In this document: positions 1 to 64,000 of the stretch, piece after piece
How positions within the stretch are numbered: the first letter of the stretch is position 1
Layout: each line of letters begins with the position of its first letter
IMG/VR virus record: IMGVR_UViG_3300017792_000001
Location: 213,602-277,601 of that record
DNA length: 64,000 bases
Reading direction: 5' to 3' (one strand)
From: a virus
Lineage: Duplodnaviria; Heunggongvirae; Uroviricota; Caudoviricetes
The notes under the pieces: generated by a model
The model's input: only the letters and a program-made list of their open reading frames with translations
Told to the model about the DNA's origin: nothing
The model's database searches: none
Program-made: the position numbers and the translations under genes

Positions 1-63
1 TCCGAGCGCAGTGCGAACATATCGACGATGCCTGCGTTGATTCCATCCTCAGTGAACAAGGCC

Positions 64-438
64 ATGACTAAGCAAAGATTGACCAAGAAGCAGCAAACGG
101 CTTTGCGTCAAGCGAAGCTACAAGAACAGGCCGCACTCCAGAAGGCTTTGAAGCAGCGACCAAAGATCGACAACCGAGAGATATCGGTGAATGCCATACC
201 ACGTTATGATTACGAAGATCGAGTAGGCATCCGTAGCTTGCCCTCAGCGCCAGAAGCGCCGGAAGTATTGCACGCGAAGCCTGTCTACGAGAAAGGTTCT
301 GAGTTGGCTGTGAGGGAGCAGTTGGCTCAGGAAGAAAAGGACAGAAAGCGAAAACGCCTTGCCCCGCTGTACAACAAGGGCCCGGTGCAGTACATCACCG
401 ACGACGCCGACCCGAAAGAACTCGGTCGCAAACTCTGA
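64..438 (+). CDS. Conserved myovirus hypothetical protein
   Basis: C-terminal LAPLYNKGPVQYI resembles the APxYNKGxxQ motif of small T4-like phage proteins; start at 64 or 28. Confidence 0.65.
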   Translation: MTKQRLTKKQQTALRQAKLQEQAALQKALKQRPKIDNREISVNAIPRYDYEDRVGIRSLPSAPEAPEVLHAKPVYEKGSELAVREQLAQEEKDRKRKRLAPLYNKGPVQYITDDADPKELGRKL

Positions 439-447
439 GAGGCAAAC

Positions 448-1311
448 ATGAACGCCATCATCCGCAGTAACGAGCACTTGATGCCCGCGCTGACCTTCGC
501 AAACAAACAGATCGACCAATTCGGTGCGCGCAAGCGGCTTACCTTCTCCGAACTGGCGCTGATCGTGGAAGCGATCTACACCATGTGCAACCTCAGCGGC
601 AGCCTCGTGCTGTCGTATGCGTTGCTCTCCCGTGCCAAGTGCCTGGTGCTGGACGAACACGGTTACTTCACGCTGCATGACGTGAACGACACCAAGTTCG
701 ACCACATCATCCCAAACTTCTTGCGTGACCTGCCGTTCTACATGGACAACAAGGTCAAGTACGAGCAGCTTGACACGTTCGTTCCCCTATTCACGCTTGG
801 CCTTGGCGCAAACACCGTTGTGTTGAAGAACACGATCTGGGTACGCAGCCGCGAGCGTAACGATATTCACCTGCCGATTCTCCTGGGGAGTCAGATGGTG
901 GATGCTTCACAAGTGGATAACAAGCACGCCAGCGTTGTGGTGCCGATTGTTCACTTGGTCAAAGATGCGCCTGTTTGTTCCTTGTTGCAACTTCCTGCTG
1001 CGACGTTCGACAAGGTGTACGCATCGACGGTACGGGCACAGCGCACAAGCCATAGCGGCTTCGCGTTGAGTCTGCGTAAAGCGAGTGGCCGCCACAGCCA
1101 TCCGGATGTGTTTATCAAACCTCTGGATCAACGACTGTCGCGGGACAATGTGCATAACGTTGTCGGTCAGTTCTGGCCAAACTATGAGGCATATGCCAAG
1201 AAGATTGCGGCGCAGAATGCAAACATGCCCAAGCATGTGATCGAAGCGGTGACGCACACGCTGATCAACACTCAAAAGAAGCCGGGCGAGTTGTCTGCGC
1301 TGATCTTTTGA
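448..1311 (+). CDS. Hypothetical protein
   Basis: 287-aa ORF, GAGG RBS, phage-like codon usage. Confidence 0.75.
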   Translation: MNAIIRSNEHLMPALTFANKQIDQFGARKRLTFSELALIVEAIYTMCNLSGSLVLSYALLSRAKCLVLDEHGYFTLHDVNDTKFDHIIPNFLRDLPFYMDNKVKYEQLDTFVPLFTLGLGANTVVLKNTIWVRSRERNDIHLPILLGSQMVDASQVDNKHASVVVPIVHLVKDAPVCSLLQLPAATFDKVYASTVRAQRTSHSGFALSLRKASGRHSHPDVFIKPLDQRLSRDNVHNVVGQFWPNYEAYAKKIAAQNANMPKHVIEAVTHTLINTQKKPGELSALIF

Positions 1312-1317
1312 CTACCA

Positions 1318-1366
1318 CTTGTGCTCATTTAGCAGCATGTGATATGATGCCGTCGTGAGCGACAAG
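1318..1366 (+). promoter_or_regulatory. Sigma70-like extended -10 promoter inside an inverted repeat
   Basis: TTGTGC (1319)-18 nt-TATGAT (1343) with TG at 1340; arms CTTGTGCTCA / TGAGCGACAAG. Confidence 0.5.
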
Positions 1367-1422
1367 CAGCTTCAAACATAATGGTTCTAAACTTAGATCA
1401 GGTTAATTGAGGAAGTACGAAA

Positions 1423-2787
1423 ATGGCTATCGACAAAGCGACGTTGAAAGAAATGGTTGGCAAGCGTATCACCATCGACGGTACCAAACACCGTGTGGAA
1501 AAAGTGGTCATGAAGACCGGCCTGATCGTCACACGCGATGGCGCAGAGGCTCTGGCGGAGGGCGTCTACAAGAAAGGTCCTGGGTTCTTCTATGACTCGC
1601 CGAAGGGCAGCAAGAAGAAGGCTGCAGCCGCTGCCGAACCCGTGAAAGAAACTGCGCGTGCTCGCCGTGCCCGTGAGAAGGCAGAGGCTGAGCCAGTAGA
1701 GACAGCCCGCGAGAAACGTGCGCGTCTCAAGCGTGAAGCCGAGGAAGAGGAGGAACCAGCCAAGCCTGCGCGTGCTCGCCGTCGTTCCTCTGACAAGACT
1801 CCTGGCGCCAAGGGTGACGGTGCCAAAGTCCCTGGCAAGAAAAAGAAATTGTTTGAAGCGTTCACCCAGGCCATTGCCGAGCGTGTCAGTCAAGAGTCCT
1901 ACGATCTGCTGGCCGAAGCGTACGGTGATCGTGGTGACTACGCCATCACGCCTGTTGCTGTCGGCGCCGCGTTCGACAATGACGCGCTCAAAATCACCAT
2001 CACCGTGATGTCGGCGGGCAAGTCGGCGAAGGAAATCAAAGCCTACATCCGCGACCATCGCGAGGCTACAGACATCGCCAGTGACGACGAGGAAGATGAT
2101 GACCTCGACGATGATGATCTGGAAGACGATGACAGCGAAGACGAGGACCTGGAGGATGACGACAGCCTCGAAGACGAGGAAGATGACGAGGAGGACGATG
2201 ATGACTCCGAAGACGCCTTCGAGGCTGCGTTGAACGAACTCTCCTTGAAGGATCTGCGCAAGATCGCCAAGGACATGGAAATCGACGACTACAAGGACTT
2301 CTCCAAGGAAGACCTGGCACAAGAACTGTCCGAGTACGAAGAATCGGATGTCCGTGAATCGGCAGCCACTGCCGGCGTAACACTTGGCGATGGCGACGAG
2401 GAAGACGATGATGCAGAAGATGACGATGACGATGGATCGGAAGACGATGCCGACGACGAAGAACAGGAAGAAGCGGCTACTGTCGAAGACCTGGTGGGCG
2501 AGGTACTGGAAGTAGCACCAGACCTGAAAGCCAAGTCGGTCACCAAGTTTGTTGAAGCGTTCCTCGCCAACGACGAGTGCCAAGAGAAGTTTGACGGCGA
2601 ACTCGTACCTGGCCGTACCCAGCTGCAAGAGAAGGGCAACAAGGGCCCTGAAATGTTGCTGCTCGGTTACGACGAAGCCAACGAAGTGATCAAGCTGCTG
2701 AACATCAGCACCGGCAAGACTCGCAGCAAGACCATCAGCGAAGTCGTCCACATGGAAATCCTGGAAGCGGCTGACGACGCCGAGTAA
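1423..2787 (+). CDS. Multidomain acidic protein with Rho-N/HeH-like nucleic-acid-binding motif
   Basis: Basic K/R/A linker, two D/E tracts flanking LNELSLKDLRKIAKDMEIDDYKDFSKEDL; GAGG RBS. Confidence 0.75.
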   Translation: MAIDKATLKEMVGKRITIDGTKHRVEKVVMKTGLIVTRDGAEALAEGVYKKGPGFFYDSPKGSKKKAAAAAEPVKETARARRAREKAEAEPVETAREKRARLKREAEEEEEPAKPARARRRSSDKTPGAKGDGAKVPGKKKKLFEAFTQAIAERVSQESYDLLAEAYGDRGDYAITPVAVGAAFDNDALKITITVMSAGKSAKEIKAYIRDHREATDIASDDEEDDDLDDDDLEDDDSEDEDLEDDDSLEDEEDDEEDDDDSEDAFEAALNELSLKDLRKIAKDMEIDDYKDFSKEDLAQELSEYEESDVRESAATAGVTLGDGDEEDDDAEDDDDDGSEDDADDEEQEEAATVEDLVGEVLEVAPDLKAKSVTKFVEAFLANDECQEKFDGELVPGRTQLQEKGNKGPEMLLLGYDEANEVIKLLNISTGKTRSKTISEVVHMEILEAADDAE

Positions 2788-2794
2788 CACCACC

Positions 2795-2810
2795 GGGGCC
2801 TCCGGGCCCC
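2795..2810 (+). terminator. GC hairpin (cUCCGg loop), no U-tract; terminator or mRNA-stabilising stem
   Basis: GGGGCC-TCCG-GGCCCC just after stop. Confidence 0.45.
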
Positions 2811-2843
2811 AACCCCTACGAACATGATGCCGAGATAACTACC

Positions 2844-3317
2844 ATGCTTGATTCAATTGCTGAGCTTTTCCGTTTAGCGACGTTCTTTCCGAAACTGACG
2901 GGCCTACGCAAACACGTAGAGCCAAACACTGGTGATTGCACCAACATCGAGTCGATCGGCATCGTCGTGCGTTCTGTAAATGTAGAGTTCGTTCGCTATA
3001 AACAATGTGGTGATCCGCAGGTGCTGGTTATGATTCACAGCACCGAACGTGGTTCTGCCATGTTCATGTGCAACAGCAAGATTCTGGCTGACAGCGAACA
3101 GGCAGGCAAACTCCTGTACAAGCTGATCGACTCGGATCTAAAGGATCTGGTGGACGAAGCCAACGATAAGGTGTTTCGTGAAGGCATGCGTCAATTGGAG
3201 CTAAACAGCGCCATCCGCCGTGCCACGCCTGTAGTGAGTGACGCTCAGGCTGACGACTTCATCAACAAAACTTCCGACGGTGAGTTTGCCACCGTATCCG
3301 AATTCTATAAAGGCTGA
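2844..3317 (+). CDS. Hypothetical protein
   Basis: 157-aa ORF in co-oriented run. Confidence 0.7.
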   Translation: MLDSIAELFRLATFFPKLTGLRKHVEPNTGDCTNIESIGIVVRSVNVEFVRYKQCGDPQVLVMIHSTERGSAMFMCNSKILADSEQAGKLLYKLIDSDLKDLVDEANDKVFREGMRQLELNSAIRRATPVVSDAQADDFINKTSDGEFATVSEFYKG

Positions 3318-3322
3318 TTGTC

Positions 3323-3670
3323 ATGAGTGAGTCTCTGCAAGTAATCCTAGCTGACTTCATTGGTGACGATGAAATCAACTGCTCCGTATTTCCCGAGGAC
3401 CAATTCGGCCTGCCTGAAGTTGACGGCAAGATCACCGAAGAAGCTCTCACCGTGCTGGGCGAGTTTAACCTGCTCGCGGCTGATCGCAACGTCGTTGCCA
3501 TCCCTTGCGCCATTCAAGGCGTAACCGGTGTGTTCATGGCTAAGCTGGATGTGGAGCTGTCCGACAACGACTTGCAGGTATATGCGATGTTTGCAGAGCC
3601 TGTGATCGCAGGCAACCACGTCGAGGCACTCAACTGCCAACGCTTTATCGCCCTGCTGAAAAAAGTGTGA
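3323..3670 (+). CDS. Hypothetical protein
   Basis: 115-aa ORF tightly packed with neighbours. Confidence 0.7.
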   Translation: MSESLQVILADFIGDDEINCSVFPEDQFGLPEVDGKITEEALTVLGEFNLLAADRNVVAIPCAIQGVTGVFMAKLDVELSDNDLQVYAMFAEPVIAGNHVEALNCQRFIALLKKV

Positions 3671-3690
3671 ACAGTAAGCAGGAGGTGCCT

Positions 3691-5079
3691 ATGAAAGCAG
3701 AAGCATTACAAACCTGTCTGAATGACCTGTATGAGCGCAACTTTCTGGTGCGTACTACGGACAAGAAGGCTAACCACCTTGAATACGAAAAGCGGTTCGA
3801 TACCGTGTTCCATCATCGGTTCGTGTTCAAAGGTCGGCTGATCGACGAGGAGATTGACATCGTGCCTGCGCTGCCGAAAGCTGCACTCTCGGGTATTGTG
3901 CTGGGCGCCATCAATGGCAACCTCCCCGACATGGCAACCGTCGCTATGATGTACAGCGCCGGCTTTGCACTGCCGCACGATTTGGTCAAAGCAGAAGCAT
4001 GGGGCTGTTTCGCCTGTATGCAGCCAGCGCCAAACGCAACGTATGTGCAAGCCATAGCAAGTTTGAAAGCCGATCACAAGCAGGCACAAGCGCGAGCGCG
4101 TGACGAAATGATCTGGCCCGAGGAGTTCGAGGAAACAATCGAGACCGTCCTCACCAAATGCAATGCGTTGCGCCCGTACAAGAACCAGCCGCTCCCTCGT
4201 GGCGCACTGATCACACCACGCCTCGCTGGCGTGAAGATCAATCTGGTGTACCGCGCATACAAGATCGGCGACAAGTTCCACGCTCACCTGTACGGTGCGT
4301 TCATGCACATCGGCGGCAAGATCGTGTATACGTTGGATCAACTGCGCTATCTGGACATTCCGATTGAACTCGGCATGCACGGTCCGCGCAAGATCATCAA
4401 CAACTATACACCGTTTGGTGAGACTGCAAAGTTGTACGTGGTTCAAGGCACTCTGGTTGCGCCGAAGGGATTGCGTGAAGATATGCGCAAGCACTTCCCT
4501 GACGTGCGAACTGTGAAAGACTTGTTAGACCACTATATGGCAAGCCTGAAGCGCGTTCGTATTGACGACTTCGGGTTTGTTATTGCGGACCTGCGAGAGA
4601 AGCTGCGTGAGTGTACGTCGCGCCTTGCACGGTACGCTGGCAAGAAGAAGTATGCTGATGAATACAGCAAACTCCAAAAGCGTAAAGCCAAGTTAGAAAA
4701 GCGCATCGAGAACGAGTCTGCCGAGTTGGAAGCGGCAAGGGCGGAATATGTAAAGACACTGCCTGAGCACTACGTTCGATTCGTGGCGACTGGAATGTTT
4801 GTATACCAGAACGGCAAGCTGATGGGCCCGCAAGTGCGTATCCGTACTCCCGTTCACCTGCAATCGCTGGGTTTCCGAACCCTGTATCATCCAGTCGTTG
4901 AGTTTGTTGGCTATGAAGTCGAGAAGGATGGGTCACTATCTGGATTTGATAATATCATCGCCAAGTTTGAATCAGCATTCGATGACCAGTACACCGTGAC
5001 AGGTTTGACTATCAGACCTGGTGCGCAAAGTGTAAACATTAACCGTTGCTACTCGTATACGAAGTCAAAAGGAGAATAA
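3691..5079 (+). CDS. Degenerate NAD+-dependent DNA ligase adenylation-domain homologue (probably inactive)
   Basis: TPRLAGVKINLVY ~ motif I (KxDG), YVVQGTLVAPK ~ motif III, LQSLGF, YTVTGLTIR ~ motif IV; GGAGG RBS before ATG 3691. Confidence 0.55.
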   Translation: MKAEALQTCLNDLYERNFLVRTTDKKANHLEYEKRFDTVFHHRFVFKGRLIDEEIDIVPALPKAALSGIVLGAINGNLPDMATVAMMYSAGFALPHDLVKAEAWGCFACMQPAPNATYVQAIASLKADHKQAQARARDEMIWPEEFEETIETVLTKCNALRPYKNQPLPRGALITPRLAGVKINLVYRAYKIGDKFHAHLYGAFMHIGGKIVYTLDQLRYLDIPIELGMHGPRKIINNYTPFGETAKLYVVQGTLVAPKGLREDMRKHFPDVRTVKDLLDHYMASLKRVRIDDFGFVIADLREKLRECTSRLARYAGKKKYADEYSKLQKRKAKLEKRIENESAELEAARAEYVKTLPEHYVRFVATGMFVYQNGKLMGPQVRIRTPVHLQSLGFRTLYHPVVEFVGYEVEKDGSLSGFDNIIAKFESAFDDQYTVTGLTIRPGAQSVNINRCYSYTKSKGE

Positions 5080-5082
5080 CCC

Positions 5083-6138
5083 ATGACCACTATCGCCTCC
5101 GAAGCTGATCGCCTCGCCCAACAAATCGTGAGCGAGCAAGACAGCACCGAGCCCCTGACCGCAGTTGCTACTGCCGCTACCCGCGCCGACCTGGGCGAAA
5201 TCAACATCCCGGACGTCGATGACGGTGTTGACAGCGAAGACGAGTTCCAACCACGACTGCTGAGCCAAATGCTTTCGCAAGCTGCTGGTGAAGTCGGCAT
5301 GGTTCGTCTGAGCATCAAGCCGAACCTCGCATTCGTGCTGAACCTGTTCAACGACCAGATCCACGAAGAACTGGTTACCGTCGGCAACTTCGAGAACGAG
5401 GGTGATTCGTTCAACATCATCCAGCCGCTCGCGAAGAAGAACGAGCGCTCCGGCCGCGTCGGCGTGCTGCGTGAACCGATGCGTGAGTTCGTCAAGGTGT
5501 TGAACACCATGCTCGACTACACCGACACCATCGTGACCAGCCCTGAATCGGGTACCACGATCGTCGATGCGCTGGTGACTGAATTCACCACCCTGGCCGA
5601 GAACACCCTGTTTGCAAACTTCCCGCTGATCGACGGCCGCCGTGCAATTCCTGTGCTGTCCGGCGACGAAGAAGCTCCGGGCTACCTGCTCGACGTGAAC
5701 CACTTCCTGCGCGTTCACACCCTGATCGAAGCGCAGCAAGACGTTGCCGAAACCGGCCTGGTTACCGACGTTACGGTAACTGTGAAATTCGTTGTACATC
5801 TGCGCGTTCCGTTGTTGCTGCGTGAATCGAGCGACAAGTTCGAGAAGACCCTGAAGGGCCACTTCAAGTACCTGGAAAACGCTGGCACCAAAGCTGGTAT
5901 CCCGACCACGATCTACGCTGGCTTCAACTCTACCGACCTGGCAGCGCCTGCGGTCGTCAACGCTCTCAACTGGATTCGCGAAACCGATCCAGGCATGGAA
6001 GTGCTGTCGTACCGCAATGCTGATCAAGGCGGTGATTTCCTGGGCGTCCCGGGCTTTGAGTCCGAAGACTACGCCGACACCCTGTTCAACGGCGGCGATT
6101 TCATCGTCGCTTTCAATCTCGAAAATGAAGGTGAGTAA
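5083..6138 (+). CDS. Hypothetical acidic protein
   Basis: 351-aa ORF, AAGGAG RBS, strong codon bias. Confidence 0.8.
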   Translation: MTTIASEADRLAQQIVSEQDSTEPLTAVATAATRADLGEINIPDVDDGVDSEDEFQPRLLSQMLSQAAGEVGMVRLSIKPNLAFVLNLFNDQIHEELVTVGNFENEGDSFNIIQPLAKKNERSGRVGVLREPMREFVKVLNTMLDYTDTIVTSPESGTTIVDALVTEFTTLAENTLFANFPLIDGRRAIPVLSGDEEAPGYLLDVNHFLRVHTLIEAQQDVAETGLVTDVTVTVKFVVHLRVPLLLRESSDKFEKTLKGHFKYLENAGTKAGIPTTIYAGFNSTDLAAPAVVNALNWIRETDPGMEVLSYRNADQGGDFLGVPGFESEDYADTLFNGGDFIVAFNLENEGE

Positions 6139-6143
6139 GTAAC

Positions 6144-6746
6144 ATGGCTAAGAAAGAAAAAGCTGCCAAAGGCGATAAGAAAGTTCGCAACACTGCGAAT
6201 CGCCTGACCCGTGCCGACAAGATCGAAAAGCGCCTGCGTGGCGTCAGCGCCAAGACCTCGTTCAAATCGAAGTCTGCTCTGTTCACCTTCCGTGTTTTCC
6301 GCCTGGCCCCGGTTGCTGTTCACGGCTTCATCCTCGCCGAAAACGCCGACAGCATCCTGCTGCGTCACAAGCGCACCAACGCTTCGAAGCGCATGGTCGT
6401 GAGCCGCATCAGCCACAGCGACATCATCGAGCTTTACGGCACCGTCGGTGAAACTTCCAGCGCGCTGGTCGTGAAAGAAACCCAGATCCACGAAGTCGTC
6501 GGCAAGATCGTCGAAGACAAGGGCGGTGTTATCACCATCCAGACCGCATCCGGCGAAACTGTGAAGTTGTTCCAGAACGCACAGTCGCGCATCGAAGTCT
6601 CCGTTGAAGACGAAGGCGGCAGCGAAGAAGGCGGCGGCAAGAAGTCCAAGAAGTCGAAGGCCGACAAGCCTGAGAAGTCTGGCAAGAAAAAGAAGAAGGC
6701 CAAGCCTGCGGAAGATGATGACGAAGACGACGACCTCGACGACTGA
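6144..6746 (+). CDS. Hypothetical protein, beta-rich core with K-block/D-block tail
   Basis: Ends GKKKKKAKPAEDDDEDDDLDD. Confidence 0.8.
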   Translation: MAKKEKAAKGDKKVRNTANRLTRADKIEKRLRGVSAKTSFKSKSALFTFRVFRLAPVAVHGFILAENADSILLRHKRTNASKRMVVSRISHSDIIELYGTVGETSSALVVKETQIHEVVGKIVEDKGGVITIQTASGETVKLFQNAQSRIEVSVEDEGGSEEGGGKKSKKSKADKPEKSGKKKKKAKPAEDDDEDDDLDD

Positions 6747-6764
6747 TCATCCGGCCTGGTAACT

Positions 6765-6801
6765 GTAAACTGCTAACACACAGTACACGTTAGCAGTTTA
6801 C
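6765..6801. repeat. Perfect 13-bp inverted repeat with 11-nt spacer
   Basis: GTAAACTGCTAAC ... GTTAGCAGTTTAC. Confidence 0.9.
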
Positions 6802-6861
6802 TGCGGTAAGTGTAAAATCAATTCGTATTAGTTCACAACTCAAACAAGTGGAGATTCACAC

Positions 6862-7380
6862 ATGGCTAAGGCAAAAGCAAGCGCGAAGAAGAAAGTCGGC
6901 AAGAAAGGTAGCAAGAAGGACCTGCCGAAGTTCGACCTGACCGGTATGCTCGCCGTTACCCTGCTGTCCTGGCTGCAACAGCTTCAGGAAGCGGGCGCTG
7001 AAACCATCGAAGACGCTATCGACCTGGTCGGTGAAGGCGTCCCGGACACCGACGTCGATGATGACGCGGACGAAGACGACGACGCCGATGAAGATGACGG
7101 CGACGACGAAGATGACGAAGAAGAGGAGGACGACGAGGAAGACGACGACTCCGACGAAGATGACGACGACGAGGACGATGAGGACTCGGACGACGACGAA
7201 GATGATGACGAAGACGACGAGGAGGAAGATGATGACTCCGAAGACGACGACGATGACGAGGACGATGAAGAGGAGGACGACGAGGAAGACGACGACTCCG
7301 ATGATGACGATGATGAAGAAGAGGAAGATGACGACGACGAGGATGATGAAGACGACGAAGACGAAGAAGACTTCGACTGA
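6862..7380 (+). CDS. Poly-acidic (D/E) low-complexity protein
   Basis: Short basic N-terminus, small helical segment, then about 110 residues almost only D/E; GGAG RBS. Confidence 0.8.
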   Translation: MAKAKASAKKKVGKKGSKKDLPKFDLTGMLAVTLLSWLQQLQEAGAETIEDAIDLVGEGVPDTDVDDDADEDDDADEDDGDDEDDEEEEDDEEDDDSDEDDDDEDDEDSDDDEDDDEDDEEEDDDSEDDDDDEDDEEEDDEEDDDSDDDDDEEEEDDDDEDDEDDEDEEDFD

Positions 7381-7578
7381 TTCCTGATCCCCGGTCGGCG
7401 CGTGGGCTAGGTTGCGACTGAGCGCCCACACTCGATTCATCATGCTGCATCCAGGAGGTGAGAGTTGAGTTTGCCTCCTGTCACAAAAGTTTGAGCATCA
7501 TAATTCTTTAGCTGCTCTAAAAGTCTGGCGACACATTGAAGCTGCCGCCGCTTACCACTCAAACAGGAATACCGAACA

Positions 7579-8184
7579 ATGGCTAAGTCCGACGTTACCA
7601 TCAACAAGAAATCCGAACTGGGTCGCCTGCGCAAAGAAGAACGCGCGCTGAAAGGCACCGTTGGCCAACTGGAAAAAGCGCTCAAGTCCGCGCAAGACGC
7701 GCTGAAAGGCGTTTCGACCCAGATCACCGCAGTAGACAAACTGTCCGCTGACGGCGCCCCGGCCAAGGCCGAGAAAGGCAGCAAGAAGTCCAAGAAAGCC
7801 GACAAAGCTGAAAAGCCGGCCAAGGGCGACAAGAAGTCGAAGAAAGCTGACAAGGCTGAAAAAGCCGAGAAGCCTTCCAAGAAGGACAAGAAAGCCAAGG
7901 CAGACAAAGCTGAAAAGCCTGCCAAAGAAGGCAAGAAGTCCAAGAAAGTGAAAGAAGAAAAGGCTGAAAAGCCGTCGAAGAAGGACAAGAAGGCCAAGGC
8001 TGAAAAAGCTGAAAAGCCTTCGAAAAAGGACAAGAAAGCAGCCAAGGCCGACAAAGCCGAAAAAGGCGGCAAGAAGTCCAAAGCTGAAAAGCCTGCCAAA
8101 GAAGGCAAGAAGTCCAAGAAAGAAGGCAAGAAGTCGAAAGCCAAAGACGATGACTTCGATGACTTCGACGACCTCGAAGACTGA
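7579..8184 (+). CDS. Histone H1-like Lys/Ala-rich protein
   Basis: N-terminal coiled coil, repeated KAEKPAK/KAEKPSKKDKK units, acidic tip DDFDDFDDLED. Confidence 0.75.
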   Translation: MAKSDVTINKKSELGRLRKEERALKGTVGQLEKALKSAQDALKGVSTQITAVDKLSADGAPAKAEKGSKKSKKADKAEKPAKGDKKSKKADKAEKAEKPSKKDKKAKADKAEKPAKEGKKSKKVKEEKAEKPSKKDKKAKAEKAEKPSKKDKKAAKADKAEKGGKKSKAEKPAKEGKKSKKEGKKSKAKDDDFDDFDDLED

Positions 8185-8238
8185 TCATTCTGCGGCATCG
8201 GCCAGGGGCTTCCCGGACTACGTCTGGGTAGCCTAAAG

Positions 8239-8279
8239 AAAGCGCGCCCAAAACTTAATTGTGAGTAGGCGCGCTTTTT
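8239..8279 (+). terminator. Rho-independent terminator
   Basis: AAAGCGCGCC ... GGCGCGCTTTTT. Confidence 0.65.
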
Positions 8280-8296
8280 CCGTTTTGGAGTCCGTC

Positions 8297-9058
8297 ATGA
8301 ATTGGAAACACTCGTTCTACGAACTATACGCAATGACCTTCGGTCAGGCGTTCACCATTGACGAAGCACACCGCTTGTTGAACGAGCACCGTGAAGATCG
8401 TCTATTCTCCATTGCCTCAGCGGGCGCCGAAAGCAAACGCGCACAGGCAAAAGTCATTGATGCCAAAATGAGTATCAACGACTACAATGCAGTCCCTCCC
8501 CGAGAAACGAAGTCCAACTTCCGGCGTTCAGAGGCATTCCTTCTGGAGACCGAGGCTCGTTTCATCATTGCGCGCCCATGTCTCGAAATGGCCCGTGCAG
8601 AACTCTCCTTCCTAGAATTGTTGATCAAGTACATCGACGACAACAAGCTGCGGATCCATGCGCGTGTTGAAGTCGGCTACCAGTACGTGCAAGAAATGGA
8701 GATTGCCTTCGACCTGCTCTGGCAGCTTTGCTACGACGGTGCTCACTCGGCGTTGATGCGCAACATCTTCGCACACCCGAAGGGTGAACAGTTGATCGAA
8801 ATCCGCAAGGAGTGGAAAGAGGCGCTGCCTACCCGTAAGGCCATCAGCGAGAGCCTTGCCAAGGTCTACAATCTGGCACCTGCGCAACTAGCCATTACTG
8901 TAAACGTATTCGAGAAGCTACAGAGTGCGATACAGTCCAATGAGTTGAACACGTACCGCATTGCGTCTGAAAAGGCCATGATCAAACTAGAGGAGACTGC
9001 ACTTGCTCAGTCATCAAGAAGTCCTGAAACAGGCCCTGGAGTTACGAGCGTCGATTGA
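8297..9058 (+). CDS. Hypothetical helical protein
   Basis: GGAG RBS before ATG 8297. Confidence 0.75.
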   Translation: MNWKHSFYELYAMTFGQAFTIDEAHRLLNEHREDRLFSIASAGAESKRAQAKVIDAKMSINDYNAVPPRETKSNFRRSEAFLLETEARFIIARPCLEMARAELSFLELLIKYIDDNKLRIHARVEVGYQYVQEMEIAFDLLWQLCYDGAHSALMRNIFAHPKGEQLIEIRKEWKEALPTRKAISESLAKVYNLAPAQLAITVNVFEKLQSAIQSNELNTYRIASEKAMIKLEETALAQSSRSPETGPGVTSVD

Positions 9059-9401
9059 CGACCTTCGCTCCTCGACGTACATCGTTGTCAACTTTACCGA
9101 CGACAACCAGACGCCGTATATGTTCATTGCGTCGTTTGATATGGACGCCATGGAGTATGCGTACAACGTCACCGATGCCAACTTCATCGAAATCAAAGGC
9201 ATCAGCCAGACCAGTCCAGAGACGATCGTGGCTTTCGGTGAGTTCATAAAGAACATGCGCGAATACATTGCTGGCGGGCCGCACCCGTACACCGACAAAC
9301 TCGCGGCACATCAACCGAATATCATCAACCCGATGGACGAACTGAAAAACACCCAGTTTGAATCCGACCGGGACGTTGACGATTCCGAAGCCCAGTTGTG
9401 A
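9003..9401 (+). CDS. Hypothetical protein
   Basis: GAGGAG RBS upstream of TTG start. Confidence 0.7.
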   Translation: MLSHQEVLKQALELRASIDDLRSSTYIVVNFTDDNQTPYMFIASFDMDAMEYAYNVTDANFIEIKGISQTSPETIVAFGEFIKNMREYIAGGPHPYTDKLAAHQPNIINPMDELKNTQFESDRDVDDSEAQL

Positions 9402-9407
9402 CGTAAC

Positions 9408-10124
9408 ATGGATATCTACCCAATGCGAAATTTCTACAGCTGCGGCTGCTACGTCGCAGATGATGTGCCGGTCATCAGTCGCTGCGGGGAACACAACGGC
9501 TTCGTGATCTGCCGAACCAACTGTCGCGTTACAAACCCACGTCAGTTGATCATTGGTAAGCGCAAGCGGTTGAAGATCATCCATCACAACCTGTATGACG
9601 TGCTGTCGATGTTGAAGCAACCCGTGGATCTGGTGTTCGCATACCCAGAGCACGACCTGTTCATGATGCCGCACATGCTCACACCGTTCGGTTTCAGGAA
9701 TAGCCGTGTCGAGGTGTTCAAACACGTTGCACGCCTGCTCAAGCCCGATGGCAAGGCAGTTTTCTTGATCGACCCAATCGACCTAGCGACTGTGTTGTAC
9801 CAGGCCAAGCTGCGCAAGTTTGAAGTGCATACGCGCTTCTTTCCAGTGGTCATTCGACCTGAGCCACTTCGGTGGAGTAAGTCGCTTGAGAAACACAAGG
9901 TCTATAAAATTGCCGTGGGGTTAAACACTGGACCCCTTCCTCAGCTCCGTCTTGACGACCTCACGCCGTTCTTTGATGCGCTGAACGTTCCAGACGCGGG
10001 CAGGATATTGGACCTTTCCTGTATTCACATCGGTGCTGTCAAGAAGGCAAGACCGAATTCGAAAATTGTAGGGATATGCGAAGATGCAAACCGTTACCGA
10101 AAATTCATTGAAGCCAACAGTTGA
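9408..10124 (+). CDS. Degenerate N4/N6 DNA methyltransferase-fold protein
   Basis: KIIHHNLYDVL..VDLVFAYPEH ~ DPPY region; RLLKPDG; GRILDLSCIHIG ~ FxGxG region; IVGICED. Confidence 0.55.
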   Translation: MDIYPMRNFYSCGCYVADDVPVISRCGEHNGFVICRTNCRVTNPRQLIIGKRKRLKIIHHNLYDVLSMLKQPVDLVFAYPEHDLFMMPHMLTPFGFRNSRVEVFKHVARLLKPDGKAVFLIDPIDLATVLYQAKLRKFEVHTRFFPVVIRPEPLRWSKSLEKHKVYKIAVGLNTGPLPQLRLDDLTPFFDALNVPDAGRILDLSCIHIGAVKKARPNSKIVGICEDANRYRKFIEANS

Positions 10125-10905
10125 ACAGACAGCCCTGTTGTGGGAATTGGTGCTACCCGATCCAGCTTTCGACGAAGCTGTAGAGCGCTGCATCGCCAAA
10201 GGCCGTGAAGACCTGGCGCTGTACGAAGGCACCAAGACCTACGCATACCAGATGACGCTGTGCGTGATCACCTCGATTTTCAACGAAGCCATCAAGCTCG
10301 TTCACTTCGACGGTGAGTTGCTGCACATCTTCATGAAGAACAAACTGCCGCCGAACCACATCATGTTGCTCAAGCGCCTGTTTGACTCCAAGATGTGGCT
10401 GCCTGACAAGGTGCTGCACGACATTCTCGGTGGCGAGCAAGCCCTGTTCTCTGTGCGCGAACAAGTAGGTGACGACGTACTCGAAACGACCTACACAGGG
10501 CTCACGTCCTACGAAGGTCCAACCGACTACACCGAAATCAAGGATCTGCTGATCGCTGCCAACGTCCTGGACAACCACAACACGGTTGCTCTTGTGTACG
10601 AAGTCGGCGGTCTGCGTGAAACACCGTACGAAAATGCTCGGTACGACAACCTGACCTCGCGGTTCATTGGCGGTACAGAACGGTTGATCGACACCTTGAT
10701 GTTTGCCCGTGAACTCCAGGGTGATCCCTTAAAGCGTAAAGCAGTTGTAGCAGAGGCTGAACGTTACTTCGCCGCGACGAAGTTTAAGGTAGTCCCAAAG
10801 CAAACTACCCAGATGAAGCTCGACGATGCGCGTAAAGAGGCGAAAGAAGCCGCGAAGCCATTCAAGACGCTCAAGAAGATGAAGAAGGCTGCCAAGGCCA
10901 AGTAG
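10084..10905 (+). CDS. Hypothetical protein with basic C-terminus
   Basis: 273-aa ORF. Confidence 0.75.
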   Translation: MQTVTENSLKPTVEQTALLWELVLPDPAFDEAVERCIAKGREDLALYEGTKTYAYQMTLCVITSIFNEAIKLVHFDGELLHIFMKNKLPPNHIMLLKRLFDSKMWLPDKVLHDILGGEQALFSVREQVGDDVLETTYTGLTSYEGPTDYTEIKDLLIAANVLDNHNTVALVYEVGGLRETPYENARYDNLTSRFIGGTERLIDTLMFARELQGDPLKRKAVVAEAERYFAATKFKVVPKQTTQMKLDDARKEAKEAAKPFKTLKKMKKAAKAK

Positions 10906-10914
10906 AGGATCCCA

Positions 10915-11571
10915 ATGGCGAAGAAGCCCTACAAAGGCATCACAAAAAGCCGCAGCAACACCAGCGGCCGTAAGTCTGCTGCAAAGCGTGAAGCTGAGAA
11001 AACGAAGGAACGCATGACGGAGCGCAAAGCCGTTCTGCATACGTCGAAGCGTAGCGGCAAGGAGCGACTCGCCAAAGGTGTTCCCTACAAACTGAAACGT
11101 CTGGAGGCAATGCCTGTACGGCAGCTTCCAGCGACAGCAGCCAATCAGAAAGGGCGCACGCTGCGTCAACTCATTCGTGGCACACCGAAGCTGTTCATCA
11201 ACAACGCGGTGGACGTTGAAGCCAAGAAGATTGAGCGCAAGAAGACCAAGACCGGACGCCCCGTCATTATGGGGCAGATGGTTACTTGGGACCCGTGGCG
11301 TAAAGACCGTGTGCGCCGTGTGCATGATGCGTACATCATCGGTCTCGACGATGACCCAGACAAGCCGATCAACCGCCACCAGAAAGTCTTGGTGCAATGT
11401 TCGTGCGAGAACTTCGTCTACGTCTGGGAGTATGCGAATGCCACGGTTGGTGCGAGTCGCCTGATCTACTCGAACGGTGAGCCACCAAACTTCACGAACC
11501 CGAAGCTCGCTGTTGGTCTATGCAAGCACTTGATCGCGCTCGCCAAGATCATCATGGAGAAAGACGTATGA
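10915..11571 (+). CDS. SWIM-type zinc-finger protein
   Basis: VQCSCENF ... GLCKHLIAL (CxC..CxH); very basic N-half. Confidence 0.7.
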   Translation: MAKKPYKGITKSRSNTSGRKSAAKREAEKTKERMTERKAVLHTSKRSGKERLAKGVPYKLKRLEAMPVRQLPATAANQKGRTLRQLIRGTPKLFINNAVDVEAKKIERKKTKTGRPVIMGQMVTWDPWRKDRVRRVHDAYIIGLDDDPDKPINRHQKVLVQCSCENFVYVWEYANATVGASRLIYSNGEPPNFTNPKLAVGLCKHLIALAKIIMEKDV

Positions 11572-12173
11572 GAACCAACGGTTGTTTGCAGCTGGATGTT
11601 AGCCAGCAAAGCATCGTGTTCTTTCCGCACTACCAGATCGGCGACTACAGCGACCCTGTGATAATCAGTCATTCGCTGAGCGGCCCGAACGACAAGGTGA
11701 TTCTGCTCACAAGCATGGCTCAAGCCCATGAGACATACGGACCCGGATCGTATGAGTACCCACTTGCATTCTGCCTGCGTGAGGCGTTGCGAGCTGGTGC
11801 TCCTGCAATCTGGGCTTTTTCGTCTAGCGAGCCTGACCTGTTTGACGCAATCCGAAGTCTGATCAAAGAGGGAGTCTACCCATTCGCGGCTGACCTCAAG
11901 ATCATCTTCGAAGAATTGAATCTGGCTGCGATGAAGTACGTGCCCATTCCGTATGAGCCAGAACCAGAAGTCAACTACAGGTCTGTCTTCGCAAACGCGA
12001 ATGAGAGCCAGCGTCTTGACGCGCAGACAATGTTCACGGCATATCCTGACATTCATCTGCGCAACTACGGTACACCTGGACCCATCGGTCACTCCCCAGG
12101 TCCGAGCAATCCCAAACAAACCAAAGACTACCGCAATATCGGTAAGTCGTCGAACGCAAAGAAGCGGTGGTGA
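11568..12173 (+). CDS. Hypothetical protein, N-half resembles tail-sheath N-terminal domain
   Basis: GPNDKVILLTSMAQAHETYGPGS...ALRAGAPAIWAF; ATGA overlap with upstream gene. Confidence 0.5.
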   Translation: MRTNGCLQLDVSQQSIVFFPHYQIGDYSDPVIISHSLSGPNDKVILLTSMAQAHETYGPGSYEYPLAFCLREALRAGAPAIWAFSSSEPDLFDAIRSLIKEGVYPFAADLKIIFEELNLAAMKYVPIPYEPEPEVNYRSVFANANESQRLDAQTMFTAYPDIHLRNYGTPGPIGHSPGPSNPKQTKDYRNIGKSSNAKKRW

Positions 12174-12176
12174 AGT

Positions 12177-12680
12177 ATGAGCGAACACGTCCAGTTGCTT
12201 GCAAAGAACATCGAAATCGACACGCTGCAAAAGACGGTGGTCAAGCTGAGTCTCGACCTCGCCACCGTTACGCACGAACAAGGGCTGCTCAAGAATGCCT
12301 ACAACCAGCTCAATGAAAACGCCGTGCAGCAAGCGGATCAAATGAGCAAAGCCAACGTTGCTCTGGTGCTGGAGAAGAACGCGGTTGAAGAAGCCCGCGG
12401 CCGTCAGCAAGAACGCATCCAGGAAATGGAAGACGACCTCACTGGGGTGCGCCACGAGAAAGACCGGCACGAAATCATCTACACCCACATCTTCTCCGAA
12501 ATCAAGAACGGCAGTTCGATCATCATGCTGCCAGGCCATAAGTCTCTCGGCAAGGTCAAGAAAACCGACCTGCGGATTGAACTGAACTCAGGGCACACGC
12601 TCTCTGGTATCGTCACGTACATCGACAACCTGTACCAGCAGATCGACAATCCAGAACTTCGGAGATTACTGCGCGCATGA
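12177..12680 (+). CDS. Coiled-coil hypothetical protein
   Basis: 167-aa heptad-like ORF. Confidence 0.7.
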   Translation: MSEHVQLLAKNIEIDTLQKTVVKLSLDLATVTHEQGLLKNAYNQLNENAVQQADQMSKANVALVLEKNAVEEARGRQQERIQEMEDDLTGVRHEKDRHEIIYTHIFSEIKNGSSIIMLPGHKSLGKVKKTDLRIELNSGHTLSGIVTYIDNLYQQIDNPELRRLLRA

Positions 12681-13696
12681 GCATAGACAAGAACCTCACT
12701 GGAGAACAAATCCAGAAGGTCATGGATATGCTGCTGTACAAAGCGCTTGAACCTATCATGCTTCACTCGAATGTGTTTGATGCACAGGTGTCCCACATCC
12801 TCACGACAGTAACGACAAACCGTAAGCGCAAGTTGTCCAGCGTGCCGCGGGAGTTGCTGACTGAGAACTTGGCCGCTGTGCTCGCACGCAATGACGGTGC
12901 AACCAAGTTCAAGACGTTTCGTGAATGCCGCATTGAACGCTCCTTCATTCACTGCTTCATCAAGCGGTTTCTGGAGGTCAACCATGAATTTCTGGACGTG
13001 TATCGTGCGTGGCTGATTGATCCGACCAGCGAGCGCAAGAACCACGTAGACAATCTGGCGTATGTCCACGGCGGGTGTCACAAGCGGGCAGATATGTACC
13101 GCATCATGACGCACAGCGCAGACTACCTGGACAAGTTCTACGCATTCCGCGCCAGCGTACTCGACAACTACCTGCGTCATTCATCGACCCAGGCCAAGTC
13201 GCACGTCGCTGCAAACTCACACAACCAACTGAGCTTCTCCGACCTCAAGCAATCAATTTTGAAGGCTATGGTCGTCGCTCTCGATAAGTACGACAGCAGT
13301 AAGGGCGCACTCACCACGTACATCAACTGGTGGGTTCTAAATGCCCAGACGTGCAGTGCTGATCACGAATATGGTGTCGCATATACCGTACCTCAAAGCC
13401 AGCGCCGCCGGCTCGCCGAAGGCAAAAGCAATGAGGTTAATTTCAGCGTCTCGCTTGATGCGTTGAAGAAACCGGGTGATGAAGATGACCGCTCGTTGTA
13501 CTCGTCCTTGTCGGACGGGCATTTCATGGATGAAGATTTCGAGCGGCTGGAAAGTCAGCAACTGGTGCAGTTGTTAGCCAAGGAAGTCGATAGAGGTGGA
13601 GTCGCCCGATTGACTCTGGACATCGGAGAATTTTTCACCAAAGAAGAACGTGAACTCATGCGCCGTCACACGCAAGAGGAAACTGTTAATAACTAA
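12677..13696 (+). CDS. Phage RNA polymerase sigma factor (sigma70 family, no clear region 4)
   Basis: SDLKQSILKAMVVALDKYDSSKGALTTYINWWV = region 2; VSLDALKKPGDEDDRSL = region 3.2. Confidence 0.8.
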   Translation: MSIDKNLTGEQIQKVMDMLLYKALEPIMLHSNVFDAQVSHILTTVTTNRKRKLSSVPRELLTENLAAVLARNDGATKFKTFRECRIERSFIHCFIKRFLEVNHEFLDVYRAWLIDPTSERKNHVDNLAYVHGGCHKRADMYRIMTHSADYLDKFYAFRASVLDNYLRHSSTQAKSHVAANSHNQLSFSDLKQSILKAMVVALDKYDSSKGALTTYINWWVLNAQTCSADHEYGVAYTVPQSQRRRLAEGKSNEVNFSVSLDALKKPGDEDDRSLYSSLSDGHFMDEDFERLESQQLVQLLAKEVDRGGVARLTLDIGEFFTKEERELMRRHTQEETVNN

Positions 13697-13722
13697 CATA
13701 TACAAACCAGGAGTCATCAAAC

Positions 13723-14997
13723 ATGAGTGGATTTGGAAACATCCAGCCACGCACAGGTAACAAGGATTCTGTTCGTCTGGAAGAAGTCATTAAGATGCAC
13801 AAATGGCCCGCCGACGAATGGAGCCAAGTGCGTTTCATGCCAGGCAAGATTCTGCCAGTTAAGCGTCACTGGATCAGCATCATCGCAGGCAAAGACAAGA
13901 AAGAAATCACGATCCCTCGTTATTGCCTGGCGTTCGACAACAACAACGAGAACGAGCCGCGTAAAGACGCGAAGGGCAAGCCGATCAAATGCCCGTACTG
14001 CGACCTGGCTCACGGCCAAGACGCAAGCGCTCGTTACGAGTTCTTCTACCTGGCCAACGCGATCATCCGTGAAGTGCAGGAAGATATGCCTGCTCGCGCC
14101 AAGAAGATCGAGCGCACCAAGGAAGAAAAGAAGACTGGCTTCAAGGACATCAGATCGAAGTCCTGGACCCCGGTAGAAGTTTGTCGTATCACCTCGACGG
14201 TCGCGAACCGCATCAAAGAGCTGGGCGACGGCAACTTCGTCAAGAAGGGTGGCGAGAAGAAAGCCTTCGACGTTACTCACCCGAAATACGGTATCGACAT
14301 CCGCGTCAAGTACAAGCCGAAAGCATCCGGCACCGAGAAGTACAGCGCTGACAAAGACGACCGCACTCCGCTGACCGACGACGAGTTGAAGTACCTGATC
14401 TGGCGCCTCGACGAAACCCTGATCGACGTGACCGGCCGCATGGAACCTGCGCAGGCTCTCGAAGACTTCAAGCGCATGGAAGTTGTCGGTGCTGACGAAG
14501 TTGACGACGACAGCGAAGGCTACAGCCTGGGCGACGACGACGGCAAGAAGAAAAAGAAGAAGGGCGACAAGAAGAAAAAGTCGGCCGCCTTCGATGATGA
14601 CGATGACGATGACGAGCCTAAGAAAGGCAAGAAATCATCCAAGTCCTCGAAGTCTTCCAAGAAGTCGAAAGAAGATGATGCTCCGAAGAAAAAGAAAAAG
14701 GCCAAGCCTGCTTTCTCTGACGACGATGATGACGACGATGACGAGCCGAAGAAAAGCAAGAAATCTTCCGGCGACAAGAAGTCCAAGTCGAAAGACAAGG
14801 TGAAGTCGAAGAAATCTTCTTCTGACGACGCACCGAAGAAGAAAAAGAAGGCCAAGAAAGAGGAAGACGAGCCGAAGAAGAAAAAGAAATCTTCTGACAG
14901 CAAGAAGTCCTCGAAGTCTTCCAAGGACAAGAAGGCCGACAAGCCAAGCTCCAAGAAAGGCAAGAAGAAATCTGCCTGGGACGATGACGACGAATAA
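13723..14997 (+). CDS. Single-stranded DNA-binding protein (T4 gp32-like) with long charged tail
   Basis: VRFMP, H..C..CPYC zinc ligands, FDVTHPKYGIDI; next to recA; tail ends SAWDDDDE. Confidence 0.75.
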   Translation: MSGFGNIQPRTGNKDSVRLEEVIKMHKWPADEWSQVRFMPGKILPVKRHWISIIAGKDKKEITIPRYCLAFDNNNENEPRKDAKGKPIKCPYCDLAHGQDASARYEFFYLANAIIREVQEDMPARAKKIERTKEEKKTGFKDIRSKSWTPVEVCRITSTVANRIKELGDGNFVKKGGEKKAFDVTHPKYGIDIRVKYKPKASGTEKYSADKDDRTPLTDDELKYLIWRLDETLIDVTGRMEPAQALEDFKRMEVVGADEVDDDSEGYSLGDDDGKKKKKKGDKKKKSAAFDDDDDDDEPKKGKKSSKSSKSSKKSKEDDAPKKKKKAKPAFSDDDDDDDDEPKKSKKSSGDKKSKSKDKVKSKKSSSDDAPKKKKKAKKEEDEPKKKKKSSDSKKSSKSSKDKKADKPSSKKGKKKSAWDDDDE

Positions 14998-15003
14998 GTA
15001 GGG

Positions 15004-15030
15004 AGGGTGGGCTTCGGCTCACCCATTCTC
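15004..15030 (+). terminator. UUCG hairpin, weak terminator
   Basis: GGGTGGGC-TTCG-GCTCACCC; identical copy at 37091. Confidence 0.6.
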
Positions 15031-15046
15031 GTTTCTGGAGATACGC

Positions 15047-16528
15047 ATGGCTAAGTCGAAAAAGAAGGACGTCGCTGTTATTGACGTCTCGGGAGATTCA
15101 GTCCCGTCGAAGAAGAAAGGCAAGAAGGGTAAAGCCCTTGCCGAGGTTGCACCGTTCAATCCCTATGCTCACTTGGGCACTGAGATTGACGCGATGGAAA
15201 AGAAGTTCGGCCTGACGTCGATGGCAGTGAGCGAATCGGAAGATCGCCTGTCCACCGGCCTCCTGTCGATTGACGTGAACCTCGCTGGTGGTCTGCTGCC
15301 GGGTGGCTGGTACACGTTCTTCGGTGGTGAACAGTCGTGTAAGTCCACGCTCGCCACCACAGCAATGGGTTCGATTGCAACTAACGCCACGTTCCAAGGC
15401 ATTGGTGCAATGTTCGACTACGAAGGTTCGTTCCAGGCTGACTACGCCGAGAACATCTTCAAGTACATGAACCACGGCAAGCGCATTTCGGTTGATAACG
15501 TCTTCGGCGTGAAAGACCAGAAGGGTTGGGTTATCCCACCGCGCGTTCGCTACTACGCACCGTCTGTTGGTGAAGACTTCTACAACTGGCTCGCCAAGCT
15601 TGAGAAGACTCTGCCAGACCTGATTCAAGAAGATGGCAAGTTCTACTACATCTTCGAGAACACCAAGGTCAACCAGAAGGCGCTGTCCGGCAAGTACGAC
15701 AAGGACTTCTTCCGTCGTGAAGGTAAGTTCCGTCTGCCTGCCCCGAACGGTATGCCGCAAGCGGTCGTACTCGTTGACTCGTATCCTGCGATGGTCCCTA
15801 AACAGACCGACGACAAGGACGAGGGCGACAAGTCCCTGGGTTCACAAGCCCGTATGCACGCTGCAAACTTGCCGCGTGTGAAAGGCGCAATGCGTTCGAA
15901 GCGGATCATCGTGCTGGGTATCAACCAGTTGCGTGACATCCCGATGGCCATGTACGGCCCGACCGAACAAGAACCTGGCGGTAAAGCGCTGCGCTTCTAC
16001 TCCGACTGTCGTTTGAAGATGACTTCGGTCAGCGTTCCCCACGCCAAAGGCCAGTTCGAGGAAGAAGACACAATCTCCGGTGAAGGTGCTGACAAGTACC
16101 GCTACCTGAAGTGCAAGGTGCAGAAGAACAAACTCGGTGGCCCACAAGCCGCTGAAATCTCGCTGCGCATTCGCGTTTCGGACGCCGATGGTAACGCCTC
16201 CGGTTTCTGCCGGTGCTGGGACGCATACCAGTACCTGAAGATGACTGGGCAACTCGGTGGCAATCGCAAGAAGCTCAAGTTCCTGACTGGCCCGCTCGAA
16301 GGCATCACTGTCTCCTGGCTCCAGTTCAAGGCCCTGATCGACGGCGATGCAGCGATGATCAAGAAAGGCTGCGAGAAGCTGAAAGTGAAACCGTTCCGCT
16401 TGTACGAATGGTGTCGCAAACAGGTTGTCGAGAAGCAAGCCTATCCTCTGCTCAAGGCTGCCATCAAAGCCGAGAACACCAAGTCCAAGCAGCCTGCGGA
16501 AATCGCTGAGGGTGCTGACGAGGAGTGA
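15047..16528 (+). CDS. recA: RecA/UvsX-like recombinase
   Basis: LSTGLLSID, Walker A GGEQSCKST, VLVDS, INQLR, PGGKALRFYSDCRL, KNK. Confidence 0.92.
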   Translation: MAKSKKKDVAVIDVSGDSVPSKKKGKKGKALAEVAPFNPYAHLGTEIDAMEKKFGLTSMAVSESEDRLSTGLLSIDVNLAGGLLPGGWYTFFGGEQSCKSTLATTAMGSIATNATFQGIGAMFDYEGSFQADYAENIFKYMNHGKRISVDNVFGVKDQKGWVIPPRVRYYAPSVGEDFYNWLAKLEKTLPDLIQEDGKFYYIFENTKVNQKALSGKYDKDFFRREGKFRLPAPNGMPQAVVLVDSYPAMVPKQTDDKDEGDKSLGSQARMHAANLPRVKGAMRSKRIIVLGINQLRDIPMAMYGPTEQEPGGKALRFYSDCRLKMTSVSVPHAKGQFEEEDTISGEGADKYRYLKCKVQKNKLGGPQAAEISLRIRVSDADGNASGFCRCWDAYQYLKMTGQLGGNRKKLKFLTGPLEGITVSWLQFKALIDGDAAMIKKGCEKLKVKPFRLYEWCRKQVVEKQAYPLLKAAIKAENTKSKQPAEIAEGADEE

Positions 16529-16550
16529 TCTGCTCGCTGCCTGATTTTTG

Positions 16551-16612
16551 ATCAACTTGACTTCGATTTTGTGATGTGATACAATGACTTGCTGATCGAA
16601 GTCGAGCTTGAT
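16551..16612 (+). promoter_or_regulatory. Near-consensus sigma70 promoter inside a long inverted repeat
   Basis: TTGACT (16557)-17 nt-TACAAT (16580) with extended TG; arms ATCAACTTGACTTCGAT / ATCGAAGTCGAGCTTGAT. Confidence 0.7.
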
Positions 16613-16755
16613 TCATATTGGTTACGCGATTAGGTTAGGTTTATGCGACATAAAAAGTTTGCAAGGTATATTGCAACTCCAGTCACCGAGCATGATGCTT
16701 TGTGCCTGCAAATCCAGCGCTCATATTCGGCGCTGCAACCTGATGGGCGAGTAAG

Positions 16756-16762
16756 TAATTTA
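16756..16762 (+). promoter_or_regulatory. Putative late promoter TAATTTA
   Basis: Motif recurring upstream of structural units. Confidence 0.55.
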
Positions 16763-16794
16763 CTCACTTGTCACTTTGGCTACAGGGGATTGCC

Positions 16795-17949
16795 ATGTTA
16801 GACTCTTACATCAAAGAGTTGGATAAGAAACACGCAGACAAAACCAACACCGACACCACTCCACAGGAAGTGCCGCAAACGTTGGTCATCTTGTATAAGC
16901 TGGCATCGAAGTTGAATCAGTTCATCACTGTGGAACTGCTCAAGCCAGAAACCAAGATGTATCCCAGGTCTTTGAAGGCCGTCTTGGTTCCACTTATCGA
17001 AGGTATCGACGCATCCGACCAGCAGTTGAAAACGCTGCGCGTTGGTGCTGACACTCGGGCTACCGTGCCTGAAGGCTTCAACAAAATCCTCAGCCGCCTG
17101 AATCGGGTGTCTGTCGAGATTGCGAACGCCACGATCTACGCCGATAAGGAAGAACGTCTCACCCGCCGGGAACTCATGCAGATTTACCATGATTCGTTCC
17201 CGTTCGCCGACTTGAAACAGGCGCTCGAAAAGCACATCGAACTCGTCCGTGCCAATCGCTTGAAAGAGCGTATGCACCTGACTCACACTGACCGCGACAA
17301 CATCGTTGCTGATGGCAAGCCGTACACGCCACCTGCAAACGAAAGTGAAGCGAACAAGGTGCTGCGTCAACAGGCTGAACTGCGCCGGAAATCGGCAATG
17401 GGTACAGCACTGGGTCAGAAGATCGACAGCTACAAGCGCGCTTACTCCAAACTGCCCACCTCGCTGAAAGGCCTGCCATTCGCAGCACTCCGGATGCCGA
17501 TTGTCCCTGACTTCAAGGACATGGGGTTGCAGATTGAACCAGAGAAGAAGTTGAAGTCCCTGGGTTTCAAAGTCACCGTACTGTCCGATGCGTTCGTCGT
17601 ACTCGAAGACCAATTCCTCCTCGCGTTCGACCACAAGCAACTCGACATCGATACAGGCGTGCGCAAGAACAAGGCAGGCGCTTTCGTCGTCGTTCGCAAG
17701 ACCGGCCCGAAAGAAACCCTTGAACACAACGAGACAACCGACAAGTTGCTCAAGTTCATTGACAGCATCAACGAGAAAAGCCACGAACGTTACGCTCTAG
17801 GCTCGACGGTGTTTGTTCCAAACCCACGTAACTCAAAGCTGTGGCTGGCTTGGGTAGTGCGTGAGAATCAGCGCAAAGGTATTGCGCAGATGGCATCAAC
17901 GGTAGAAGCAGGCTGGGGCTTGCCCCTCAGTATCCTCGAAAATGAGTAA
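16795..17949 (+). CDS. Hypothetical (probably late) protein
   Basis: AGGGG RBS before ATG 16795; TAATTTA upstream. Confidence 0.75.
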   Translation: MLDSYIKELDKKHADKTNTDTTPQEVPQTLVILYKLASKLNQFITVELLKPETKMYPRSLKAVLVPLIEGIDASDQQLKTLRVGADTRATVPEGFNKILSRLNRVSVEIANATIYADKEERLTRRELMQIYHDSFPFADLKQALEKHIELVRANRLKERMHLTHTDRDNIVADGKPYTPPANESEANKVLRQQAELRRKSAMGTALGQKIDSYKRAYSKLPTSLKGLPFAALRMPIVPDFKDMGLQIEPEKKLKSLGFKVTVLSDAFVVLEDQFLLAFDHKQLDIDTGVRKNKAGAFVVVRKTGPKETLEHNETTDKLLKFIDSINEKSHERYALGSTVFVPNPRNSKLWLAWVVRENQRKGIAQMASTVEAGWGLPLSILENE

Positions 17950-18457
17950 GCAGGAGAAGTATCAGGAAGGGTTGTGTTTGATCTGCACCCGACACTTCTC
18001 TACGCTGCACTGGCACCACACAGTACCGCAAGCACTTGGCGGCAAGGACAGTTTGCAGATTCCACTCTGCGGTTCTTGTCACACGCAACTCCATGCGCAT
18101 GCGGAGGGAATCGTTGCCCAACAACGTGGTGGCCGGAAGATAGGTCGCAACTACTGGACCGATCACACGCAAGAAGAAAATGCAAAACCCTACTTAGAAA
18201 TACTCGTGACATCCATCATGAACGCTCCAGCTTCTCTCGCAGGGAAGATGTACATGATCCAGTCGCGCATTCCAGCTGAGGTGCATCGTGCGCTTCATCT
18301 GTACAAGATGGATTCAGGGCTTCGGAACCTAGACCAAGCTCTGCTACTATGTCTCTCAGAGACACTCAAGAAAAAGGGTTATCTAAATGGAAATGACAAA
18401 CCGGACTCGTCGTCAAGTAAAGGCGAGCCTAAAAAGCCAGCAGCCCCTCTGTGGTGA
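17942..18457 (+). CDS. HNH-type zinc nuclease domain plus possible ribbon-helix-helix domain
   Basis: CLIC..HWHHTVPQALGG..LCGSCH..LH; C-terminal IQSRIPAEVHRALH. Confidence 0.65.
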   Translation: MSKQEKYQEGLCLICTRHFSTLHWHHTVPQALGGKDSLQIPLCGSCHTQLHAHAEGIVAQQRGGRKIGRNYWTDHTQEENAKPYLEILVTSIMNAPASLAGKMYMIQSRIPAEVHRALHLYKMDSGLRNLDQALLLCLSETLKKKGYLNGNDKPDSSSSKGEPKKPAAPLW

Positions 18458-19226
18458 CTGCGTAGGACTCAAATGCGAAAAGTTGATTGGTGACAACAAG
18501 CAGGTTTGCTCCAAGTTAGGTAAGACAGCGACGTCCAAAACGTGCCCGCATTTCATCGCCGACACGAAACCCCTCCAGCCGTTGCTCAAGCGCGATGCCT
18601 TCGACGCTTTGTCACGACTGCTCCAGGAAATTCCCAAAGACGCACTCCGCAATGTCGCCTCGTTGTTGTACAATGAGAAGAAGACACGGGCTGCCGGGTA
18701 TTTCTTCGGCCAGAAAGTTTACGTGCGTTATCGCGGTGCAGCAAACGCCGACTACCTGAGCAACTTCATGATCGCTCGGGTCATGTCCGTAAACAGCGAA
18801 TTCATTCGCCTCACCTCGCAAGACGGTAAGTGCAACCTCACCTTCATGAAGAAGACCTGTCAGGAGATTATCCTGTCGGTTGACGAGTTCGACGAACTCC
18901 GGAAGAAGATGGTTGCCAAGGGTCGTCTCGTTGACCCTGACGTCAAGAAGCTCATTGCCAAGAAGTACCGAGCCGAGGAGGAGTACGAACTGAACATGAA
19001 CAGCGAGAGCGCTGGTGGTCAAGTCACGACCATCGACTCCGTGTTCAAAGAAAACAACCTCCCACGTCGCAAGCCCAAGAAGACCGTCGATCTGGTCGAT
19101 CTGGTCAATGGTCTTATGGCTGGACACACCGACGTTGACAAGGCATCCAAGGGCTACAAGCGACCGAGCGACAAGCGCAAGACCAGCAACTCTGGTTACG
19201 AACGCATTGACGTATCGGGGGATTGA
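18387..19226 (+). CDS. Hypothetical protein with N-terminal Cys cluster
   Basis: CGDC..C..C..CPHF. Confidence 0.75.
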   Translation: MEMTNRTRRQVKASLKSQQPLCGDCVGLKCEKLIGDNKQVCSKLGKTATSKTCPHFIADTKPLQPLLKRDAFDALSRLLQEIPKDALRNVASLLYNEKKTRAAGYFFGQKVYVRYRGAANADYLSNFMIARVMSVNSEFIRLTSQDGKCNLTFMKKTCQEIILSVDEFDELRKKMVAKGRLVDPDVKKLIAKKYRAEEEYELNMNSESAGGQVTTIDSVFKENNLPRRKPKKTVDLVDLVNGLMAGHTDVDKASKGYKRPSDKRKTSNSGYERIDVSGD

Positions 19227-19229
19227 CCT

Positions 19230-20363
19230 GTGGATAGTTTGTGCTCAGCAATTCGTCACGTACTCAAAATGGATCTGGAGTCTGATCGTGCCAAGCAAGT
19301 CGCACAGGCAACAGTTCTGTACCTCTGCGGTGTCACTGACGCCTACGAGTACCAGCACTACATGAAGGCGAATGTCCGGTTTCGTGATCTGGACATTAGT
19401 GCGAAGGACTTCCGATTGATGCTGATCGAAAAGTCCTACTTTACGTTGAACGTCAAGTTCTGCGCCCTCAACCTCTGTAAAGTAGCAGTGTCACAGGACA
19501 GTTTGCAGCACTACGCCAATGCGTTTGAGATTGTGCGTAATGATGCGGTGATGCTGCGCCGTGTGTTCGAAGATCGGAAGTTCCGTCGCAACATGCGGGC
19601 GAGCGACCGACTGCAAGACATTCGACTCAAGGACATTGAAGAAGGTAGCGTCGAGAAGACGCAAGCGGACTTCAACGATATGTACCATGAGTTGATGAAA
19701 CACATCCGCCAGAAAACATTCAAGAAACTGCGATTCTTGGTGAAAGCGGAGAACAGTGAGTTCTCGGACTTTAACGGCGAACTCCTGTACAAAGCAATTA
19801 AGGCCTACTATATGATCGTCCCTACACAGAAGACGACAGCGCATGTGCTCAACTATCTCCGCAGTACCTGCACCAACCATGCGCTGAACATCATTGGCAT
19901 GAAGACCTCGGACAAGCGTCGCCGATTGAGCAACGTCGGTGGTGATGGATTTGGAGGCAACAACTTTAGCCTCACCTGTGTTTCTGAAAACCAGTTGGTG
20001 AAAGTCGATGGAGAGGACGGCCTGAGTTATGAAGGCTCGTTGAATGACCAGAACCACTCGGACAATAGCAACATGATTTCGGAGCTCAACTTCGAGCGCG
20101 TCGTGCAGCAGTACGGGAGGTCCAATCTTCGCCGTCGTGCGATCCAGATAGTTGCTGGTCAGGAAGATTCACGCTTTACTCGCTACCTGCGCGTGCGTGA
20201 GTTCATTCGTCCTGAAGAAGATTGCACCGATTTTGTCACCCGCACCAAACACGAAAATGTTGTCGTGTACCTCGCTGATCACCTCGGCGTACCCACGAAG
20301 CGCCTCGAAAAGTTCCTGAAAAAGGTGGGAACTGAATTGATCAAACACAGGAGCGTTGCATGA
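19230..20363 (+). CDS. Second, divergent sigma-factor-like protein
   Basis: FSDFNGELLYKAIKAYY...VLNYLRSTCTNHALNII resembles region 2; VSENQLVKVDGEDGLSY resembles region 3.2. Confidence 0.5.
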   Translation: MDSLCSAIRHVLKMDLESDRAKQVAQATVLYLCGVTDAYEYQHYMKANVRFRDLDISAKDFRLMLIEKSYFTLNVKFCALNLCKVAVSQDSLQHYANAFEIVRNDAVMLRRVFEDRKFRRNMRASDRLQDIRLKDIEEGSVEKTQADFNDMYHELMKHIRQKTFKKLRFLVKAENSEFSDFNGELLYKAIKAYYMIVPTQKTTAHVLNYLRSTCTNHALNIIGMKTSDKRRRLSNVGGDGFGGNNFSLTCVSENQLVKVDGEDGLSYEGSLNDQNHSDNSNMISELNFERVVQQYGRSNLRRRAIQIVAGQEDSRFTRYLRVREFIRPEEDCTDFVTRTKHENVVVYLADHLGVPTKRLEKFLKKVGTELIKHRSVA

Positions 20364-20722
20364 ACACTATCGACGCTTGCGTTCTCGAAAAAGCGGCATT
20401 TGCCTGTTTCGGGAATAAGTTGGAAGACAGCTTCAAACGATTGCTGTTTCTCAACATCGACAAGTATGTGAGTGAAAACCCGAACTGCACGGCTAACCAG
20501 TGCTACTTCAAAGTCCTTGAACTGATGGCAGTTGAACGCCCGGACTTTGACGCTGCCGTTCGCGCAATGAAAACCCCGTTTCAGCGGCTGTCGATCAACT
20601 CGTATGTCCGTAACAAGAAACAGTACATTCACCTGGTCCCATCTGAAAGTGAAAACTGGAAAGTATGGGTGAAAACCGTAACCGAGAACTACCCGGAGTT
20701 GACTATCTGGGTTAATGGGTAA
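20360..20722 (+). CDS. Hypothetical protein
   Basis: AGGAG RBS, ATGA overlap. Confidence 0.75.
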   Translation: MNTIDACVLEKAAFACFGNKLEDSFKRLLFLNIDKYVSENPNCTANQCYFKVLELMAVERPDFDAAVRAMKTPFQRLSINSYVRNKKQYIHLVPSESENWKVWVKTVTENYPELTIWVNG

Positions 20723-20727
20723 GACCA

Positions 20728-22191
20728 ATGCCAGCGCTGCTATTTGATCAAGACTCGGAAATTCGGTGTATCAAGACGCTCACCGACGAGTCGATACCTT
20801 CAGGTTTGCGCAGCACACTTCTCGGCAAGCTAAGTAAGGAGCATTTCTATAATGCTCCTACTCTGGCAGCATTCAACCGGATCGACACCCTAGCCAAAAA
20901 GCGCTTTGAGATTGTAGACCTCAACTCGCTGGTCGCCGATCCGGTGATCGACGAAGATTTGCGCGATATCCTAAAATCGCAAGTACGAAAAAAGAAGTCA
21001 TGCAGTAACAAGAAACAAGTTTCGAACATGCTGGATGTTCTCGAACGCTACCGCAAGATCCGCGCAGTCTATGGCATTGCCCAGGACAGCTTCAAGGAGC
21101 TTGAGAAGTCCGAGATTGACATCGACACCCTGTTGAACAAGGTGACTGAGGCCGTAGCGCGTGCGAATGCCTCTCTCGCCGAAGACCAGTTCTTCCTGAA
21201 CTTTGGTGTGAACGACACCTCTGCTCAGATCGTTGACCAAGTGATCAATCGCAAGGTCAGCCCGCGTATCAAGACTGGTTGGGTTGAATACGACAAGCGA
21301 AACGGTGGACTGCCAGAGCATGGCGTGTTCATTATCTCCGCGACAACTTCTGGCGGTAAGTCTGTTCTCGCCATGAACCTTGCAGTGCGTCTGTACCGCA
21401 AGAACAAGAAGTCCGTGTGTCGTATCTCGCTTGAGATGGATGAAGAACAAGAGACTCGCCGGATGGCGTCTCACTTGACCAAGATTCCGTTCAACAAGTT
21501 CAAGGATAACAAACTCAGTATGGCTGACAAGGCCAACGTGAAGAAAGCCTTCGAGGACTTCTCTGCGTTCGGTCTGAAACACGGCATCGCCTACACTACG
21601 ATTTCCCCGACTCGCGCTGTGTCTATTCACGACGTGTTCCGGATGATCAAGGCGTTTGCATACCAGATCATCATGATCGACTACATCGGTCTGCTTGCTG
21701 GTATGGACTCCGAGAGCCAGTGGTTCCAACTGAGCGAAGTAGCTGCCCACTCCAAGCGCTTCTCGCGTGAAGGTAGTAAGGCACTGGTCATCATTCTTGC
21801 CCAGCTCGATGATACGACCGACAAGCTGCGTTACTCCAAGGGTATCAAAGAACACGCCGACACCATGTGGCAATGGAACTACACGAAGCCTGAACAACGT
21901 GACGTCCGCATTCTGCCGATCCGCGTTGAGAAAGATCGTGATGGTGAAGTGTTCAACTTCGACCTGGCTGAGCGGTATGACATCATGACCGCAGAGAACA
22001 TGCCAGATAGCGCTGTCGATTATTCAGAGGAAGACGAAGATGCGCCGGCCAAAAAGTCCAAAAAGGACAAAGGCGGCAAGTCAGGAAAAGGAAGTAAAGG
22101 CGAGAAAGACGGTAGCAAGAAGAAAAAGAAAGTCCGAGCAACCACTAACGATGACGATGACGACTCCCCAGCAGAGTATGCCCTCGCTTAG
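20728..22191 (+). CDS. dnaB: DnaB-like replicative helicase
   Basis: IKTGW, Walker A ATTSGGKS, ISLEM, IMIDYIGLL, LAQL, KDRDG. Confidence 0.92.
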   Translation: MPALLFDQDSEIRCIKTLTDESIPSGLRSTLLGKLSKEHFYNAPTLAAFNRIDTLAKKRFEIVDLNSLVADPVIDEDLRDILKSQVRKKKSCSNKKQVSNMLDVLERYRKIRAVYGIAQDSFKELEKSEIDIDTLLNKVTEAVARANASLAEDQFFLNFGVNDTSAQIVDQVINRKVSPRIKTGWVEYDKRNGGLPEHGVFIISATTSGGKSVLAMNLAVRLYRKNKKSVCRISLEMDEEQETRRMASHLTKIPFNKFKDNKLSMADKANVKKAFEDFSAFGLKHGIAYTTISPTRAVSIHDVFRMIKAFAYQIIMIDYIGLLAGMDSESQWFQLSEVAAHSKRFSREGSKALVIILAQLDDTTDKLRYSKGIKEHADTMWQWNYTKPEQRDVRILPIRVEKDRDGEVFNFDLAERYDIMTAENMPDSAVDYSEEDEDAPAKKSKKDKGGKSGKGSKGEKDGSKKKKKVRATTNDDDDDSPAEYALA

Positions 22192-22192
22192 T

Positions 22193-22978
22193 ATGTCACT
22201 GTTCGGAATCACCGAGCCCACGGAGGAGGATAATACCCCCACCGTGGCATTCCAGGGAGTGCGCAGGGTCGTTGACCTTCGCATTCCCACTTCTGTTTCC
22301 CGCGCCAAGAAACCCAAGCCGAAAGTAGTGCCCACCCTCGGGCATTCGATCAGCTTTTCTGACAAAGCCCCAGTTCAGGAAGTAGACGAAGATGATGACG
22401 GCGTTGGCGAGGTCTACGACGACCGCGTTGAAATCGACATTCCCGACGATTACTATGACAAGCTCACACGTCAAAAAGCCACCCCAGAAACACCCCAGTA
22501 TGACGTGGTTGGAGACAATGAATTCGAGGTTCCAGACGAACTTATCCGTGAGATTCAAGTAGACACTGACACACGCGAGAAGCTCCTGCGTGACGTATTA
22601 TTCGAGCAAGCCAGCCTCCTGTACGCATACGACGATGCTTCTAATTTTGTAGAAGCAGTTATGTGTGACGGACTGGAAATGGAAGTCGAAATGGACAGAG
22701 AGATTCTGCCAGAGGCTTTCGTTCCCCTTTCTCGATTGAGTGTTCTATCCGCCTTCATTGATCAGTGCAGTTTAAGCGACCAAGTTAAGAAAGCCCTCAT
22801 GGGCAGACTGACTGTTCGCACTGCGGATGAAATGGTGTTGGCGATGCACAAGTCGAAAGCTCCGGGCGCACTAGCCGCATTGCACAAGCAATATGCAGCT
22901 ACGGTGACTCGGTCCGGTGTACAACCTGATGCAGAGGCACCCCAGAATACCGTCGGTGTTCGCGCATCCAGGAAGTAA
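22193..22978 (+). CDS. Hypothetical acidic protein (position compatible with small terminase)
   Basis: Immediately upstream of TerL; no diagnostic motif. Confidence 0.65.
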   Translation: MSLFGITEPTEEDNTPTVAFQGVRRVVDLRIPTSVSRAKKPKPKVVPTLGHSISFSDKAPVQEVDEDDDGVGEVYDDRVEIDIPDDYYDKLTRQKATPETPQYDVVGDNEFEVPDELIREIQVDTDTREKLLRDVLFEQASLLYAYDDASNFVEAVMCDGLEMEVEMDREILPEAFVPLSRLSVLSAFIDQCSLSDQVKKALMGRLTVRTADEMVLAMHKSKAPGALAALHKQYAATVTRSGVQPDAEAPQNTVGVRASRK

Positions 22979-22981
22979 GCC

Positions 22982-25156
22982 ATGAAAATCAAGAAAGGTA
23001 AGGGTCTTCGGGCAAAGGGCGATAACATTTATGACCTTGCGCTCGACGACCCATTTGCGTTTCTGAAGGGTCTGCGCGGCGGTGAGATTGTCACTGCTGA
23101 TGGCTTCGACCCTGACGCGATGAACAAAGCCGCTCACCTCATTGGGCACGGCAACTTTGATGAACAGGAGATTGACATTGCCCGGACGATCCGGGAAGTA
23201 GTTGACTCCAAGATCCTCGTACCGCGCGATATGAAGATTGACGACTCGGGTATTCCGGTTGCCAAGAACATTGTCGAGTGGTGCACCAAGGACAAGTTCT
23301 CCATGATCAATGGTGAACGTCCGTATATCGAACAAATCATCTGGGGCATTATCTCGTTCAACGAATGGTGCCCGCGCTGTACAGATGTCGAGTACCTGTT
23401 TGACACGCACAAGGTTGATGACACCTACCGCAAGCTAGAGCGCAAAGTCGCCATGCTCGAAAACGGTGTCTGCCCGCATTGCAAATGGGGTCGGTCTAAA
23501 CTGATCGCCAAGGGCAAGATGAAACTGATCCAGGAGCTGGCAGTCTGTGCTGGTCAGCGTTCTGGTAAGTCGATGTCCATTGCGGGTTACTTCGCGCCAT
23601 ATCTCACGCACCGTCTGCTCAAGCTCCAGAACCCCAACGCGGTTTACGGACTCAAGACCGGTACGATGCTGCACTGTACGTTCGTTGCGCTGACCTATGC
23701 TCAAGCCAAGGACACACTGTGGCAAAACTTCTACGCCACCCTAACGGAGTCTGCGTGGTTCAAAGAGTATCATTCGATGCTCAACCACTACAGCGACAAG
23801 TACGGCGAGAAGCTCCTCAAATTCAACGACACCTATGTTGCTTATCCTTGCCGTGGCCTCATGGCTTACCCAGCGGGTCCAGACAAGCGGGTTCTCCGTG
23901 GCCGTACTCGTTACTTCACGGCAGTGGATGAGGTCGGTTACTTCGACAGTAACCGTGATACCAAAAAGGTGAAGGACAACGCCCACGAAGTATGTGGTGC
24001 ACTTGACCGTTCGCTGCTGACTGTTCGTGGTGCTGCTGAATCGCTCCTGCGTGATGGTCATGATGACGTGTACCCAGGCTATGCCATGAACGTGTCGTCA
24101 CCTTCTCACCGTAACGATATGATCATGACGCTGCTTCGTCGTGCTGAGAACTCGGACACAATGTACGGCGCACACCGCCCTACTTGGGAAGTAAACCCGA
24201 CTCTGCCACGCAATGGTGCCACGATCAAAGAAGCATTCCGTACGGATCCGCTGAACGCTGAGCGAGATTACGGTGCTGTTCCACCGCTGGCCTCCAACCC
24301 GTTCCTCCAGAATCTTTCTGAGATTGAGAACTGCCAAGGGCCGAAGTCGAACCCACTCACGCTGCGTCGCCGTGTGATCAACTCGAAGAAACGTGGCGAG
24401 TCGTTCACCTGGGCTGAGGTCAAGAAGTGCAAGAAGGGTAAGTACCCGACCATGCTCGCACTCGACGCCGGTTACACCAACAACTCCTTCTCTGGGGCAA
24501 TTGGTCGGTACGATGACAAGCTCGGTGGTGTGCGAGTCGAATGCCTGTTTGAGGTTATCCCTGAACTCGGCGCTCCGCTCAATCACTCCAAGATTTTCGA
24601 TGAACTGATCCTCCCTGTCATGGAAGCACGCAACGTCCGCATCCTGCTTGCTGACCGGTGGAACAGTATCAAGCTGCTGCAAGATGCCAAGCTCCTGCGT
24701 CCAGAATTGGAAGTAGCGGCACAGCACAGCCTGAAGTACAAGGACATCTTCAACATCAAGACGCTGATCCAACAAGGCACTCTGATCGTTCCCGCGATTG
24801 AGCGTGACTCGTTCAAGTCCTGTGTCGAGTTTGATGACGAACATTACCCGATGTGCTTCAACAACCAGCCTGCCTCTCACCTGTTGATGCAGATGGCAAC
24901 TGTGAAAGATACAGGGAAGATGATTGATAAAGCGGACGGTTATACCGACGACTTGTTCCGGGCAACCGCTTTGCTCAACTGGGGTCTACATGAGGAGGAG
25001 TACCAAGAACTTCTCTCGATGGCTCCAATGGATATGACAGCAACCCGGCCCATTGCTATCGGTGCTTCGCGTCTCTACTCAGGTGGCGGCGGTGGTATTG
25101 GCGGTGGCAGTCAATCAGTCCCAGTAATCGGCGCCATGCTCGGCGGCCGCAGGTAA
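22982..25156 (+). CDS. terL: Terminase large subunit
   Basis: Walker A GQRSGKS, Walker B RGRTRYFTAVDE, VSSP, nuclease LALDAG, C-terminal DDL. Confidence 0.92.
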   Translation: MKIKKGKGLRAKGDNIYDLALDDPFAFLKGLRGGEIVTADGFDPDAMNKAAHLIGHGNFDEQEIDIARTIREVVDSKILVPRDMKIDDSGIPVAKNIVEWCTKDKFSMINGERPYIEQIIWGIISFNEWCPRCTDVEYLFDTHKVDDTYRKLERKVAMLENGVCPHCKWGRSKLIAKGKMKLIQELAVCAGQRSGKSMSIAGYFAPYLTHRLLKLQNPNAVYGLKTGTMLHCTFVALTYAQAKDTLWQNFYATLTESAWFKEYHSMLNHYSDKYGEKLLKFNDTYVAYPCRGLMAYPAGPDKRVLRGRTRYFTAVDEVGYFDSNRDTKKVKDNAHEVCGALDRSLLTVRGAAESLLRDGHDDVYPGYAMNVSSPSHRNDMIMTLLRRAENSDTMYGAHRPTWEVNPTLPRNGATIKEAFRTDPLNAERDYGAVPPLASNPFLQNLSEIENCQGPKSNPLTLRRRVINSKKRGESFTWAEVKKCKKGKYPTMLALDAGYTNNSFSGAIGRYDDKLGGVRVECLFEVIPELGAPLNHSKIFDELILPVMEARNVRILLADRWNSIKLLQDAKLLRPELEVAAQHSLKYKDIFNIKTLIQQGTLIVPAIERDSFKSCVEFDDEHYPMCFNNQPASHLLMQMATVKDTGKMIDKADGYTDDLFRATALLNWGLHEEEYQELLSMAPMDMTATRPIAIGASRLYSGGGGGIGGGSQSVPVIGAMLGGRR

Positions 25157-25162
25157 GAGACC

Positions 25163-25708
25163 ATGATCGACATTTCCAAGTATAAGTGGTTTGTGTACGG
25201 CGGTCGCGACATCACCCTCGTCACAGACCATCCGGAGTTCGACCTGCAAATGGTCAAGGACTCCAAGTTCGGGTATCGCAAGATCGGCGCGAATCATTAC
25301 ATCGTCAGCCGGAAGATCCTCGACATCCGTTTCAAGGTTAAAGAGAAAGACGCCACGCGCATCATCACTAACTCTGTCGGTTGGAAAGGTACGATCCGTG
25401 GCACCAAGGTAGAAGCAGGCATTGGCGGTAAGCAGAAGCCTGTGAAAGCCCATCCGGGTGATTCAAACTTCCCGGACCCGAACGACAAGAACACCTACAT
25501 TCTGGACATCGACTCCTCCAATCTCAAACGAGCTTGGCTGGATAAGAAGGCCAAAGAACTCCATGTGATCTTTCACAGCGATGTTCACTGGCTATACGAA
25601 GATGTGTCACTTGCACAGGCGAAGCAGATGGAGAGCGCCCCTTCACAGGGGCAATACTTCCATTACCGCATCCGCAATGTGAAAAAACAACGCAAGATCA
25701 GCGGTTGA
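25163..25708 (+). CDS. KTSC-domain protein with extra N-terminal domain
   Basis: IDSSNL...LHVIFHS...YEDV...APSQGQYFHYRIRN. Confidence 0.8.
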   Translation: MIDISKYKWFVYGGRDITLVTDHPEFDLQMVKDSKFGYRKIGANHYIVSRKILDIRFKVKEKDATRIITNSVGWKGTIRGTKVEAGIGGKQKPVKAHPGDSNFPDPNDKNTYILDIDSSNLKRAWLDKKAKELHVIFHSDVHWLYEDVSLAQAKQMESAPSQGQYFHYRIRNVKKQRKISG

Positions 25709-25717
25709 GGTTCAAAG

Positions 25718-27604
25718 ATGCGAATTAAACGCCGCCCTACTTACACGCATATGGGGAATCCCTCGCCAGGTGGTACAGTCGCCGGCGAGCGTGACCTCGG
25801 CACCCACAACGCGCAGAAGCGTGAAGATCGTGGGCGCTCCGGGAAGATGGAAGCAACTGCCGGTGCAGCTACTGGCATGCGTAACACTAGCGTCAACAAC
25901 CTGCCGGTCGAGATTGACATTGATCCGTTGCTCAAGGGCATCGTCTTCTCTGAGGATCTTGAGCAGAAGAAACTGGTAATGCGGATCTACAAGGACATTT
26001 ACTACAACGACCCGATCGGTGGTTCGTGCGTAGACTTGACCTCGACGCTCCCGTTCTCCGACTTCAACATCGGCGGTGTGCAGAACAGCAAGGTATCGGA
26101 CACGTTCAACGAGGTGATCGAACGCCTGAACATCCGTACTCTCCTGCCTGAGTTGTCTATCGACCACCAAGTTACCGGTGCGTTCGTGGGCAACATGCTG
26201 TACAACCCGCAGAAGAATACCTTCGTTGACCTGATCTGCCATCAGTACGAGAACTGCAAGGTCGATCCACTGCCGTTCTACTCGCAGGACCCGATGATCA
26301 CCGTCGCGTTCCCCGAGTCGCACAAGACCATTCTGTCGTCCGATAGTCCGCGTATCAAGAAGCTGCGCGAGTACCTGGGCCCAGAAGTCGTCAAGCAAAT
26401 CAGTAACGATGCACTGGAGCTGGATCCGCTTTCGACGATCTACATCCCGCGCAAATCGTTCACGCACTCGACTGGTGTGTCGTACTACCGCCGCATCCTG
26501 CCGATCTGGTTGCTTGAGAAGAACCTGTTCCGCGGTACGCTCGTTGAGTCTGCGCGTCGTCAACGTGGTATCCTCCACCTGACTCTGGGTGACGGCGACC
26601 AGTGGGAACCAACACTCGCTGATATGAACATGGCGATGGAGTTGTTCCAGAATGCTGACGCTGACCCACTGGGTGCAGTGATCGCAACGCGCATGGGTAT
26701 CGCTTCTGAGGAGATCCGCCAAGGTGGTGACTTCTGGAAGGTAACCGATATCTGGGACCAGACCATGGCGATGAAGCTGCGCGCCCTTGGTATCAGTGAG
26801 TCGTTCCTCTCCGGTGAAGCGACGTACTCGAACCAAGACACAAGCCTGACCGTGTTCACCGAAGCGCTGCGTGCGTATCGTGACACCATCACCACGAAGC
26901 TGTTCTACAACAAGATTTTCCCGCTGGTATCTGCGCTGCACGGTTACACGGTCAACAATGCTGGCAAGCTGTCGATCAAAGGCAACATGCTCGACAAGTT
27001 TGACACCATGAGCAACCACGAGATTCTGCAAGATGGTTCGCGTCTGCTGATCCCGTCTGTTCACTGGGCCAAGCAACTCAAACCAGAAGGCGACCAAGCG
27101 TATCTCGATATGCTCCAGAACCTCACAGAAAAGGGCGTGCCTGTTCCTCTGCGAGCAATGGCTGCAGCCGGTGGATTCAACCTCGACAGTTTGCTCGCGG
27201 ACCAAGAGGACGACTTCGAACTCCTCAAACGTATCGGCAGATACCAGAAGAAGCTGGGCGAAGTGAAGAAGGAATTCTTCCCAGAAGCCGCAGACAGCGA
27301 CATCGAAGCTACTGCTCGCAGCCAAGCGCTGCAAGGCCTGATGTTCGACAACTTCATGGCAGGTGGTCGTTCTACGATTCTCAACCAAGGCAACGGTCGT
27401 ATTCCTGCTCTCGCCATGCGTGACTTCGGTGAAGCATCCGAGGTTGCAGGTGAGACGCACGATGGCAAGCGTCGTTGGTTGCCGAACCAGAAGCTGGCTA
27501 ACGAACGGGTTAACCGCAAGATTGCCAAGCAGTTGGCGGGTATTGTGAAAATGAACAATACACCACTGACTCGCATGACCATGTCGAAGCGCATGGACGT
27601 GTAA
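25718..27604 (+). CDS. Portal protein
   Basis: 628 aa after TerL; RIYKDIYYNDPIGGSCVDL, GVSYYRRI, RALGISESFLSGEATYS match portal patterns. Confidence 0.85.
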   Translation: MRIKRRPTYTHMGNPSPGGTVAGERDLGTHNAQKREDRGRSGKMEATAGAATGMRNTSVNNLPVEIDIDPLLKGIVFSEDLEQKKLVMRIYKDIYYNDPIGGSCVDLTSTLPFSDFNIGGVQNSKVSDTFNEVIERLNIRTLLPELSIDHQVTGAFVGNMLYNPQKNTFVDLICHQYENCKVDPLPFYSQDPMITVAFPESHKTILSSDSPRIKKLREYLGPEVVKQISNDALELDPLSTIYIPRKSFTHSTGVSYYRRILPIWLLEKNLFRGTLVESARRQRGILHLTLGDGDQWEPTLADMNMAMELFQNADADPLGAVIATRMGIASEEIRQGGDFWKVTDIWDQTMAMKLRALGISESFLSGEATYSNQDTSLTVFTEALRAYRDTITTKLFYNKIFPLVSALHGYTVNNAGKLSIKGNMLDKFDTMSNHEILQDGSRLLIPSVHWAKQLKPEGDQAYLDMLQNLTEKGVPVPLRAMAAAGGFNLDSLLADQEDDFELLKRIGRYQKKLGEVKKEFFPEAADSDIEATARSQALQGLMFDNFMAGGRSTILNQGNGRIPALAMRDFGEASEVAGETHDGKRRWLPNQKLANERVNRKIAKQLAGIVKMNNTPLTRMTMSKRMDV

Positions 27605-27608
27605 ACGG

Positions 27609-27615
27609 TAATTTA
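27609..27615 (+). promoter_or_regulatory. Putative late promoter TAATTTA
   Basis: Recurring motif; here followed by no ORF before a terminator. Confidence 0.55.
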
Positions 27616-27620
27616 TCGGC

Positions 27621-27766
27621 ATCAGACACACGCAGATTAACTAAGGGCTGGTGGATTGCTGCGAGCTTCCACCAATACCTGGCGGTTACTCCTTTCTCCG
27701 TTCTGCGTGTGTTTGATAACTCCTCATCTTCAAGGGCTAGCGCGACGGCGTTTAGCCCTATTTTTT
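27621..27766 (+). ncRNA. Candidate structured phage ncRNA
   Basis: 16-bp closing stem 27621-27636/27702-27717, inner TGGTGGA/TCCACCA stem, own promoter motif and terminator. Confidence 0.65.
27733..27766 (+). terminator. Rho-independent terminator
   Basis: AGGGCTA ... TAGCCCT-ATTTTTT. Confidence 0.8.
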
Positions 27767-27809
27767 GGTCTCCAGAACTGTAAATTCTGAGAAAGACAGG
27801 AGTACGTCT

Positions 27810-28118
27810 ATGCTCAACGAACGTCCCCACATGCGCGTCAACCTCACCAATGAAGAACTGGCAGAAGTGCGTGTGCTGATCGACTCAAAGCGATACCAGA
27901 ATGGAGACACCAGCCACCTCGCTGCCAAGTTGAAAGAACTGGCGAAGAAGAACGGTGGCAACTTCGATTACCGCATGGCGTTGCTCGGTGTCATCACCGA
28001 CTTGAATGTGATCGACACGCAGGTTAAGCACGTCAAGTTTGATCTGACGGTTAATCTCACCGATCTACCGACTTCTACCAAAGTAAAGGAGCACTTCTTT
28101 GGCGACCGTAAAGTTTAA
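27810..28118 (+). CDS. Hypothetical protein
   Basis: AGGAG RBS before ATG 27810; ACTGTAAA upstream. Confidence 0.75.
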   Translation: MLNERPHMRVNLTNEELAEVRVLIDSKRYQNGDTSHLAAKLKELAKKNGGNFDYRMALLGVITDLNVIDTQVKHVKFDLTVNLTDLPTSTKVKEHFFGDRKV

Positions 28119-28635
28119 CTCCAAAATTCCCGAGTACGCATTCCTGTCTGCGTTCTATCCCGGTCCGTTCATCGCGCCGTTGGGAAAGAAGATGGTGCTG
28201 TTCCCGCATCGTGAAGCCTACTATCAGGCGCACAAGACGAAGGACCAAGAGCAGGTGGCGAAGATCGTCAACTCGCTTGAAGGCAGTCGTGCGAAGTATT
28301 TCGGTAGTGCCAAGGGCGGTGCTCGCATCATCGACGGGTTCGACAAGAAACGCAAGGACATCATGCGTGAAGCGATCCGCTACCAGATGACCCAGAACCC
28401 GTTGATCCGTGCCTTGCTGCATTCGACTGGCTCGGCGAAGATCAAAGAAGAGGCGTACTGGGACGACTACTTCGGCACCGGGCGCGACGGTAAAGGCAAG
28501 AACGTTCACGGCAAGCTGCTGGTTGAGTACCGCGACGAAGGTATCCCAGAAGACGAACAGGAGAAGTACAAGCCGAAGGCCAAGTACAAAACACTCCACT
28601 TCTATCCAATAATCAAGGCAGAGCGCAATGACTAA
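28099..28635 (+). CDS. NADAR (YbiA-like) family protein
   Basis: FLSAFYP, EAYYQAHK, QNPLIRALLHSTG, EEAYWDDYFGTG, GKNVHGKLL. Confidence 0.88.
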   Translation: MATVKFNSKIPEYAFLSAFYPGPFIAPLGKKMVLFPHREAYYQAHKTKDQEQVAKIVNSLEGSRAKYFGSAKGGARIIDGFDKKRKDIMREAIRYQMTQNPLIRALLHSTGSAKIKEEAYWDDYFGTGRDGKGKNVHGKLLVEYRDEGIPEDEQEKYKPKAKYKTLHFYPIIKAERND

Positions 28636-29065
28636 GAAGACTCAAGTGGCAACCACCGATAGTCCGAAGCTGTACCCTCAGACTCCGGCGCTGCTGCAAT
28701 CCGCAGAGTTCGACGACATGCACTTCACCGACATGGTAGTGCTGGACGAACAAGTGCTCAAGGACAAGTGCTCGCTGCTCGCCACGACTGCGCATGCCGA
28801 ATACTTCATCGGTAGTACCTTCGCCGCAAGCAGTCTCGCACCCGGCCAGTTGATTGATCTGGAAATCAGCGTCGTCAAGGAAGCCAAGACACTCGCAGGT
28901 GAAGGCAAGCACCGTGTGAGCCTGTCGAGCGTAGGCACTCAATACGCCGTGCTGCAAAGTTACGTCACTGCTGGACTGTGCGCCCAGAAGTTCATGCAGA
29001 ACAAAATCACCTGGGCTGAATACAAACGCGCTCTCACAGAGCTGGTTGAAGGAGACATTGTATGA
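28628..29065 (+). CDS. Hypothetical protein
   Basis: 145-aa ORF overlapping neighbours. Confidence 0.7.
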   Translation: MTKKTQVATTDSPKLYPQTPALLQSAEFDDMHFTDMVVLDEQVLKDKCSLLATTAHAEYFIGSTFAASSLAPGQLIDLEISVVKEAKTLAGEGKHRVSLSSVGTQYAVLQSYVTAGLCAQKFMQNKITWAEYKRALTELVEGDIV

Positions 29066-29406
29066 CACCGATCACTCAATGGCATGACTACATCGACGAG
29101 GAGAAGTTGGCTTGGTTGAAGCACAACGTCCTCAAGCGTGAACTTGCGGTAGCAGACGACCACGTACCAGATCATTACGACCTGACGTTCGTGGCGAAGT
29201 GCGAGCAAGCCCTCACCCGCGACCAGCGCGACCAGTACATCAAGTACATGAACAGCGCCATTGCTCAAGTGACCTATGAAGGCCTGAGCGACGAGGAGCA
29301 ACAGTCGGAAGCGACTGCCGACAAGTTCTACTGGAACTACCTGACAGCCGCCCACGACCTCCGCGCACAGTGCATCTGGAACGTGGTAATGGACTACGCG
29401 CCTTAA
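29062..29406 (+). CDS. Hypothetical protein
   Basis: AAGGAG RBS, ATGA overlap. Confidence 0.75.
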   Translation: MTPITQWHDYIDEEKLAWLKHNVLKRELAVADDHVPDHYDLTFVAKCEQALTRDQRDQYIKYMNSAIAQVTYEGLSDEEQQSEATADKFYWNYLTAAHDLRAQCIWNVVMDYAP

Positions 29407-29459
29407 TACGGCGGTCTGCCAAGTAATTTCTCCTCATTGGCCCGGTAGGAGAAAGAGCT

Positions 29460-30095
29460 ATGCAGGTTAGAGTGATCCAAGAACCTATAAGTCCGGCCGA
29501 CCTATACCAACCATGTGACATTCTGGTACTGCCAGTATTCATTCGCTCGGATATGTATGAGTCCGTAGCCTTTGACTGTCAGTACCGTCGTCAGGTGGTT
29601 TTTGATTATCTCAAGTCACGCAATGTGACGTTTATAGGCTTGCCGGACAACGTTGCTGTCCTGTTTCTCAGTGTGAGTGGCAAGCACCGAAAGAAGCAGA
29701 TCCTTAAACACACCTTGAAGTTGTACCGTGCTGCTGTACGGGATGACTACGAGGACTTTGATGTAAGCCTCAAAGGACTGCGGAATATTTACGTGACGTC
29801 CGCATCCGATGAACCACCGTCTGAATATCTGCTGATGCCCAAGTCTCAGCACGCACTGATCATTCATTCTGGTGACCCGCAACTTGATCGCGCATTCCGT
29901 GCAATGATCAGGGCGGGAGAATTCGAGAAGTATACGGCAGAGACGCTTGCCCATCCAACGGTACGCTCCGCATTCTGCCGTACACTGCACAAGATCGGAC
30001 TTGAGAAAGGGTTCGATCTGGAAGTAATCAACTTAATCAGGCATCGCCGCAAAGTCTTCGTGACCTGCGACGTTATGGAACTGGAAGCCTCATGA
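29460..30095 (+). CDS. Hypothetical protein
   Basis: AGGAG RBS; TAATTTC at 29424. Confidence 0.7.
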   Translation: MQVRVIQEPISPADLYQPCDILVLPVFIRSDMYESVAFDCQYRRQVVFDYLKSRNVTFIGLPDNVAVLFLSVSGKHRKKQILKHTLKLYRAAVRDDYEDFDVSLKGLRNIYVTSASDEPPSEYLLMPKSQHALIIHSGDPQLDRAFRAMIRAGEFEKYTAETLAHPTVRSAFCRTLHKIGLEKGFDLEVINLIRHRRKVFVTCDVMELEAS

Positions 30096-30304
30096 GCGCA
30101 GAAACCGCACACGTCATTGCAGAGAAGACACGCTATACAGCCAATCTCGTTGCGCAAGGTCAGTTCAGTCTGGCTACTGCGCAATTGGTTGAGTTGGCTC
30201 GCGCCGATGACGCCCTCTACCAAGCAGTTCTCAAGAACCTCGAAGACTACGTGTTCAAAGGCGACCTTGACGACCTGATTGCTACAGTCGATATGGTGAA
30301 GTAA
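30092..30304 (+). CDS. Small hypothetical protein
   Basis: Fills the gap exactly; ATGA overlap. Confidence 0.65.
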   Translation: MSAETAHVIAEKTRYTANLVAQGQFSLATAQLVELARADDALYQAVLKNLEDYVFKGDLDDLIATVDMVK

Positions 30305-31114
30305 ATGGCAGGCGGCCCAATCAACATTACCCGGTTCATGTCCTCTCAGGGCTTGGACCAAAAGATGACCTACGAGGCTCACGTTGTCAACAATAATGAC
30401 CCGCGAAAACTGGGACGCATTCAAGCGCGCATTGATGGTATTTTTGATGGCATCCCTGATGATCATCTGCCTTGGTGTGTCCCTATGTATCATCACGCTG
30501 ACGGTGCTTATAACCCAGGCGGTGATGCCCTTGATCGAGCTGGCTCGTTCATGGTACCGAAGAACAAGCATAAAGTCGGCCTTCGTTTCCCGACTGGAGA
30601 CCCTCATCGTTGCGTGTGGGGACCTTACACGGTCGATGATCAAGTAGCGCTACCAGAGAAGAACAAGAACTATCCCGATCGGGCCGTGTTCAAGTTCAGC
30701 AACGGCACGTACTGCATCCTCGATACCAAGACCAACGAAATCTTCTTCAACAACCCCGGCGACATGGACATCACGATCCTCGGGGACGTGAACCAGTACA
30801 TCGTTGGCAACCAGCAATTGGTAGTGAGTGACCGCAAAGGTCTGATCCCTTCCTATCTACTGAATGCACCGGACACTGTGCTCGGTCGTCTCAGTCCCAA
30901 GCCTGCGAAAGAGATTCCGTTTCTGGGACTTCTTGGGCCTGCTGTTCGAGGCAATCGACACATCCACGTTACTGGCGACCAAACGATGCAGGTCGACGGC
31001 AACCGCAAGACCGTGATCGCAGGGCAAGACCTGTTGATCGTGGGTAAGAATCGCATCGAGAAGATCAAGCAAATTCACCGGATTGAATGCGCTCGTTCTG
31101 AAACCAACGGTTGA
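30305..31114 (+). CDS. Baseplate central spike (gp5/gpV-like OB fold plus beta-helix)
   Basis: VVNNNDPRKLGRIQARI..LPW; VxGD/VxGN beta-helix repeats. Confidence 0.85.
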   Translation: MAGGPINITRFMSSQGLDQKMTYEAHVVNNNDPRKLGRIQARIDGIFDGIPDDHLPWCVPMYHHADGAYNPGGDALDRAGSFMVPKNKHKVGLRFPTGDPHRCVWGPYTVDDQVALPEKNKNYPDRAVFKFSNGTYCILDTKTNEIFFNNPGDMDITILGDVNQYIVGNQQLVVSDRKGLIPSYLLNAPDTVLGRLSPKPAKEIPFLGLLGPAVRGNRHIHVTGDQTMQVDGNRKTVIAGQDLLIVGKNRIEKIKQIHRIECARSETNG

Positions 31115-31123
31115 GGAAATAAC

Positions 31124-31495
31124 ATGGAAGCCAAAGACGTACCTGGTGCTCGTAAGTACCATGCCATCCTGTTTAAACAGGGTGAACCAATTGAAGTGCA
31201 TCACATGACGATGGAGCCGACGGTCGAACAAAGCCGTACCCGTGCTGTGTCGTCGATGAACTGGTTCAATGACCGTGAAGCCAAGCTGCTGTACGAAAAA
31301 GGTGTGCAGCCGTTTCACACGAACATCAAGATGCAGCAGGACTGGGACTTCCATGTGAAGTTTGAGCGCCGTGCATTTGAACCAGATCCAGCACCTGTCG
31401 ATTCATTGCCGCAGTTCACGCACGCCTCGATCTGGGATTTCTACAAGGCCATCGGTTACGACTACAAGGCCAAACGCTATGTGAGGTCGGAATGA
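31124..31495 (+). CDS. Paralogue 1 of IWDxYxAIGY family
   Basis: C-terminal HASIWDFYKAIGYDYKAKRYV. Confidence 0.8.
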   Translation: MEAKDVPGARKYHAILFKQGEPIEVHHMTMEPTVEQSRTRAVSSMNWFNDREAKLLYEKGVQPFHTNIKMQQDWDFHVKFERRAFEPDPAPVDSLPQFTHASIWDFYKAIGYDYKAKRYVRSE

Positions 31496-31854
31496 ACGAT
31501 AATCCACTTCACTACGTTATGTTCTGGAAAGACTCCGACAAGATCGCGGTGCACAAGTTTACGCTTGAGCCCAAGCCGGAAGACAACAGGTACCGAGCGC
31601 AACGCAGCTACAACGCCACGCGTGACCGTGAAATGCAGAAGCTGCGCGACGGTAAAGAGTTTCGGTTCCGCATGCACTTGGTAGAAGCACATCAGTTTGC
31701 AACGGGCCAACGTTTCGAGGAGATTCTCGGCGCTCAAGACGCTGAGTTCGTACCTACCAGTTCGTTGCCTGTCTTTGAACATGCCTCTATCTGGGATATG
31801 TACAAGGCAGTTGGCTACGACTACAAGAAGAAACGTTACGTGAGGACAGACTGA
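31492..31854 (+). CDS. Paralogue 2 of IWDxYxAIGY family
   Basis: C-terminal HASIWDMYKAVGYDYKKKRYV. Confidence 0.8.
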   Translation: MNDNPLHYVMFWKDSDKIAVHKFTLEPKPEDNRYRAQRSYNATRDREMQKLRDGKEFRFRMHLVEAHQFATGQRFEEILGAQDAEFVPTSSLPVFEHASIWDMYKAVGYDYKKKRYVRTD

Positions 31855-33122
31855 TGGCTAGCAAACACCTGTGGATCGCCGAGCTGCAAGACCGTGACGG
31901 CAAGGCAGTCGAGTATCACAGCCTCGAACTCGAACCAGAGCACTACGAAAAGAAGGGTGACTGGAACCGTGCAATGACAAGCTGGTCGAACTTCCGCCAG
32001 CGCGAACGCGGTAACCTGAAGTGCAATCGCCCTCGTAACAGTCGCTGCAAGTGGGCAGTTAGCTGGCGGCCAGCAGACGATGCAGCGTACCAGTTGTTCG
32101 GTCTGCCTGAGGGTATCAAGCACCACAAAACCATCTGGGACTTGTACGAGGCCATTGGCTACAACTACAAGGCCAAGAAGTACGAACGCGCCGTGACTGT
32201 CTATGCCATCGACCCAGGCAGCGAAGGCAGCGCGGTAGAAACCACATTCGAGGACGGGAAGCTTGTACAGATCCGTACTCTAGAGCCAGAGGATAACAAA
32301 ATGCCGGAACCAAGACGTATGCGCGGTGATGCCCCAGGTTTGGTGCACATTGACGAAGCAGGTTTCTTGAGTAACGATGGTCGTCCCGTCTACTCAGTTA
32401 CTGGCGGCGGTGAAGAATCCCGCTTTGTTGTTCGCAATATGGCCACCGGCGAGTTTGTTGCTTTTGACGAAGCTCCACCACCCGGCCCATTGACTGTCCC
32501 TATTCCTGAAAAGATCGGCGTGATCGCAACCAGCTCTACTGCTGAGACTGTCACCGTCACCGAGCGCGCTGCTATGGGTGCTGGTATGGTTGCAGAACCC
32601 GCATCGCTGGAAGAAGCGAACCGTCTGCGTGCCAAGGTAGGGCTTGACCCATTGTTCGCTCAACCGATCCCTGAAGTCAGCGACCCTGGGTTTGCCCAAG
32701 AGACTCCGCAGATCAACGATCCCGGCTTCGCAGTCGCTCCAGAGATTGCTGCGTTCGCTGCCGAGGGTAATGCACCCGAAGGTTTCGAAATCACCGCACC
32801 TAACCCTGGGGCATGGCAAGAACCAGTAGTCAACCCGTTCAACGGTCTGAACGTCACTGCTGCACAAGCCCAGGCAATCGCTGCCAAGGTAAACGCAGAA
32901 CCTGACGTAGAAGCCAAGAAGCGTATTCTGCAAGCCGAGTTGCGGTTCCATGCTGCTGATCAAGTACGCAATGCCGTCGTAATGCCCGGCGACAAGCGCA
33001 ATGATCCACGTGTGATCGCGCACAAGAAAGGGGTGGTGAAAGCCCACCAGAAACTCAAACGTCAACAGGCTAAAGCAGAGAAGATGAAGGCTCTGCAAGT
33101 GAAGGCATTCAGTGGCAAGTGA
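31854..33122 (+). CDS. Paralogue 3 of IWDxYxAIGY family with long C-terminal extension
   Basis: HKTIWDLYEAIGYNYKAKKYE then about 310 aa A/P/E-rich. Confidence 0.75.
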   Translation: MASKHLWIAELQDRDGKAVEYHSLELEPEHYEKKGDWNRAMTSWSNFRQRERGNLKCNRPRNSRCKWAVSWRPADDAAYQLFGLPEGIKHHKTIWDLYEAIGYNYKAKKYERAVTVYAIDPGSEGSAVETTFEDGKLVQIRTLEPEDNKMPEPRRMRGDAPGLVHIDEAGFLSNDGRPVYSVTGGGEESRFVVRNMATGEFVAFDEAPPPGPLTVPIPEKIGVIATSSTAETVTVTERAAMGAGMVAEPASLEEANRLRAKVGLDPLFAQPIPEVSDPGFAQETPQINDPGFAVAPEIAAFAAEGNAPEGFEITAPNPGAWQEPVVNPFNGLNVTAAQAQAIAAKVNAEPDVEAKKRILQAELRFHAADQVRNAVVMPGDKRNDPRVIAHKKGVVKAHQKLKRQQAKAEKMKALQVKAFSGK

Positions 33123-33296
33123 ACCGTCGACCCGTAGCTTCCTGTCCGGTGATCTTCTCTGGGGCGTGAAGCAGTCTGATCCCACTGGTGTTGTCCCTGT
33201 CCGCAATCGTCATCTGGTTGTACAGACCCGTGACTTCACCACCAAACACCGCTCTCGTTTCCTATCCGAGAACGCCAGCACTTATTTGAGGTAGCC

Positions 33297-33662
33297 ATGC
33301 GTATTGTATACCGCGACATCGCTCAAGAGTTTGCTGTGCTGATGCAAGAGGCGATGCAGAATCGCGACAAGGTATCCAGTATTCAGGTTACCCGTGCCGA
33401 GTTGTCTGCGCTGCTCAACCATCTGGACGGCAAGCGGTTCTTCTCCGATTACTGGGGCCCGCGTGAAGTACGACTGCGCCAGCTTTCCACCGAGCATCAC
33501 GCATTGACCCAGAAACTGGAGCATGTGACGACTCAGGTAGAGCGCCAGGAAATCTTCGATGCCAAGTCTGCTATCGAACGCGAACAGGCGAAGATCACCG
33601 AAGAAGTGCCGGATCAGATCACGCAGAACGGCATCCTCATCAAAGTCGTCATGAAGGCCTGA
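33297..33662 (+). CDS. Hypothetical protein
   Basis: GAGG RBS. Confidence 0.75.
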   Translation: MRIVYRDIAQEFAVLMQEAMQNRDKVSSIQVTRAELSALLNHLDGKRFFSDYWGPREVRLRQLSTEHHALTQKLEHVTTQVERQEIFDAKSAIEREQAKITEEVPDQITQNGILIKVVMKA

Positions 33663-33664
33663 TC

Positions 33665-34009
33665 ATGGAACCGAAATCGTACAACTATCTACCCATCGGC
33701 CGTGGCGACCAGTTCGTTAAGAACGGTGAGTTTGTGGTTACTGGGCACGATGCTTTGCTCAAGGCTGCAGCCGAGTTCCTTGCGAGTCACAATGCCAAGC
33801 CGCAGGAAGTTGACATCGGCTTCATGGGCATTAAAGGCCCGCTGCTGCTCGACACGAAAGACGAGGAGGTTGACCATCAGCGTTGCGGTTATCCTCGCGT
33901 CGTCAAGTTCGCACTGGTGGAGAAACCCGAAGGCGCCATTGCCAAGCTGATCTACAGCTTCGATCACTTCGACCTGTCAACCATGCAAGGTTACCTGAAT
34001 CGTCCGTAA
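33665..34009 (+). CDS. Hypothetical protein
   Basis: 114-aa ORF ending at terminator. Confidence 0.75.
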   Translation: MEPKSYNYLPIGRGDQFVKNGEFVVTGHDALLKAAAEFLASHNAKPQEVDIGFMGIKGPLLLDTKDEEVDHQRCGYPRVVKFALVEKPEGAIAKLIYSFDHFDLSTMQGYLNRP

Positions 34010-34015
34010 CAAACC

Positions 34016-34050
34016 AAAGACCCTGCCTAACCGCGGGGTCTTTTCGTTTT
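34016..34050 (+). terminator. Rho-independent terminator
   Basis: AAAGACCC ... GGGTCTTTTCGTTTT. Confidence 0.8.
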
Positions 34051-34058
34051 CCGCGTCG

Positions 34059-34065
34059 TAATTTA
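34059..34065 (+). promoter_or_regulatory. Putative late promoter TAATTTA
   Basis: Between terminator and structural gene. Confidence 0.6.
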
Positions 34066-34103
34066 GTGCTGGTAGTACGTTCACTACAGATAGGAGCACA
34101 AAC

Positions 34104-35729
34104 GTGGAATTTCACAATCCCAAAGTCATTGGTGACTTGACGCTTACCCAAGCGCCAACGTTGCCAGACCATGGTGTTCGTCTACAGGATCTGGATGCTC
34201 GCGTCCAGCCACTGAAAGCGTTCGCCACGGATATTGTTGGTACCGGCGGTACTGGCATCGTCGCACAGAAGGTCTACGCCCCTACCGTTCCAGCAAACAA
34301 GATTTTGCTGAGCGCTGTGGCAGATACCGAGAACGTCACCGTTCAAGTGCTCGGGCAAGGCGGCTTGTTCACTGCGCCTGTAGTGAAAGTTAACGGAATC
34401 ACCGTTGCAAACTGGGCACCGTCTGGCGACAGCAACCTGTTCGCTGGTTCGGTCGATCTGGTTCTCGCAACTTCCGGTGACATCACCATCGAGACAGAAG
34501 GCGGCACTACCTCCAAGGTCACCCTGACTCTTGCTACCGAAGGTCCAGTTGTTCAAACTGTTACCATCGGCGCATTGCCTGGTGCTCAGACCGAAGCGAA
34601 GCAGAACGACGTGGTTTCGATCACTGGTGCTGTCGCGAACGATGCAGTCTCCATGGCCGTTTCTGATCTTGGTGCTGCCAAGTCTGGTACGATCACAACG
34701 TTCGGCGCCAACAACAGCGCTGGTCAAGGCTTCAAAACCTTCACTGGTACTTTCGTTGCTGCGAATCGCACTGGTCTGCAAAACGTTACGGTCGTTGCGA
34801 AGAACGCTCTGGGCACTGACGGTACTCCAGTTGCTTCTGGCAATCAGATCACCCTCAACCAGACCGTGCCTACAATCGGCGCTGTGTCGGTCAACTACCC
34901 GAACGGTCAGTCTGGCCTCAAGAACGGCGACGTTGCAGCAGTCAGCTCCACGATCACCAATGCTGATAGCGTTACCTACGCTTTCAACGCTGCTGGTCAG
35001 ACCGTTGCTATCGAAGACCCGAACGTGTACGCGGTCAGCAAGAACGTCACGCTCACCGACGGCACGTACAACGTGGCGAACAACTACACCATCACGGCTG
35101 TTAAAGCGTCGAACGGTGCGCAAGCCACTCGCCAAGCCTCCATCAAGATCGCAAACACCGCAGCTACTGCCACTATCACAGTGCAAGGCAACCCGGCTCG
35201 TCTGCGTACCGATGCGAACGGCGAAACGTACACCCTGGTTGTTACTCCGAACCAAGTGCTCAACGGCAACCCGAACCTCGATCTGGGCGACGGTGCAACG
35301 TGGGTCGGCAACTGGGCCAACAACGCGAACGTCTTCACTCGTACCTTCTCGGTCAGTGATGCAACTCCACGTGGCGCACTCGCGATCACTGGTACCATCA
35401 ACAACCTGGCAAACATCGGCAGCCCTGCTACTGGCAGCGTAACCGTTGGCGGCTTGCTCGAACGCACCATCACGTTCGCAGCGTTCAGCCGTACCGCACC
35501 TCTGGGTGTCAAGGTTGCTGACATCAGCAAAGCGCGTGCTCGTTACGCCGGTGCTTCCAGCGATCTGGCGCGTCGTGCTGATACCACTGACGTTGCTGCA
35601 TCGTTCACCATCGTCAACCAAGCTGGCGTGTATGACCCGAATGGCGATTACCTGTTCATCTCGGATGCTGCGTATGCTGGTGCGAACACCTCCGGCACAC
35701 TGCAACTGACCTTCGAGGAGACCCTGTAA
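34104..35729 (+). CDS. Virion structural protein with Ig-like beta repeats (fibre/decoration)
   Basis: T/V/A/N/G-rich beta-strand sequence; AGGAG RBS, GTG start. Confidence 0.7.
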   Translation: MEFHNPKVIGDLTLTQAPTLPDHGVRLQDLDARVQPLKAFATDIVGTGGTGIVAQKVYAPTVPANKILLSAVADTENVTVQVLGQGGLFTAPVVKVNGITVANWAPSGDSNLFAGSVDLVLATSGDITIETEGGTTSKVTLTLATEGPVVQTVTIGALPGAQTEAKQNDVVSITGAVANDAVSMAVSDLGAAKSGTITTFGANNSAGQGFKTFTGTFVAANRTGLQNVTVVAKNALGTDGTPVASGNQITLNQTVPTIGAVSVNYPNGQSGLKNGDVAAVSSTITNADSVTYAFNAAGQTVAIEDPNVYAVSKNVTLTDGTYNVANNYTITAVKASNGAQATRQASIKIANTAATATITVQGNPARLRTDANGETYTLVVTPNQVLNGNPNLDLGDGATWVGNWANNANVFTRTFSVSDATPRGALAITGTINNLANIGSPATGSVTVGGLLERTITFAAFSRTAPLGVKVADISKARARYAGASSDLARRADTTDVAASFTIVNQAGVYDPNGDYLFISDAAYAGANTSGTLQLTFEETL

Positions 35730-36160
35730 TGGCTAACCCATTCGAAGACTTCATCCAGCGTGAAATGCCGCTGCGTCCGTTCATGCCCTCTGACATCGCT
35801 GTCGAGTCCGTGATCATTCGTCGTGGCGAAGGCCCGCGTCAACTGGCTGGTGTGCAACTCACCGAAGGCCAAGTGCTCGGTCTGAAAAACGGCTTGCTGC
35901 AAGGTGTAACTGCTGGTGCTGGCGGCTCTGCCGTTGATGCCGTTGCTTACGAGCAGGAAGAAGCAGCCACTACCTGGACTGTCACTCACAACCGCAATAA
36001 TGTAAACGTTGTTGTGAACGTGTATGACGCCGACGGTAACTGGTTCGCGCCTAACGGCCTGAAAGTAACTGCCAACACCGTGGTCGTCGATGTACTGGAA
36101 GCGCAAGCAGGTCGCGTCGTGTTGATTTTCATCCCGGCAACGCCTGAAGAACCCGCTTAA
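35729..36160 (+). CDS. Virion structural protein (fibre-associated)
   Basis: YEQEEAATTWTVTHN..VNVYDADG motif typical of phage fibre modules. Confidence 0.65.
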   Translation: MANPFEDFIQREMPLRPFMPSDIAVESVIIRRGEGPRQLAGVQLTEGQVLGLKNGLLQGVTAGAGGSAVDAVAYEQEEAATTWTVTHNRNNVNVVVNVYDADGNWFAPNGLKVTANTVVVDVLEAQAGRVVLIFIPATPEEPA

Positions 36161-36177
36161 CTCGATGGAGCTACAAG

Positions 36178-36615
36178 GTGTTTCCATTATCTCAACTCAA
36201 CTCTCTCGTCCAGGCGGTCGTGCTCACAGCAGACCTAAAGCCCATGGAAAAGATTGCTTTCCGCAACATGGCAGTCCTGCTATTCAAGGACGTGTCGATT
36301 GACGGCAAGTTACACGAAAAGCCATTGATCGTTGTGGACAAGCTCAACAATGATCCAGCCCTGATCATGATCGTGAAATTCACCAACGAGGCGCTGGATC
36401 AGTTCACCTACACATTTCAGTTTGAGTGCTGGCCTACGAACAAGCTCCAACAGGTTGATGCGCCATGGATGCCAGGCGACGTCAAGGTAGTACCGAAGCC
36501 GAAGATGAAACTCAGCTTCTTAGCCGAGCGGAATGCGGTGGTCTACTTCAACCAGGCCTTCGAGGGTAACTTCAAGGATACACTCAGACAAATGGCGCAG
36601 GTGCTTGGACGATGA
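36178..36615 (+). CDS. Hypothetical protein
   Basis: GGAG RBS, GTG start. Confidence 0.7.
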   Translation: MFPLSQLNSLVQAVVLTADLKPMEKIAFRNMAVLLFKDVSIDGKLHEKPLIVVDKLNNDPALIMIVKFTNEALDQFTYTFQFECWPTNKLQQVDAPWMPGDVKVVPKPKMKLSFLAERNAVVYFNQAFEGNFKDTLRQMAQVLGR

Positions 36616-37085
36616 TCGTCTTTCTGGACAAGGACGGTGTGTTCGAGCATTATCGGGCGCATTGTGCAGGCCTCAAGTACGATCCCATTGCTTCACGGGT
36701 ATTGTCTGGCTTTTTCAAGCGCCCTGATGTTCAGGTGGTTATCAGCGCGACGTTCAGGAAGATCCACACCCGAGAGTCTGCTCTTGAGCACCTCAAGGAA
36801 CGTGGCATCACCTGTACGCTGCATGAAGACTGGCGCACCGATACCAAGGTCTGTAGGAGTTCTGAGATTTATGACTGGCTGGAACGTCATGGCTTTCCGG
36901 ATGACTACCTGATGATCGACGATGAATCTCCGCTACCTCATTTGGATCCCGCGAAGTGGATTCAGGGACACCCATATGAGGGCTTGCTCACCGAATCGCT
37001 CAAGCGGCTCGACGCATTAGCTGGGATTGATTACGGGCATTCGATGAAATGGGAATCGCAGCGTAGAATCCGCGATAAGCAGTAA
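36612..37085 (+). CDS. HAD-superfamily phosphatase (Swiss-army-knife RNA-repair type)
   Basis: IVFLDKDGV, VVISATFR, YLMIDDE. Confidence 0.8.
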   Translation: MIVFLDKDGVFEHYRAHCAGLKYDPIASRVLSGFFKRPDVQVVISATFRKIHTRESALEHLKERGITCTLHEDWRTDTKVCRSSEIYDWLERHGFPDDYLMIDDESPLPHLDPAKWIQGHPYEGLLTESLKRLDALAGIDYGHSMKWESQRRIRDKQ

Positions 37086-37090
37086 CACCA

Positions 37091-37117
37091 AGGGTGGGCT
37101 TCGGCTCACCCTTTTTC
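37091..37117 (+). terminator. Rho-independent terminator (UUCG loop)
   Basis: AGGGTGGGC-TTCG-GCTCACCCT-TTTT. Confidence 0.85.
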
Positions 37118-37142
37118 AGGTCTCCAATCTATCCCTAGTGCA

Positions 37143-37149
37143 TAATTTA
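37143..37149 (+). promoter_or_regulatory. Putative late promoter TAATTTA
   Basis: Between terminator and SprT gene. Confidence 0.6.
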
Positions 37150-37173
37150 CTCGCATGTTAACGGAGACATGCT

Positions 37174-38520
37174 ATGGACCTTGCACTAGCGGCCACTTCT
37201 GATTTTGCCGGGTATACATACACCAGCAAGACCAAGATTCTGTTCGACGATCACCACGATGAATACGAAGTGGACTTTGTTGAAGGTGACAAGTTCAAGA
37301 TTCAGATCAACGGCGGTAACGTCATCCTTATCCATGCCGATGCACCAAAGGTGAAATTCATCTGCCCGGTCACGGATAAGAAGTACATCAAGCTCATGCG
37401 CGGCAGTACGCCCGCTGCTTTCGAGTTTATCCCAACACCGAAATTTCCGCACTACCCATTTATTCCGCGATTGACCTTCGAGTTGATCCCGCATATCTAC
37501 GAATACCTGAACAACACCTACTTCAACGGCATGTGCCCGAAGTCGATTCTGTTCAAGAAGTCCACGTCGAAAGAAGCACTCGGCGTTGCGATGTACGACA
37601 AGGTTCGTGGGCGTGAACTGTTCCGCATGAAAGTCAACATGAAGATGATCGGCAACGATATGATCCTCTTCATCGACACCTTGCTCCACGAAATGATTCA
37701 CCTGTACTTGTACCGCAAAGGACTTGATCAACACCGCAACGATATCCTGCAAGATGGCCATGGCGTGTACTTCCAGGCTGAAATGAATCGACTGAATAAG
37801 CTCGGGTTCAACATCAGCATCATCCTGCAATGGGAACAGCGGGATCAGGAGATTGCCAGTGAGTATTACGTGCTCGCGATCACTGACTCGAAACACCCGA
37901 AGAACGGCAAATACTTCTGGACCACGACCAACATTGAGCGTGACTTCCAGACGTTCGTTGCGCAGATCACCAAGTATGATCCAGCATCGCTGTTCACCAT
38001 CGAATTGTACGCCACCAAGAATCAGGCGCTCAAAGGGCAACCGATGATACAGACGAACGGGAAGATCCCTGAGTCGAAGCTGGGTCTCTGGTGGAAGAAA
38101 CAGGAAGTTGGCGGTCGCATGGTGCAGTCTTTCCAAGTGACACCTCAATCTGCGGTGGATAGCAACCAGTTCATCAAGGTGCCGAAGGCCGAGGAAGTCT
38201 ACTACGCCCAGCCGCTTGCTGTGTTCAGTAGCTGGTTGCGGAAGACCAAGATCAACTATGCCAATGACGATGCAGCGTACTCAATCTGGATTCGATTCCC
38301 AGTTGCGAAGATCATCCCGTTCGCTGAGGCCGAGTTGATTGAAATCCACAAAGCCCTTGCACGTGGACTTGCTGATCAGGATATCAAGCGCCGTCTTACT
38401 GCCGTGTTCGCTCGCTTCGACAACCGTGCCAATCAGGGCGAGTATCGTCGTGCGATTACCGCCATCATTGAGAAGCATAAGCTGGATGCTTTGCTTCAAT
38501 ACCCGCAATTGGGACTCTGA
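37174..38520 (+). CDS. SprT-like zinc metalloprotease
   Basis: YEYLNNTYFNG, TLLHEMIH, HGVYFQAEMNRLN. Confidence 0.85.
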   Translation: MDLALAATSDFAGYTYTSKTKILFDDHHDEYEVDFVEGDKFKIQINGGNVILIHADAPKVKFICPVTDKKYIKLMRGSTPAAFEFIPTPKFPHYPFIPRLTFELIPHIYEYLNNTYFNGMCPKSILFKKSTSKEALGVAMYDKVRGRELFRMKVNMKMIGNDMILFIDTLLHEMIHLYLYRKGLDQHRNDILQDGHGVYFQAEMNRLNKLGFNISIILQWEQRDQEIASEYYVLAITDSKHPKNGKYFWTTTNIERDFQTFVAQITKYDPASLFTIELYATKNQALKGQPMIQTNGKIPESKLGLWWKKQEVGGRMVQSFQVTPQSAVDSNQFIKVPKAEEVYYAQPLAVFSSWLRKTKINYANDDAAYSIWIRFPVAKIIPFAEAELIEIHKALARGLADQDIKRRLTAVFARFDNRANQGEYRRAITAIIEKHKLDALLQYPQLGL

Positions 38521-38523
38521 CCT

Positions 38524-39006
38524 ATGGGCCGCAAGGAAGTAACAAAGGCACTTACCGAGGCAGTCACTCATTACTTCGTCCACAAGATGTTTGCCGTGTT
38601 CCCTGAATTCGGTGTTGGTCGTCGTGGTGAGAGACGCCTTGATCTAATGTGCTTGCACACCAGCTTGAACGTCACCGGTATCGAGGTTAAAAGCTGCAAA
38701 GCTGATTATGCTGCTGACAAGAAATGGATGGAGTACTTGGCTTACACCAACAAACTCTACCTAGCCTTACCGCCGAGCATGATCGACTCGCCTTTCTACG
38801 AAAAGATACTCGCCGATATTACCCCACACGGTATTGGAGTGATGACACTCGCTCCATCAGGGTACATGATGGTTGTCAAACCGGCAAAGAGCCGAGACGT
38901 CGATGACCTAGTCATTGGCAAATTGCTGGTTAAGATGGCCTGGCGTGGAGGCGCCTCACGAAGGAATGTCTCCCGTAGAAAACGAATCTTTCTGGAGGAA
39001 AAGTAA
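38524..39006 (+). CDS. MmcB-like PD-(D/E)xK DNA repair nuclease
   Basis: RRLDL, IEVKSCKADYAADKKWMEYL..YLALP. Confidence 0.8.
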   Translation: MGRKEVTKALTEAVTHYFVHKMFAVFPEFGVGRRGERRLDLMCLHTSLNVTGIEVKSCKADYAADKKWMEYLAYTNKLYLALPPSMIDSPFYEKILADITPHGIGVMTLAPSGYMMVVKPAKSRDVDDLVIGKLLVKMAWRGGASRRNVSRRKRIFLEEK

Positions 39007-39007
39007 C

Positions 39008-39661
39008 ATGGCAAAGAAGCATCGTGGCGCGTTTATCTCAGTCGAAGGCCTTGATGGTGCCGGCAAGACCTCCAACATCCGCAACCTTGACAATCGGTTT
39101 GCGCATGGGGAAATGCCGTATTTCATCGCAAGCGAGTACGACGACAGCAAGTTCTGCAAGGGCATTCGTGACTCGCTGAACAACCAGAATCCAACATTGG
39201 ATCCTGTTGCCGAAACCCTGGGGTTCTACCTCTCGCGTATCGAGCACACCCAGAAGATTCTGGCGCCGTATCTCAAGTCCGGCACGACCGTGATTACGGA
39301 CCGCTACTATCACAGCACCCTTGCGTACCAAAGCATCAAGCTGCAAGAAGCCCGTGTGCATGACATTCACAACATGGTCAAGGATCGCTTGGTAGAGCCT
39401 GATCTGATCCTGTTCTATGACATCCCAGTGGACGTGTACGAAGCCCGTGTGCGGATGCGTGGCAAGTCCCTGGACAAGATCGAAAGCCGTGGTCTGGAGT
39501 ATTTCACCCAAGTCCGCGCTAATTTCCACAAGTTAGCAGTGAATGACCCACGCTTTATCGTGATCGACGCCTCGGTTCCACTTGAGGATGTCTTCATCGA
39601 AACACAGCGTGTGGTTGACGAATTCCTAAGGACTTTCAATGAAAATCTCATTCAGCCTTAA
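39008..39661 (+). CDS. tmk: Thymidylate kinase
   Basis: FISVEGLDGAGKT, ITDRY..STLAYQ, PDL, DKIE. Confidence 0.92.
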   Translation: MAKKHRGAFISVEGLDGAGKTSNIRNLDNRFAHGEMPYFIASEYDDSKFCKGIRDSLNNQNPTLDPVAETLGFYLSRIEHTQKILAPYLKSGTTVITDRYYHSTLAYQSIKLQEARVHDIHNMVKDRLVEPDLILFYDIPVDVYEARVRMRGKSLDKIESRGLEYFTQVRANFHKLAVNDPRFIVIDASVPLEDVFIETQRVVDEFLRTFNENLIQP

Positions 39662-40106
39662 GTCACGCATCAAAGCGTTGGCGATGTCCACCAACCGACT
39701 ACCTGACGAAATCATTGCAAACCTCGTCAAGGGTCGGAAGCATTGGCGTGACCTGCCTGCGCGTCTTTCCTATCTACCGGTTCTCCATAAGGGCCGGTAC
39801 ATCGGTGTAATGAACGAGCAAAGCCCGCACGAAAACGCCGTTGCGTATGCCAAACTGCACAAGCTGGATGTGTGCGTCGGTTACGTTGTCTGGCGTGAAG
39901 AACCATCACTGCCATGGAAGATTGAACCGTACTCATTTTGCGTGAGACCAGATGATGATCGCGTGGTTGATCCCACAAAAGGTCATGACTGGTCCAAGAT
40001 GAAGGTTTACTACCTCGGCTTCCGCGTTCCCAAGAAGGATATTGCTGGATTGAAGTATCTGCACTACTTCGAACGGATGCAGTACGTCCAGCAGCACGCT
40101 GCATGA
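39639..40106 (+). CDS. Hypothetical protein (possible head cargo)
   Basis: AAGGA RBS; MKISF..ALA leader. Confidence 0.7.
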   Translation: MKISFSLKSRIKALAMSTNRLPDEIIANLVKGRKHWRDLPARLSYLPVLHKGRYIGVMNEQSPHENAVAYAKLHKLDVCVGYVVWREEPSLPWKIEPYSFCVRPDDDRVVDPTKGHDWSKMKVYYLGFRVPKKDIAGLKYLHYFERMQYVQQHAA

Positions 40107-40116
40107 GGGTTGCACC

Positions 40117-41079
40117 ATGTCTCAGGCTTATGACGCACCGGTATCCATTGTTCTGAACAAAGATGTCCTTTTGACGCCTGAGACTCAGCGACTGCTGGCT
40201 GGTTTGGGCATCAACCCAAAAGAGACCAGCCAGTTTGAGTTGGTTGGAAGTGTGATGTCTCACAAGCACATGGTGAGTTCGTGGATTGTGTTGAAGATGC
40301 GGATCACGGCTATCCTGAAATCAGGTGTGCCGTACGCTGGACTCGACGACATCATGGCGATCACCATCAGCAACATCGCGCCCATTCAAACGGTACGTGT
40401 TGCGCCAGAGGCAGAGCAAGAAGAGGTGTATCGGGTACGTGACCCGTTAATCACCAACAACATCGGCATTATGCCAAACGAAGAACTGGTCATCCGTCGT
40501 TCAGGTGACCTTTTGTCGTTAGCGCATGAGCAGTTTGAAATCCAGCTAAAGGAATGCGACCTGGCGAAGATCAAGGAGAAAAGCGTGCGCAAGGAGCGAT
40601 ACGCTGTGATCATGCCAGACGAAAGCATGTGGCGGGTCGTCTCGTTACAAGGCTACAGTCTTGCCGAAGTCATCGAGCAAGTCCAAGTTGCGCCGGAAGC
40701 GATGTTCTGTCGCTCTGGTATTGAAACAGGTTACTACAGCACTCCAGCTTTATTTCGGTTGAAGCGCACCATCTATAAAACAGACGGCAAGAAGACCCAC
40801 GTACTCAACTGGCTGCAACACCTGTACTTGTACGGTGAGTGGCCAGAAGATGCAGAGCTAGAACACCCGATCGTCATGCGTTGGAAGTCGATGCACAAGG
40901 TACCCGACTTCGACACGGACGAGTTCGTTCAGTTCATGGCATTCCATGTGTGCCGCCATCGTTCGCTGACTGCTACTGTCCGCACCGAAGGCCGCATGAT
41001 TGTCACGGACAAAGGGCCAGTTCGCCCGCGTGACTTCTTCGCCCAATACGACGAGATTGCCCATGCAAACCAGTCTTAG
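40117..41079 (+). CDS. Hypothetical protein
   Basis: 320-aa ORF, GAGG RBS. Confidence 0.75.
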   Translation: MSQAYDAPVSIVLNKDVLLTPETQRLLAGLGINPKETSQFELVGSVMSHKHMVSSWIVLKMRITAILKSGVPYAGLDDIMAITISNIAPIQTVRVAPEAEQEEVYRVRDPLITNNIGIMPNEELVIRRSGDLLSLAHEQFEIQLKECDLAKIKEKSVRKERYAVIMPDESMWRVVSLQGYSLAEVIEQVQVAPEAMFCRSGIETGYYSTPALFRLKRTIYKTDGKKTHVLNWLQHLYLYGEWPEDAELEHPIVMRWKSMHKVPDFDTDEFVQFMAFHVCRHRSLTATVRTEGRMIVTDKGPVRPRDFFAQYDEIAHANQS

Positions 41080-42742
41080 TGCAGTCCAGAAGGATTCGGT
41101 AGTTGCCTTCCTAAAACTCCTGGCCACTCTGTACGTTACCTACGACCAGAAACTGACGAAGGAACAACTCCGTCGGATGAACATGTGGGCATCGGAAGCA
41201 GAGGAATTCCTCACCAAGTTCAAGCTCAAAGCCCTCGCTGCCAAGGCCGTGCGTCTGGTAGTTGCTGGCGAAGACCCAAACACCGACGATGACACTGACA
41301 GCGCAATCAGTGACTTCCTGTTGGAGTTGAAAGACCGCACCCCGTTGTTCCAGAAGGAAACGGACATCAGCCGCATTCAGATGGGCTTGATCAACGACTT
41401 CCGTCTCGCGCACTTCGGGTCTGAAACTGCAGCCAAGCGATTGCTCAAGGGCGTTACGTCCATCGGCGATCCAATGGTCACCCAGTTTTACCAGCACGAC
41501 TTCGAAAGTCTGGATCACGGCAGCGTGTACTCCAAACTTCAGGCATTGGTGAAAAAGTACGGTAAAGTGCCGGGCTACATCATGCCAACCGAAGTGCTGG
41601 AAGCGTGGCAAGCAGAAGCGAAGGCCAAGGGCGTCAAACACCCAGGCCATGCCGAGTACCTGATGTTGCGTCGTGAAGTCAACGACATCTACAAGAAGGC
41701 TCTGGCGAACATCGTCCGTGGTGCCAACGAGAAGTACCTGCCACTGCGCGACGTTGTGCAGAAGCTCAAGGGTATGGGCGTTGTCCACAACCTGCCAACC
41801 GGGTATGTCGGTAACATCGACGACTTGGGCAACTTCTACACCACCACTGGTAAGAAGCTGCTCCAGAACCCAAGCGGCGAAGTGCTGATGAATCCGAAGT
41901 ACGATGCGGATCAGGACAATGCGTATGTGTGCTCGTTCACACCGCCATTCGCCCAGAAGCCAACCCGTGCTTACACCGTTGAGTATCGTCAAGATGCCAA
42001 GGGTGCCAAGTTTGAAATCGTCAACGACATCCTGCCGAAGCTGAATGCTTTGACCAAGAAGTGGTTGCCGGATCTGCGTCATGTCGGCAAGAAGAAAGAA
42101 GGTACTCTGGCTGCGTTGTGTGAGTTCATCTATGACACCTCTGCCCGCGTTGGCAACAAGAACGCGAACACTGGTGGCGTGAAGACTTACGGTGCCACCC
42201 AGCTTGAAGCCAAGCACTTCAAGTTTGCCCAGAACTCCTGCACCATCAAGTACGTCGGCAAGTCCGGCGGTGCCCAGGCCCACAAAGTCTCGTTCACCTC
42301 TGTTCGTGGCAAGCAGCTCGGCGAAGCGCTGAACAAGCTGGCTGCTGGCAAGAAGCCTACTGATGCGGTATTCACGTTCAACGGTGAGCAAGTAACTGGC
42401 ACCATGATCAACCGCTATCTGCACAAGCTGGGCTTCCCGCGTGAGTTCACCGTGCATAAGCTGCGTACTGCGCGTGGTACTCAACTGGCGATGGCTATCC
42501 TGAACTCCAGCCCTTTCAAGAAGGGTGATGGCACTAAGGACACCGTCGTTCACAAATGGCTTGAGACTGAGCTATTGAAAGTCGGTTCGGAGCTTGGGCA
42601 TATGTCGGGTGAGAAGGTCACCAGTGCTACAGCGATCCAGAACTACATCGCTCCTGAGATTCTGGCGCAGTTCTATGCCAAGCTCGGTATGCGCCCATCT
42701 TCGAAGGTCCAGAAGGCCATCGACTCCGCAAGCAAGGAATGA
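41063..42742 (+). CDS. Type IB DNA topoisomerase with long N-terminal extension
   Basis: ARVGN, TYGATQLEAKH, YVGKSG, HKLRT, LGH, catalytic Tyr in NYIAP; pox/bacterial TopIB pattern. Confidence 0.85.
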   Translation: MQTSLSAVQKDSVVAFLKLLATLYVTYDQKLTKEQLRRMNMWASEAEEFLTKFKLKALAAKAVRLVVAGEDPNTDDDTDSAISDFLLELKDRTPLFQKETDISRIQMGLINDFRLAHFGSETAAKRLLKGVTSIGDPMVTQFYQHDFESLDHGSVYSKLQALVKKYGKVPGYIMPTEVLEAWQAEAKAKGVKHPGHAEYLMLRREVNDIYKKALANIVRGANEKYLPLRDVVQKLKGMGVVHNLPTGYVGNIDDLGNFYTTTGKKLLQNPSGEVLMNPKYDADQDNAYVCSFTPPFAQKPTRAYTVEYRQDAKGAKFEIVNDILPKLNALTKKWLPDLRHVGKKKEGTLAALCEFIYDTSARVGNKNANTGGVKTYGATQLEAKHFKFAQNSCTIKYVGKSGGAQAHKVSFTSVRGKQLGEALNKLAAGKKPTDAVFTFNGEQVTGTMINRYLHKLGFPREFTVHKLRTARGTQLAMAILNSSPFKKGDGTKDTVVHKWLETELLKVGSELGHMSGEKVTSATAIQNYIAPEILAQFYAKLGMRPSSKVQKAIDSASKE

Positions 42743-42745
42743 TCC

Positions 42746-44134
42746 ATGCAGATTTCATTTCCGATGTCGATGCCTGCTTCAATTCAGGCAACTGCTGCCG
42801 CTCTGGCTGACATCAAGAAAGGCAGTACAGTCGCGATTCAAGTGGACACGCGCAAATGGTTCCTGGGTACTGTCACCAGTAAAGGTAGCAAGAAGATCGC
42901 GGTCGATACCTTTGATGGTGTTTACTCGATTGCTACCGAGGACGTGGACGATGTTGTGCGCAGCGTCGATCTGTCGGCTATGAAAGCTGCCGAAGCCAAG
43001 CGTGCAATGAAAGCCACGTACACCGCTACCCAGTTAAAAGCGTTGACGCCGAAAGCAGCAACCAAGACCGCACTCAAAGCGCCGAAGGTCACTGCACCTG
43101 CGAAGCCTCCGAAGGCTGAACCCAAGGCCAAGGTGATTGATCAGGAAGTAGGTAAAGGCAGCAAGCTTGCACCTGCTCCGAAGACGAAGAAGGTAGCTAC
43201 TGCCAATCTCTACGGCATGGCATCGTTCACTCGTCGTGACGGCACGAACCCGATGGTCAGCATCTACAAGAAGATTTTCGGTGCCAGTCCACCACACGCG
43301 GGTACGAAGTTCAAGGTGAAAGACGGTAGTGATTCGCTGATGTGCGAAGTAAATCACATGGTCAGCAACCACGTCATGGTAGTCGATACCGAAGCGCGCC
43401 GCAATGTGGAGTTCATCTTCGTCAAAGACCAAGGTGTTTACCGCAACGACGAATACAGCGCCATTCCAGCACAGTATCAGAATCTGGTCAGCAAGCCACG
43501 AGCGCAGACCAGTATGCCAACGAAGCCGAGTCCGAATGTCAGCACCAAGACACCAGCACCGCGCATCGTTGAACCGTACAGCTATCGTGACAAGTACGGC
43601 GAGACGGAACTGACCGACGCAGCCCTGCCTACTGACATCAGGGATCCAGCGATCTACAAGCAGACGTTCTACGGGCGCGTGCTGAGTACAGGTCGGGCAT
43701 CGTCTCACCTGAGTGAGGTAGTGATCGTTGGTACTGGCACCTTCAAAGGCAAGACTGCCTGGGTAGCGTTCCCAATTCGCGACAAGACTGACCGTCCACG
43801 TCTGCTGTACTACCCGATCCATGCACCGAAACCTGAGTGGCTCACCAAGCCGCAAGTGTCGTTCGAGGATCTGAAACGCTACCGCCTGCGCAGTCAGCAG
43901 AAAGCGGAAGTGATGAATGATCGCAAGGAGAAGAAGGCTGAACTGGGTGCCCAAGTGGCCCAGACCATGGAGCTTCGTGTAGGGTATAACGCCCTGATCA
44001 AGTTCAGCAACGGCAACTTCTGGAAGCAGATCCTGCAAGTCGATCATGACAAGCAAGTGATCTACATTCAAGGTAGCCGCACCAAACGTCGCACCATTCC
44101 GTTTGCTCTCATCCAGCAGACTGCACAGAAATAA
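42746..44134 (+). CDS. Multidomain basic protein with Tudor/SH3-like modules
   Basis: KKGSTVAIQVDTRKWFLGTV; K/A/P linkers; C-terminal LRVGYNALIKF module. Confidence 0.7.
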   Translation: MQISFPMSMPASIQATAAALADIKKGSTVAIQVDTRKWFLGTVTSKGSKKIAVDTFDGVYSIATEDVDDVVRSVDLSAMKAAEAKRAMKATYTATQLKALTPKAATKTALKAPKVTAPAKPPKAEPKAKVIDQEVGKGSKLAPAPKTKKVATANLYGMASFTRRDGTNPMVSIYKKIFGASPPHAGTKFKVKDGSDSLMCEVNHMVSNHVMVVDTEARRNVEFIFVKDQGVYRNDEYSAIPAQYQNLVSKPRAQTSMPTKPSPNVSTKTPAPRIVEPYSYRDKYGETELTDAALPTDIRDPAIYKQTFYGRVLSTGRASSHLSEVVIVGTGTFKGKTAWVAFPIRDKTDRPRLLYYPIHAPKPEWLTKPQVSFEDLKRYRLRSQQKAEVMNDRKEKKAELGAQVAQTMELRVGYNALIKFSNGNFWKQILQVDHDKQVIYIQGSRTKRRTIPFALIQQTAQK

Positions 44135-44145
44135 GTGGAGCGTTT

Positions 44146-44340
44146 ATGAAGATTCGTATCACAATGAAGGCCGAGGCTAAGGAGGCAGGCGGCGGAAACT
44201 TCTCCGCAGACTTCGCAAAGGCTAAGGCTGCAGTAGCCGCAGCCACCCGTGACAGGGATAACGCCCAGGCCGCATTGGATCTGGCCCAGACGCGGTTGAA
44301 TAAGATGGTAGAGGCTCAATTGCAGCGTTACGCCGCATAG
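44146..44340 (+). CDS. Small Ala-rich helical protein
   Basis: GGAG RBS; 64 aa. Confidence 0.65.
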   Translation: MKIRITMKAEAKEAGGGNFSADFAKAKAAVAAATRDRDNAQAALDLAQTRLNKMVEAQLQRYAA

Positions 44341-44435
44341 CCTGTACTCCGTTTTTGCTATTGATAATATACAGTCTCTAGCGAATTTTATTGTAAGCGT
44401 TGGTGATCTACGGTTTAGAGCATTTTTGCAAGCTC

Positions 44436-44442
44436 TAATTTA
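44436..44442 (+). promoter_or_regulatory. Putative late promoter TAATTTA
   Basis: In AT-rich intergenic region ahead of head operon. Confidence 0.6.
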
Positions 44443-44512
44443 TTTGAATCGTGACAAAAGTTGCGATTGCTTAACGTAGGTTTGTTATTCCTACACAAAT
44501 CTGGAGACAACA

Positions 44513-46540
44513 ATGACGAAGCCCACTATCCGCGGTATCGTTGTTGCCGGTAACTCTCTGGAAGAAGCACAAGAACTCTATCGCGCTGTGGCTACTGGCC
44601 AAGACGTAAAGGCAATGCACGACGAGGGTGAAACCTTCGTTGTATTGTCGTCCGCGAAGTCCGATATCAGCATGATCAACCCACTGACTGGTGCGGACGA
44701 TCTTCATGTTGGTGACGGCCTGACCGAGCAGATGGAATTCTTGTCTTCCGACAGCGAAGCCGTCAACATCAACTACACCGTGTGCCTGGCCGGCTGCCAA
44801 GCTCACGTCCTCGCTGACGACGCTGAAATGCTCACTCACTGCCCGGCCTGCGCTTCTGTGCTGCCTGAGCTGACTGCTGAGCAAATCGCTGCGCTGGCTG
44901 GCGAAGACGAAGACGAAGGTTGTGAAGGCTGCCAACTGGCCGCTATCGCTTCCGGCGCCACGCTCGAAGAAGCCGTTGCGAACTACCAGGCCATGGTGCT
45001 TGGTGAAAGCGAAAGCCCGCAGACCATCAAATGCGGCGACGTTCTCGTTTCCGTTGCTGGCGCTGGCGCGTTTGACCCGTACAAGGGTTGCGCATCCACC
45101 ATCGTCAAGCATGAACCCGAGTACCTGGAATCGTTGGCTTCGACCAGCGCCGAACTGGATGCTCACCACTTCGTTTGTGCTTCGAGCACCTGCGAAGCGC
45201 CGCACGTCGTTTCGTCTGACGACATGCCTGTCTTCTGCCCATCCTGCTCCAGCGGCCTGATGGAAGTTGACGACGTTCAAGAAGGTACCGAAGCCAACGC
45301 TGGTACTGACGACGAAGACGAAGACGACAACGATCAGGACGACAACAACGAAGCGAACGCCGGCACCGAAGATGATTCGGAAGAAGCCATCGCTGCTGCT
45401 GATGCCGACCTGGATCGCGAAATCGAAGAAGCCCTCGCAGGCTCCGACGATGACGACGACTCGGACGAAGATGACGAGGACGACGAAGACTTCGAAGACG
45501 ACGATTCCGATGAGGATGAAGACGACGAAGAAGAGGAAGACGAGGACGAAGACGAGGATGATGAAGACCTCGGCGATGACGAAGATGAAGACGAAGAGGA
45601 TGAGGACGAAGAAGACGACGCCCTGACCCTGTCGGTTTCCTCCGTCGTTGAAACTCCTGCCGTCACCCGCGCCCGCAATCGTCAAGAAGCCCGTGCTTCG
45701 GTTCAGCAAGAAGAACAGGAAAGCGAGCAAATGACCGCCGTTGCCGCATCGTTCATCGCCACTGCCTCTGCGCAGAGCGAGCTGGACGTCAAGAAAGTCG
45801 AAGTTACCTACAGCGCCCTGGCGTCGGGTAACAAGTGGTTTGCATTCTACGACGGCGTGCCGTTCGCAGTAGCAACCGCAGCGTCTGCTGAGAAGCACTC
45901 GCAAATCTTCAACACCGATGTCTTCGGCCGTGCGTTCCTCGCACAAGCCAGCGAGCAGGGTGTGAACGTCGCAGTCGAAAACATGGGCTTCCAGGAAATC
46001 AAACCTGAAATCCAAGTTGCCGATTACGTGAAGTCCGAAATCGACCAACAGGTTGAAGTGAAGACCAACGAAGTCGCGCAAGCTGCTGCGCAAGAAAAAG
46101 CTGAACACGCTGACCGCCACTTGGCTGCCATGGCACTCGCTGCTACTGGTCTGACCAACAACTTCTTCAAAGGTCACGTCAACCCGATTGCCCAGCAACT
46201 GATCGAGTCGCTGTCTGCTGTCGGCCTGGATAACGCCGCGTCCCTCGTGAACCAAGCGTTCGTCCAGAACAGCGAAGCCTGGCACAAGATGCTGTTGGCA
46301 CAAGCCAGCAAGATCATGAGCTACGGCCTCGACGCCCAGAACGAAATCGCCGAAGCTATCACCGGGAGCAATCCTGTTGAAGCAAACGCCAGCGCTTCGC
46401 CGGTGTCCATCGGTCGACCAGTTCAGGTTGCTCCAAAAGTTCCACAACAGGAGTTCGTTGAAGCCAACGCCTCCGTACAACCATCTGCTGATTTCAATAC
46501 CCTGCTCGCTGGTGCGATGCGCGGGATCGGCAAGCGCTAA
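44513..46540 (+). CDS. Prohead core/scaffolding-like protein with zinc ribbons and acidic linker
   Basis: First gene of head operon; CPAC, CEGC, CPSC; long D/E tract; helical C-terminus. Confidence 0.65.
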   Translation: MTKPTIRGIVVAGNSLEEAQELYRAVATGQDVKAMHDEGETFVVLSSAKSDISMINPLTGADDLHVGDGLTEQMEFLSSDSEAVNINYTVCLAGCQAHVLADDAEMLTHCPACASVLPELTAEQIAALAGEDEDEGCEGCQLAAIASGATLEEAVANYQAMVLGESESPQTIKCGDVLVSVAGAGAFDPYKGCASTIVKHEPEYLESLASTSAELDAHHFVCASSTCEAPHVVSSDDMPVFCPSCSSGLMEVDDVQEGTEANAGTDDEDEDDNDQDDNNEANAGTEDDSEEAIAAADADLDREIEEALAGSDDDDDSDEDDEDDEDFEDDDSDEDEDDEEEEDEDEDEDDEDLGDDEDEDEEDEDEEDDALTLSVSSVVETPAVTRARNRQEARASVQQEEQESEQMTAVAASFIATASAQSELDVKKVEVTYSALASGNKWFAFYDGVPFAVATAASAEKHSQIFNTDVFGRAFLAQASEQGVNVAVENMGFQEIKPEIQVADYVKSEIDQQVEVKTNEVAQAAAQEKAEHADRHLAAMALAATGLTNNFFKGHVNPIAQQLIESLSAVGLDNAASLVNQAFVQNSEAWHKMLLAQASKIMSYGLDAQNEIAEAITGSNPVEANASASPVSIGRPVQVAPKVPQQEFVEANASVQPSADFNTLLAGAMRGIGKR

Positions 46541-46556
46541 CTCCTGGAGATAAACC

Positions 46557-47243
46557 ATGATCGTTCAAAAATACACTCGTCTCTTTCTGTCCGAGCACCG
46601 CAAAGTTGAAAGCGGTGTCATCATCCAGGAAGAAGGCCAAGCAATGGTCAACGTCAAGGAAAACGGCGAAACTGTCGTGCGTCCTTCGACTGGTGCTGCT
46701 GGTGAAGTCTTCGCCGGTATCTCCATGGCCCGCAACACTCCGCCGACCACCCTGCAGTGGGTTGCTCAAGGCGTGATCCCTGATACTGGCGCCGTCGAGC
46801 TGCCGCGTACCCCGATCACCGGTCAGATCCTGGTCAAGGTCGGCACCGACGTTGCAACCATCAGCGCTGGTGCTCCTGCATCTGCTACTGAAACCCAGCT
46901 GGCCGGTGACGTGATCACCTTCCACGCTGACAACATCGGCAAGAACTACTTCGTCCAGATCGCTTACGAGCCTGGTATGCAAGAAGCTCTGCAACTGGTT
47001 GGCTCCATGCCGATCGGCGGCCTGGCTGCTACCTACCAAGGTGTGGTCGGTGTCATCACTCGTGGTGAAGTTGCGACTTCGTTCTACGATGCCGCTTCCG
47101 ACTGGTCCACTGCCCTGAAAGTCAAGCTGGGCGCTGATGGCCGTTTCACCACCTCCGGTCCTGGCGATGTTATCCCAGGTCTGACCGTGATCAATGCGCC
47201 GTCGTCCGAGAACTCTGCTCTCACCCTGCGCGTCAACGTTTAA
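46557..47243 (+). CDS. Capsid decoration/cement-like protein
   Basis: Beta-rich 228 aa between scaffold and MCP; high codon bias. Confidence 0.6.
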   Translation: MIVQKYTRLFLSEHRKVESGVIIQEEGQAMVNVKENGETVVRPSTGAAGEVFAGISMARNTPPTTLQWVAQGVIPDTGAVELPRTPITGQILVKVGTDVATISAGAPASATETQLAGDVITFHADNIGKNYFVQIAYEPGMQEALQLVGSMPIGGLAATYQGVVGVITRGEVATSFYDAASDWSTALKVKLGADGRFTTSGPGDVIPGLTVINAPSSENSALTLRVNV

Positions 47244-47295
47244 CTGCGGCTGCCTGAGAGCAACGTAGAACTCGAACATTTTCTGGAGATTTACC

Positions 47296-48411
47296 ATGTC
47301 CAAACCAGCATTCGCCGGTGCAAGCCTTGTCCTGAAGGACGGCAGCCCAATCACCGACCTGCGCCTCGGCAAAGGCCGTGAACTCGCTCTGTCCGCTTCG
47401 ACTGGCGACATCAACGCTTCGAGCACCAAGGACGCGATGGTTGTCCTGGGCCAACTGATGCAAGCATACGCCTCTGGCGAAATCATGCATCAACAGCCAC
47501 AGACCATGTCTGCGCGCGAAGAAGCCACCGCTGCTACCGAAATGCGTCGTCAAGTTCTGGCCGAAGCCCGTGCTGACGTGACCGGCGCCAAGTGGGCCGC
47601 CCTGGGCGCCTCCCTGGCTCAACAAGTGAACGAACAAGCTGACCGTGAAGGCTTCGTGCGGAAGCTGATGGTCGGTAACACTCTGACCCAGGGTCAGTTC
47701 CAGCGTATCCCGATGCCGACCCATGACACCATGGCCGTCATCGCTACCTCCAGCGCGAACGTTGGTTACCAGACCATCCGTAACCGCGTGTTCACCCCGG
47801 ACGAGTTCGAAATTCAGGCCAACGTTCGCGTTGAAAACCTGGACATCCAACAAGTCAACGGCGACCTGCTGGATCACGCGTACAACGACGCGCTGCAATC
47901 CATCATGGTTGCAGAAGACCGTCTGTGGAAGAAAGCTGCTGACGCCACCGTCGGTGTTGTCAACAACCTGGAACTGATCGCTGGCGAACTGACCACCAAG
48001 AACCTGGGTCGTCTGCGTCAAGCCATCGCTCGCTGGGGCCTGCCTGCTACCCACATCGTGATGTCCAACGATTACTGGGCTGACGTCATCGGTTCGAACG
48101 ACTTCGCAACGTTCTTCGACCCGATCACCAAGTACGACCTGGTTCTGAACGGCCAGATCGGTACCCTGGTTGGCATGAACATCATCACCGACGCATTCCG
48201 TCAGCCGAACCAGAAGGTTCTGAACCCTGGCGAAATCTACGTGGTGGCCTCGCCTGAGAACCACGGTGCCTACTCCACTCGTGGCGGCATCCAGTCCTCG
48301 CCTACCAACGGCGCTGACGCTGGTAACAGCACCCGCGGCTGGTTCATGGTTGAACCGTTCAGCTTGGTAATCGCGAACGTGCGCTCCGTGGTCAAAGGTC
48401 GTCGCATCTAA
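47296..48411 (+). CDS. Major capsid protein (HK97 fold)
   Basis: 371 aa, strongest codon bias, IMVAEDRLW spine helix, IVMS..W, GTLVGMNIITD. Confidence 0.85.
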   Translation: MSKPAFAGASLVLKDGSPITDLRLGKGRELALSASTGDINASSTKDAMVVLGQLMQAYASGEIMHQQPQTMSAREEATAATEMRRQVLAEARADVTGAKWAALGASLAQQVNEQADREGFVRKLMVGNTLTQGQFQRIPMPTHDTMAVIATSSANVGYQTIRNRVFTPDEFEIQANVRVENLDIQQVNGDLLDHAYNDALQSIMVAEDRLWKKAADATVGVVNNLELIAGELTTKNLGRLRQAIARWGLPATHIVMSNDYWADVIGSNDFATFFDPITKYDLVLNGQIGTLVGMNIITDAFRQPNQKVLNPGEIYVVASPENHGAYSTRGGIQSSPTNGADAGNSTRGWFMVEPFSLVIANVRSVVKGRRI

Positions 48412-48498
48412 TGCGGCTGCACTGCATGATTTGCTAGACTGGAGAGCGCCCCTCCTGACAGCGTTGATTGCAGTGCGCCTTTGCCTGGAGTAAGCATC

Positions 48499-48948
48499 AT
48501 GAGCGGCAAACTGAATCTCGCGCTTGCCGTTATCGCGATGCAGCATGGTAACAAGGACGACTGTCTGAGTTACATGGCAAAAGCTGCTGAATTCGGAGAC
48601 GATCTAACCGATTTTGTCTCCGAGATCATTAAGCCGCCGCCACGTGCAGCGCGGAACGATGGCTCAACGCCACAAGCAGAAAACACACTGTCTCCGTCGC
48701 TCGCATCTTCGAATGCAGACTTCGTTACACTCGGCAACCGGGTCAGCCGTGTCATGGCAATTGCTGCAAGCCTTGATCATGGTGATGAAATGGACGCTGA
48801 GCAAGCGGATGAGTTCTTTGACGATGACCTCGAACTCGATACCGGCATTGACGGTGTTGACGAGGACGACGAAGACGAAGAAGAAGACCAAGAAGAAGAA
48901 GAGGCCCTTGCCTCAACGACTGCCGGTCCTATTCGGTACAAGCGTTAA
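48499..48948 (+). CDS. Acidic head-associated protein
   Basis: GGAG RBS before ATG 48499; SLAS/ALAS motifs. Confidence 0.7.
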   Translation: MSGKLNLALAVIAMQHGNKDDCLSYMAKAAEFGDDLTDFVSEIIKPPPRAARNDGSTPQAENTLSPSLASSNADFVTLGNRVSRVMAIAASLDHGDEMDAEQADEFFDDDLELDTGIDGVDEDDEDEEEDQEEEEALASTTAGPIRYKR

Positions 48949-48952
48949 CAAG

Positions 48953-48981
48953 TGGCGGCCTTCGTGGTCGCCATTTTCGTT
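48953..48981 (+). terminator. Rho-independent terminator
   Basis: TGGCGGCC-TTCGT-GGTCGCCA-TTTT. Confidence 0.7.
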
Positions 48982-48992
48982 TGGAGTGCCTT

Positions 48993-49661
48993 ATGAAACT
49001 GACCGATAATGTGGATCGCATCGTTGACAAGAACAGCGCTGCATTCCTCACACTGTATACCTTCCGGGAAGCGGTTCAACGTTTCTTTGGGATCGAAGAA
49101 TTCCCGCTGATCCAGTCTAACGACGTGAAGCGTGAAGTGAAAAAGAGCCTCGGTGTGGATGATCCAAACCACAGCGTCGCCGGTATTTACCCGTACAGCT
49201 ACTGGTCTTTGAGCGACATTGGTCTGGTAAAGGATCAACAGACGATCAAAGGCATCGCCCGGAACTCTCTGGGTTTCACGGTGGACGAACTCCAGAACGC
49301 AGTCGTCAAGAAGGCGTATCTGTTCCCATCGTCGATCAACGTGGAAATGCACTATCTCACCAAGGACTTGGTTGATGCAATGACCTTCATCAGTCGTGCA
49401 TTGATTGTTGGGCATAGTGGTAAGCTCAACGCCGAGGTGCAGCTTGATGGTGCTAAGTGGTTCGTCACCACAACGATGACCAGCGAGTCCATCTCCATTC
49501 CTCGGAGTGATAAGGACAGCGAAGCGGATCCAGAAGCAATGGATCTTGTCGTCAGCTTCCGTATCGACACCAAGCTGGGCGTCATGCGTGATGTGCCGAA
49601 GATCAACAACCGCGGTACTGTCACTCAAGGCGTAGAGCTTCAGGAGCACGGCAATGGTTGA
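48993..49661 (+). CDS. Probable neck/tail-terminator protein
   Basis: Position between head and sheath; YPYSYWSL pattern; GGAG RBS. Confidence 0.55.
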   Translation: MKLTDNVDRIVDKNSAAFLTLYTFREAVQRFFGIEEFPLIQSNDVKREVKKSLGVDDPNHSVAGIYPYSYWSLSDIGLVKDQQTIKGIARNSLGFTVDELQNAVVKKAYLFPSSINVEMHYLTKDLVDAMTFISRALIVGHSGKLNAEVQLDGAKWFVTTTMTSESISIPRSDKDSEADPEAMDLVVSFRIDTKLGVMRDVPKINNRGTVTQGVELQEHGNG

Positions 49662-51036
49662 TAAACTCCGCGGCAGTACGACGATCAGCACTGAAATCCG
49701 TTCGTACCAGACTGACTCCATCAGTCGTAAGTCCCTCGCCCGTGCAACGGTTGCAGCGCGCAGCAATAAGATCGAGCAGCGCGACGTTGAGGTAACGCAG
49801 ACTCAACCGTACATCATCGCACGGCACAGCAACAAGTTCCTGCAAATCTCCACGACATTCCCTGTGATGGCAACGTTCATCCCTGGGGTACCTGAAGTGG
49901 CTGTCCCCGAAGTACCGACGACCACGTACACTACCGGTGTGTTGTACGTTGAGCCAACCCTTGAAGCAGGCGAGCCTATCTCTGTGGCGCTGTATGACCC
50001 AGACCTCACAGGCAAGACTACTCAGGTGACGGTGTTCAACGCGACGACTGGTGAGACCGAGTTCTTGACGCTTACCCGTCTTGAGAACGATCTGTTCCGT
50101 GGTGCTATCCCGACGTTCCTGTGTCGCTACAAGGGCGACGACTTCGACGGCTTCCTGAATCTCCAACCCACAGACACCATTAAGATCATCTACCGCGATG
50201 GTCGTTTCAGTAATGGTGAACCGGGCACGGTGACTCACGTTGCACAGGTGATCAGCAGTGTGGCAGTGCCGCATCTGTTCGTTCGTCGTTCTGCGCCAGT
50301 AGATGCCGTCATTGGTATCTCGCTGCAAGACGTACCTGCAGGTGTCGTGCCTCAGGTTCGTGTCAGTGACCTGAAGTCAGCCACAGTCCGTGACATCCTC
50401 CTCGTTGCAGTTGACGGTGAATATCAAGGAACGATCACGCCGAACGAAATGGTTCCCGGCATTGCAGTAGGTGACGTGCTGCTGTTTGAGTTCTCGTACC
50501 CAGACATCTTCGGTACAACTGCCGTGCTCACTGCGCGCTGTGCGCTTGGTACTGGCGAGACAGAAGGCACGTTGACTGTACCAGCCACGATCGGCCGTGC
50601 TGCTGACTTCACCATTGAACTGGATGACCCCGACGTTGATGTACCGTATGTCGATCTGGTCATCAGTGGCAATACCTCCAACCAGTTCGTTCGCTGGCGT
50701 GCTCTGCGTCGTGCGACTGGCTCTGGGCTTTACCGTTACAGCGCCACACTTCCACCGCTGTTCGACAATGACCATGCAATCACCGTGACGTATGCGGATT
50801 CGAGCGCTGGTACACCGAAACTTGTCCAACGTGTTATCGCAATCACGGACATCGCAGCGCCACCCGTAACTGGTCCTGTTGTTGTACCTGAAACACCAAC
50901 AAACGAAGTAGAGCAGTTGGCATTGCAGATGGAGATTAACGGATTGTTCGTTTTAAACGGCCGCTTCTCGGGGATTATCAAACTCCGTGCCGTGAATAAC
51001 GAGACTGTCCGCTGCTCCATTACGCAGGCAAGCTAA
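49654..51036 (+). CDS. Virion structural protein with repeated Ig-like domains
   Basis: Repeated LYDPDL / LDDPDV..ITVTYAD beta modules. Confidence 0.65.
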   Translation: MVDKLRGSTTISTEIRSYQTDSISRKSLARATVAARSNKIEQRDVEVTQTQPYIIARHSNKFLQISTTFPVMATFIPGVPEVAVPEVPTTTYTTGVLYVEPTLEAGEPISVALYDPDLTGKTTQVTVFNATTGETEFLTLTRLENDLFRGAIPTFLCRYKGDDFDGFLNLQPTDTIKIIYRDGRFSNGEPGTVTHVAQVISSVAVPHLFVRRSAPVDAVIGISLQDVPAGVVPQVRVSDLKSATVRDILLVAVDGEYQGTITPNEMVPGIAVGDVLLFEFSYPDIFGTTAVLTARCALGTGETEGTLTVPATIGRAADFTIELDDPDVDVPYVDLVISGNTSNQFVRWRALRRATGSGLYRYSATLPPLFDNDHAITVTYADSSAGTPKLVQRVIAITDIAAPPVTGPVVVPETPTNEVEQLALQMEINGLFVLNGRFSGIIKLRAVNNETVRCSITQAS

Positions 51037-51040
51037 TTTA
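51034..51040 (+). promoter_or_regulatory. Putative late promoter TAATTTA
   Basis: Upstream of tail sheath gene. Confidence 0.6.
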
Positions 51041-51087
51041 CACTCAGGTATCAAGACAGTACCTAATCCATTCATGGAGACCATTTC

Positions 51088-52671
51088 ATGTTGAACAACG
51101 GCAGCAGCACAAGCGCCGGCGTATACGGTGGCACCGAGGACAACTCAGTCCGTGGTGTTGCCGTCTCGTCGTCGATTGGCGCCATGGTGTTTCCATCGCA
51201 CCGCGGCGCAGTCGGCGTACCAACGCTCGTAGTAGACAAGAAGGGCTTCCGGAAGAAATTCGGCAATCCAGACGCGAACCTGACTTATGGTCACTTCTGC
51301 GCCGAGCATTTCCTCGAAGAAGCCAGCCAGTTGTACGTTACCCGTGTGGCGAAAAATCCGCTGTACGGTTCTGTGCGAGTGGCAACCGTCAACAACTTCG
51401 CCACGATCGACCTGAGCGTTGAAGGCTTCGCTGATCCCGAAGACTACTCGTTCAACGAGCAGGACATCCTGTTCATTTACGCGGTTGACCCCGGCAACTG
51501 GAACAACAACATCCGCGTCGTGCTTTACCCTGATGTCTCGGACAGCCTGGGCGAGAAGTTCGTCCTGGAAGTTTACGAAGGCACCAACACCATCGCATCC
51601 GAAGTTTACCGTGCGACACTGCGCGATAAGCTCGACGGTTACGGTACCCAGCTGAACATCGAAACTCAGGTGGTTGCCAAGCAGTCGATCATCCGCGTGC
51701 GTGTGAACCAGAACCATCCGAAGTACGTCGCGAATGACGGTACCCGGCTGGTCAACTCGGTTATCACTGGTGACCTGACCTGGGGCAGCGACGGCGACAC
51801 GATCAGCGTTGACGACATCATCGACGGCTGGGATGCTTATGCCGACGTTGAAGAAGTCACCGTTACTCTGCTGATCAACGGTGGTTACTCCAGCCCAGCC
51901 GTGCACCTGAAAATGCTCGACTTGGCAGAGACTCGTGGTGATGCGTTCGCGATCCTCGATATGCCGTCGGACAGCCAGACCACGCAAGCTGGTGTTGCGT
52001 ATCGTCGTAACAGCCTGAACGCCAACACGTCGTTCGGTGCTATCTACACTCCGGATCTGAACATCCTGAACGACGACAACGTGAACATCTGGTGCCCACC
52101 TTCCGGCTACGTCGCTGCGTGTTATGCACGTACTGACCGTGTTGCTGCTGAATGGTTCGCACCTGCTGGTATCACCCGCGGTAAAGTGCTGGCCAACGGT
52201 GTTCGTGAAGTCTACCGTCAGGGCGACCGTGATACCTTCGACCAGAACCAGATCAACTTCATCCACCGCATGCCGTCTTACGGCCTGGTGTTGTGGTCCC
52301 AGGAAACGTTGCAAGCACAGGCATCTGCCCTGTCGAACATCCACGTTCGTCGCTTGATCAACAGTCTGATGACCCAGTTGAAGAACGCTGCTATGGTTGG
52401 TGTTTACGAGCCGAACGACAAGACTCTGCGTCTGCAATTGACCAACGTTGCCGAAGGCATCCTGGGCCCAATCAAACGCGGTCGTGGTCTGTACGGTTAC
52501 GAAATCATCTGCAACGACAAGAACAACACGCCTGAGCTGGAAGCGAGCGGTGACGTTATCCTCGACGTTTACGTTGACCCGATGATGATCGCCAAGCGCA
52601 TCCACCTCAACGCAATCGTACCGCGCACTGGTCAAATCCAGTATGCGATCACCACCTCAGACCGTTCGTAA
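51088..52671 (+). CDS. Contractile tail sheath protein
   Basis: AGVY, FRKKFGNP, LYVTRV, PPSG, WFAPAGITRG, IHVRRL, YEPND. Confidence 0.95.
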   Translation: MLNNGSSTSAGVYGGTEDNSVRGVAVSSSIGAMVFPSHRGAVGVPTLVVDKKGFRKKFGNPDANLTYGHFCAEHFLEEASQLYVTRVAKNPLYGSVRVATVNNFATIDLSVEGFADPEDYSFNEQDILFIYAVDPGNWNNNIRVVLYPDVSDSLGEKFVLEVYEGTNTIASEVYRATLRDKLDGYGTQLNIETQVVAKQSIIRVRVNQNHPKYVANDGTRLVNSVITGDLTWGSDGDTISVDDIIDGWDAYADVEEVTVTLLINGGYSSPAVHLKMLDLAETRGDAFAILDMPSDSQTTQAGVAYRRNSLNANTSFGAIYTPDLNILNDDNVNIWCPPSGYVAACYARTDRVAAEWFAPAGITRGKVLANGVREVYRQGDRDTFDQNQINFIHRMPSYGLVLWSQETLQAQASALSNIHVRRLINSLMTQLKNAAMVGVYEPNDKTLRLQLTNVAEGILGPIKRGRGLYGYEIICNDKNNTPELEASGDVILDVYVDPMMIAKRIHLNAIVPRTGQIQYAITTSDRS

Positions 52672-52679
52672 GGTGAACC

Positions 52680-52931
52680 ATGAGTAAGATTCAATGGAAA
52701 GCCGAAGCGACTGGCACTGGTTCGCAAGAAGCGACAGCAGCCGTGCACACCAAGAACTTTCAAGGTATGCCGGTTTCTGTCACTGAAAAGAACGGCAAGT
52801 TTGTCCTGAGTATCAACGGCGAACAAGCTCTTTCGTGGTCCGGCGACAACGAAGAAGACATCGAGGGTGTTACACTGGGTCGCGTCCCAGAAGCTCTCGC
52901 CGAATTCTTCCTGGCCTACCTCATTAAATAA
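52680..52931 (+). CDS. Small structural protein
   Basis: AAGGTG RBS; between sheath and tube. Confidence 0.7.
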   Translation: MSKIQWKAEATGTGSQEATAAVHTKNFQGMPVSVTEKNGKFVLSINGEQALSWSGDNEEDIEGVTLGRVPEALAEFFLAYLIK

Positions 52932-52945
52932 CTGGAGTCGGCATC

Positions 52946-53452
52946 ATGCCAAAACCAACGCTCGACGAAGTGCTTGACGTCGGTGACCCGATGTTGAACG
53001 ACAACTTCGACCTGACCTTCACCAGTGTTCCTGGGGGTGGCGATGGTCGTCAACTGCGCATTCAGTGCAAATCGGGTGTGAAGCCTGGTATGTCTGTAGC
53101 GCAAGCGGAAATGGAATTGTTCGGTCACAAGACCGTACACGCTGCTCGTAAAACGTTCAGCAACTCCATGTCCATCAGCTTCCACGAATCCTACGACGGT
53201 ATCATCAACACTACCCTCGAAGATTGGTCGGAAGTCTGCCGTGCTACCGATACGCAGTCTGGTTCGTTCAAAGCGGACTACACTGCCACTGGCCGCATGA
53301 CCATCTACGACCAGACCGGTGCAGAGTCGTTGAACTACGACATCTTCAACTGCTGGCCGACCGAAGTACCAGACGCCTCGTTCGACGGCGCCGGTGGTAC
53401 CGCAATGACCGTAGACGCCACGTTCGCGTACGACTACTACAAGCGCGTGTAG
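52946..53452 (+). CDS. Tail tube protein (gp19-like)
   Basis: After sheath; NCWPTEV..ATFAYDYY. Confidence 0.88.
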   Translation: MPKPTLDEVLDVGDPMLNDNFDLTFTSVPGGGDGRQLRIQCKSGVKPGMSVAQAEMELFGHKTVHAARKTFSNSMSISFHESYDGIINTTLEDWSEVCRATDTQSGSFKADYTATGRMTIYDQTGAESLNYDIFNCWPTEVPDASFDGAGGTAMTVDATFAYDYYKRV

Positions 53453-53458
53453 TGAATT

Positions 53459-53493
53459 GGGCCCTAGCTCGGCAACGGGTTCAGGGCCTTTTT
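53459..53493 (+). terminator. Rho-independent terminator
   Basis: GGCCCT ... AGGGCC-TTTTT. Confidence 0.7.
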
Positions 53494-53512
53494 CCTTTCT
53501 ACGGAGTCAACC

Positions 53513-54016
53513 ATGTCCAGATACGACATTGACGAGTTCGTTCGGCGCCGTGATGGTGACCGCAGTCCTATCCATGACTGGAAATGGCATTGCACGTCAC
53601 TGCCGTACGGAATGGATTCTGACTACGTTGAATCAGTCAGCATCCCGTTCCCATCGTTCAACATCAAGCCGTTGTTCGGTGCTGGCACGTTCTCGTACTA
53701 CCCGGGTTTCCTCGAAATTCAGGCCTTCGATGTTCAGTTCCACGAAGATCAGGCCTTGCGCACCTTGAAGTGGCTCACGATGTGGAAAGAGCGCATCATG
53801 GACCCTGAGAACGGTGCGTTCTACTTGCCGACGAACTACAAGATGGATCTGGAGTTTGAACTGCTCGACAGTGCCAACTCTCCCATTCTGTCGATCACCG
53901 CCAAGAACTGCTGGCCCAGTACGAAACAGAACTGGGATCTGAATTACACCTCGACTAACGGATTGCTCAAGGTGCACCAAAACTTCTCCACTGACGGCAT
54001 CAAGCTGAACATCTAA
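53513..54016 (+). CDS. Tube-fold baseplate protein (gp54-like)
   Basis: Tube paralogue: FHED, W...YK, NCWPS. Confidence 0.7.
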   Translation: MSRYDIDEFVRRRDGDRSPIHDWKWHCTSLPYGMDSDYVESVSIPFPSFNIKPLFGAGTFSYYPGFLEIQAFDVQFHEDQALRTLKWLTMWKERIMDPENGAFYLPTNYKMDLEFELLDSANSPILSITAKNCWPSTKQNWDLNYTSTNGLLKVHQNFSTDGIKLNI

Positions 54017-54029
54017 AGGAATACTAACC

Positions 54030-54815
54030 ATGATCTTCGATTCGACCAACATCCCGTCGCGTACTCTGCCTTACCCAGTGAAGCAGATTGAGGTCGCTCC
54101 GTTCAAGCCTAAGCAACTCGCCCTGATGTCGAAGGCGGTGATGCTGGACAACTTCGCCCCAGCTATTGAAGCAATGGGGCAGTCGATGACGAACCTCGAT
54201 GTGAATCACCTGACTGTGGGTGACTTCTTCTATCTGCTGACCTGGCAGCGCCTGAACTCGTTGAAGCGCAACCCTGTCATGGCAAAGTGGACTTGCCCAG
54301 GTACGATCTTCAATGACCGTGCAAACGGTACCAAGTATTTCCCTCGCGACGTCAAGGTCCTGGTGGAGAACTGGGAAGCCGCTGATGACGAAGTGCGCAA
54401 GGACATGATCAACCCGAACGACGTGATGCTTGATGGTTACGTGTGCAGTCATGCGAACTACGAACCCATCACCATGGAAGACTTCCGCATCCTGTTTCTG
54501 GATGACGACATCGTTCTGGATCAGCGTCTTGATTACCCTCGTGCTGAAACCCTGGCCGAGTTCGTTGATCTGCAACGCGATCCGGATTACGGGATGTTGG
54601 CAGAAGCTGGTCAGTGGGTGCGCAGTAAAGGCTCGTTGCTCAAGCGCGTGCAAGCAATGGTTGATGCAGAAGACACCGATCTGCTGGAAGCTGCGTGTGA
54701 AGCGAACCGCGATTACAAGCACGGCATTCTGCGCACGATCAGCAAGCCGTGTGCTGTTTGCGGCCATAGCCACGAAATGACCATGGTCGTTGATCCAAAG
54801 AGCTTCTTCCTATGA
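54030..54815 (+). CDS. Baseplate hub/tail assembly chaperone (T4 gp26-like) 1
   Basis: IPS..PY, LTVGDFFYLL, LDYPR, terminal CAVCGH. Confidence 0.65.
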   Translation: MIFDSTNIPSRTLPYPVKQIEVAPFKPKQLALMSKAVMLDNFAPAIEAMGQSMTNLDVNHLTVGDFFYLLTWQRLNSLKRNPVMAKWTCPGTIFNDRANGTKYFPRDVKVLVENWEAADDEVRKDMINPNDVMLDGYVCSHANYEPITMEDFRILFLDDDIVLDQRLDYPRAETLAEFVDLQRDPDYGMLAEAGQWVRSKGSLLKRVQAMVDAEDTDLLEAACEANRDYKHGILRTISKPCAVCGHSHEMTMVVDPKSFFL

Positions 54816-55756
54816 CGAAGATTCCCGAAATTGATGCACGCTTTGTGGACATTGGCGACTTGCCCACAGGGTTTGCACCGTACAGCTTCAAGCAATTGTA
54901 CGTTCGGGAATTTACGCTGGCTGAACTCAAGCTCCTGTATATCGGCATGCACAGCAAGCAGAACCCGCTGTCGCATATCATCCGGGCAATCCAGATGTGC
55001 TGCTCTATCCCTGTGATGGAGTTGACCGATGGTGACTTCGAGTTCCTCATGGCATGGCTTCGCAAGTCGAGCTATCCAAAAGCTCCGCTGCAAGTCAACT
55101 GGACGTGCAGACACACCAACATCGTCTACAAGGACAACCGTACCTTCTATCGTGGCCCTCCTATTGATGACCGTCAGATGGCGCTCGGCAATATGGAGTA
55201 TGAACAGTGCGATACCAACAACGTCGAGACCGTGCAAGCCTATTCCACCCAGATTGAATCCCTGGATGATGAACGGCTGCATATCACCGACAACCGCTTT
55301 GACTTCCCGCGTGTCAATACGTTGAGCGACTTCCACGCTCACATTGAAGAACACCCACATGAGAAACACATGGCAGAATGTGCCCGGTGGATCAAACGTG
55401 GTAAGAACTTCCGCGAGAAGTTTATGTACCTGATGACTCGACCGGACAATGACCTATACGAGGAGATTCTGGAACTGCGCAAGCTCTATCACCACGGGAT
55501 CGTGGAGAAGATGTCACTGCGCTGCCGAGTATGTGATCACCGTTGGACGCACTTTGCTGCACCGCGTCTGCTGTCCTTCTTCGCTGACAACTCGGAGGAG
55601 GACATCTTCAAGATCATGTACAACCTCCTGTCCGAGTTTGGCATGCAGCCAGATATGAGTCACCCAGCGAAGTTGGTACTGTTCACCTATAGCAGCCTCG
55701 CGAAGGACAGACAAGAAGCCGCCAACAGAAAAGGTGGATTCAAACCTTTAGCTTAA
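54812..55756 (+). CDS. Baseplate hub/tail assembly chaperone (gp26-like) 2 with C-terminal extension
   Basis: LTDGDFEFLM, FDFPR, CRVCDH..FF; paralogue of upstream gene. Confidence 0.65.
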   Translation: MTKIPEIDARFVDIGDLPTGFAPYSFKQLYVREFTLAELKLLYIGMHSKQNPLSHIIRAIQMCCSIPVMELTDGDFEFLMAWLRKSSYPKAPLQVNWTCRHTNIVYKDNRTFYRGPPIDDRQMALGNMEYEQCDTNNVETVQAYSTQIESLDDERLHITDNRFDFPRVNTLSDFHAHIEEHPHEKHMAECARWIKRGKNFREKFMYLMTRPDNDLYEEILELRKLYHHGIVEKMSLRCRVCDHRWTHFAAPRLLSFFADNSEEDIFKIMYNLLSEFGMQPDMSHPAKLVLFTYSSLAKDRQEAANRKGGFKPLA

Positions 55757-55768
55757 TCGGGTTTTGCC

Positions 55769-58700
55769 ATGAACGCAGCCAGTGCATTGGAACGAATGAA
55801 TAGCGTTGCGAGCAAGTTTGACACTGCGTCCGATTTGATGCAGAGTGCCGCAAACGATACCAAGGAAGACACGGTCGAGGTAAAAGACAAGGAGCAGAAA
55901 CCTGGCAAGGCTGGGAAGAAAGCGGCTGCTCCTGCTGCATCGCCAAAGAAAGAGAAGGCTGACGTTCACACGATGTCCAGTCGCTCTCGTCCTGAAGCGA
56001 AGGCAGTGAAGAACTACAACGAACACAACCAGACCACAATCAACAAGCACTTACCTGCGAACGATGATGGTCAAGTGGAGCGCCAGAACAAGCAGATTGC
56101 ATTGGCCCAGCAACAAGCCATCAGCATGAAGCAACTGAACTCCACCATGAAGGAAATCCTGACTGTCCTGGAAAAGGATAAGAACAAGATCACACCGAAG
56201 ACCCAAGAGTTCGCCAAGTCGAAAGGCTTTGCAGACGTTATTGGGCAAGCGAAAGATGGCATGATCGACAAGATCGGTTCGCTTCTCGGTGACCTCATGG
56301 GTGACTTCAAGTCCAAACTCGGCGATCTGGGTGATATGATCGGCGGTGGGAAAGACAAGAAGCGCGGCAAGAAGAAAGGGCGTAGTCGCAGTCGTGACCG
56401 TGCTCGCCAACAGCGTCGTGAAGCTGCGCGCATTCGTGCAGGTGGTGCCCCAGGTGGCGGACCCAATGCAGGTGGTGGTTGGTGGTCAAACGCCGGTGAT
56501 CGTCTCAAAGGTATGTTCGGCGGTGGAGGTGGTGCTCACGGTGGAGGTGGCGGTCGTCCTCGTTTTGGTGGGGGTGGTGGTCGTGTAGGTACCGCGCTCA
56601 AGATCGGTGCTGGTATTGCTGGCGCCGTCGGTTCGTATGAAGGCGTTAAGTGGCTGGGCGGTAAGCTCGGCATGGTCAGCAAGAGCGAAGAATCTGGTAA
56701 AGGTGGCGTTGGTACTGTCTCGACGGGTAAGGGCGACAACGGCGGTGTGAGTTATGGCTCTCACCAGTTGAGCTCCAAGACGGGTTCGATGACTGCCTTC
56801 CTCCAGTCTGCTGACGGTCAGCCGTATGCGCAGCAACTGCAAGGCCTGCAACCAGGCTCTGCCGCATTCACCCAGAAATACAAAGAGATTGCCGCGAATG
56901 ACGGTGAGAACTTTGAGAAGGCCCAAGACCAGTATCTGAACCGCACGCACTACGCACCCCAAGTCAAGAAGGTCAGCCAAGACACAGGCATGGACTTCTC
57001 GAAGAAAGGTCGCGCTGTTCAGGAAATGCTGTACTCAACAGGCATTCAATACGGACCTGGCTCTGGTGTTGTGAGTGCTGCGCTCAAGGGCAAGAACGTT
57101 GCGAACATGAGCGACTCGGAGATTGTGCAGACGGTTCAGGACTACAAGTCTGCAACCACTGACCGTTACTTCTCCAAATCCTCGGGTGACGTACAAGCTT
57201 CGGTAGCCAATCGCGCATTGCGTGAGAAGGCCAAGCTGCTCGCTATGGACAAGCAGGAACTGGAAGCGAAAGCTGCTGGTGCCAAGCCGCAGACAACACC
57301 TCCTACTGGCGTCACAATGGCAGAAGCTGCTAATGACGACAATGTAGAGGAAAGTACAGTAGCGTCAGCGGCGCCTGCCCAGAACACACCAACGACGCCT
57401 GCCGAGCCTGTGGGGATACTCCCTATGGCTGCTGGAGCGGGTGTTGGCGCTGCTGCGCTGTTACCGACACTGATGCCCGGACGTGCGAAACCGCCGACTA
57501 CCCCATCACTCACGCCTGCTCCAGTTGCTACGCCCTCAACGCCTGCGATTGCAGAGCCGCACATGGGCGCTGCTGGAGGTGCAGAACGCGGTGCTGTGCG
57601 AGGTGGTGAACAGGCTGCAGCCGCTGCTGGCAAAGGTATGCTAGGTCGCGCTGGTGCCAAGATCCTTCCGGGTGCGAACATCGCTCTCGGTGCTGTGGAT
57701 GCCTATGACATTATCACCGATGAAGAAGCCACACGTGCGGAGAAAGAGAAAGGCCTTGCTGGTGTCGGTGGGGGTTTTGCTGGTGCTGCGGCTGGTGCTA
57801 GCGCTGGCACTGCTGCCGGTACTGCTATCGGCGCTGGTATTGGCTCACTCTTTTTCGGGGTGGGAGCTATTCCTGGTGCTGCTATTGGGGCAGGACTCGG
57901 GTTGGCCGGGGGTGCGGTAGGTGGTTACTTCGGTTACAACGCAGGTTCTGCTGCTGGTGAAGGGCTGTACGATGCTGCACTCGGTAGTCCAGAGGAACAA
58001 GCGGCGAAGGCTGCAGCCACTGCAAACCCTGTAGCAGGCTCGACACCGTTGATGATGTTGACCCAGCAGAAAGCAGACGAGACTGGTGACCCTCAGGCAG
58101 TAAGTGCCGCGGCCGCCATGAAGACAGTGGACGAAGCGATCAAGAAGTCTACTGCTGCTATCTCTGTGGTCAACAAGGATGCAGAGAAGGCCAAGGAAGA
58201 TGCGGCTAAAGCTGCTGCACCTGAAACACCTGCTGCAACTCCAGAAGTCAAAGCAAGCGGACCTGTTGCGTCGTCCAGTCCTCAAACACCCGGTGACGTG
58301 AACACGATGCTTGCTGGTGCTGCTGCAACGGGTGTCGCTGCTGGTCTTGCCTCTGCTCCGTCGGCCGCGGCTACTGCTGGTGGATTAGGTTCAGGTATTG
58401 CAGGTGCTCTCGCTGCTGGTCTTGGCTTACCTCCGGGTTGGGCTGAGTCGATCACATCGGGTTACGGGGATGCGCTTGCTGCTCAGGCTCAAGCAATGGG
58501 TAGCGATGCTGTGCTGCCTTCACCTACCGCTCCTGTGAAAGCAAGTGCGCCGGTAACTGCTCCGGTTCCAACGCCGACAGTCAGCATGCCTGCAACTCAG
58601 AAGGCACCGCCGGTTGTCACTGCGCCACAGCCGAGTCAACCAGTTGCACCGACAAGCCCTGCATCGTCTGCGTTCTACAAGGATGCTGACATTGCACCGT

Positions 58701-59011
58701 CTGCGTCTAGCTTGGCTGCAGCCAATCCAATGTCGTCTGTGAACCGTAGTTCGTCGGCACCAACAACCGTGACTTCGACTGCGACTGCACCAGAACCAGT
58801 GGAGCGCCAGCAGTACGAACCTGTGAAGTCGGTAATGATGATCGAACCGAAACAACAGGACACCATGATGCCGCAACGAATGAAGCCTGCTGGAGACAAG
58901 ATCAGTTCCAAGGGCGTTTCGGAAGGCAACTCTGTTCGTCAGACACTCGACGATGCGCCAGCAGTCATTACAGACCAAGGCCTCGTCATGCTTCAAGTGG
59001 GGTTCATCTAA
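55769..59011 (+). CDS. Tape-measure-like protein with lysozyme-like domain
   Basis: After chaperones; EESGKGGVGTVSTGKGDNGGVSYGSHQL..STGIQYG; Gly/Ala hydrophobic segments. Confidence 0.75.
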   Translation: MNAASALERMNSVASKFDTASDLMQSAANDTKEDTVEVKDKEQKPGKAGKKAAAPAASPKKEKADVHTMSSRSRPEAKAVKNYNEHNQTTINKHLPANDDGQVERQNKQIALAQQQAISMKQLNSTMKEILTVLEKDKNKITPKTQEFAKSKGFADVIGQAKDGMIDKIGSLLGDLMGDFKSKLGDLGDMIGGGKDKKRGKKKGRSRSRDRARQQRREAARIRAGGAPGGGPNAGGGWWSNAGDRLKGMFGGGGGAHGGGGGRPRFGGGGGRVGTALKIGAGIAGAVGSYEGVKWLGGKLGMVSKSEESGKGGVGTVSTGKGDNGGVSYGSHQLSSKTGSMTAFLQSADGQPYAQQLQGLQPGSAAFTQKYKEIAANDGENFEKAQDQYLNRTHYAPQVKKVSQDTGMDFSKKGRAVQEMLYSTGIQYGPGSGVVSAALKGKNVANMSDSEIVQTVQDYKSATTDRYFSKSSGDVQASVANRALREKAKLLAMDKQELEAKAAGAKPQTTPPTGVTMAEAANDDNVEESTVASAAPAQNTPTTPAEPVGILPMAAGAGVGAAALLPTLMPGRAKPPTTPSLTPAPVATPSTPAIAEPHMGAAGGAERGAVRGGEQAAAAAGKGMLGRAGAKILPGANIALGAVDAYDIITDEEATRAEKEKGLAGVGGGFAGAAAGASAGTAAGTAIGAGIGSLFFGVGAIPGAAIGAGLGLAGGAVGGYFGYNAGSAAGEGLYDAALGSPEEQAAKAAATANPVAGSTPLMMLTQQKADETGDPQAVSAAAAMKTVDEAIKKSTAAISVVNKDAEKAKEDAAKAAAPETPAATPEVKASGPVASSSPQTPGDVNTMLAGAAATGVAAGLASAPSAAATAGGLGSGIAGALAAGLGLPPGWAESITSGYGDALAAQAQAMGSDAVLPSPTAPVKASAPVTAPVPTPTVSMPATQKAPPVVTAPQPSQPVAPTSPASSAFYKDADIAPSASSLAAANPMSSVNRSSSAPTTVTSTATAPEPVERQQYEPVKSVMMIEPKQQDTMMPQRMKPAGDKISSKGVSEGNSVRQTLDDAPAVITDQGLVMLQVGFI

Positions 59012-59730
59012 TGGCAGCAATCGGAAGTATGCACACCCCAGCCCTGCTGTTTGCCAGTAATCCAGCAGGGCGTGTTGGTGCAGTAAAGCCAAACATCCCT
59101 GACATCTACAAGGCCGAGCTGATCGTGCAGCGTGACGGTGCAGACTACCTGCGCATCGACACACCACTGCCTGAGAACTACATGCTCAGCCTTGCAACGT
59201 CGTGGGACAACCCGTTCAACCAACCGCTGTCCAACTTTGCAACTGGTGCAGGTGGTGCGCCCGGTAAAGCGGCAGACATCGCATCTACGGGTGTGACGGC
59301 AGCAACAGGCTTCACCACTCTCAACAAGTGGTTGTCTGGTGCTGTCTGGACCGGCGGTTCGATGATGAAGCTGGACATTCCGTTCGTCATTCAAGCGTAT
59401 GAGAATCCGAAAGAGGAAGTCGTGCGCAAGATGCTGGACTTGATGAAGCTGGTTGCTCCGAGTGAGTACGCCGGTCAGTTTCTGCGAGCACCAGGCCCGT
59501 ACATGCGTGCACCGAACTCTGGTGGCCTCGCAGGTGACATGATCACCGTGAACATCGGCAAGTTCTTTACCATGAGCCCGTGCATCATCGACAACGTGAC
59601 TGAAACGTTCGACACCCAGTTCGACCACAACGGTGACCCTATCGGTGTGACGATCAACGTTTCGGTTATTTCTTACTTCACCACCACGCAAGAAGACCTT
59701 ACTCGGTTCTTCGCGCCTTCTCTGGGGTAA
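59011..59730 (+). CDS. Baseplate tube-cap protein (gp48-like)
   Basis: LPENY..SW, CIIDNV..F, PIGVTINVS. Confidence 0.65.
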   Translation: MAAIGSMHTPALLFASNPAGRVGAVKPNIPDIYKAELIVQRDGADYLRIDTPLPENYMLSLATSWDNPFNQPLSNFATGAGGAPGKAADIASTGVTAATGFTTLNKWLSGAVWTGGSMMKLDIPFVIQAYENPKEEVVRKMLDLMKLVAPSEYAGQFLRAPGPYMRAPNSGGLAGDMITVNIGKFFTMSPCIIDNVTETFDTQFDHNGDPIGVTINVSVISYFTTTQEDLTRFFAPSLG

Positions 59731-59734
59731 TGCT

Positions 59735-60070
59735 ATGCCTGATATTACCCAAGCGAAGACGTTTGCCGTGATTGATGAATTGGGTGTAGACCCGCTTCGC
59801 GACAAAAGCTTCGATGCGATCATGACGATCCGGAGCTTCAAGTACCACACGGTGGCACCAGAGGAACAGCACAACATGCCTCTGATTGCCTACAACGTGT
59901 ACTTGAATGAGGAATATTGGAGAGTCCTCATGATCTATAATGGAATAGCCGATATGTTTGCGTTGAAGACAGGGCAGCGGATTAAAATCCCTGCTCTCGC
60001 GCTGATCACGTCAGCCCTCACAAACATACTCGCCGACGAACCCGCATCAGCGGCCACTGTGAGTATCTGA
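59735..60070 (+). CDS. Baseplate wedge protein (gp53/LysM-like)
   Basis: LIAYNVY..YWRVLMIYNGI..LKTGQRIKIP. Confidence 0.8.
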   Translation: MPDITQAKTFAVIDELGVDPLRDKSFDAIMTIRSFKYHTVAPEEQHNMPLIAYNVYLNEEYWRVLMIYNGIADMFALKTGQRIKIPALALITSALTNILADEPASAATVSI

Positions 60071-60073
60071 ATC

Positions 60074-62599
60074 ATGGAAGCAACACTAGACGTTCAGGAC
60101 ATCGCGTATTGCACCCTCGACATTGAGGGCAGTCGCATTCCGCCGACAATGAACTTCGTGGACTCGATCTTTATCCAGGATGGATTTGCTGTGTCGATTC
60201 CCGTGCTGCAACTCATCCTCAACGATGAACGCAACACACTCGCCGAGGAAATGAACCTCGTTGACGGCACCTTGATCACCATCAAGATCGCCAAGACCCG
60301 TGAGAAGGTACAGACCCGTAAGTTCCGCGTTTGGGGCTACAAGAAGCAGACGACTGCCAAAGGTCCGAAGCTGGTCTGTACCGCCGTACTCGACTGTCCA
60401 AAGTGGAGCGCAGGTGTCTTCACTGAGTCCATTCGTGGTACATCTGACGCAGTGATTGGTCAGTTGGCTTCGCGTGCTGGCCTCAAGTACAGCGGCCCTC
60501 CTGCTGTCGATGATGTGCAGACCTGGCTCAACGTGAACAAGACCCGCAATGCGTTCTCTGAGGACGTAGCGATTCGTGGGTACGGTTCCGGTCAGACTTG
60601 CATGGCGCGCTTGCTCACCATGGACTATGAAGTCCGCTACCGTGATCTGTTCGCTGTGCTGAAAGAGGCGCCAAAGTGGAGCTTCCTCCAGAACACACCA
60701 GAAGGTGCAGCGAAAGCCACACCAATCGTCATTCGTGAAACCCAAGATGCGTCTGCGTCTGGGTTCGCCACGCACATGATGAACTACGGTCAGAAGCAAT
60801 ACGAGCACAGCCTGAACGAAGCTGGGCAGTTGAGCACCTTGACGCTCGATGCTCCGCTGCTCGGTAAAGCGCTGCCTGTGAACAATGACGTTCGTGGGCA
60901 GATTGCAGAACGCGGCGCCAAGGTCAACTACACGGGTTTCGATACCGGTACTGAGCCTGCACCTGCGTCGAACCTGCACCAGCATTACGAAGCTGCCTTC
61001 TACCAGAACATGCGCTACCTTGGTCTGTTCTCGGAGCGCGTTGTGCTGCTGAGTGATGAATGCACGGAAGCAACCACGTTCGACTGCTGTGAGTATCAGC
61101 ACGCCAACCAAGACAACCAGACATTCAAACCGTCTGCGCAACTCGGTGGCAACTGGTTGCTCGGCGGTAAGACCCAGTGGATCAAAGCTGGTCACAAGTT
61201 CTCTGAGGTGTATTACCTCTACCGTGCTGCGATCATGGAAACTGGCTCGACTGCAACTGCGGGTGGTGGCAAGTCCAACAGTCAACAGAACGCGAAAGCG
61301 AACGCAGGTCCGAACGATCTAGCTGCTGAGCAAGCTGCACAGGATCAGGCTGCAGCCGCAACTGCTAGTCCGCAAACACCGCCAATCACTGGTGCGACAA
61401 CTGCCGTAGCGCCGCCGGGTACTCCTGGTGCACCGAATACTCCAGTGACAAGCGCAAGCGCTGCAACGAACACCCTGAATGCTTTGAAAGAGCACGCTGA
61501 GGTGTCGAAGGCGCAGTCGATCATCCCGCTGTCGAAGAACGGTGTGGGCAACAATGTGCTGGCAAGTCAGGACAAGCTGCGCAGTGCCATCAAGCAATAC
61601 AGCCAGACCTCAGGTCCGTTGCGCAATCAACTCGACACAGGCTCAGGCATCAGCACGCTCGACGGTTGGAAGGTCGTCAAGAAGTACGGCGGTTCGACCA
61701 TCAATGCGCTTGCGAACGCTCAACGCGATCCACGACGTCTTGCGTCCGAGATTGAACGCATCCGCAATAATCCCGACTACCTGAAGACGCAAGCTATCCA
61801 GACTGTCACGAAGGCAGGTTCGGATGTAACGGGTGTGCGTCTGCACAACATCGTCAGTGCCGCATCAGGTAAGAAGGTGAGTCCTGGTGCTCTCGTTGGT
61901 GACGTGCTCAACGGTGGTCTTTGGTCGAAAGACTTGAAAGCTGCTGGCATTTCTCCTTCGCAGATCAAGATCCCTATCCCTGACGTACTCAAGGAAGTTG
62001 TCGCAAATCCTGCCGTAGATTTCGGCGGTGAGTTCCTGCACAACGCAACAGGTCTTGGTCTTGATAGCCGCAACATTATGATCAACCCGTACGCTACTGC
62101 ACGCAACATTGAGAAGTGGTCTACTTCCACGAATCCGCAGAAGCTGCTCGTTGACTCTGGTGCACGCGCCTACATCAACACCTTCGGTCATATCAGTCCG
62201 AAAGAGGCTGAAACGACTATGGCAGACATCGGCAAGCTTGCTGGTGAAGTCGCCGTGATGTACAGCAAGAACTCCGTACTGACAGATTCCAGTTTGACTG
62301 ACCGTCAGATGAAGGATCTGGGTAAGGACGTAGCATTCACCTTTGGCGATCCTTCGATTGTTCCACTGGTCAACCAAGTCACTCGCGTTGTCGATTACGG
62401 CACGCATCATGACATCACTACCAACAAGTCGTTGGTTACGTGGGCTGACTATTACTCGATGGGTACCAAGACAGCGGATGCAGCAGGAAAATGGAAGATT
62501 CCCCTGGACTTCCCAGGCGAACCAATCACCAAGAGTTCGGTGACGAACGGAAACACTACGCAGTTTGACGAGAGCACTCAAAAATGGATGCAAAGCTAA
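60074..62599 (+). CDS. Baseplate hub (gp27/gpD-like) with large C-terminal extension
   Basis: Position after LysM protein; LQLILND..LGGNWLL hub-like N-terminal about 390 aa. Confidence 0.65.
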   Translation: MEATLDVQDIAYCTLDIEGSRIPPTMNFVDSIFIQDGFAVSIPVLQLILNDERNTLAEEMNLVDGTLITIKIAKTREKVQTRKFRVWGYKKQTTAKGPKLVCTAVLDCPKWSAGVFTESIRGTSDAVIGQLASRAGLKYSGPPAVDDVQTWLNVNKTRNAFSEDVAIRGYGSGQTCMARLLTMDYEVRYRDLFAVLKEAPKWSFLQNTPEGAAKATPIVIRETQDASASGFATHMMNYGQKQYEHSLNEAGQLSTLTLDAPLLGKALPVNNDVRGQIAERGAKVNYTGFDTGTEPAPASNLHQHYEAAFYQNMRYLGLFSERVVLLSDECTEATTFDCCEYQHANQDNQTFKPSAQLGGNWLLGGKTQWIKAGHKFSEVYYLYRAAIMETGSTATAGGGKSNSQQNAKANAGPNDLAAEQAAQDQAAAATASPQTPPITGATTAVAPPGTPGAPNTPVTSASAATNTLNALKEHAEVSKAQSIIPLSKNGVGNNVLASQDKLRSAIKQYSQTSGPLRNQLDTGSGISTLDGWKVVKKYGGSTINALANAQRDPRRLASEIERIRNNPDYLKTQAIQTVTKAGSDVTGVRLHNIVSAASGKKVSPGALVGDVLNGGLWSKDLKAAGISPSQIKIPIPDVLKEVVANPAVDFGGEFLHNATGLGLDSRNIMINPYATARNIEKWSTSTNPQKLLVDSGARAYINTFGHISPKEAETTMADIGKLAGEVAVMYSKNSVLTDSSLTDRQMKDLGKDVAFTFGDPSIVPLVNQVTRVVDYGTHHDITTNKSLVTWADYYSMGTKTADAAGKWKIPLDFPGEPITKSSVTNGNTTQFDESTQKWMQS

Positions 62600-62835
62600 T
62601 CACCCGTGAATACCTGCTGTCGCTGATTGCCAAATGTACATTCACTCGACGCGATACCACGACCATCTGCAAACTGGACCTCAAGAATGCCCCGTTCCCA
62701 ATCAAAGCGGAAGCTCGGTGTACGTTCCGTCAGGAATTCAATGCTGCGCTAGGTGAGAAGATCGCCTACGACAATGCCTTGAAAGCCCTGAAGGAGCTTG
62801 AGATTTACGCGGCGCACAAGAACTGTAAATCGTAG
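62584..62835 (+). CDS. N4 Gp49/Sf6 gp66-family protein (Acb4-like sponge candidate)
   Basis: TTTICKLDLKN..AEARC..FNAALGEKIAYDNA..LEIY. Confidence 0.7.
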   Translation: MDAKLITREYLLSLIAKCTFTRRDTTTICKLDLKNAPFPIKAEARCTFRQEFNAALGEKIAYDNALKALKELEIYAAHKNCKS

Positions 62836-62859
62836 AAAAGCTGGGGAGCATCTACTAAC

Positions 62860-63282
62860 ATGGCATTTAGACACGACATTGCCAACAACTGGATCCGCGT
62901 CGATCTGGTTGTTGACATGAATCACCATGAGGACTCTGCCGATTACCTCGTAAAGATGATGAACAACTACGCACCGCGAGCCTGCATTAAGATAGGTACC
63001 ACGGTGCGTTTGTCTCACCTTGAAATGTCTGCGGATCTGTTTGATCGCATCAAGCATCTGCACGACCGCTTCCCAGCGTTCCGGATGATCGAGTACCGTT
63101 TGCTCAAGGCTCGCAACATTCTGGGACTGCTGTGCGGCACCACAGTGTATCGTAACGACAAGCTGCAACACTGCATTCAGTTCCAGTACACGGACGTGCT
63201 GGCGCGGGACACCGACGCAATGGTTGATCCTGCTTTCATTAACCATCCGAAGGGAGCACCGTCTCCATTCATATACAGCTAA
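62860..63282 (+). CDS. Hypothetical protein
   Basis: GGGAG RBS; ACTGTAAA upstream. Confidence 0.7.
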   Translation: MAFRHDIANNWIRVDLVVDMNHHEDSADYLVKMMNNYAPRACIKIGTTVRLSHLEMSADLFDRIKHLHDRFPAFRMIEYRLLKARNILGLLCGTTVYRNDKLQHCIQFQYTDVLARDTDAMVDPAFINHPKGAPSPFIYS

Positions 63283-63301
63283 AAGCTGATAAGGGAATCT
63301 A

Positions 63302-64000
63302 ATGACAATTCAGAGCGACATTTGGATTGAAGAACAATGCACGCGCCCGACGCATGTAGAGTTGAACCGTGACGGTGAAGTCATCGGCTACCACCTCAAT
63401 CCGTTTCGAGGTGGTCGCGGTGTTTCAGGTGATCGTATCGTCATCGAAGCCGATGAAATGCGCTTGGCCGACTGGAAGCCGATGATTCATCCGTTCTCTC
63501 GTGACCAGATTCGCACTGGTGATGATGGCGGTAAAGCGATCAGTCATGGGCTGAGTTCTTTCGGGTATGACGTGCGTTGCGGCATGGAGTTTGAAGTCTT
63601 CACCAACGTCAACGGCGGCACAGTTGACCCGAAGAACTTCGACAAGAAGATGCTGCATCGGGTTGAAGGTTCCGAGTGCATCATTCCACCGAACAGCTTT
63701 GCTCTAGCGCGTACCGTTGAATGGTTCAAGATCCCGCGTGACGTGCTGGTCATCTGCCTCGGCAAGAGCACCTACGCACGCTGCGGCATCATCGTCAACG
63801 TGACCCCGCTTGAGCCGGAGTGGGAAGGTCAAGTGACCTTGGAGTTCTCGAACACCACTACTCTGCCTGCCAAGATTTACGCGAACGAAGGCGTGGCACA
63901 GATGCTGTTCCTGCAAGGCAACGAGCCGTGCCGCGTGTCGTATAAAGATCGTGACGGCAAGTATCAAGGCCAGTCAGGCGTGACGCTGCCAAGGAGTTGA
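63302..64000 (+). CDS. dcd: dCTP deaminase
   Basis: [44 protein letters not shown]. Confidence 0.96.

Follow-up and report, generated by a model that had tools for sequence, protein, structure and literature searches.

Genes and features of the locus

The DNA analysed (the window, 64,000 nucleotides) was taken from the complete 277.6-kb genome of a PaBG-like jumbo phage, in which open reading frames for 313 proteins were called. Features are collected in Table 1, and the proteins of the scaffold gene and of the three-gene cassette are named by the first coordinate of their genes. All reading frames on which the original prediction was built were found at their positions on the + strand. Direct orthologues in identical order were identified in PaBG (gp124, gp125, gp126, gp131 and gp117), Lu11 (gp163-165 and gp176) and Yoloswag (gp320-322, numbered by locus tag). 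These phages belong to the "Lupandier" group (PMC7412058) and to subgroup 2.2 of PMC7824862. Their cassette genes carry hypothetical annotations. Word searches of both papers for these genes and for histone-like or acidic proteins drew a blank, and a literature search found no paper on the cassette genes or the tail system.

Table 1. Features considered in this study (window coordinates unless a genome handle is given)
Feature	Position	Strand	Remarks
Multi-domain scaffold, 1423 (predicted)	1423..2787	+	454 aa; net -68; orthologue of PaBG gp131
1423, N-terminal part			PRC/SH3-like barrel, aa 1-61; basic linker; alpha/beta domain, ca. aa 141-222 (predicted, fold level)
1423, C-terminal part			Acidic tract; SAP/Rho-N-type helical domain, aa 260-325; acidic tract; Tudor/KOW-like barrel, aa 384-448 (predicted, fold level)
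Tandem small beta-barrel, Sm/Hfq-like fold, 6144 (predicted)	6144..6746	+	200 aa; barrels at aa 40-158
ACTGTAAA	6762..6769	+	Putative middle/late promoter according to the Lu11 annotation
Polyanion, 6862	6862..7380	+	172 aa; orthologue of PaBG gp125
K/A-rich polyampholyte, 7579	7579..8184	+	201 aa; orthologue of PaBG gp124
Intrinsic-terminator-like hairpin with U run	8237..8285	+	z -3.15; closes the cassette
SSB, probably gp32-type	13723..14997	+	166-aa K-block/D-block tail (14497-14994), net +16
UvsX/RecA recombinase	15047..16528	+	Basic N-terminal extension of ca. 35 aa; short acidic tip
DnaB helicase	20728..22191	+	61-aa D/K/D block tail (22006-22188), net -1
H1-like protein	G000 168612-169661		Outside the window; net +97; KPAA-type repeats; encoded beside SbcD

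The 6862 protein (net charge -99) had been described as nearly pure D/E. The description holds for the last 112 residues (90% D/E), not for the basic N-terminus or the conserved, hydrophobic helical head of ca. 40 residues (two predicted helices, ca. aa 22-58). No Pfam family was matched. Relative to a close relative, 12 of the 14 amino-acid differences in the acidic tract were D/E swaps; among orthologues the tract is D-rich, mixed or pure E, and the net charge is nonetheless conserved (-74 to -107, at lengths of 123-294 aa). In the Erwinia, Dickeya and Yersinia phages and in NCTB, acidic tracts alternate with helical repeats that look HeH-like by eye. Imperfect tandem repeats (67-85% matches) were present in both the 6862 and the 7579 genes. 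Eukaryotic linker histone H1 pairs with prothymosin-alpha, which 6862 resembles in the very high negative net charge of a disordered tract; it differs in having no sequence homology, about twice the charge and, with its predicted two-helix head, a chain that is not fully disordered. As in the H1/prothymosin-alpha pair, a disordered polycation lies beside a disordered polyanion here, but there is no homology and binding between the two is hypothetical.

The polycation, 7579, had been proposed to be H1-like, and this designation was not upheld. The protein comprises a conserved N-terminal head of ca. 55 aa (coiled-coil-like, apparently a heptad-like helix), K/A/E/D/S/P repeats and an acidic-aromatic tip (DDFDDF), with 35% K/R, 20% D/E and a net charge of +30. 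No match to the Pfam linker histone, a winged helix, was obtained at E 0.1. The charges are well mixed (kappa 0.13, the same as shuffles) and not blocky, and the tail (45% K, 18% D/E) is not nearly free of acidic residues, unlike that of linker histone H1. When the tail was compared with that of a close relative, 12 synonymous codon differences and 1 non-synonymous difference were counted. The far more basic protein encoded beside SbcD is the purer H1-like protein and fits that description better. Its PaBG orthologue is the virion protein gp191 (35,272.5 Da computed vs. 35,272.9 Da; PMC7412058), and a strongly basic protein was found beside SbcD in 11 of the 11 cassette-bearing genomes checked. 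The charges of the polyanion and this H1-like virion protein are near 1:1 in most Pseudomonas-type genomes; in the Erwinia group, about +60 to +68 stands against -89 to -100. Among the K/A/P-rich bacterial and phage H1-like proteins are Pseudomonas AlgP (PMC9239181), chlamydial Hc1 and a moraphage protein (PMC12619734); the +97 protein fits with these, and 7579 does so only loosely.

For 6144 (orthologue of PaBG gp126 and Lu11 gp163), the predicted model was a five-stranded, bent small beta-barrel. Hfq, Sm and LSm proteins filled most of the top 50 places in a fold search (Z 5.8-6.1, rmsd 2.2-2.7 Å over 51-55 residues), and BirA SH3-like domains tied with them within 1 Z; the predicted Sm-like assignment is one of fold level, a Z of ca. 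6 being within the range of common small barrels. Foldseek returned nothing at E 0.001. Of 84 family members, none matched Pfam LSM or Hfq (i.e. an Sm1/Sm2 or Hfq signature), and only single weak matches, to the RimP C-terminal SH3 and MscS beta-domains, were obtained. Self-association was predicted with a score of 0.67 (best control, 0.00; pLDDT 82 or more), passing a mark that 20 of 30 solved pairs, but also 1 of 23 single chains, had passed; contact agreement between runs was only 4% or more, the job was unlike the calibration set, and resemblance to solved Sm rings may account for the pass. The predicted contacts join strand 150-155 to strand 84-90 of the neighbor (beta4-beta5' type). In the best run, two copies were paired symmetrically and a third made hardly any contact; a closed ring of six or seven domains, as in Sm and Hfq proteins, would be a candidate arrangement. 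Self-association through Sm-type edge strands is thus a prediction of the model. Because of this prediction and a conserved basic patch (K26, K29, R30, R74-H75-K76-R77, R83), 6144 would be a multivalent nucleic-acid binder. The protein ends in a 46-aa tail, a K-block followed by an acidic C-tip (kappa 0.52). With Hfq, Sm and LSm it shares the predicted barrel, the beta4-beta5' edge pairing and a disordered tail with an acidic tip. It differs from them in having two barrels per chain, with the first strands apparently exchanged (judging by the aligned ranges), and in that none of the 84 members searched had the Sm sequence signature. This phage tandem family comprises 128 clusters at 50% identity, and no earlier description of it was found.

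The 1423 protein had been read as a Rho-N/HeH protein. A SAP/Rho-N-like helical domain was indeed predicted, but the Rho_N match (aa 270-299, E 1e-4) was below the Pfam cut-off, and all domain assignments in this protein (Z 5-6) apply at fold level only. Nothing significant was returned for 6144, 1423 or the SSB by Foldseek, Atlas or PDB sequence searches.

The motif ACTGTAAA or a close variant is located just 5' of the poly-acidic gene in PaBG, Lu11 (two copies), Yoloswag (two copies) and two further relatives (L028 and L030), and here a 13-bp inverted repeat (6765-6801) overlaps it. It is this conserved position that supports the motif, not the number of ACTGTAAA-type sites in the window, which is mildly above chance (6 observed vs. 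2.2 expected; 7 of 100 shuffles). An RNA hairpin considered upstream of 7579 was not significant (z -0.3).

Conservation of the cassette and distribution of charged tails

The gene order 6144-6862-7579 was kept at all 21 loci for which sufficient sequence was available (18 of 18 in one comparison, plus JA11, Y3 and NCTB), a range that takes in PaBG, Lu11, Yoloswag and NCTB; the genomes compared are related and hence are not independent samples. The hosts span Pseudomonas, Erwinia, Dickeya and Yersinia, the cassette is located inside the core replication block, and the net charge of the K/A protein was kept at +14 to +31. Loss of the tails in relatives, which had been named as grounds for rejecting the original prediction, was not observed: throughout the clade, the cassette is maintained with its net charges, as is the charge pattern of the SSB. 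Fused modules were also encountered: the Sm-like domain and an acidic tract occur in one chain (P0037), 14 of 123 members of the 6144 family carry a long acidic tail, and RHph_I42 gp206, situated between RecA and the Sm-like gene, combines an acidic tract with a K/A tail. HU is absent from the window's genome and was found only in one relative (L025), whose cluster contains an inserted gene for a K/A-tailed HU (PF00216). Searches of RSL1, Motura and BcepSaruman did not reveal the Sm-like gene. RSL1 and BcepSaruman contain no pure acidic tract of ca. 100 residues, and their SSB tails are among the longest and most acidic.

Two candidate lines of evidence were set aside. The four tRNAs of the genome (Lys, Lys, Asp and Ala; the same plus Thr in PaBG) are lineage-specific, because none occur in Lu11, HRDY3, Y3, JA11, Yoloswag or NCTB, and they were dropped as core evidence for the Lys/Asp/Ala-rich proteins; they could equally replace tRNAs cut by host defences. 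A link to polyphosphate through Lu11 gp158, which lies in the cluster and is annotated as polyphosphate kinase, was rejected, as the gp158 protein is acidic and of low complexity and the window's genome has no PPK2.

The SSB, whose gene adjoins UvsX, matched PHROG 15004 ("SSB") at E 3e-118. It is probably gp32-type; Pfam gp32 matched 1 of 16 orthologues (E 6e-4), and there was no significant PDB match. When kappa was computed, the SSB (0.41 vs. 0.13 ± 0.03 for shuffles, z 8.7), DnaB (0.47, z 6.3) and 6144 (z 7.8) tails were far above shuffles, and values of z 6-20 were obtained for most SSB tails and the DnaB, 6144 and 1423 sequences (charge-patterned, disordered and multivalent). SSB tails were charge-blocky in 12 of 13 orthologues (kappa 0.30-0.68), the exception being KoPa-5, which has no blocks; their net charges range from -75 to +16. 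The Xhv-16 SSB was excluded from these statistics because its acidic run shifts the frame. Matching block tails had been claimed across the replisome. They are present on the SSB, 6144 and this DnaB (the HRDY3 DnaB tail has no internal acidic blocks), but the RecA extension is basic without an acidic block, and the clamp, ligase, topoisomerase I, exonuclease and sigma are untailed. The string KKKKKAKPA is common to the SSB and 6144, and to exactly these 2 of the 313 proteins, but most relatives lack it in their SSB tails; it is therefore not a conserved motif, and a docking role for it was ruled out.

Lysine tails were carried by 7 of 22 DNA enzymes and 1 of 41 structural or metabolic proteins in this genome (Fisher p = 0.002), and by 8 of 26 and 0 of 49, respectively, in PaBG (p = 9e-5), as judged by a tail score and threshold of our own; a rank test gave less significant values (p = 0.07 for this genome and 0.012 for PaBG). 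In Streptomyces topoisomerase I, also a DNA enzyme, K-rich terminal repeats that end in acidic residues stabilise the protein on DNA (PMC5714199). The tails described here differ in being on many unrelated enzymes and, on the SSB, in alternating with long acidic blocks.

Explanations of the gene set

Taken together, the conserved cassette, the net charges, the SSB pattern and the enrichment of lysine tails on DNA enzymes support a charge-based DNA-handling system. This much of the overall original interpretation stands; the reading of 7579 as an H1 and that of matching tails across the replisome do not. The explanation preferred here, to which a probability of about 0.45 was assigned, is that the tails tether enzymes to DNA and that the cassette encodes nucleoid proteins together with a chaperone, the polyanion. 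A clade-wide, charge-based toolkit would act on phage DNA in the open cytoplasm. Its disordered K-rich tails are selective for DNA-acting enzymes, and its cassette and net charges are conserved. The predicted self-associating tandem barrel of 6144, with its basic patch, would be joined by 1423 as a predicted multi-domain scaffold with a SAP/Rho-N-type DNA-binding module. Lysine blocks would hold the enzymes on DNA without specificity, with gains in residence time and processivity, and the acidic blocks next to them would damp or regulate this binding; the tail of Hfq is needed for its DNA binding (PMC10954037). The 6144, 7579 and 1423 proteins would be the nucleoid proteins of the phage and cover its genome during replication. 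As a protein polyanion, 6862 would mimic DNA or act as a chaperone and maintain the basic proteins in a soluble, exchangeable state; the +97 H1-like virion protein may be among those it serves. The outcome would be a compact phage nucleoid, for which a distinct liquid phase is not required.

The original prediction held that such a phase exists. In this model, extended here by the Sm-like hub and by a role of the K-tails as an address code, the polyanion, polycations, hub and block tails would demix together with phage DNA and give a liquid replication compartment that has no shell. This is plausible but less probable than tethering. The high kappa in 12 of 13 SSB tails and the predicted multivalent hub are consistent with it, as are RSL1 and BcepSaruman, which look as if the polyanion had moved onto the SSB tail. 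So is the failure to recognise PhuZ or chimallin, now extended from the window to the complete genome: a search for PhuZ tubulin gave 0 matches (controls were recovered in 13 of 14), and phiKZ gp54, a single chimallin query used without a positive control, had no match at E 0.1. Precedents are SPO1 Gp27, for phage-driven phase separation (PMC13401047), and condensates of Hfq, polyphosphate and DNA that form via the Hfq tail (PMC10954037), in which 6862 could stand in for polyphosphate. Against it, tails are missing on two-thirds of the DNA enzymes (including the clamp, ligase, topoisomerase I and sigma), 7579 is not blocky, and simple DNA tethering predicts identical patterns. Moreover, the tails consist almost wholly of Lys, aromatic and Arg residues being very scarce, and Lys-rich tails of this kind are weak drivers of phase separation. 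It is unlikely that the phages form a shell-less replication organelle by combining their own Hfq-like hub with a polycation and with a protein polyanion in place of polyphosphate, and by drawing in enzymes by their lysine tails. The proposed shielding of phage proteins and DNA from host defences has no support.

The remaining explanations place the proteins elsewhere. If the cassette acted on RNA or the host, 6144 would be an Hfq-like RNA chaperone or translational regulator, 6862 a DNA mimic titrating host DNA-binding or defence proteins, and 7579 a compactor or silencer of the host chromosome like chlamydial Hc1, which, as cited in PMC12619734, lowers DNA and protein synthesis in E. coli. 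The predicted Sm/Hfq fold and conserved RHKR patch of 6144 would suit such roles. Acidic phage DNA mimics are known (T7 Ocr and T4 Arn), but all those known to us are folded proteins and never homopolymeric tracts. Anti-host genes also usually show fast turnover, whereas the cassette is kept across four host genera in a core replication block, with a middle/late-type promoter motif 5' of 6862; this explanation is quite unlikely. Less likely again is a polyanion that serves virion assembly only, unconnected with the replisome tails, by chaperoning the +97 core protein into proheads or as a scaffold-like filler. The late-type motif before 6862, the presence of gp191 in PaBG virions and the constant basic neighbor of SbcD agree with this, but the fixed linkage of 6862 to 6144 and 7579 and its location among replication genes are left unexplained, and the ratio of polyanion to core-protein charge is not constant. 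Runs of GAN and AAR codons could also have been lengthened by slippage and tolerated in a lineage whose size limits are relaxed, which would account for the imperfect repeats and for lengths that differ between relatives. Such an origin is very improbable in view of the synonymous excess in the 7579 tail, the D/E swaps in 6862, the conservation of net charge across tracts of differing composition, and the enrichment of tails on DNA enzymes.

Each part of the set has precedent (lysine tails on enzymes, H1-like proteins, acidic chaperones and Hfq); no description was found of lysine tails, H1-like, acidic-chaperone and Hfq-like parts combined as the core module of a phage clade. SPO1 Gp27 condensates and the Chimalliviridae nucleus are likewise cases of phage-made organisation of DNA transactions. 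Gp27 is, however, a single transcription factor (PMC13401047) and the nucleus a protein shell, for which no chimallin or PhuZ match was obtained here. The gene set is small, conserved and open to testing in culturable phages, i.e. PaBG (on P. aeruginosa PAO1), Lu11, Y3 and JA11, and it bears on how nucleus-less jumbo phages organise and replicate genomes of 200-300 kb in the cytoplasm. If true, the shell-less organelle would be a second, chimallin-independent route to DNA compartments in jumbo phages; even without a condensate, the system would be a bacterial-virus counterpart of the histone-and-chaperone system.

Genome context and conservation of the cassette

The virus record is a complete genome of 277,601 bp with terminal repeats, and the window is its final 64 kb. 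The RecA shares 84% identity with the protein of Pseudomonas phage PaBG, 53-55% with those of HRDY3 and Lu11, and ca. 42% with those of NCTB and the Erwinia and Dickeya phages. The gene order of the window matches PaBG gp132 to gp108, and the phage belongs to the "Lupandier" group (PMC7412058), subgroup 2.2 of PMC7824862. No tubulin was found in this genome, and phiKZ chimallin, used as a query, gave zero matches to it. A sigma-70-like factor lies immediately 5' of SSB-RecA; the order sigma-SSB-RecA was retained, with small insertions allowed, in nearly all relatives viewed. All ORFs and tails of the original prediction were found in their places.

Coordinates of the features discussed (genome, whole record; L-numbers, loci of this or related phages)
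Feature	Coordinates	Strand
Basic-ended protein of unknown function	window 28-438	
1423, putative multidomain scaffold	window 1423-2787	
6144, Sm/Hfq-like	window 6144-6746	
6862, poly-acidic	window 6862-7380	
Motif upstream of 7579	window 7490-7515	
7579, K/A-rich	window 7579-8184	
Basic-ended protein of unknown function	window 10084-10905	
Basic-ended protein of unknown function, SWIM-like Cys/His motif (weak Pfam match, E 0.08)	window 10915-11571	
Sigma-70-like factor	window 12677-13696	
SSB	window 13723-14997	
RecA/UvsX	window 15047-16528	
DnaB	window 20728-22191	
D/E-tract protein, 675 aa, PHROG label "ATPase"	window 44513-46540	
D/E-tract protein, 155 aa	window 48481-48948	
556-aa protein, K and D/E blocks ahead of predicted membrane segment	genome 127384-129054	-
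2004-aa helicase with D blocks	genome 154669-160683	-
349-aa K/A/P protein	genome 168612-169661 (L022:2613-3662)	-
tRNAs: Lys(TTT) x2, Asp(GTC), Ala	genome 187459-187862	-
Lu11 gp158	L002:8985-10097	
PhiXhv-16 SSB	L015:3956-5425	
HU-family gene with K/A tail	L025:6256-6711	

Both the cassette and the SSB tails proved conserved in related phages. The order 6144-6862-7579 was kept in 18/18 loci with enough DNA (a count containing two near-duplicates), plus JA11, Y3, and NCTB. Net charge ranged from -74 to -107 for the acidic protein (123-294 aa, D-rich to pure E) and from +14 to +31 for the K/A protein. Against one close relative, codon differences in the 7579 tail were 12 synonymous and 1 non-synonymous; the acidic tract differed at 14 amino acids, and 12 of these changes are D/E swaps (approximate, since a low-complexity tract was aligned). 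An SSB tail (96-253 aa, net charge -75 to +16) was present in 13/13 orthologues measured, as far as RSL1, Motura, BcepSaruman, GR11A, and RHph_I42; it was blocky in 12 (kappa, a charge-patterning measure, 0.30-0.68), KoPa-5 being the exception. In six loci a middle/late promoter motif, as annotated in Lu11, sits 5' of the acidic gene; a terminator-like hairpin lies 3' of 7579. The cassette and tail genes are maintained and do not look like residue of slippage. Upstream of 7579, ca. 7 of the 11 loci aligned conserve a TTTGAGCA-N-TAAT-type motif, a possible promoter or operator; RNA folding of this region gave no significant signal. Xanthomonas phage PhiXhv-16 carries a pair of Sm-like paralogues, of which one is acidic-tailed; the acidic run of its SSB changes frame to a TM/M repeat, probably as an artefact of assembly or slippage.

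Modules are also rearranged. One metagenomic relative has an HU-family gene inserted into the cluster and an Sm-like protein fused to an acidic tract; in RHph_I42 a single protein, encoded between RecA and the Sm-like gene, bears both an acidic tract and a K/A tail; and in GR11A and KoPa-5 the SSB and RecA genes have the gene of an acidic helical-repeat protein between them. The long pure acidic tract is absent from RSL1 and BcepSaruman, whose SSB tails are among the most acidic. Such arrangements link the cassette with the SSB-RecA machinery and with nucleoid proteins, but they do not demonstrate a phase. Lu11 gp158, labelled a polyphosphate kinase, is acidic and of low complexity (net -68) and is probably misannotated.

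Charge patterns and tail distribution

The predicted blockiness was upheld by kappa, which exceeded that of shuffled sequences for the tails of SSB (0.41 vs. 0.13), DnaB (0.47), and 6144 (0.52) and for 1423 (0.36). The acidic protein 6862 begins with a basic stretch, followed by a conserved head of two helices and by 112 aa at 90% D/E. In this genome only SSB and 6144 have the string KKKKKAKPA, which is not a conserved one. Of the matching KKKK/DDDD blocks proposed for core enzymes, those of SSB and some DnaB proteins stood; K/D alternation was otherwise seen only in 6144, and the majority of tails are plain basic ends.

Across the whole genome, 30/313 called proteins carry a K-rich end or a charged stretch of low complexity, including, outside the window, DNA polymerase A, SbcC, RuvC, the clamp loader, and the two subunits of topoisomerase II; tails are absent from the clamp, ligase, topoisomerase I, exonuclease, and sigma. 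K-tails occurred on 7/22 DNA-acting vs. 1/41 structural or metabolic proteins here (p=0.002) and on 8/26 vs. 0/49 in PaBG (p=9e-5), with classes taken from the PaBG annotation and a tail threshold of our own; a rank test was weaker. The genome's only four tRNAs match the tail residues; the PaBG set is similar, and most relatives have none. The PaBG orthologue of the 2004-aa helicase is a 221-kDa virion band.

Short acidic tips end 6144, 6862, 7579, SSB, and RecA, with Leu, Phe, or Trp within four of the five (DDLDD, EDFD, DDFDDF, WDDDDE); they may be a common docking signal. The Motura SSB ends in DDIPF, resembling the bacterial SSB C-terminal peptide. Two proteins with long D/E tracts flank the major capsid gene; to judge by its position, the larger could be a scaffold or core protein of the head.

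Predicted folds and the H1-like protein

The AlphaFold model of 6144 is confident for aa 40-155 and nearly all beta. In the full structural scan, Hfq, Sm, and LSm chains filled most of the top 50 rows (Z 5.8-6.1, rmsd 2.2-2.7 Å, 51-55 residues), and BirA SH3-like domains tied with them. From the ranges that aligned, and from a pair of long strands that cross, we infer two barrels whose first strands are exchanged. Predicted as three copies, the protein scored 0.67 (best control, 0.00) against a mark reached by 20/30 solved pairs and 1/23 single chains; contact agreement between runs was only 4% or more (pLDDT at least 82), a dimer was the outcome of the best run, and the job is unlike the calibration set, its score possibly helped by likeness to solved rings. 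The predicted pairing of a neighbour's strand 84-90 with strand 150-155 is equivalent to the contact that beta4 and beta5' make in Sm rings. The family comprises 128 clusters at 50% identity; among 123 members, K-rich tails occur in 76, acidic tips in 55, and long acidic tails in 14. The family also conserves a basic patch, and none of the members checked matched Pfam LSM or Hfq. Considering its predicted fold and self-association, tails, and patch, 6144 probably functions in the manner of an Sm/Hfq-type nucleic-acid binder with a tail; lacking the Pfam match, it falls outside that family by sequence. Orthologues extend to GR11A, Xhv-16, KoPa-5, and RHph_I42; none was detected in RSL1, Motura, or BcepSaruman. 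In the 1423 model, PRC/SH3-like barrel, alpha/beta, SAP/Rho-N-like helical, and Tudor/KOW-like barrel domains (Z 5-6), connected by basic and acidic linkers, fit a nucleic-acid-binding scaffold.

An H1-like protein had been proposed in 7579, which is a well-mixed polyampholyte (kappa 0.13, not above shuffles; D/E 20%, net +30). The 349-aa K/A/P protein outside the window, adjoining SbcD (net +97, D/E 3%; H1- or AlgP-like), is the better candidate. It is orthologous to PaBG gp295, and the mass computed for gp295, 35,272.5 Da, agrees with that of virion band gp191 (PMC7412058). A counterpart was found at a conserved position in 11/11 cassette-bearing genomes checked (net +88 to +106 in Pseudomonas-type genomes, +59 to +68 elsewhere), and it is plausibly a further client of polyanion 6862. 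PaBG gp117, gp124-126, and gp131 are missing from the 14 virion bands, a negative that carries little weight where Coomassie stain and trypsin were used.

Interpretation

We tentatively favor (probability about 0.45) a reading in which the lysine tails would tether enzymes to DNA, as with the lysine repeats of Streptomyces TopA (PMC5714199), 6144, 7579, and 1423 would act as nucleoid proteins, and 6862 would serve as a polyanion chaperone or DNA mimic. Conservation and enrichment were observed directly, the folds and self-association are predictions, and all binding is putative. A phase-separated condensate of tails, polyanion, polycations, and DNA is plausible but less likely: the ingredients are good and precedents exist (PMC10954037, PMC13401047), but the tails are present on only part of the replisome and are nearly pure Lys, and tethering accounts for them equally well. 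It is unlikely that the cassette is directed at RNA or the host, and a polyanion role in assembly alone is decidedly improbable. Neutral expansion of charged tracts has very little chance of being correct. Nothing found supports the suggested shielding from host defences.

A literature search on these genes yielded zero papers. The system, with its putative functions, is a real, conserved, and undescribed variant of known charge-based DNA-handling principles.

What the first reader, a model, noticed from the sequence alone, without database searches (positions are those of the whole stretch)
27609..27766. Stand-alone structured RNA immediately downstream of the portal gene
Seen: TAATTTA motif at 27609, then a 16-bp stem ATCAGACACACGCAGA (27621-36) pairing with TCTGCGTGTGTTTGAT (27702-17, one G-U). 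It encloses TAAC/GTTA, AGG/CCT and TGGTGGA/TCCACCA helices and an unpaired pyrimidine strand CTCCTTTCTCC, followed by an intrinsic terminator (27733-66). No + strand ORF is annotated between them. ACTCCT, complementary to the AGGAG RBS used by many genes here, occurs twice (27688, 27719). Inference: a ~140-nt late ncRNA. Options are a packaging/prohead RNA analogous to phi29 pRNA (it follows terL, a KTSC protein and portal), an anti-Shine-Dalgarno regulator, or a protein decoy.
Basis: partly seen in the sequence, partly recalled or inferred. Interest (0 to 1): 0.8.

Follow-up and report, generated by a model that had tools for sequence, protein, structure and literature searches.

The report
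New late small RNA after portal gene
Just after the portal gene, PaBG-like giant Pseudomonas phages carry a previously undescribed, strongly conserved three-armed small RNA gene with its own late promoter motif and terminator; its job is unknown, but it is probably a regulator rather than part of the DNA-packaging motor.

Summary
Window 27609-27766 holds a TAATTTA motif, a 97-nt three-way-junction fold closed by a 16-bp stem, a short C/U-rich linker and an intrinsic terminator. Thirteen sequence variants lie at the same place in PaBG (Baikalvirus) and uncultured relatives. Each of the 13 checked folds alone into this shape. On 12 aligned sequences, 27 of 33 pairs show compensatory changes, against 16.9 in shuffles. 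G-U pairs outnumber A-C 25 to 4, so the + strand is the folded one. No Rfam family matches, PaBG's record has no feature there, and I found no paper on it.

TAATTTA is a phage promoter-like motif: 31 of 44 sites in three genomes lie upstream of genes, including both tail sheath genes. This supports a stand-alone late RNA of about 145 nt, but no transcript data were available.

Relatives with homologous terminase and portal lack the RNA, and its two loops are not complementary. A phi29-pRNA-like role is therefore unlikely.

My best guess is a trans-acting riboregulator or protein-binding RNA. It would use an invariant hairpin (UGCUGCGAGCU) and loops that resemble the ribosome's anti-Shine-Dalgarno (anti-SD) sequence. 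A cis role in processing or antitermination remains a serious rival.

The same stretch was also noted in an overlapping window of this genome, not on other DNA.

The parts
25718..27604 (+). Portal gene (context). The RNA unit starts 5 nt after its stop codon.
   Evidence: ORF. It is 80.6% identical to the PaBG portal protein.
27609..27615 (+). TAATTTA, a phage-specific late-promoter-like motif. Its 3' end lies 5 nt before P1.
   Evidence: Present before P1 in all 13 variants, 5-10 nt upstream; the seventh base varies (TAATTT + A/T/C/G). Across three genomes there are 44 sites: 32 are intergenic and 31 lie within 110 nt upstream of a co-oriented gene start, against 18% for control permutations. 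It precedes both tail sheath genes. Promoter function is inferred, not shown.
27621..27636 (+). P1, 5' strand of the 16-bp closing stem.
   Evidence: 14 of 16 pairs show changes on both sides across relatives, and 97% of cells are paired.
27637..27643 (+). J1/2 junction strand UUAACUA. UUAA(C/U) is nearly invariant.
   Evidence: Alignments A6-A8 and segmentation of each variant.
27644..27680 (+). P2 arm: basal helix, internal loops and an apical hairpin. The invariant apex (U)UGCUGCGAGCU(U) lies at 27656-27668 and forms a 3-bp GCU/AGC mini-helix with a GCG triloop.
   Evidence: CUGCG(A/G)G is present in all 13 variants. The basal helix shows 6 of 6 pairs with double changes. The single A-to-G change in L076 keeps a U-G pair.
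27682..27701 (+). P3 hairpin (GCGG/CCGU) with a 12-nt C/U-rich loop UUACUCCUUUCU that resembles the anti-Shine-Dalgarno sequence.
   Evidence: 3 of 4 pairs show double changes. The loop shares 6-7 nt with the 16S 3' tail (CCUCCUU / CUCCUUA) in 9 of 12 variants.
27702..27717 (+). P1, 3' strand.
   Evidence: As for the 5' strand.
27718..27732 (+). Single-stranded linker AACUCCUCAUCUUCA, carrying a second ACUCCU. It is 14-26 nt long in relatives and usually has a (U/A)(U/A)AC(U/C)(U/C)C motif.
27733..27766 (+). Intrinsic terminator: a bulged 11-bp G+C-rich stem followed by A and six U.
   Evidence: Fold. Equivalent terminators occur in all full-length variants. The simple scan does not call it because of the bulge.
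27767..27784 (+). Conserved post-terminator block GGTCTCCAGAACTGTAAA. It contains the second promoter-like motif CTGTAAA (27778-84), which serves the next gene.
   Evidence: Conserved in all variants. CTGTAAA has 74 sites in three genomes, 41 of them upstream of genes, against 15% for controls. The Lu11 GenBank record annotates CTGTAAATATAAATAA after its portal gene as 'putative middle/late promoter'.
27810..28118 (+). Next gene: a 102-aa protein of no known family (context, not part of the RNA).
   Evidence: No Pfam or PHROG hit. Small genes occupy this position in relatives.

Best explanation
This is an autonomous small-RNA gene of PaBG-like (Baikalvirus-type) jumbo phages. It is a new RNA family.

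Proposed transcript (inferred):
- Transcription starts a few nucleotides after the TAATTTA late-promoter element, which lies 5 nt past the portal stop codon.
- It ends at the intrinsic terminator at 27733-66, giving an RNA of about 145 nt.
- The same sequence also forms the 3' end of any portal-operon read-through transcript.

Structure (shown):
- A three-way junction is clamped by a 15-16-bp P1 of constant length and free sequence.
- P1 and the terminator hairpin would protect both ends of the RNA.

Three conserved surfaces are displayed:
- an invariant P2 apical hairpin, UGCUGCGAGCU;
- a large C/U-rich P3 loop that copies most of the 16S rRNA anti-Shine-Dalgarno tail;
- a C/U-rich single strand between P1 and the terminator.

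Most likely mechanism (inferred):
- The RNA acts in trans, late in infection, as a riboregulator.
- The C/U-rich elements pair with purine-rich ribosome-binding sites of host or earlier phage mRNAs and block their translation.
- The invariant P2 hairpin is the docking site for a conserved partner, either a protein or a kissing loop.

My odds for each step:
- real structured + strand RNA: about 0.95;
- own late transcription unit: about 0.7;
- acts in trans: about 0.55;
- anti-SD pairing is the mechanism: about 0.3.

The confidence given for this explanation (0.4) is for the whole statement, mechanism included.
For: Structure:
- All 13 variants checked fold on their own into the same P1/P2/P3 junction.
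- On 12 aligned sequences, 88.7% of cells pair, against 64.7% in shuffles and 37-42% when partners are slid. 27 of 33 pairs have double changes (0 of 500 shuffles reach this), including 14 of 16 in P1 (similar).

Strand:
- G-U/U-G pairs number 25, against 4 A-C/C-A pairs.

Transcription unit:
- TAATTT(A/T/C/G) lies 5-10 nt before P1 in every variant.
- The motif is strongly enriched upstream of genes, including both sheath genes.
- This is the only TAATTTA site in the window that is followed by a terminator before any gene.
- The next gene has its own CTGTAAA motif.
- The phage group encodes its own sigma factors (PMC7412058). There is a weak Sigma70_r2 hit at window 12677-13693.

Conserved surfaces:
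- The CUGCG(A/G)G apex is present in all 13 variants, while the stems around it change.
- The P3 loop matches CCUCCUU or CUCCUUA in 9 of 12 variants. Where it does not, the linker carries CUCC or CCUC.

Copy number:
- There is one copy per genome, and none was found outside this slot.

One candidate kissing target:
- G000:2117-2137 is an intergenic + strand hairpin 24 nt before the ATG at 2156.
- Its loop is a perfect 12-nt complement of the P2 loop.
- It ranks 1 of 436 translation-initiation regions (-26.6 kcal/mol; mean -13.8, sd 2.6).
Against: - No transcript, 5'-end or 3'-end data exist.
- Promoter status rests on motif enrichment only.
- The candidate target hairpin is not found in PaBG or in G002. 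The gene behind it has no relatives in IMG/VR, so a conserved RNA target is not shown.
- An anti-SD-like loop would pair with almost any ribosome-binding site, so specificity is unexplained.
- P3 loses the motif in L076 and L240.
- In Lu11 and HRDY3, a different long-stem RNA at the same slot sits between the promoter motifs and the next gene, with no promoter after the terminator. That looks like a cis-acting leader.
- A 16-bp perfect stem is also what an RNase III site would look like.
Confidence: 0.4

Rival explanations
1. The element acts in cis, between two late or middle operons, in one of two ways. (a) It is an RNase III-type processing and stabilising structure at the 3' end of the terL-KTSC-portal mRNA. 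(b) It is a leader that works with the terminator behind it, giving factor-dependent read-through. The analogues are lambda PR'-6S RNA-tR' with Q, or HK022 put RNA. In either case the small RNA itself would have no trans function.
For: - The unit sits directly behind the portal stop codon with no terminator in between, so it is part of the portal transcript.
- P1 is 15-16 bp of perfect dsRNA with conserved length and free sequence.
- Relatives at 50-61% portal identity (L071, Lu11, HRDY3) carry unrelated long-stem folds at the same slot.
- In Lu11 and HRDY3, no promoter motif was seen by eye between the terminator and the next gene, which is the leader arrangement.
- L078 and L079 keep a TAATTTA motif and a terminator with only a short insert between them.
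Against: - The invariant apical hairpin and conserved C/U-rich loops are not needed for a processing site or a stabiliser.
- In the PaBG clade, the next gene has its own CTGTAAA motif after the terminator, and later virion genes have their own TAATTT motifs.
- The terminators are strong, with 6-8 U.
- I saw no alternative pairing between the RNA and the terminator stem (inspected by eye, not computed).
- P1 looks too stable for a switch.
Confidence: 0.25
2. The RNA binds protein without base-pairing to targets. It would be a decoy, sponge or scaffold. The invariant P2 hairpin is the operator for a conserved phage or host protein. The repeated UUACUCC-type single strands bind a second factor, for example a pyrimidine-binding host protein or a defence nuclease that acts on the 16S 3' end.
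For: - The 11-nt apex, including its mini-helix, is invariant while everything around it changes. This is typical of a protein recognition site.
- Two copies of a (U/A)(U/A)ACUCC-like motif lie in single-stranded contexts.
- No conserved complementary RNA was found in PaBG or G002.
Against: - No partner is identified.
- The neighbouring KTSC protein also occurs in relatives without the RNA.
- The small downstream gene is missing in L004 and L012, which have the RNA.
Confidence: 0.2
3. It is a prohead or packaging RNA analogous to phi29 pRNA. It would form a ring on the portal and bridge it to the terminase.
For: - It lies next to terL, the KTSC gene and the portal gene.
- It has late promoter-like control.
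- It has a three-way junction with paired 5' and 3' ends.
Against:
- No match to any Rfam family, including at E up to 10.
- Relatives with homologous TerL, KTSC protein and portal have no RNA: L077, L241, L079, L080, L081, NCTB and an Erwinia phage.
- These phages have a classical large terminase, unlike the phi29 motor (established knowledge).
Confidence: 0.03
4. It is a DNA-level element, such as a pac site, an origin, or a cruciform or hairpin protein site, rather than an RNA.
For: - It contains a long inverted repeat near the packaging genes.
- The 11-mer TGCTGCGAGCT occurs once more in the genome, in the opposite orientation, again at the tip of an inverted repeat (G000:2122-2132).
Against: - Three nested helices covary.
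- G-U pairs are 25 on the + strand, against 4 A-C pairs. A double-stranded DNA site or a two-strand cruciform would not give this polarity.
- A promoter-like motif and a terminator frame the element.
Confidence: 0.02

Closest known systems
phi29 prohead RNA (pRNA)
   Same: Both are phage-encoded RNAs of about 120 nt built on a three-way junction, with the 5' and 3' ends paired in a long helix and two hairpin arms. This one is encoded next to packaging genes.
   Different: - There are no complementary interlocking loops.
- There is no Rfam match.
- It is absent from close relatives that have the same portal and terminase.
- The host phages are jumbo myoviruses with a classical TerL.
- pRNA is an early transcript from the genome end (from memory).
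Base-pairing sRNAs whose C/U-rich hairpin loops bind Shine-Dalgarno regions (S. aureus RNAIII hairpins, RsaE/RoxS); from established knowledge
   Same: Both have accessible C/U-rich loops complementary to GGAG-type ribosome-binding sites, a Rho-independent terminator with a long U tail, and a stable structured body.
   Different: - This is a new fold in a proteobacterial jumbo phage.
- No conserved target is shown.
- The loop resembles the generic 16S anti-SD sequence rather than a specific seed.
- It carries an additional invariant hairpin with no counterpart.
Short terminated late transcripts and antitermination RNAs of lambdoid phages (lambda PR'-6S RNA-tR', HK022 put); from established knowledge
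   Same: The layout is the same: a promoter, a structured RNA of about 100-190 nt, and an intrinsic terminator in front of further genes.
   Different: - In the PaBG clade the following gene has its own promoter-like motif.
- There is no sequence or fold similarity.
- No antiterminator protein or read-through has been shown.
RNase III processing hairpins between phage T7 genes; from established knowledge
   Same: Both are long intergenic double-stranded stems at the end of a highly expressed operon.
   Different: T7 sites are simple hairpins with an internal loop. This element has a three-way junction with invariant loops, its own promoter motif and a separate terminator.
ncRNAs reported from other Pseudomonas jumbo phages (for example the four ncRNAs of PA5oct, PMC7318152)
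   Same: Both are small non-coding transcripts of jumbo phages, found outside known RNA families.
   Different: The phage lineage is unrelated. Those RNAs were defined by RNA-seq, not by covariation, and no homology is detectable.

Membership tests
phi29 pRNA | Match to the curated covariance model or sequence family | tested here: not met
   No Rfam family reaches its gathering score in the window. In 27550-27830 the only matches up to E = 10 are chance-level ones to mir-2814, ctRNA_p42d and ZNFX1-AS1_2.
phi29 pRNA | Three-way junction with a paired 5'/3' helix and two hairpin arms | tested here: met
   P1/P2/P3 junction in all 13 variants checked. This is a generic architecture and is not diagnostic.
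phi29 pRNA | Two loops with Watson-Crick complementarity of 4 nt or more that interlock neighbouring molecules into a ring | tested here: not met
   No complementary stretch of 4 nt or more between the P2 apex and the P3 loop in 12 of 12 variants. Best duplexes are -0.1 to -6.9 kcal/mol.
phi29 pRNA | Indispensable part of the motor, so present wherever the motor proteins are | tested here: not met
   The RNA is absent downstream of portal in L077, L241, L078, L079, L080, L081, NCTB and Erwinia pEa_SNUABM_5. All of these keep portal, and the seven whose upstream genes were listed also keep TerL. The six metagenomic loci also keep the KTSC gene.
phi29 pRNA | Physically bound to proheads | not testable with these tools
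   This needs purified PaBG proheads.
Trans-acting base-pairing sRNA with intrinsic terminator | Own promoter and a discrete transcript | tested here: inconclusive
   A conserved TAATTT(A/T/C/G) motif lies 5-10 nt before P1, and the motif is enriched upstream of genes. No RNA data were available.
Trans-acting base-pairing sRNA with intrinsic terminator | Rho-independent terminator with a long U tail | tested here: met
   A G+C-rich hairpin followed by 6-8 U in every full-length variant.
Trans-acting base-pairing sRNA with intrinsic terminator | Conserved accessible seed with a conserved complementary target | tested here: inconclusive
   Conserved single-stranded C/U-rich elements and an invariant apex are present. 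One outstanding 12-nt complement exists in G000 only. No counterpart was found in PaBG or G002.
Riboswitch / transcription attenuator | Match to a known aptamer class, and a marginally stable P1 that competes with the terminator | tested here: not met
   No Rfam match. P1 is 15-16 perfect pairs, separated from the terminator by a 14-26-nt linker, with no evident alternative pairing (the alternative pairing was judged by inspection only).
Processive antitermination RNA (HK022 put type) or Q-type terminated leader | Lies between a promoter and a terminator that must be read through to express the genes behind | tested here: inconclusive
   The layout is met. However, in the PaBG clade the next gene has its own CTGTAAA motif. 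In Lu11 and HRDY3, an unrelated RNA at this slot has no promoter motif after the terminator. Read-through cannot be tested here.
RNase III processing site | About two turns of regular dsRNA that is cleaved by RNase III | not testable with these tools
   P1 is 15-16 bp and could stack on P2 or P3. Cleavage needs an assay.

The most novel reading that the evidence does not exclude
The RNA is a phage-made mimic of the 3' end of 16S rRNA. It is a stable, abundant late RNA that displays the anti-Shine-Dalgarno sequence in a loop, and again in a single strand. It would either soak up the ribosome-binding sites of host and early phage mRNAs, reprogramming translation globally, or decoy a host factor or toxin that acts on the 16S 3' tail. 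The invariant P2 hairpin would recruit a conserved protein partner.
Probability: 0.15. Interest if true: 0.8.

Novelty: new variant of a known kind. Interest (0 to 1): 0.55.

Why it matters
- Very few structured non-coding RNAs of phages are supported by covariation, and almost none come from jumbo phages outside the phiKZ group. This family has unusually clean comparative support, a defined promoter-like motif and terminator, and an invariant hairpin that should make its partner easy to find.
- PaBG is culturable on P. aeruginosa PAO1, so the function can be tested directly.
- If the RNA represses translation through an anti-SD mimic, or docks a conserved protein, it would add an RNA layer to late gene control in a widespread soil and water phage group.
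- The work also defines two promoter-like motifs (TAATTTA and CTGTAAA) that organise transcription in these genomes.
- Unrelated structured RNAs occupy the same post-portal slot in Lu11, HRDY3 and uncultured relatives. This hints at a recurrent need for an RNA at that position.

Tried and rejected
- **Rfam:** gathering thresholds on the whole window and E up to 10 on the locus gave nothing.
- **Protein-coding reading:** overlapping ORFs have negative coding scores and cannot be conserved.
- **Extra copies:** the covariance model finds one copy each in G000 and PaBG and none in G002. The G002 (L006-type) variant is too divergent for the model (8.3 bits with filters off). I accept it by position, motifs and fold.
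- **IMG/VR pattern scans:** two scans (CTGCGAGC...AACTGTAAA and TGCTGCGAGCT...CTCCTT) returned mostly chance hits. After model search, only the known portal-downstream loci remained.
- **Homology with the Lu11, HRDY3 and L071 RNAs:** not detectable.
- **Conserved target of the P2 loop:** only G000 has the complementary hairpin. PaBG's syntenic intergenic region, all CTGCGAG(C) sites in PaBG and G002, and k-mer complements of 9 nt or more gave nothing convincing. The genes flanking the G000 hairpin have no useful relatives in IMG/VR. Closer relatives' contigs are not held.
- **Extended similarity around the second hairpin:** none beyond about 15 nt.
- **Second binding site on the same candidate target:** the P3 loop and the linker show no exceptional complementarity to the start region of gene 2156 (ranks 172 and 420 of 436). 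A 9-nt linker match near gene 1737 is at chance level.
- **TAAC/GTTA tertiary helix:** changes between variants are uninformative or inconsistent (by inspection).
- **Simple terminator and sigma-70 promoter scan:** no calls. The terminator miss is explained by a bulge.
- **KTSC protein or small downstream protein as dedicated partner:** their presence does not track the RNA.

Full report
**Where the window lies.** The window is bases 213602-277601 of a 277.6-kb IMG/VR virus genome with terminal repeats. Its portal protein is 80.6% identical to that of Pseudomonas jumbo phage PaBG (Baikalvirus). The next cultured relative, Lu11, is at 52%. Gene order is terL (22982-25156), a KMPT-N/KTSC protein (25163-25708), then portal (25718-27604).

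**Check of the observation.**
- Region 27605-27775 folds to -65.4 kcal/mol, against -44.5 +/- 4.4 for shuffles (z -4.8). The core gives z -6.5.
- The fold is a three-way junction with these parts:
  - P1: 27621-36 with 27702-17, 16 bp.
  - J1/2: UUAACUA.
  - P2: 27644-80, with the apex UUGCUGCGAGCUU.
  - P3: 27682-701, a GCGG/CCGU stem with the loop UUACUCCUUUCU.
  - A 15-nt C/U-rich linker.
  - A bulged G+C-rich hairpin followed by six U.
- The simple terminator scan misses this hairpin because of the bulge.
- The overlapping ORFs are not coding.

**Relatives.** I collected portal homologues from IMG/VR, JGI metagenomes and Logan/ENA contigs, and read the DNA behind the gene.
- Thirteen distinct variants of the element lie at this place: the window, L003, L068, L073, L074, L075, L004, L012, PaBG (L005), L082, L076, L240 and L006/L007.
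- Their portal identities to the window range from 95% down to 73%.
- Every variant has the same order of parts: TAATTT(A/T/C/G), then P1 5-10 nt later, the junction, a linker, a terminator, and the block TTTTTTGGyCTsCGrAAACTGTAAA.
- The P1 sequences are almost unrelated between variants. For example, AUCAGACACACGCAGA in the window corresponds to GAGCAGGCACGAUCGG in PaBG. P1 nevertheless stays at 15-17 bp.
- Each of the 13 variants, folded alone, gives the same architecture.

**Covariation and strand.** A covariance model built from ten variants recovers L076 and L240, which were not in its seed (E 4e-4 and 2e-7).
- On the 12-sequence model alignment, 88.7% of cells are paired. Shuffled partners give 64.7% and slid partners 37-42%.
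- 27 of 33 pairs show changes on both sides (0 of 500 shuffles reach this). By helix: 14 of 16 in P1, 6 of 6 in the base of P2, and 3 of 4 in P3 (11 sequences).
- The upper P2 helix aligns poorly (48% paired), because its register differs between variants, although each variant forms it on its own.
- These alignments are fitted to the model and lean towards it. The independent single-sequence folds are the safeguard.
- G-U/U-G pairs number 25, against 4 A-C/C-A. The folded strand is therefore the + strand, which argues for RNA and against a double-stranded DNA site.

**Is it its own transcription unit?** TAATTTA behaves as a promoter-like motif.
- The genomes of the window phage, PaBG and a 228-kb relative together hold 44 sites.
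- 32 of these sites lie in the roughly 10% of the DNA that is intergenic. 31 lie within 110 nt upstream of a co-oriented gene start, against 18% for same-composition heptamers.
- In the window the motif occurs only on the + strand and precedes both tail sheath genes among others.
- A second motif, CTGTAAA, precedes many other genes (41 of 74 sites). The authors of the Lu11 record annotate it as a putative middle/late promoter.
- PaBG-group phages encode their own sigma factors (PMC7412058). The window has a weak Sigma70_r2 hit at 12677-13693.
- The TAATTTA at 27609 is the only one in the window that is followed by a terminator before any gene. The next gene has its own CTGTAAA.
- This layout is that of an RNA gene of about 145 nt. 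It is an inference: no RNA data could be obtained, and the RNA must also be carried on read-through portal transcripts.

**What it is not.**
- No Rfam family matches. PaBG's record has no feature in the gap. Literature searches found nothing on it.
- The pRNA idea fails two defining tests. No variant has 4 nt or more of complementarity between its two loops. Relatives with homologous TerL, KTSC protein and portal lack the RNA: L077 at 75%, L241 at 74%, L078, L079, L080, L081, NCTB and an Erwinia phage.
- It is single-copy. Within the limits of two pattern scans, it occurs nowhere else in IMG/VR.

**Conserved surfaces and mechanism.** Three features stay constant while the helices drift.
1. The P2 apex CUGCG(A/G)G, usually UGCUGCGAGCU, forms a 3-bp mini-helix with a GCG triloop. 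The one A-to-G change keeps a U-G pair.
2. The P3 loop shares 6-7 nt with the 16S rRNA 3' tail (CCUCCUU or CUCCUUA) in 9 of 12 variants.
3. The linker usually carries a (U/A)(U/A)ACUCC-type motif. In L240 and L076, where P3 has lost its motif, the linker has CUCCUUA or CUCC.

Stable end clamps, accessible C/U-rich strands and a long U tail are the anatomy of a trans-acting riboregulator that pairs with ribosome-binding sites. The invariant apex suggests a conserved protein or a kissing partner.

**One concrete lead.**
- At G000:2117-2137, between two + strand genes and 24 nt before the ATG at 2156, lies the hairpin GGGCU-AGCUCGCAGCA-AGCCC.
- Its loop is a perfect 12-nt complement of the P2 loop. 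About 0.03 such matches are expected in this genome.
- It ranks first of 436 start regions, at -26.6 kcal/mol against a mean of -13.8 and sd of 2.6.
- It is not conserved in PaBG or G002, and its gene is an orphan. It remains a lead only.

**Rivals.** A cis role is the main alternative.
- The element ends the portal operon, and P1 looks like a substrate for a double-strand-specific nuclease.
- More distant relatives (L071, Lu11, HRDY3) have unrelated long-stem folds, with terminators, at the same slot.
- In Lu11 and HRDY3 the next gene follows the terminator without a promoter motif, like a leader.
- Against this, the invariant loops are unexplained by a processing or stabilising role. In the PaBG clade the downstream gene also has its own promoter motif.
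- A pure protein decoy or scaffold is compatible with the data but has no candidate partner. Neither the KTSC gene nor the small downstream gene tracks the RNA.

**Verdict.** This is a real, previously undescribed structured RNA family restricted to a PaBG-like subclade. It is probably an autonomous late small RNA, and its function is unknown. I rate the riboregulator reading (anti-SD-like pairing plus a P2-docked partner) as most likely, at modest confidence, and the pRNA reading as unlikely.

Noticed in passing
G000:C1:2117-2137 (outside the window; locus L083 2117-2137, + strand): An intergenic hairpin, GGGCU-AGCUCGCAGCA-AGCCC, overlaps the stop codon of gene 1737-2123 and lies 24 nt before the ATG of orphan gene 2156-2746. 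Its loop is a perfect 12-nt complement of the RNA's invariant P2 loop. It is not found in PaBG or G002.
   Followed up: partly
window 16756, 27609, 29424, 34059, 37143, 44436, 51034 (TAATTT[AC]); 6761, 27776, 62821 (AACTGTAAA): There are two classes of strand-specific intergenic motifs. TAATTTA lies before virion genes, including both sheath genes. CTGTAAA lies before many other genes. Both are strongly enriched upstream of gene starts in three genomes, so they are probably promoters for phage-encoded sigma factors.
   Followed up: partly
L119 3185-3448 (Lu11), L120 2728-2983 (HRDY3), L071 3300-3480: Relatives at 50-61% portal identity carry unrelated noncoding folds closed by long stems (for example a 17-bp perfect stem in HRDY3). 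These lie directly after the portal gene, behind TAATTTA and/or CTGTAAA motifs. Lu11 and HRDY3 each have a terminator. The post-portal slot seems to hold different RNAs in different lineages.
   Followed up: partly
L078 3050-3168; L079 3656-3767: In relatives without the three-way junction, a TAATTTA motif is still followed within 30-50 nt by a strong terminator. This may make a very short transcript.
   Followed up: no
window 27767-27784 and the same block in all relatives: The sequence just after the terminator, GGyCTsCGrAAACTGTAAA, is more conserved than the RNA stems. Its CCGAAA can pair with the terminator's U-run. Lu11 keeps GGTCCCGAAAAA without the CTGTAAA.
   Followed up: no
window 27810-28118 and the small genes after the RNA in relatives (PaBG gp105, L006, L007): The small proteins after the RNA share an N-terminal pattern, an alternating hydrophobic strand followed by a helix (for example MRVNLTNEELAEVRVL). 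By eye this looks like a ribbon-helix-helix DNA-binding fold. There is no Pfam or PHROG hit.
   Followed up: partly
proteins P0007, P0024, P0056, P0058; TerL in L077 and L241: Several relatives have portal proteins of about 1,000-1,090 aa with intein and LAGLIDADG domains. Some also have TerL genes with inteins.
   Followed up: no
L012 about 3930-4040: The portal gene of this IMG/VR contig is split by a frameshift (ORFs 2501-4036 and 3927-4391). This is probably a sequencing error.
   Followed up: no
window 12677-13693: A 339-aa protein gives a weak Sigma70 region 2 hit (21.5 bits, below the cut-off of 24). It is probably the counterpart of PaBG's phage sigma factor.
   Followed up: no
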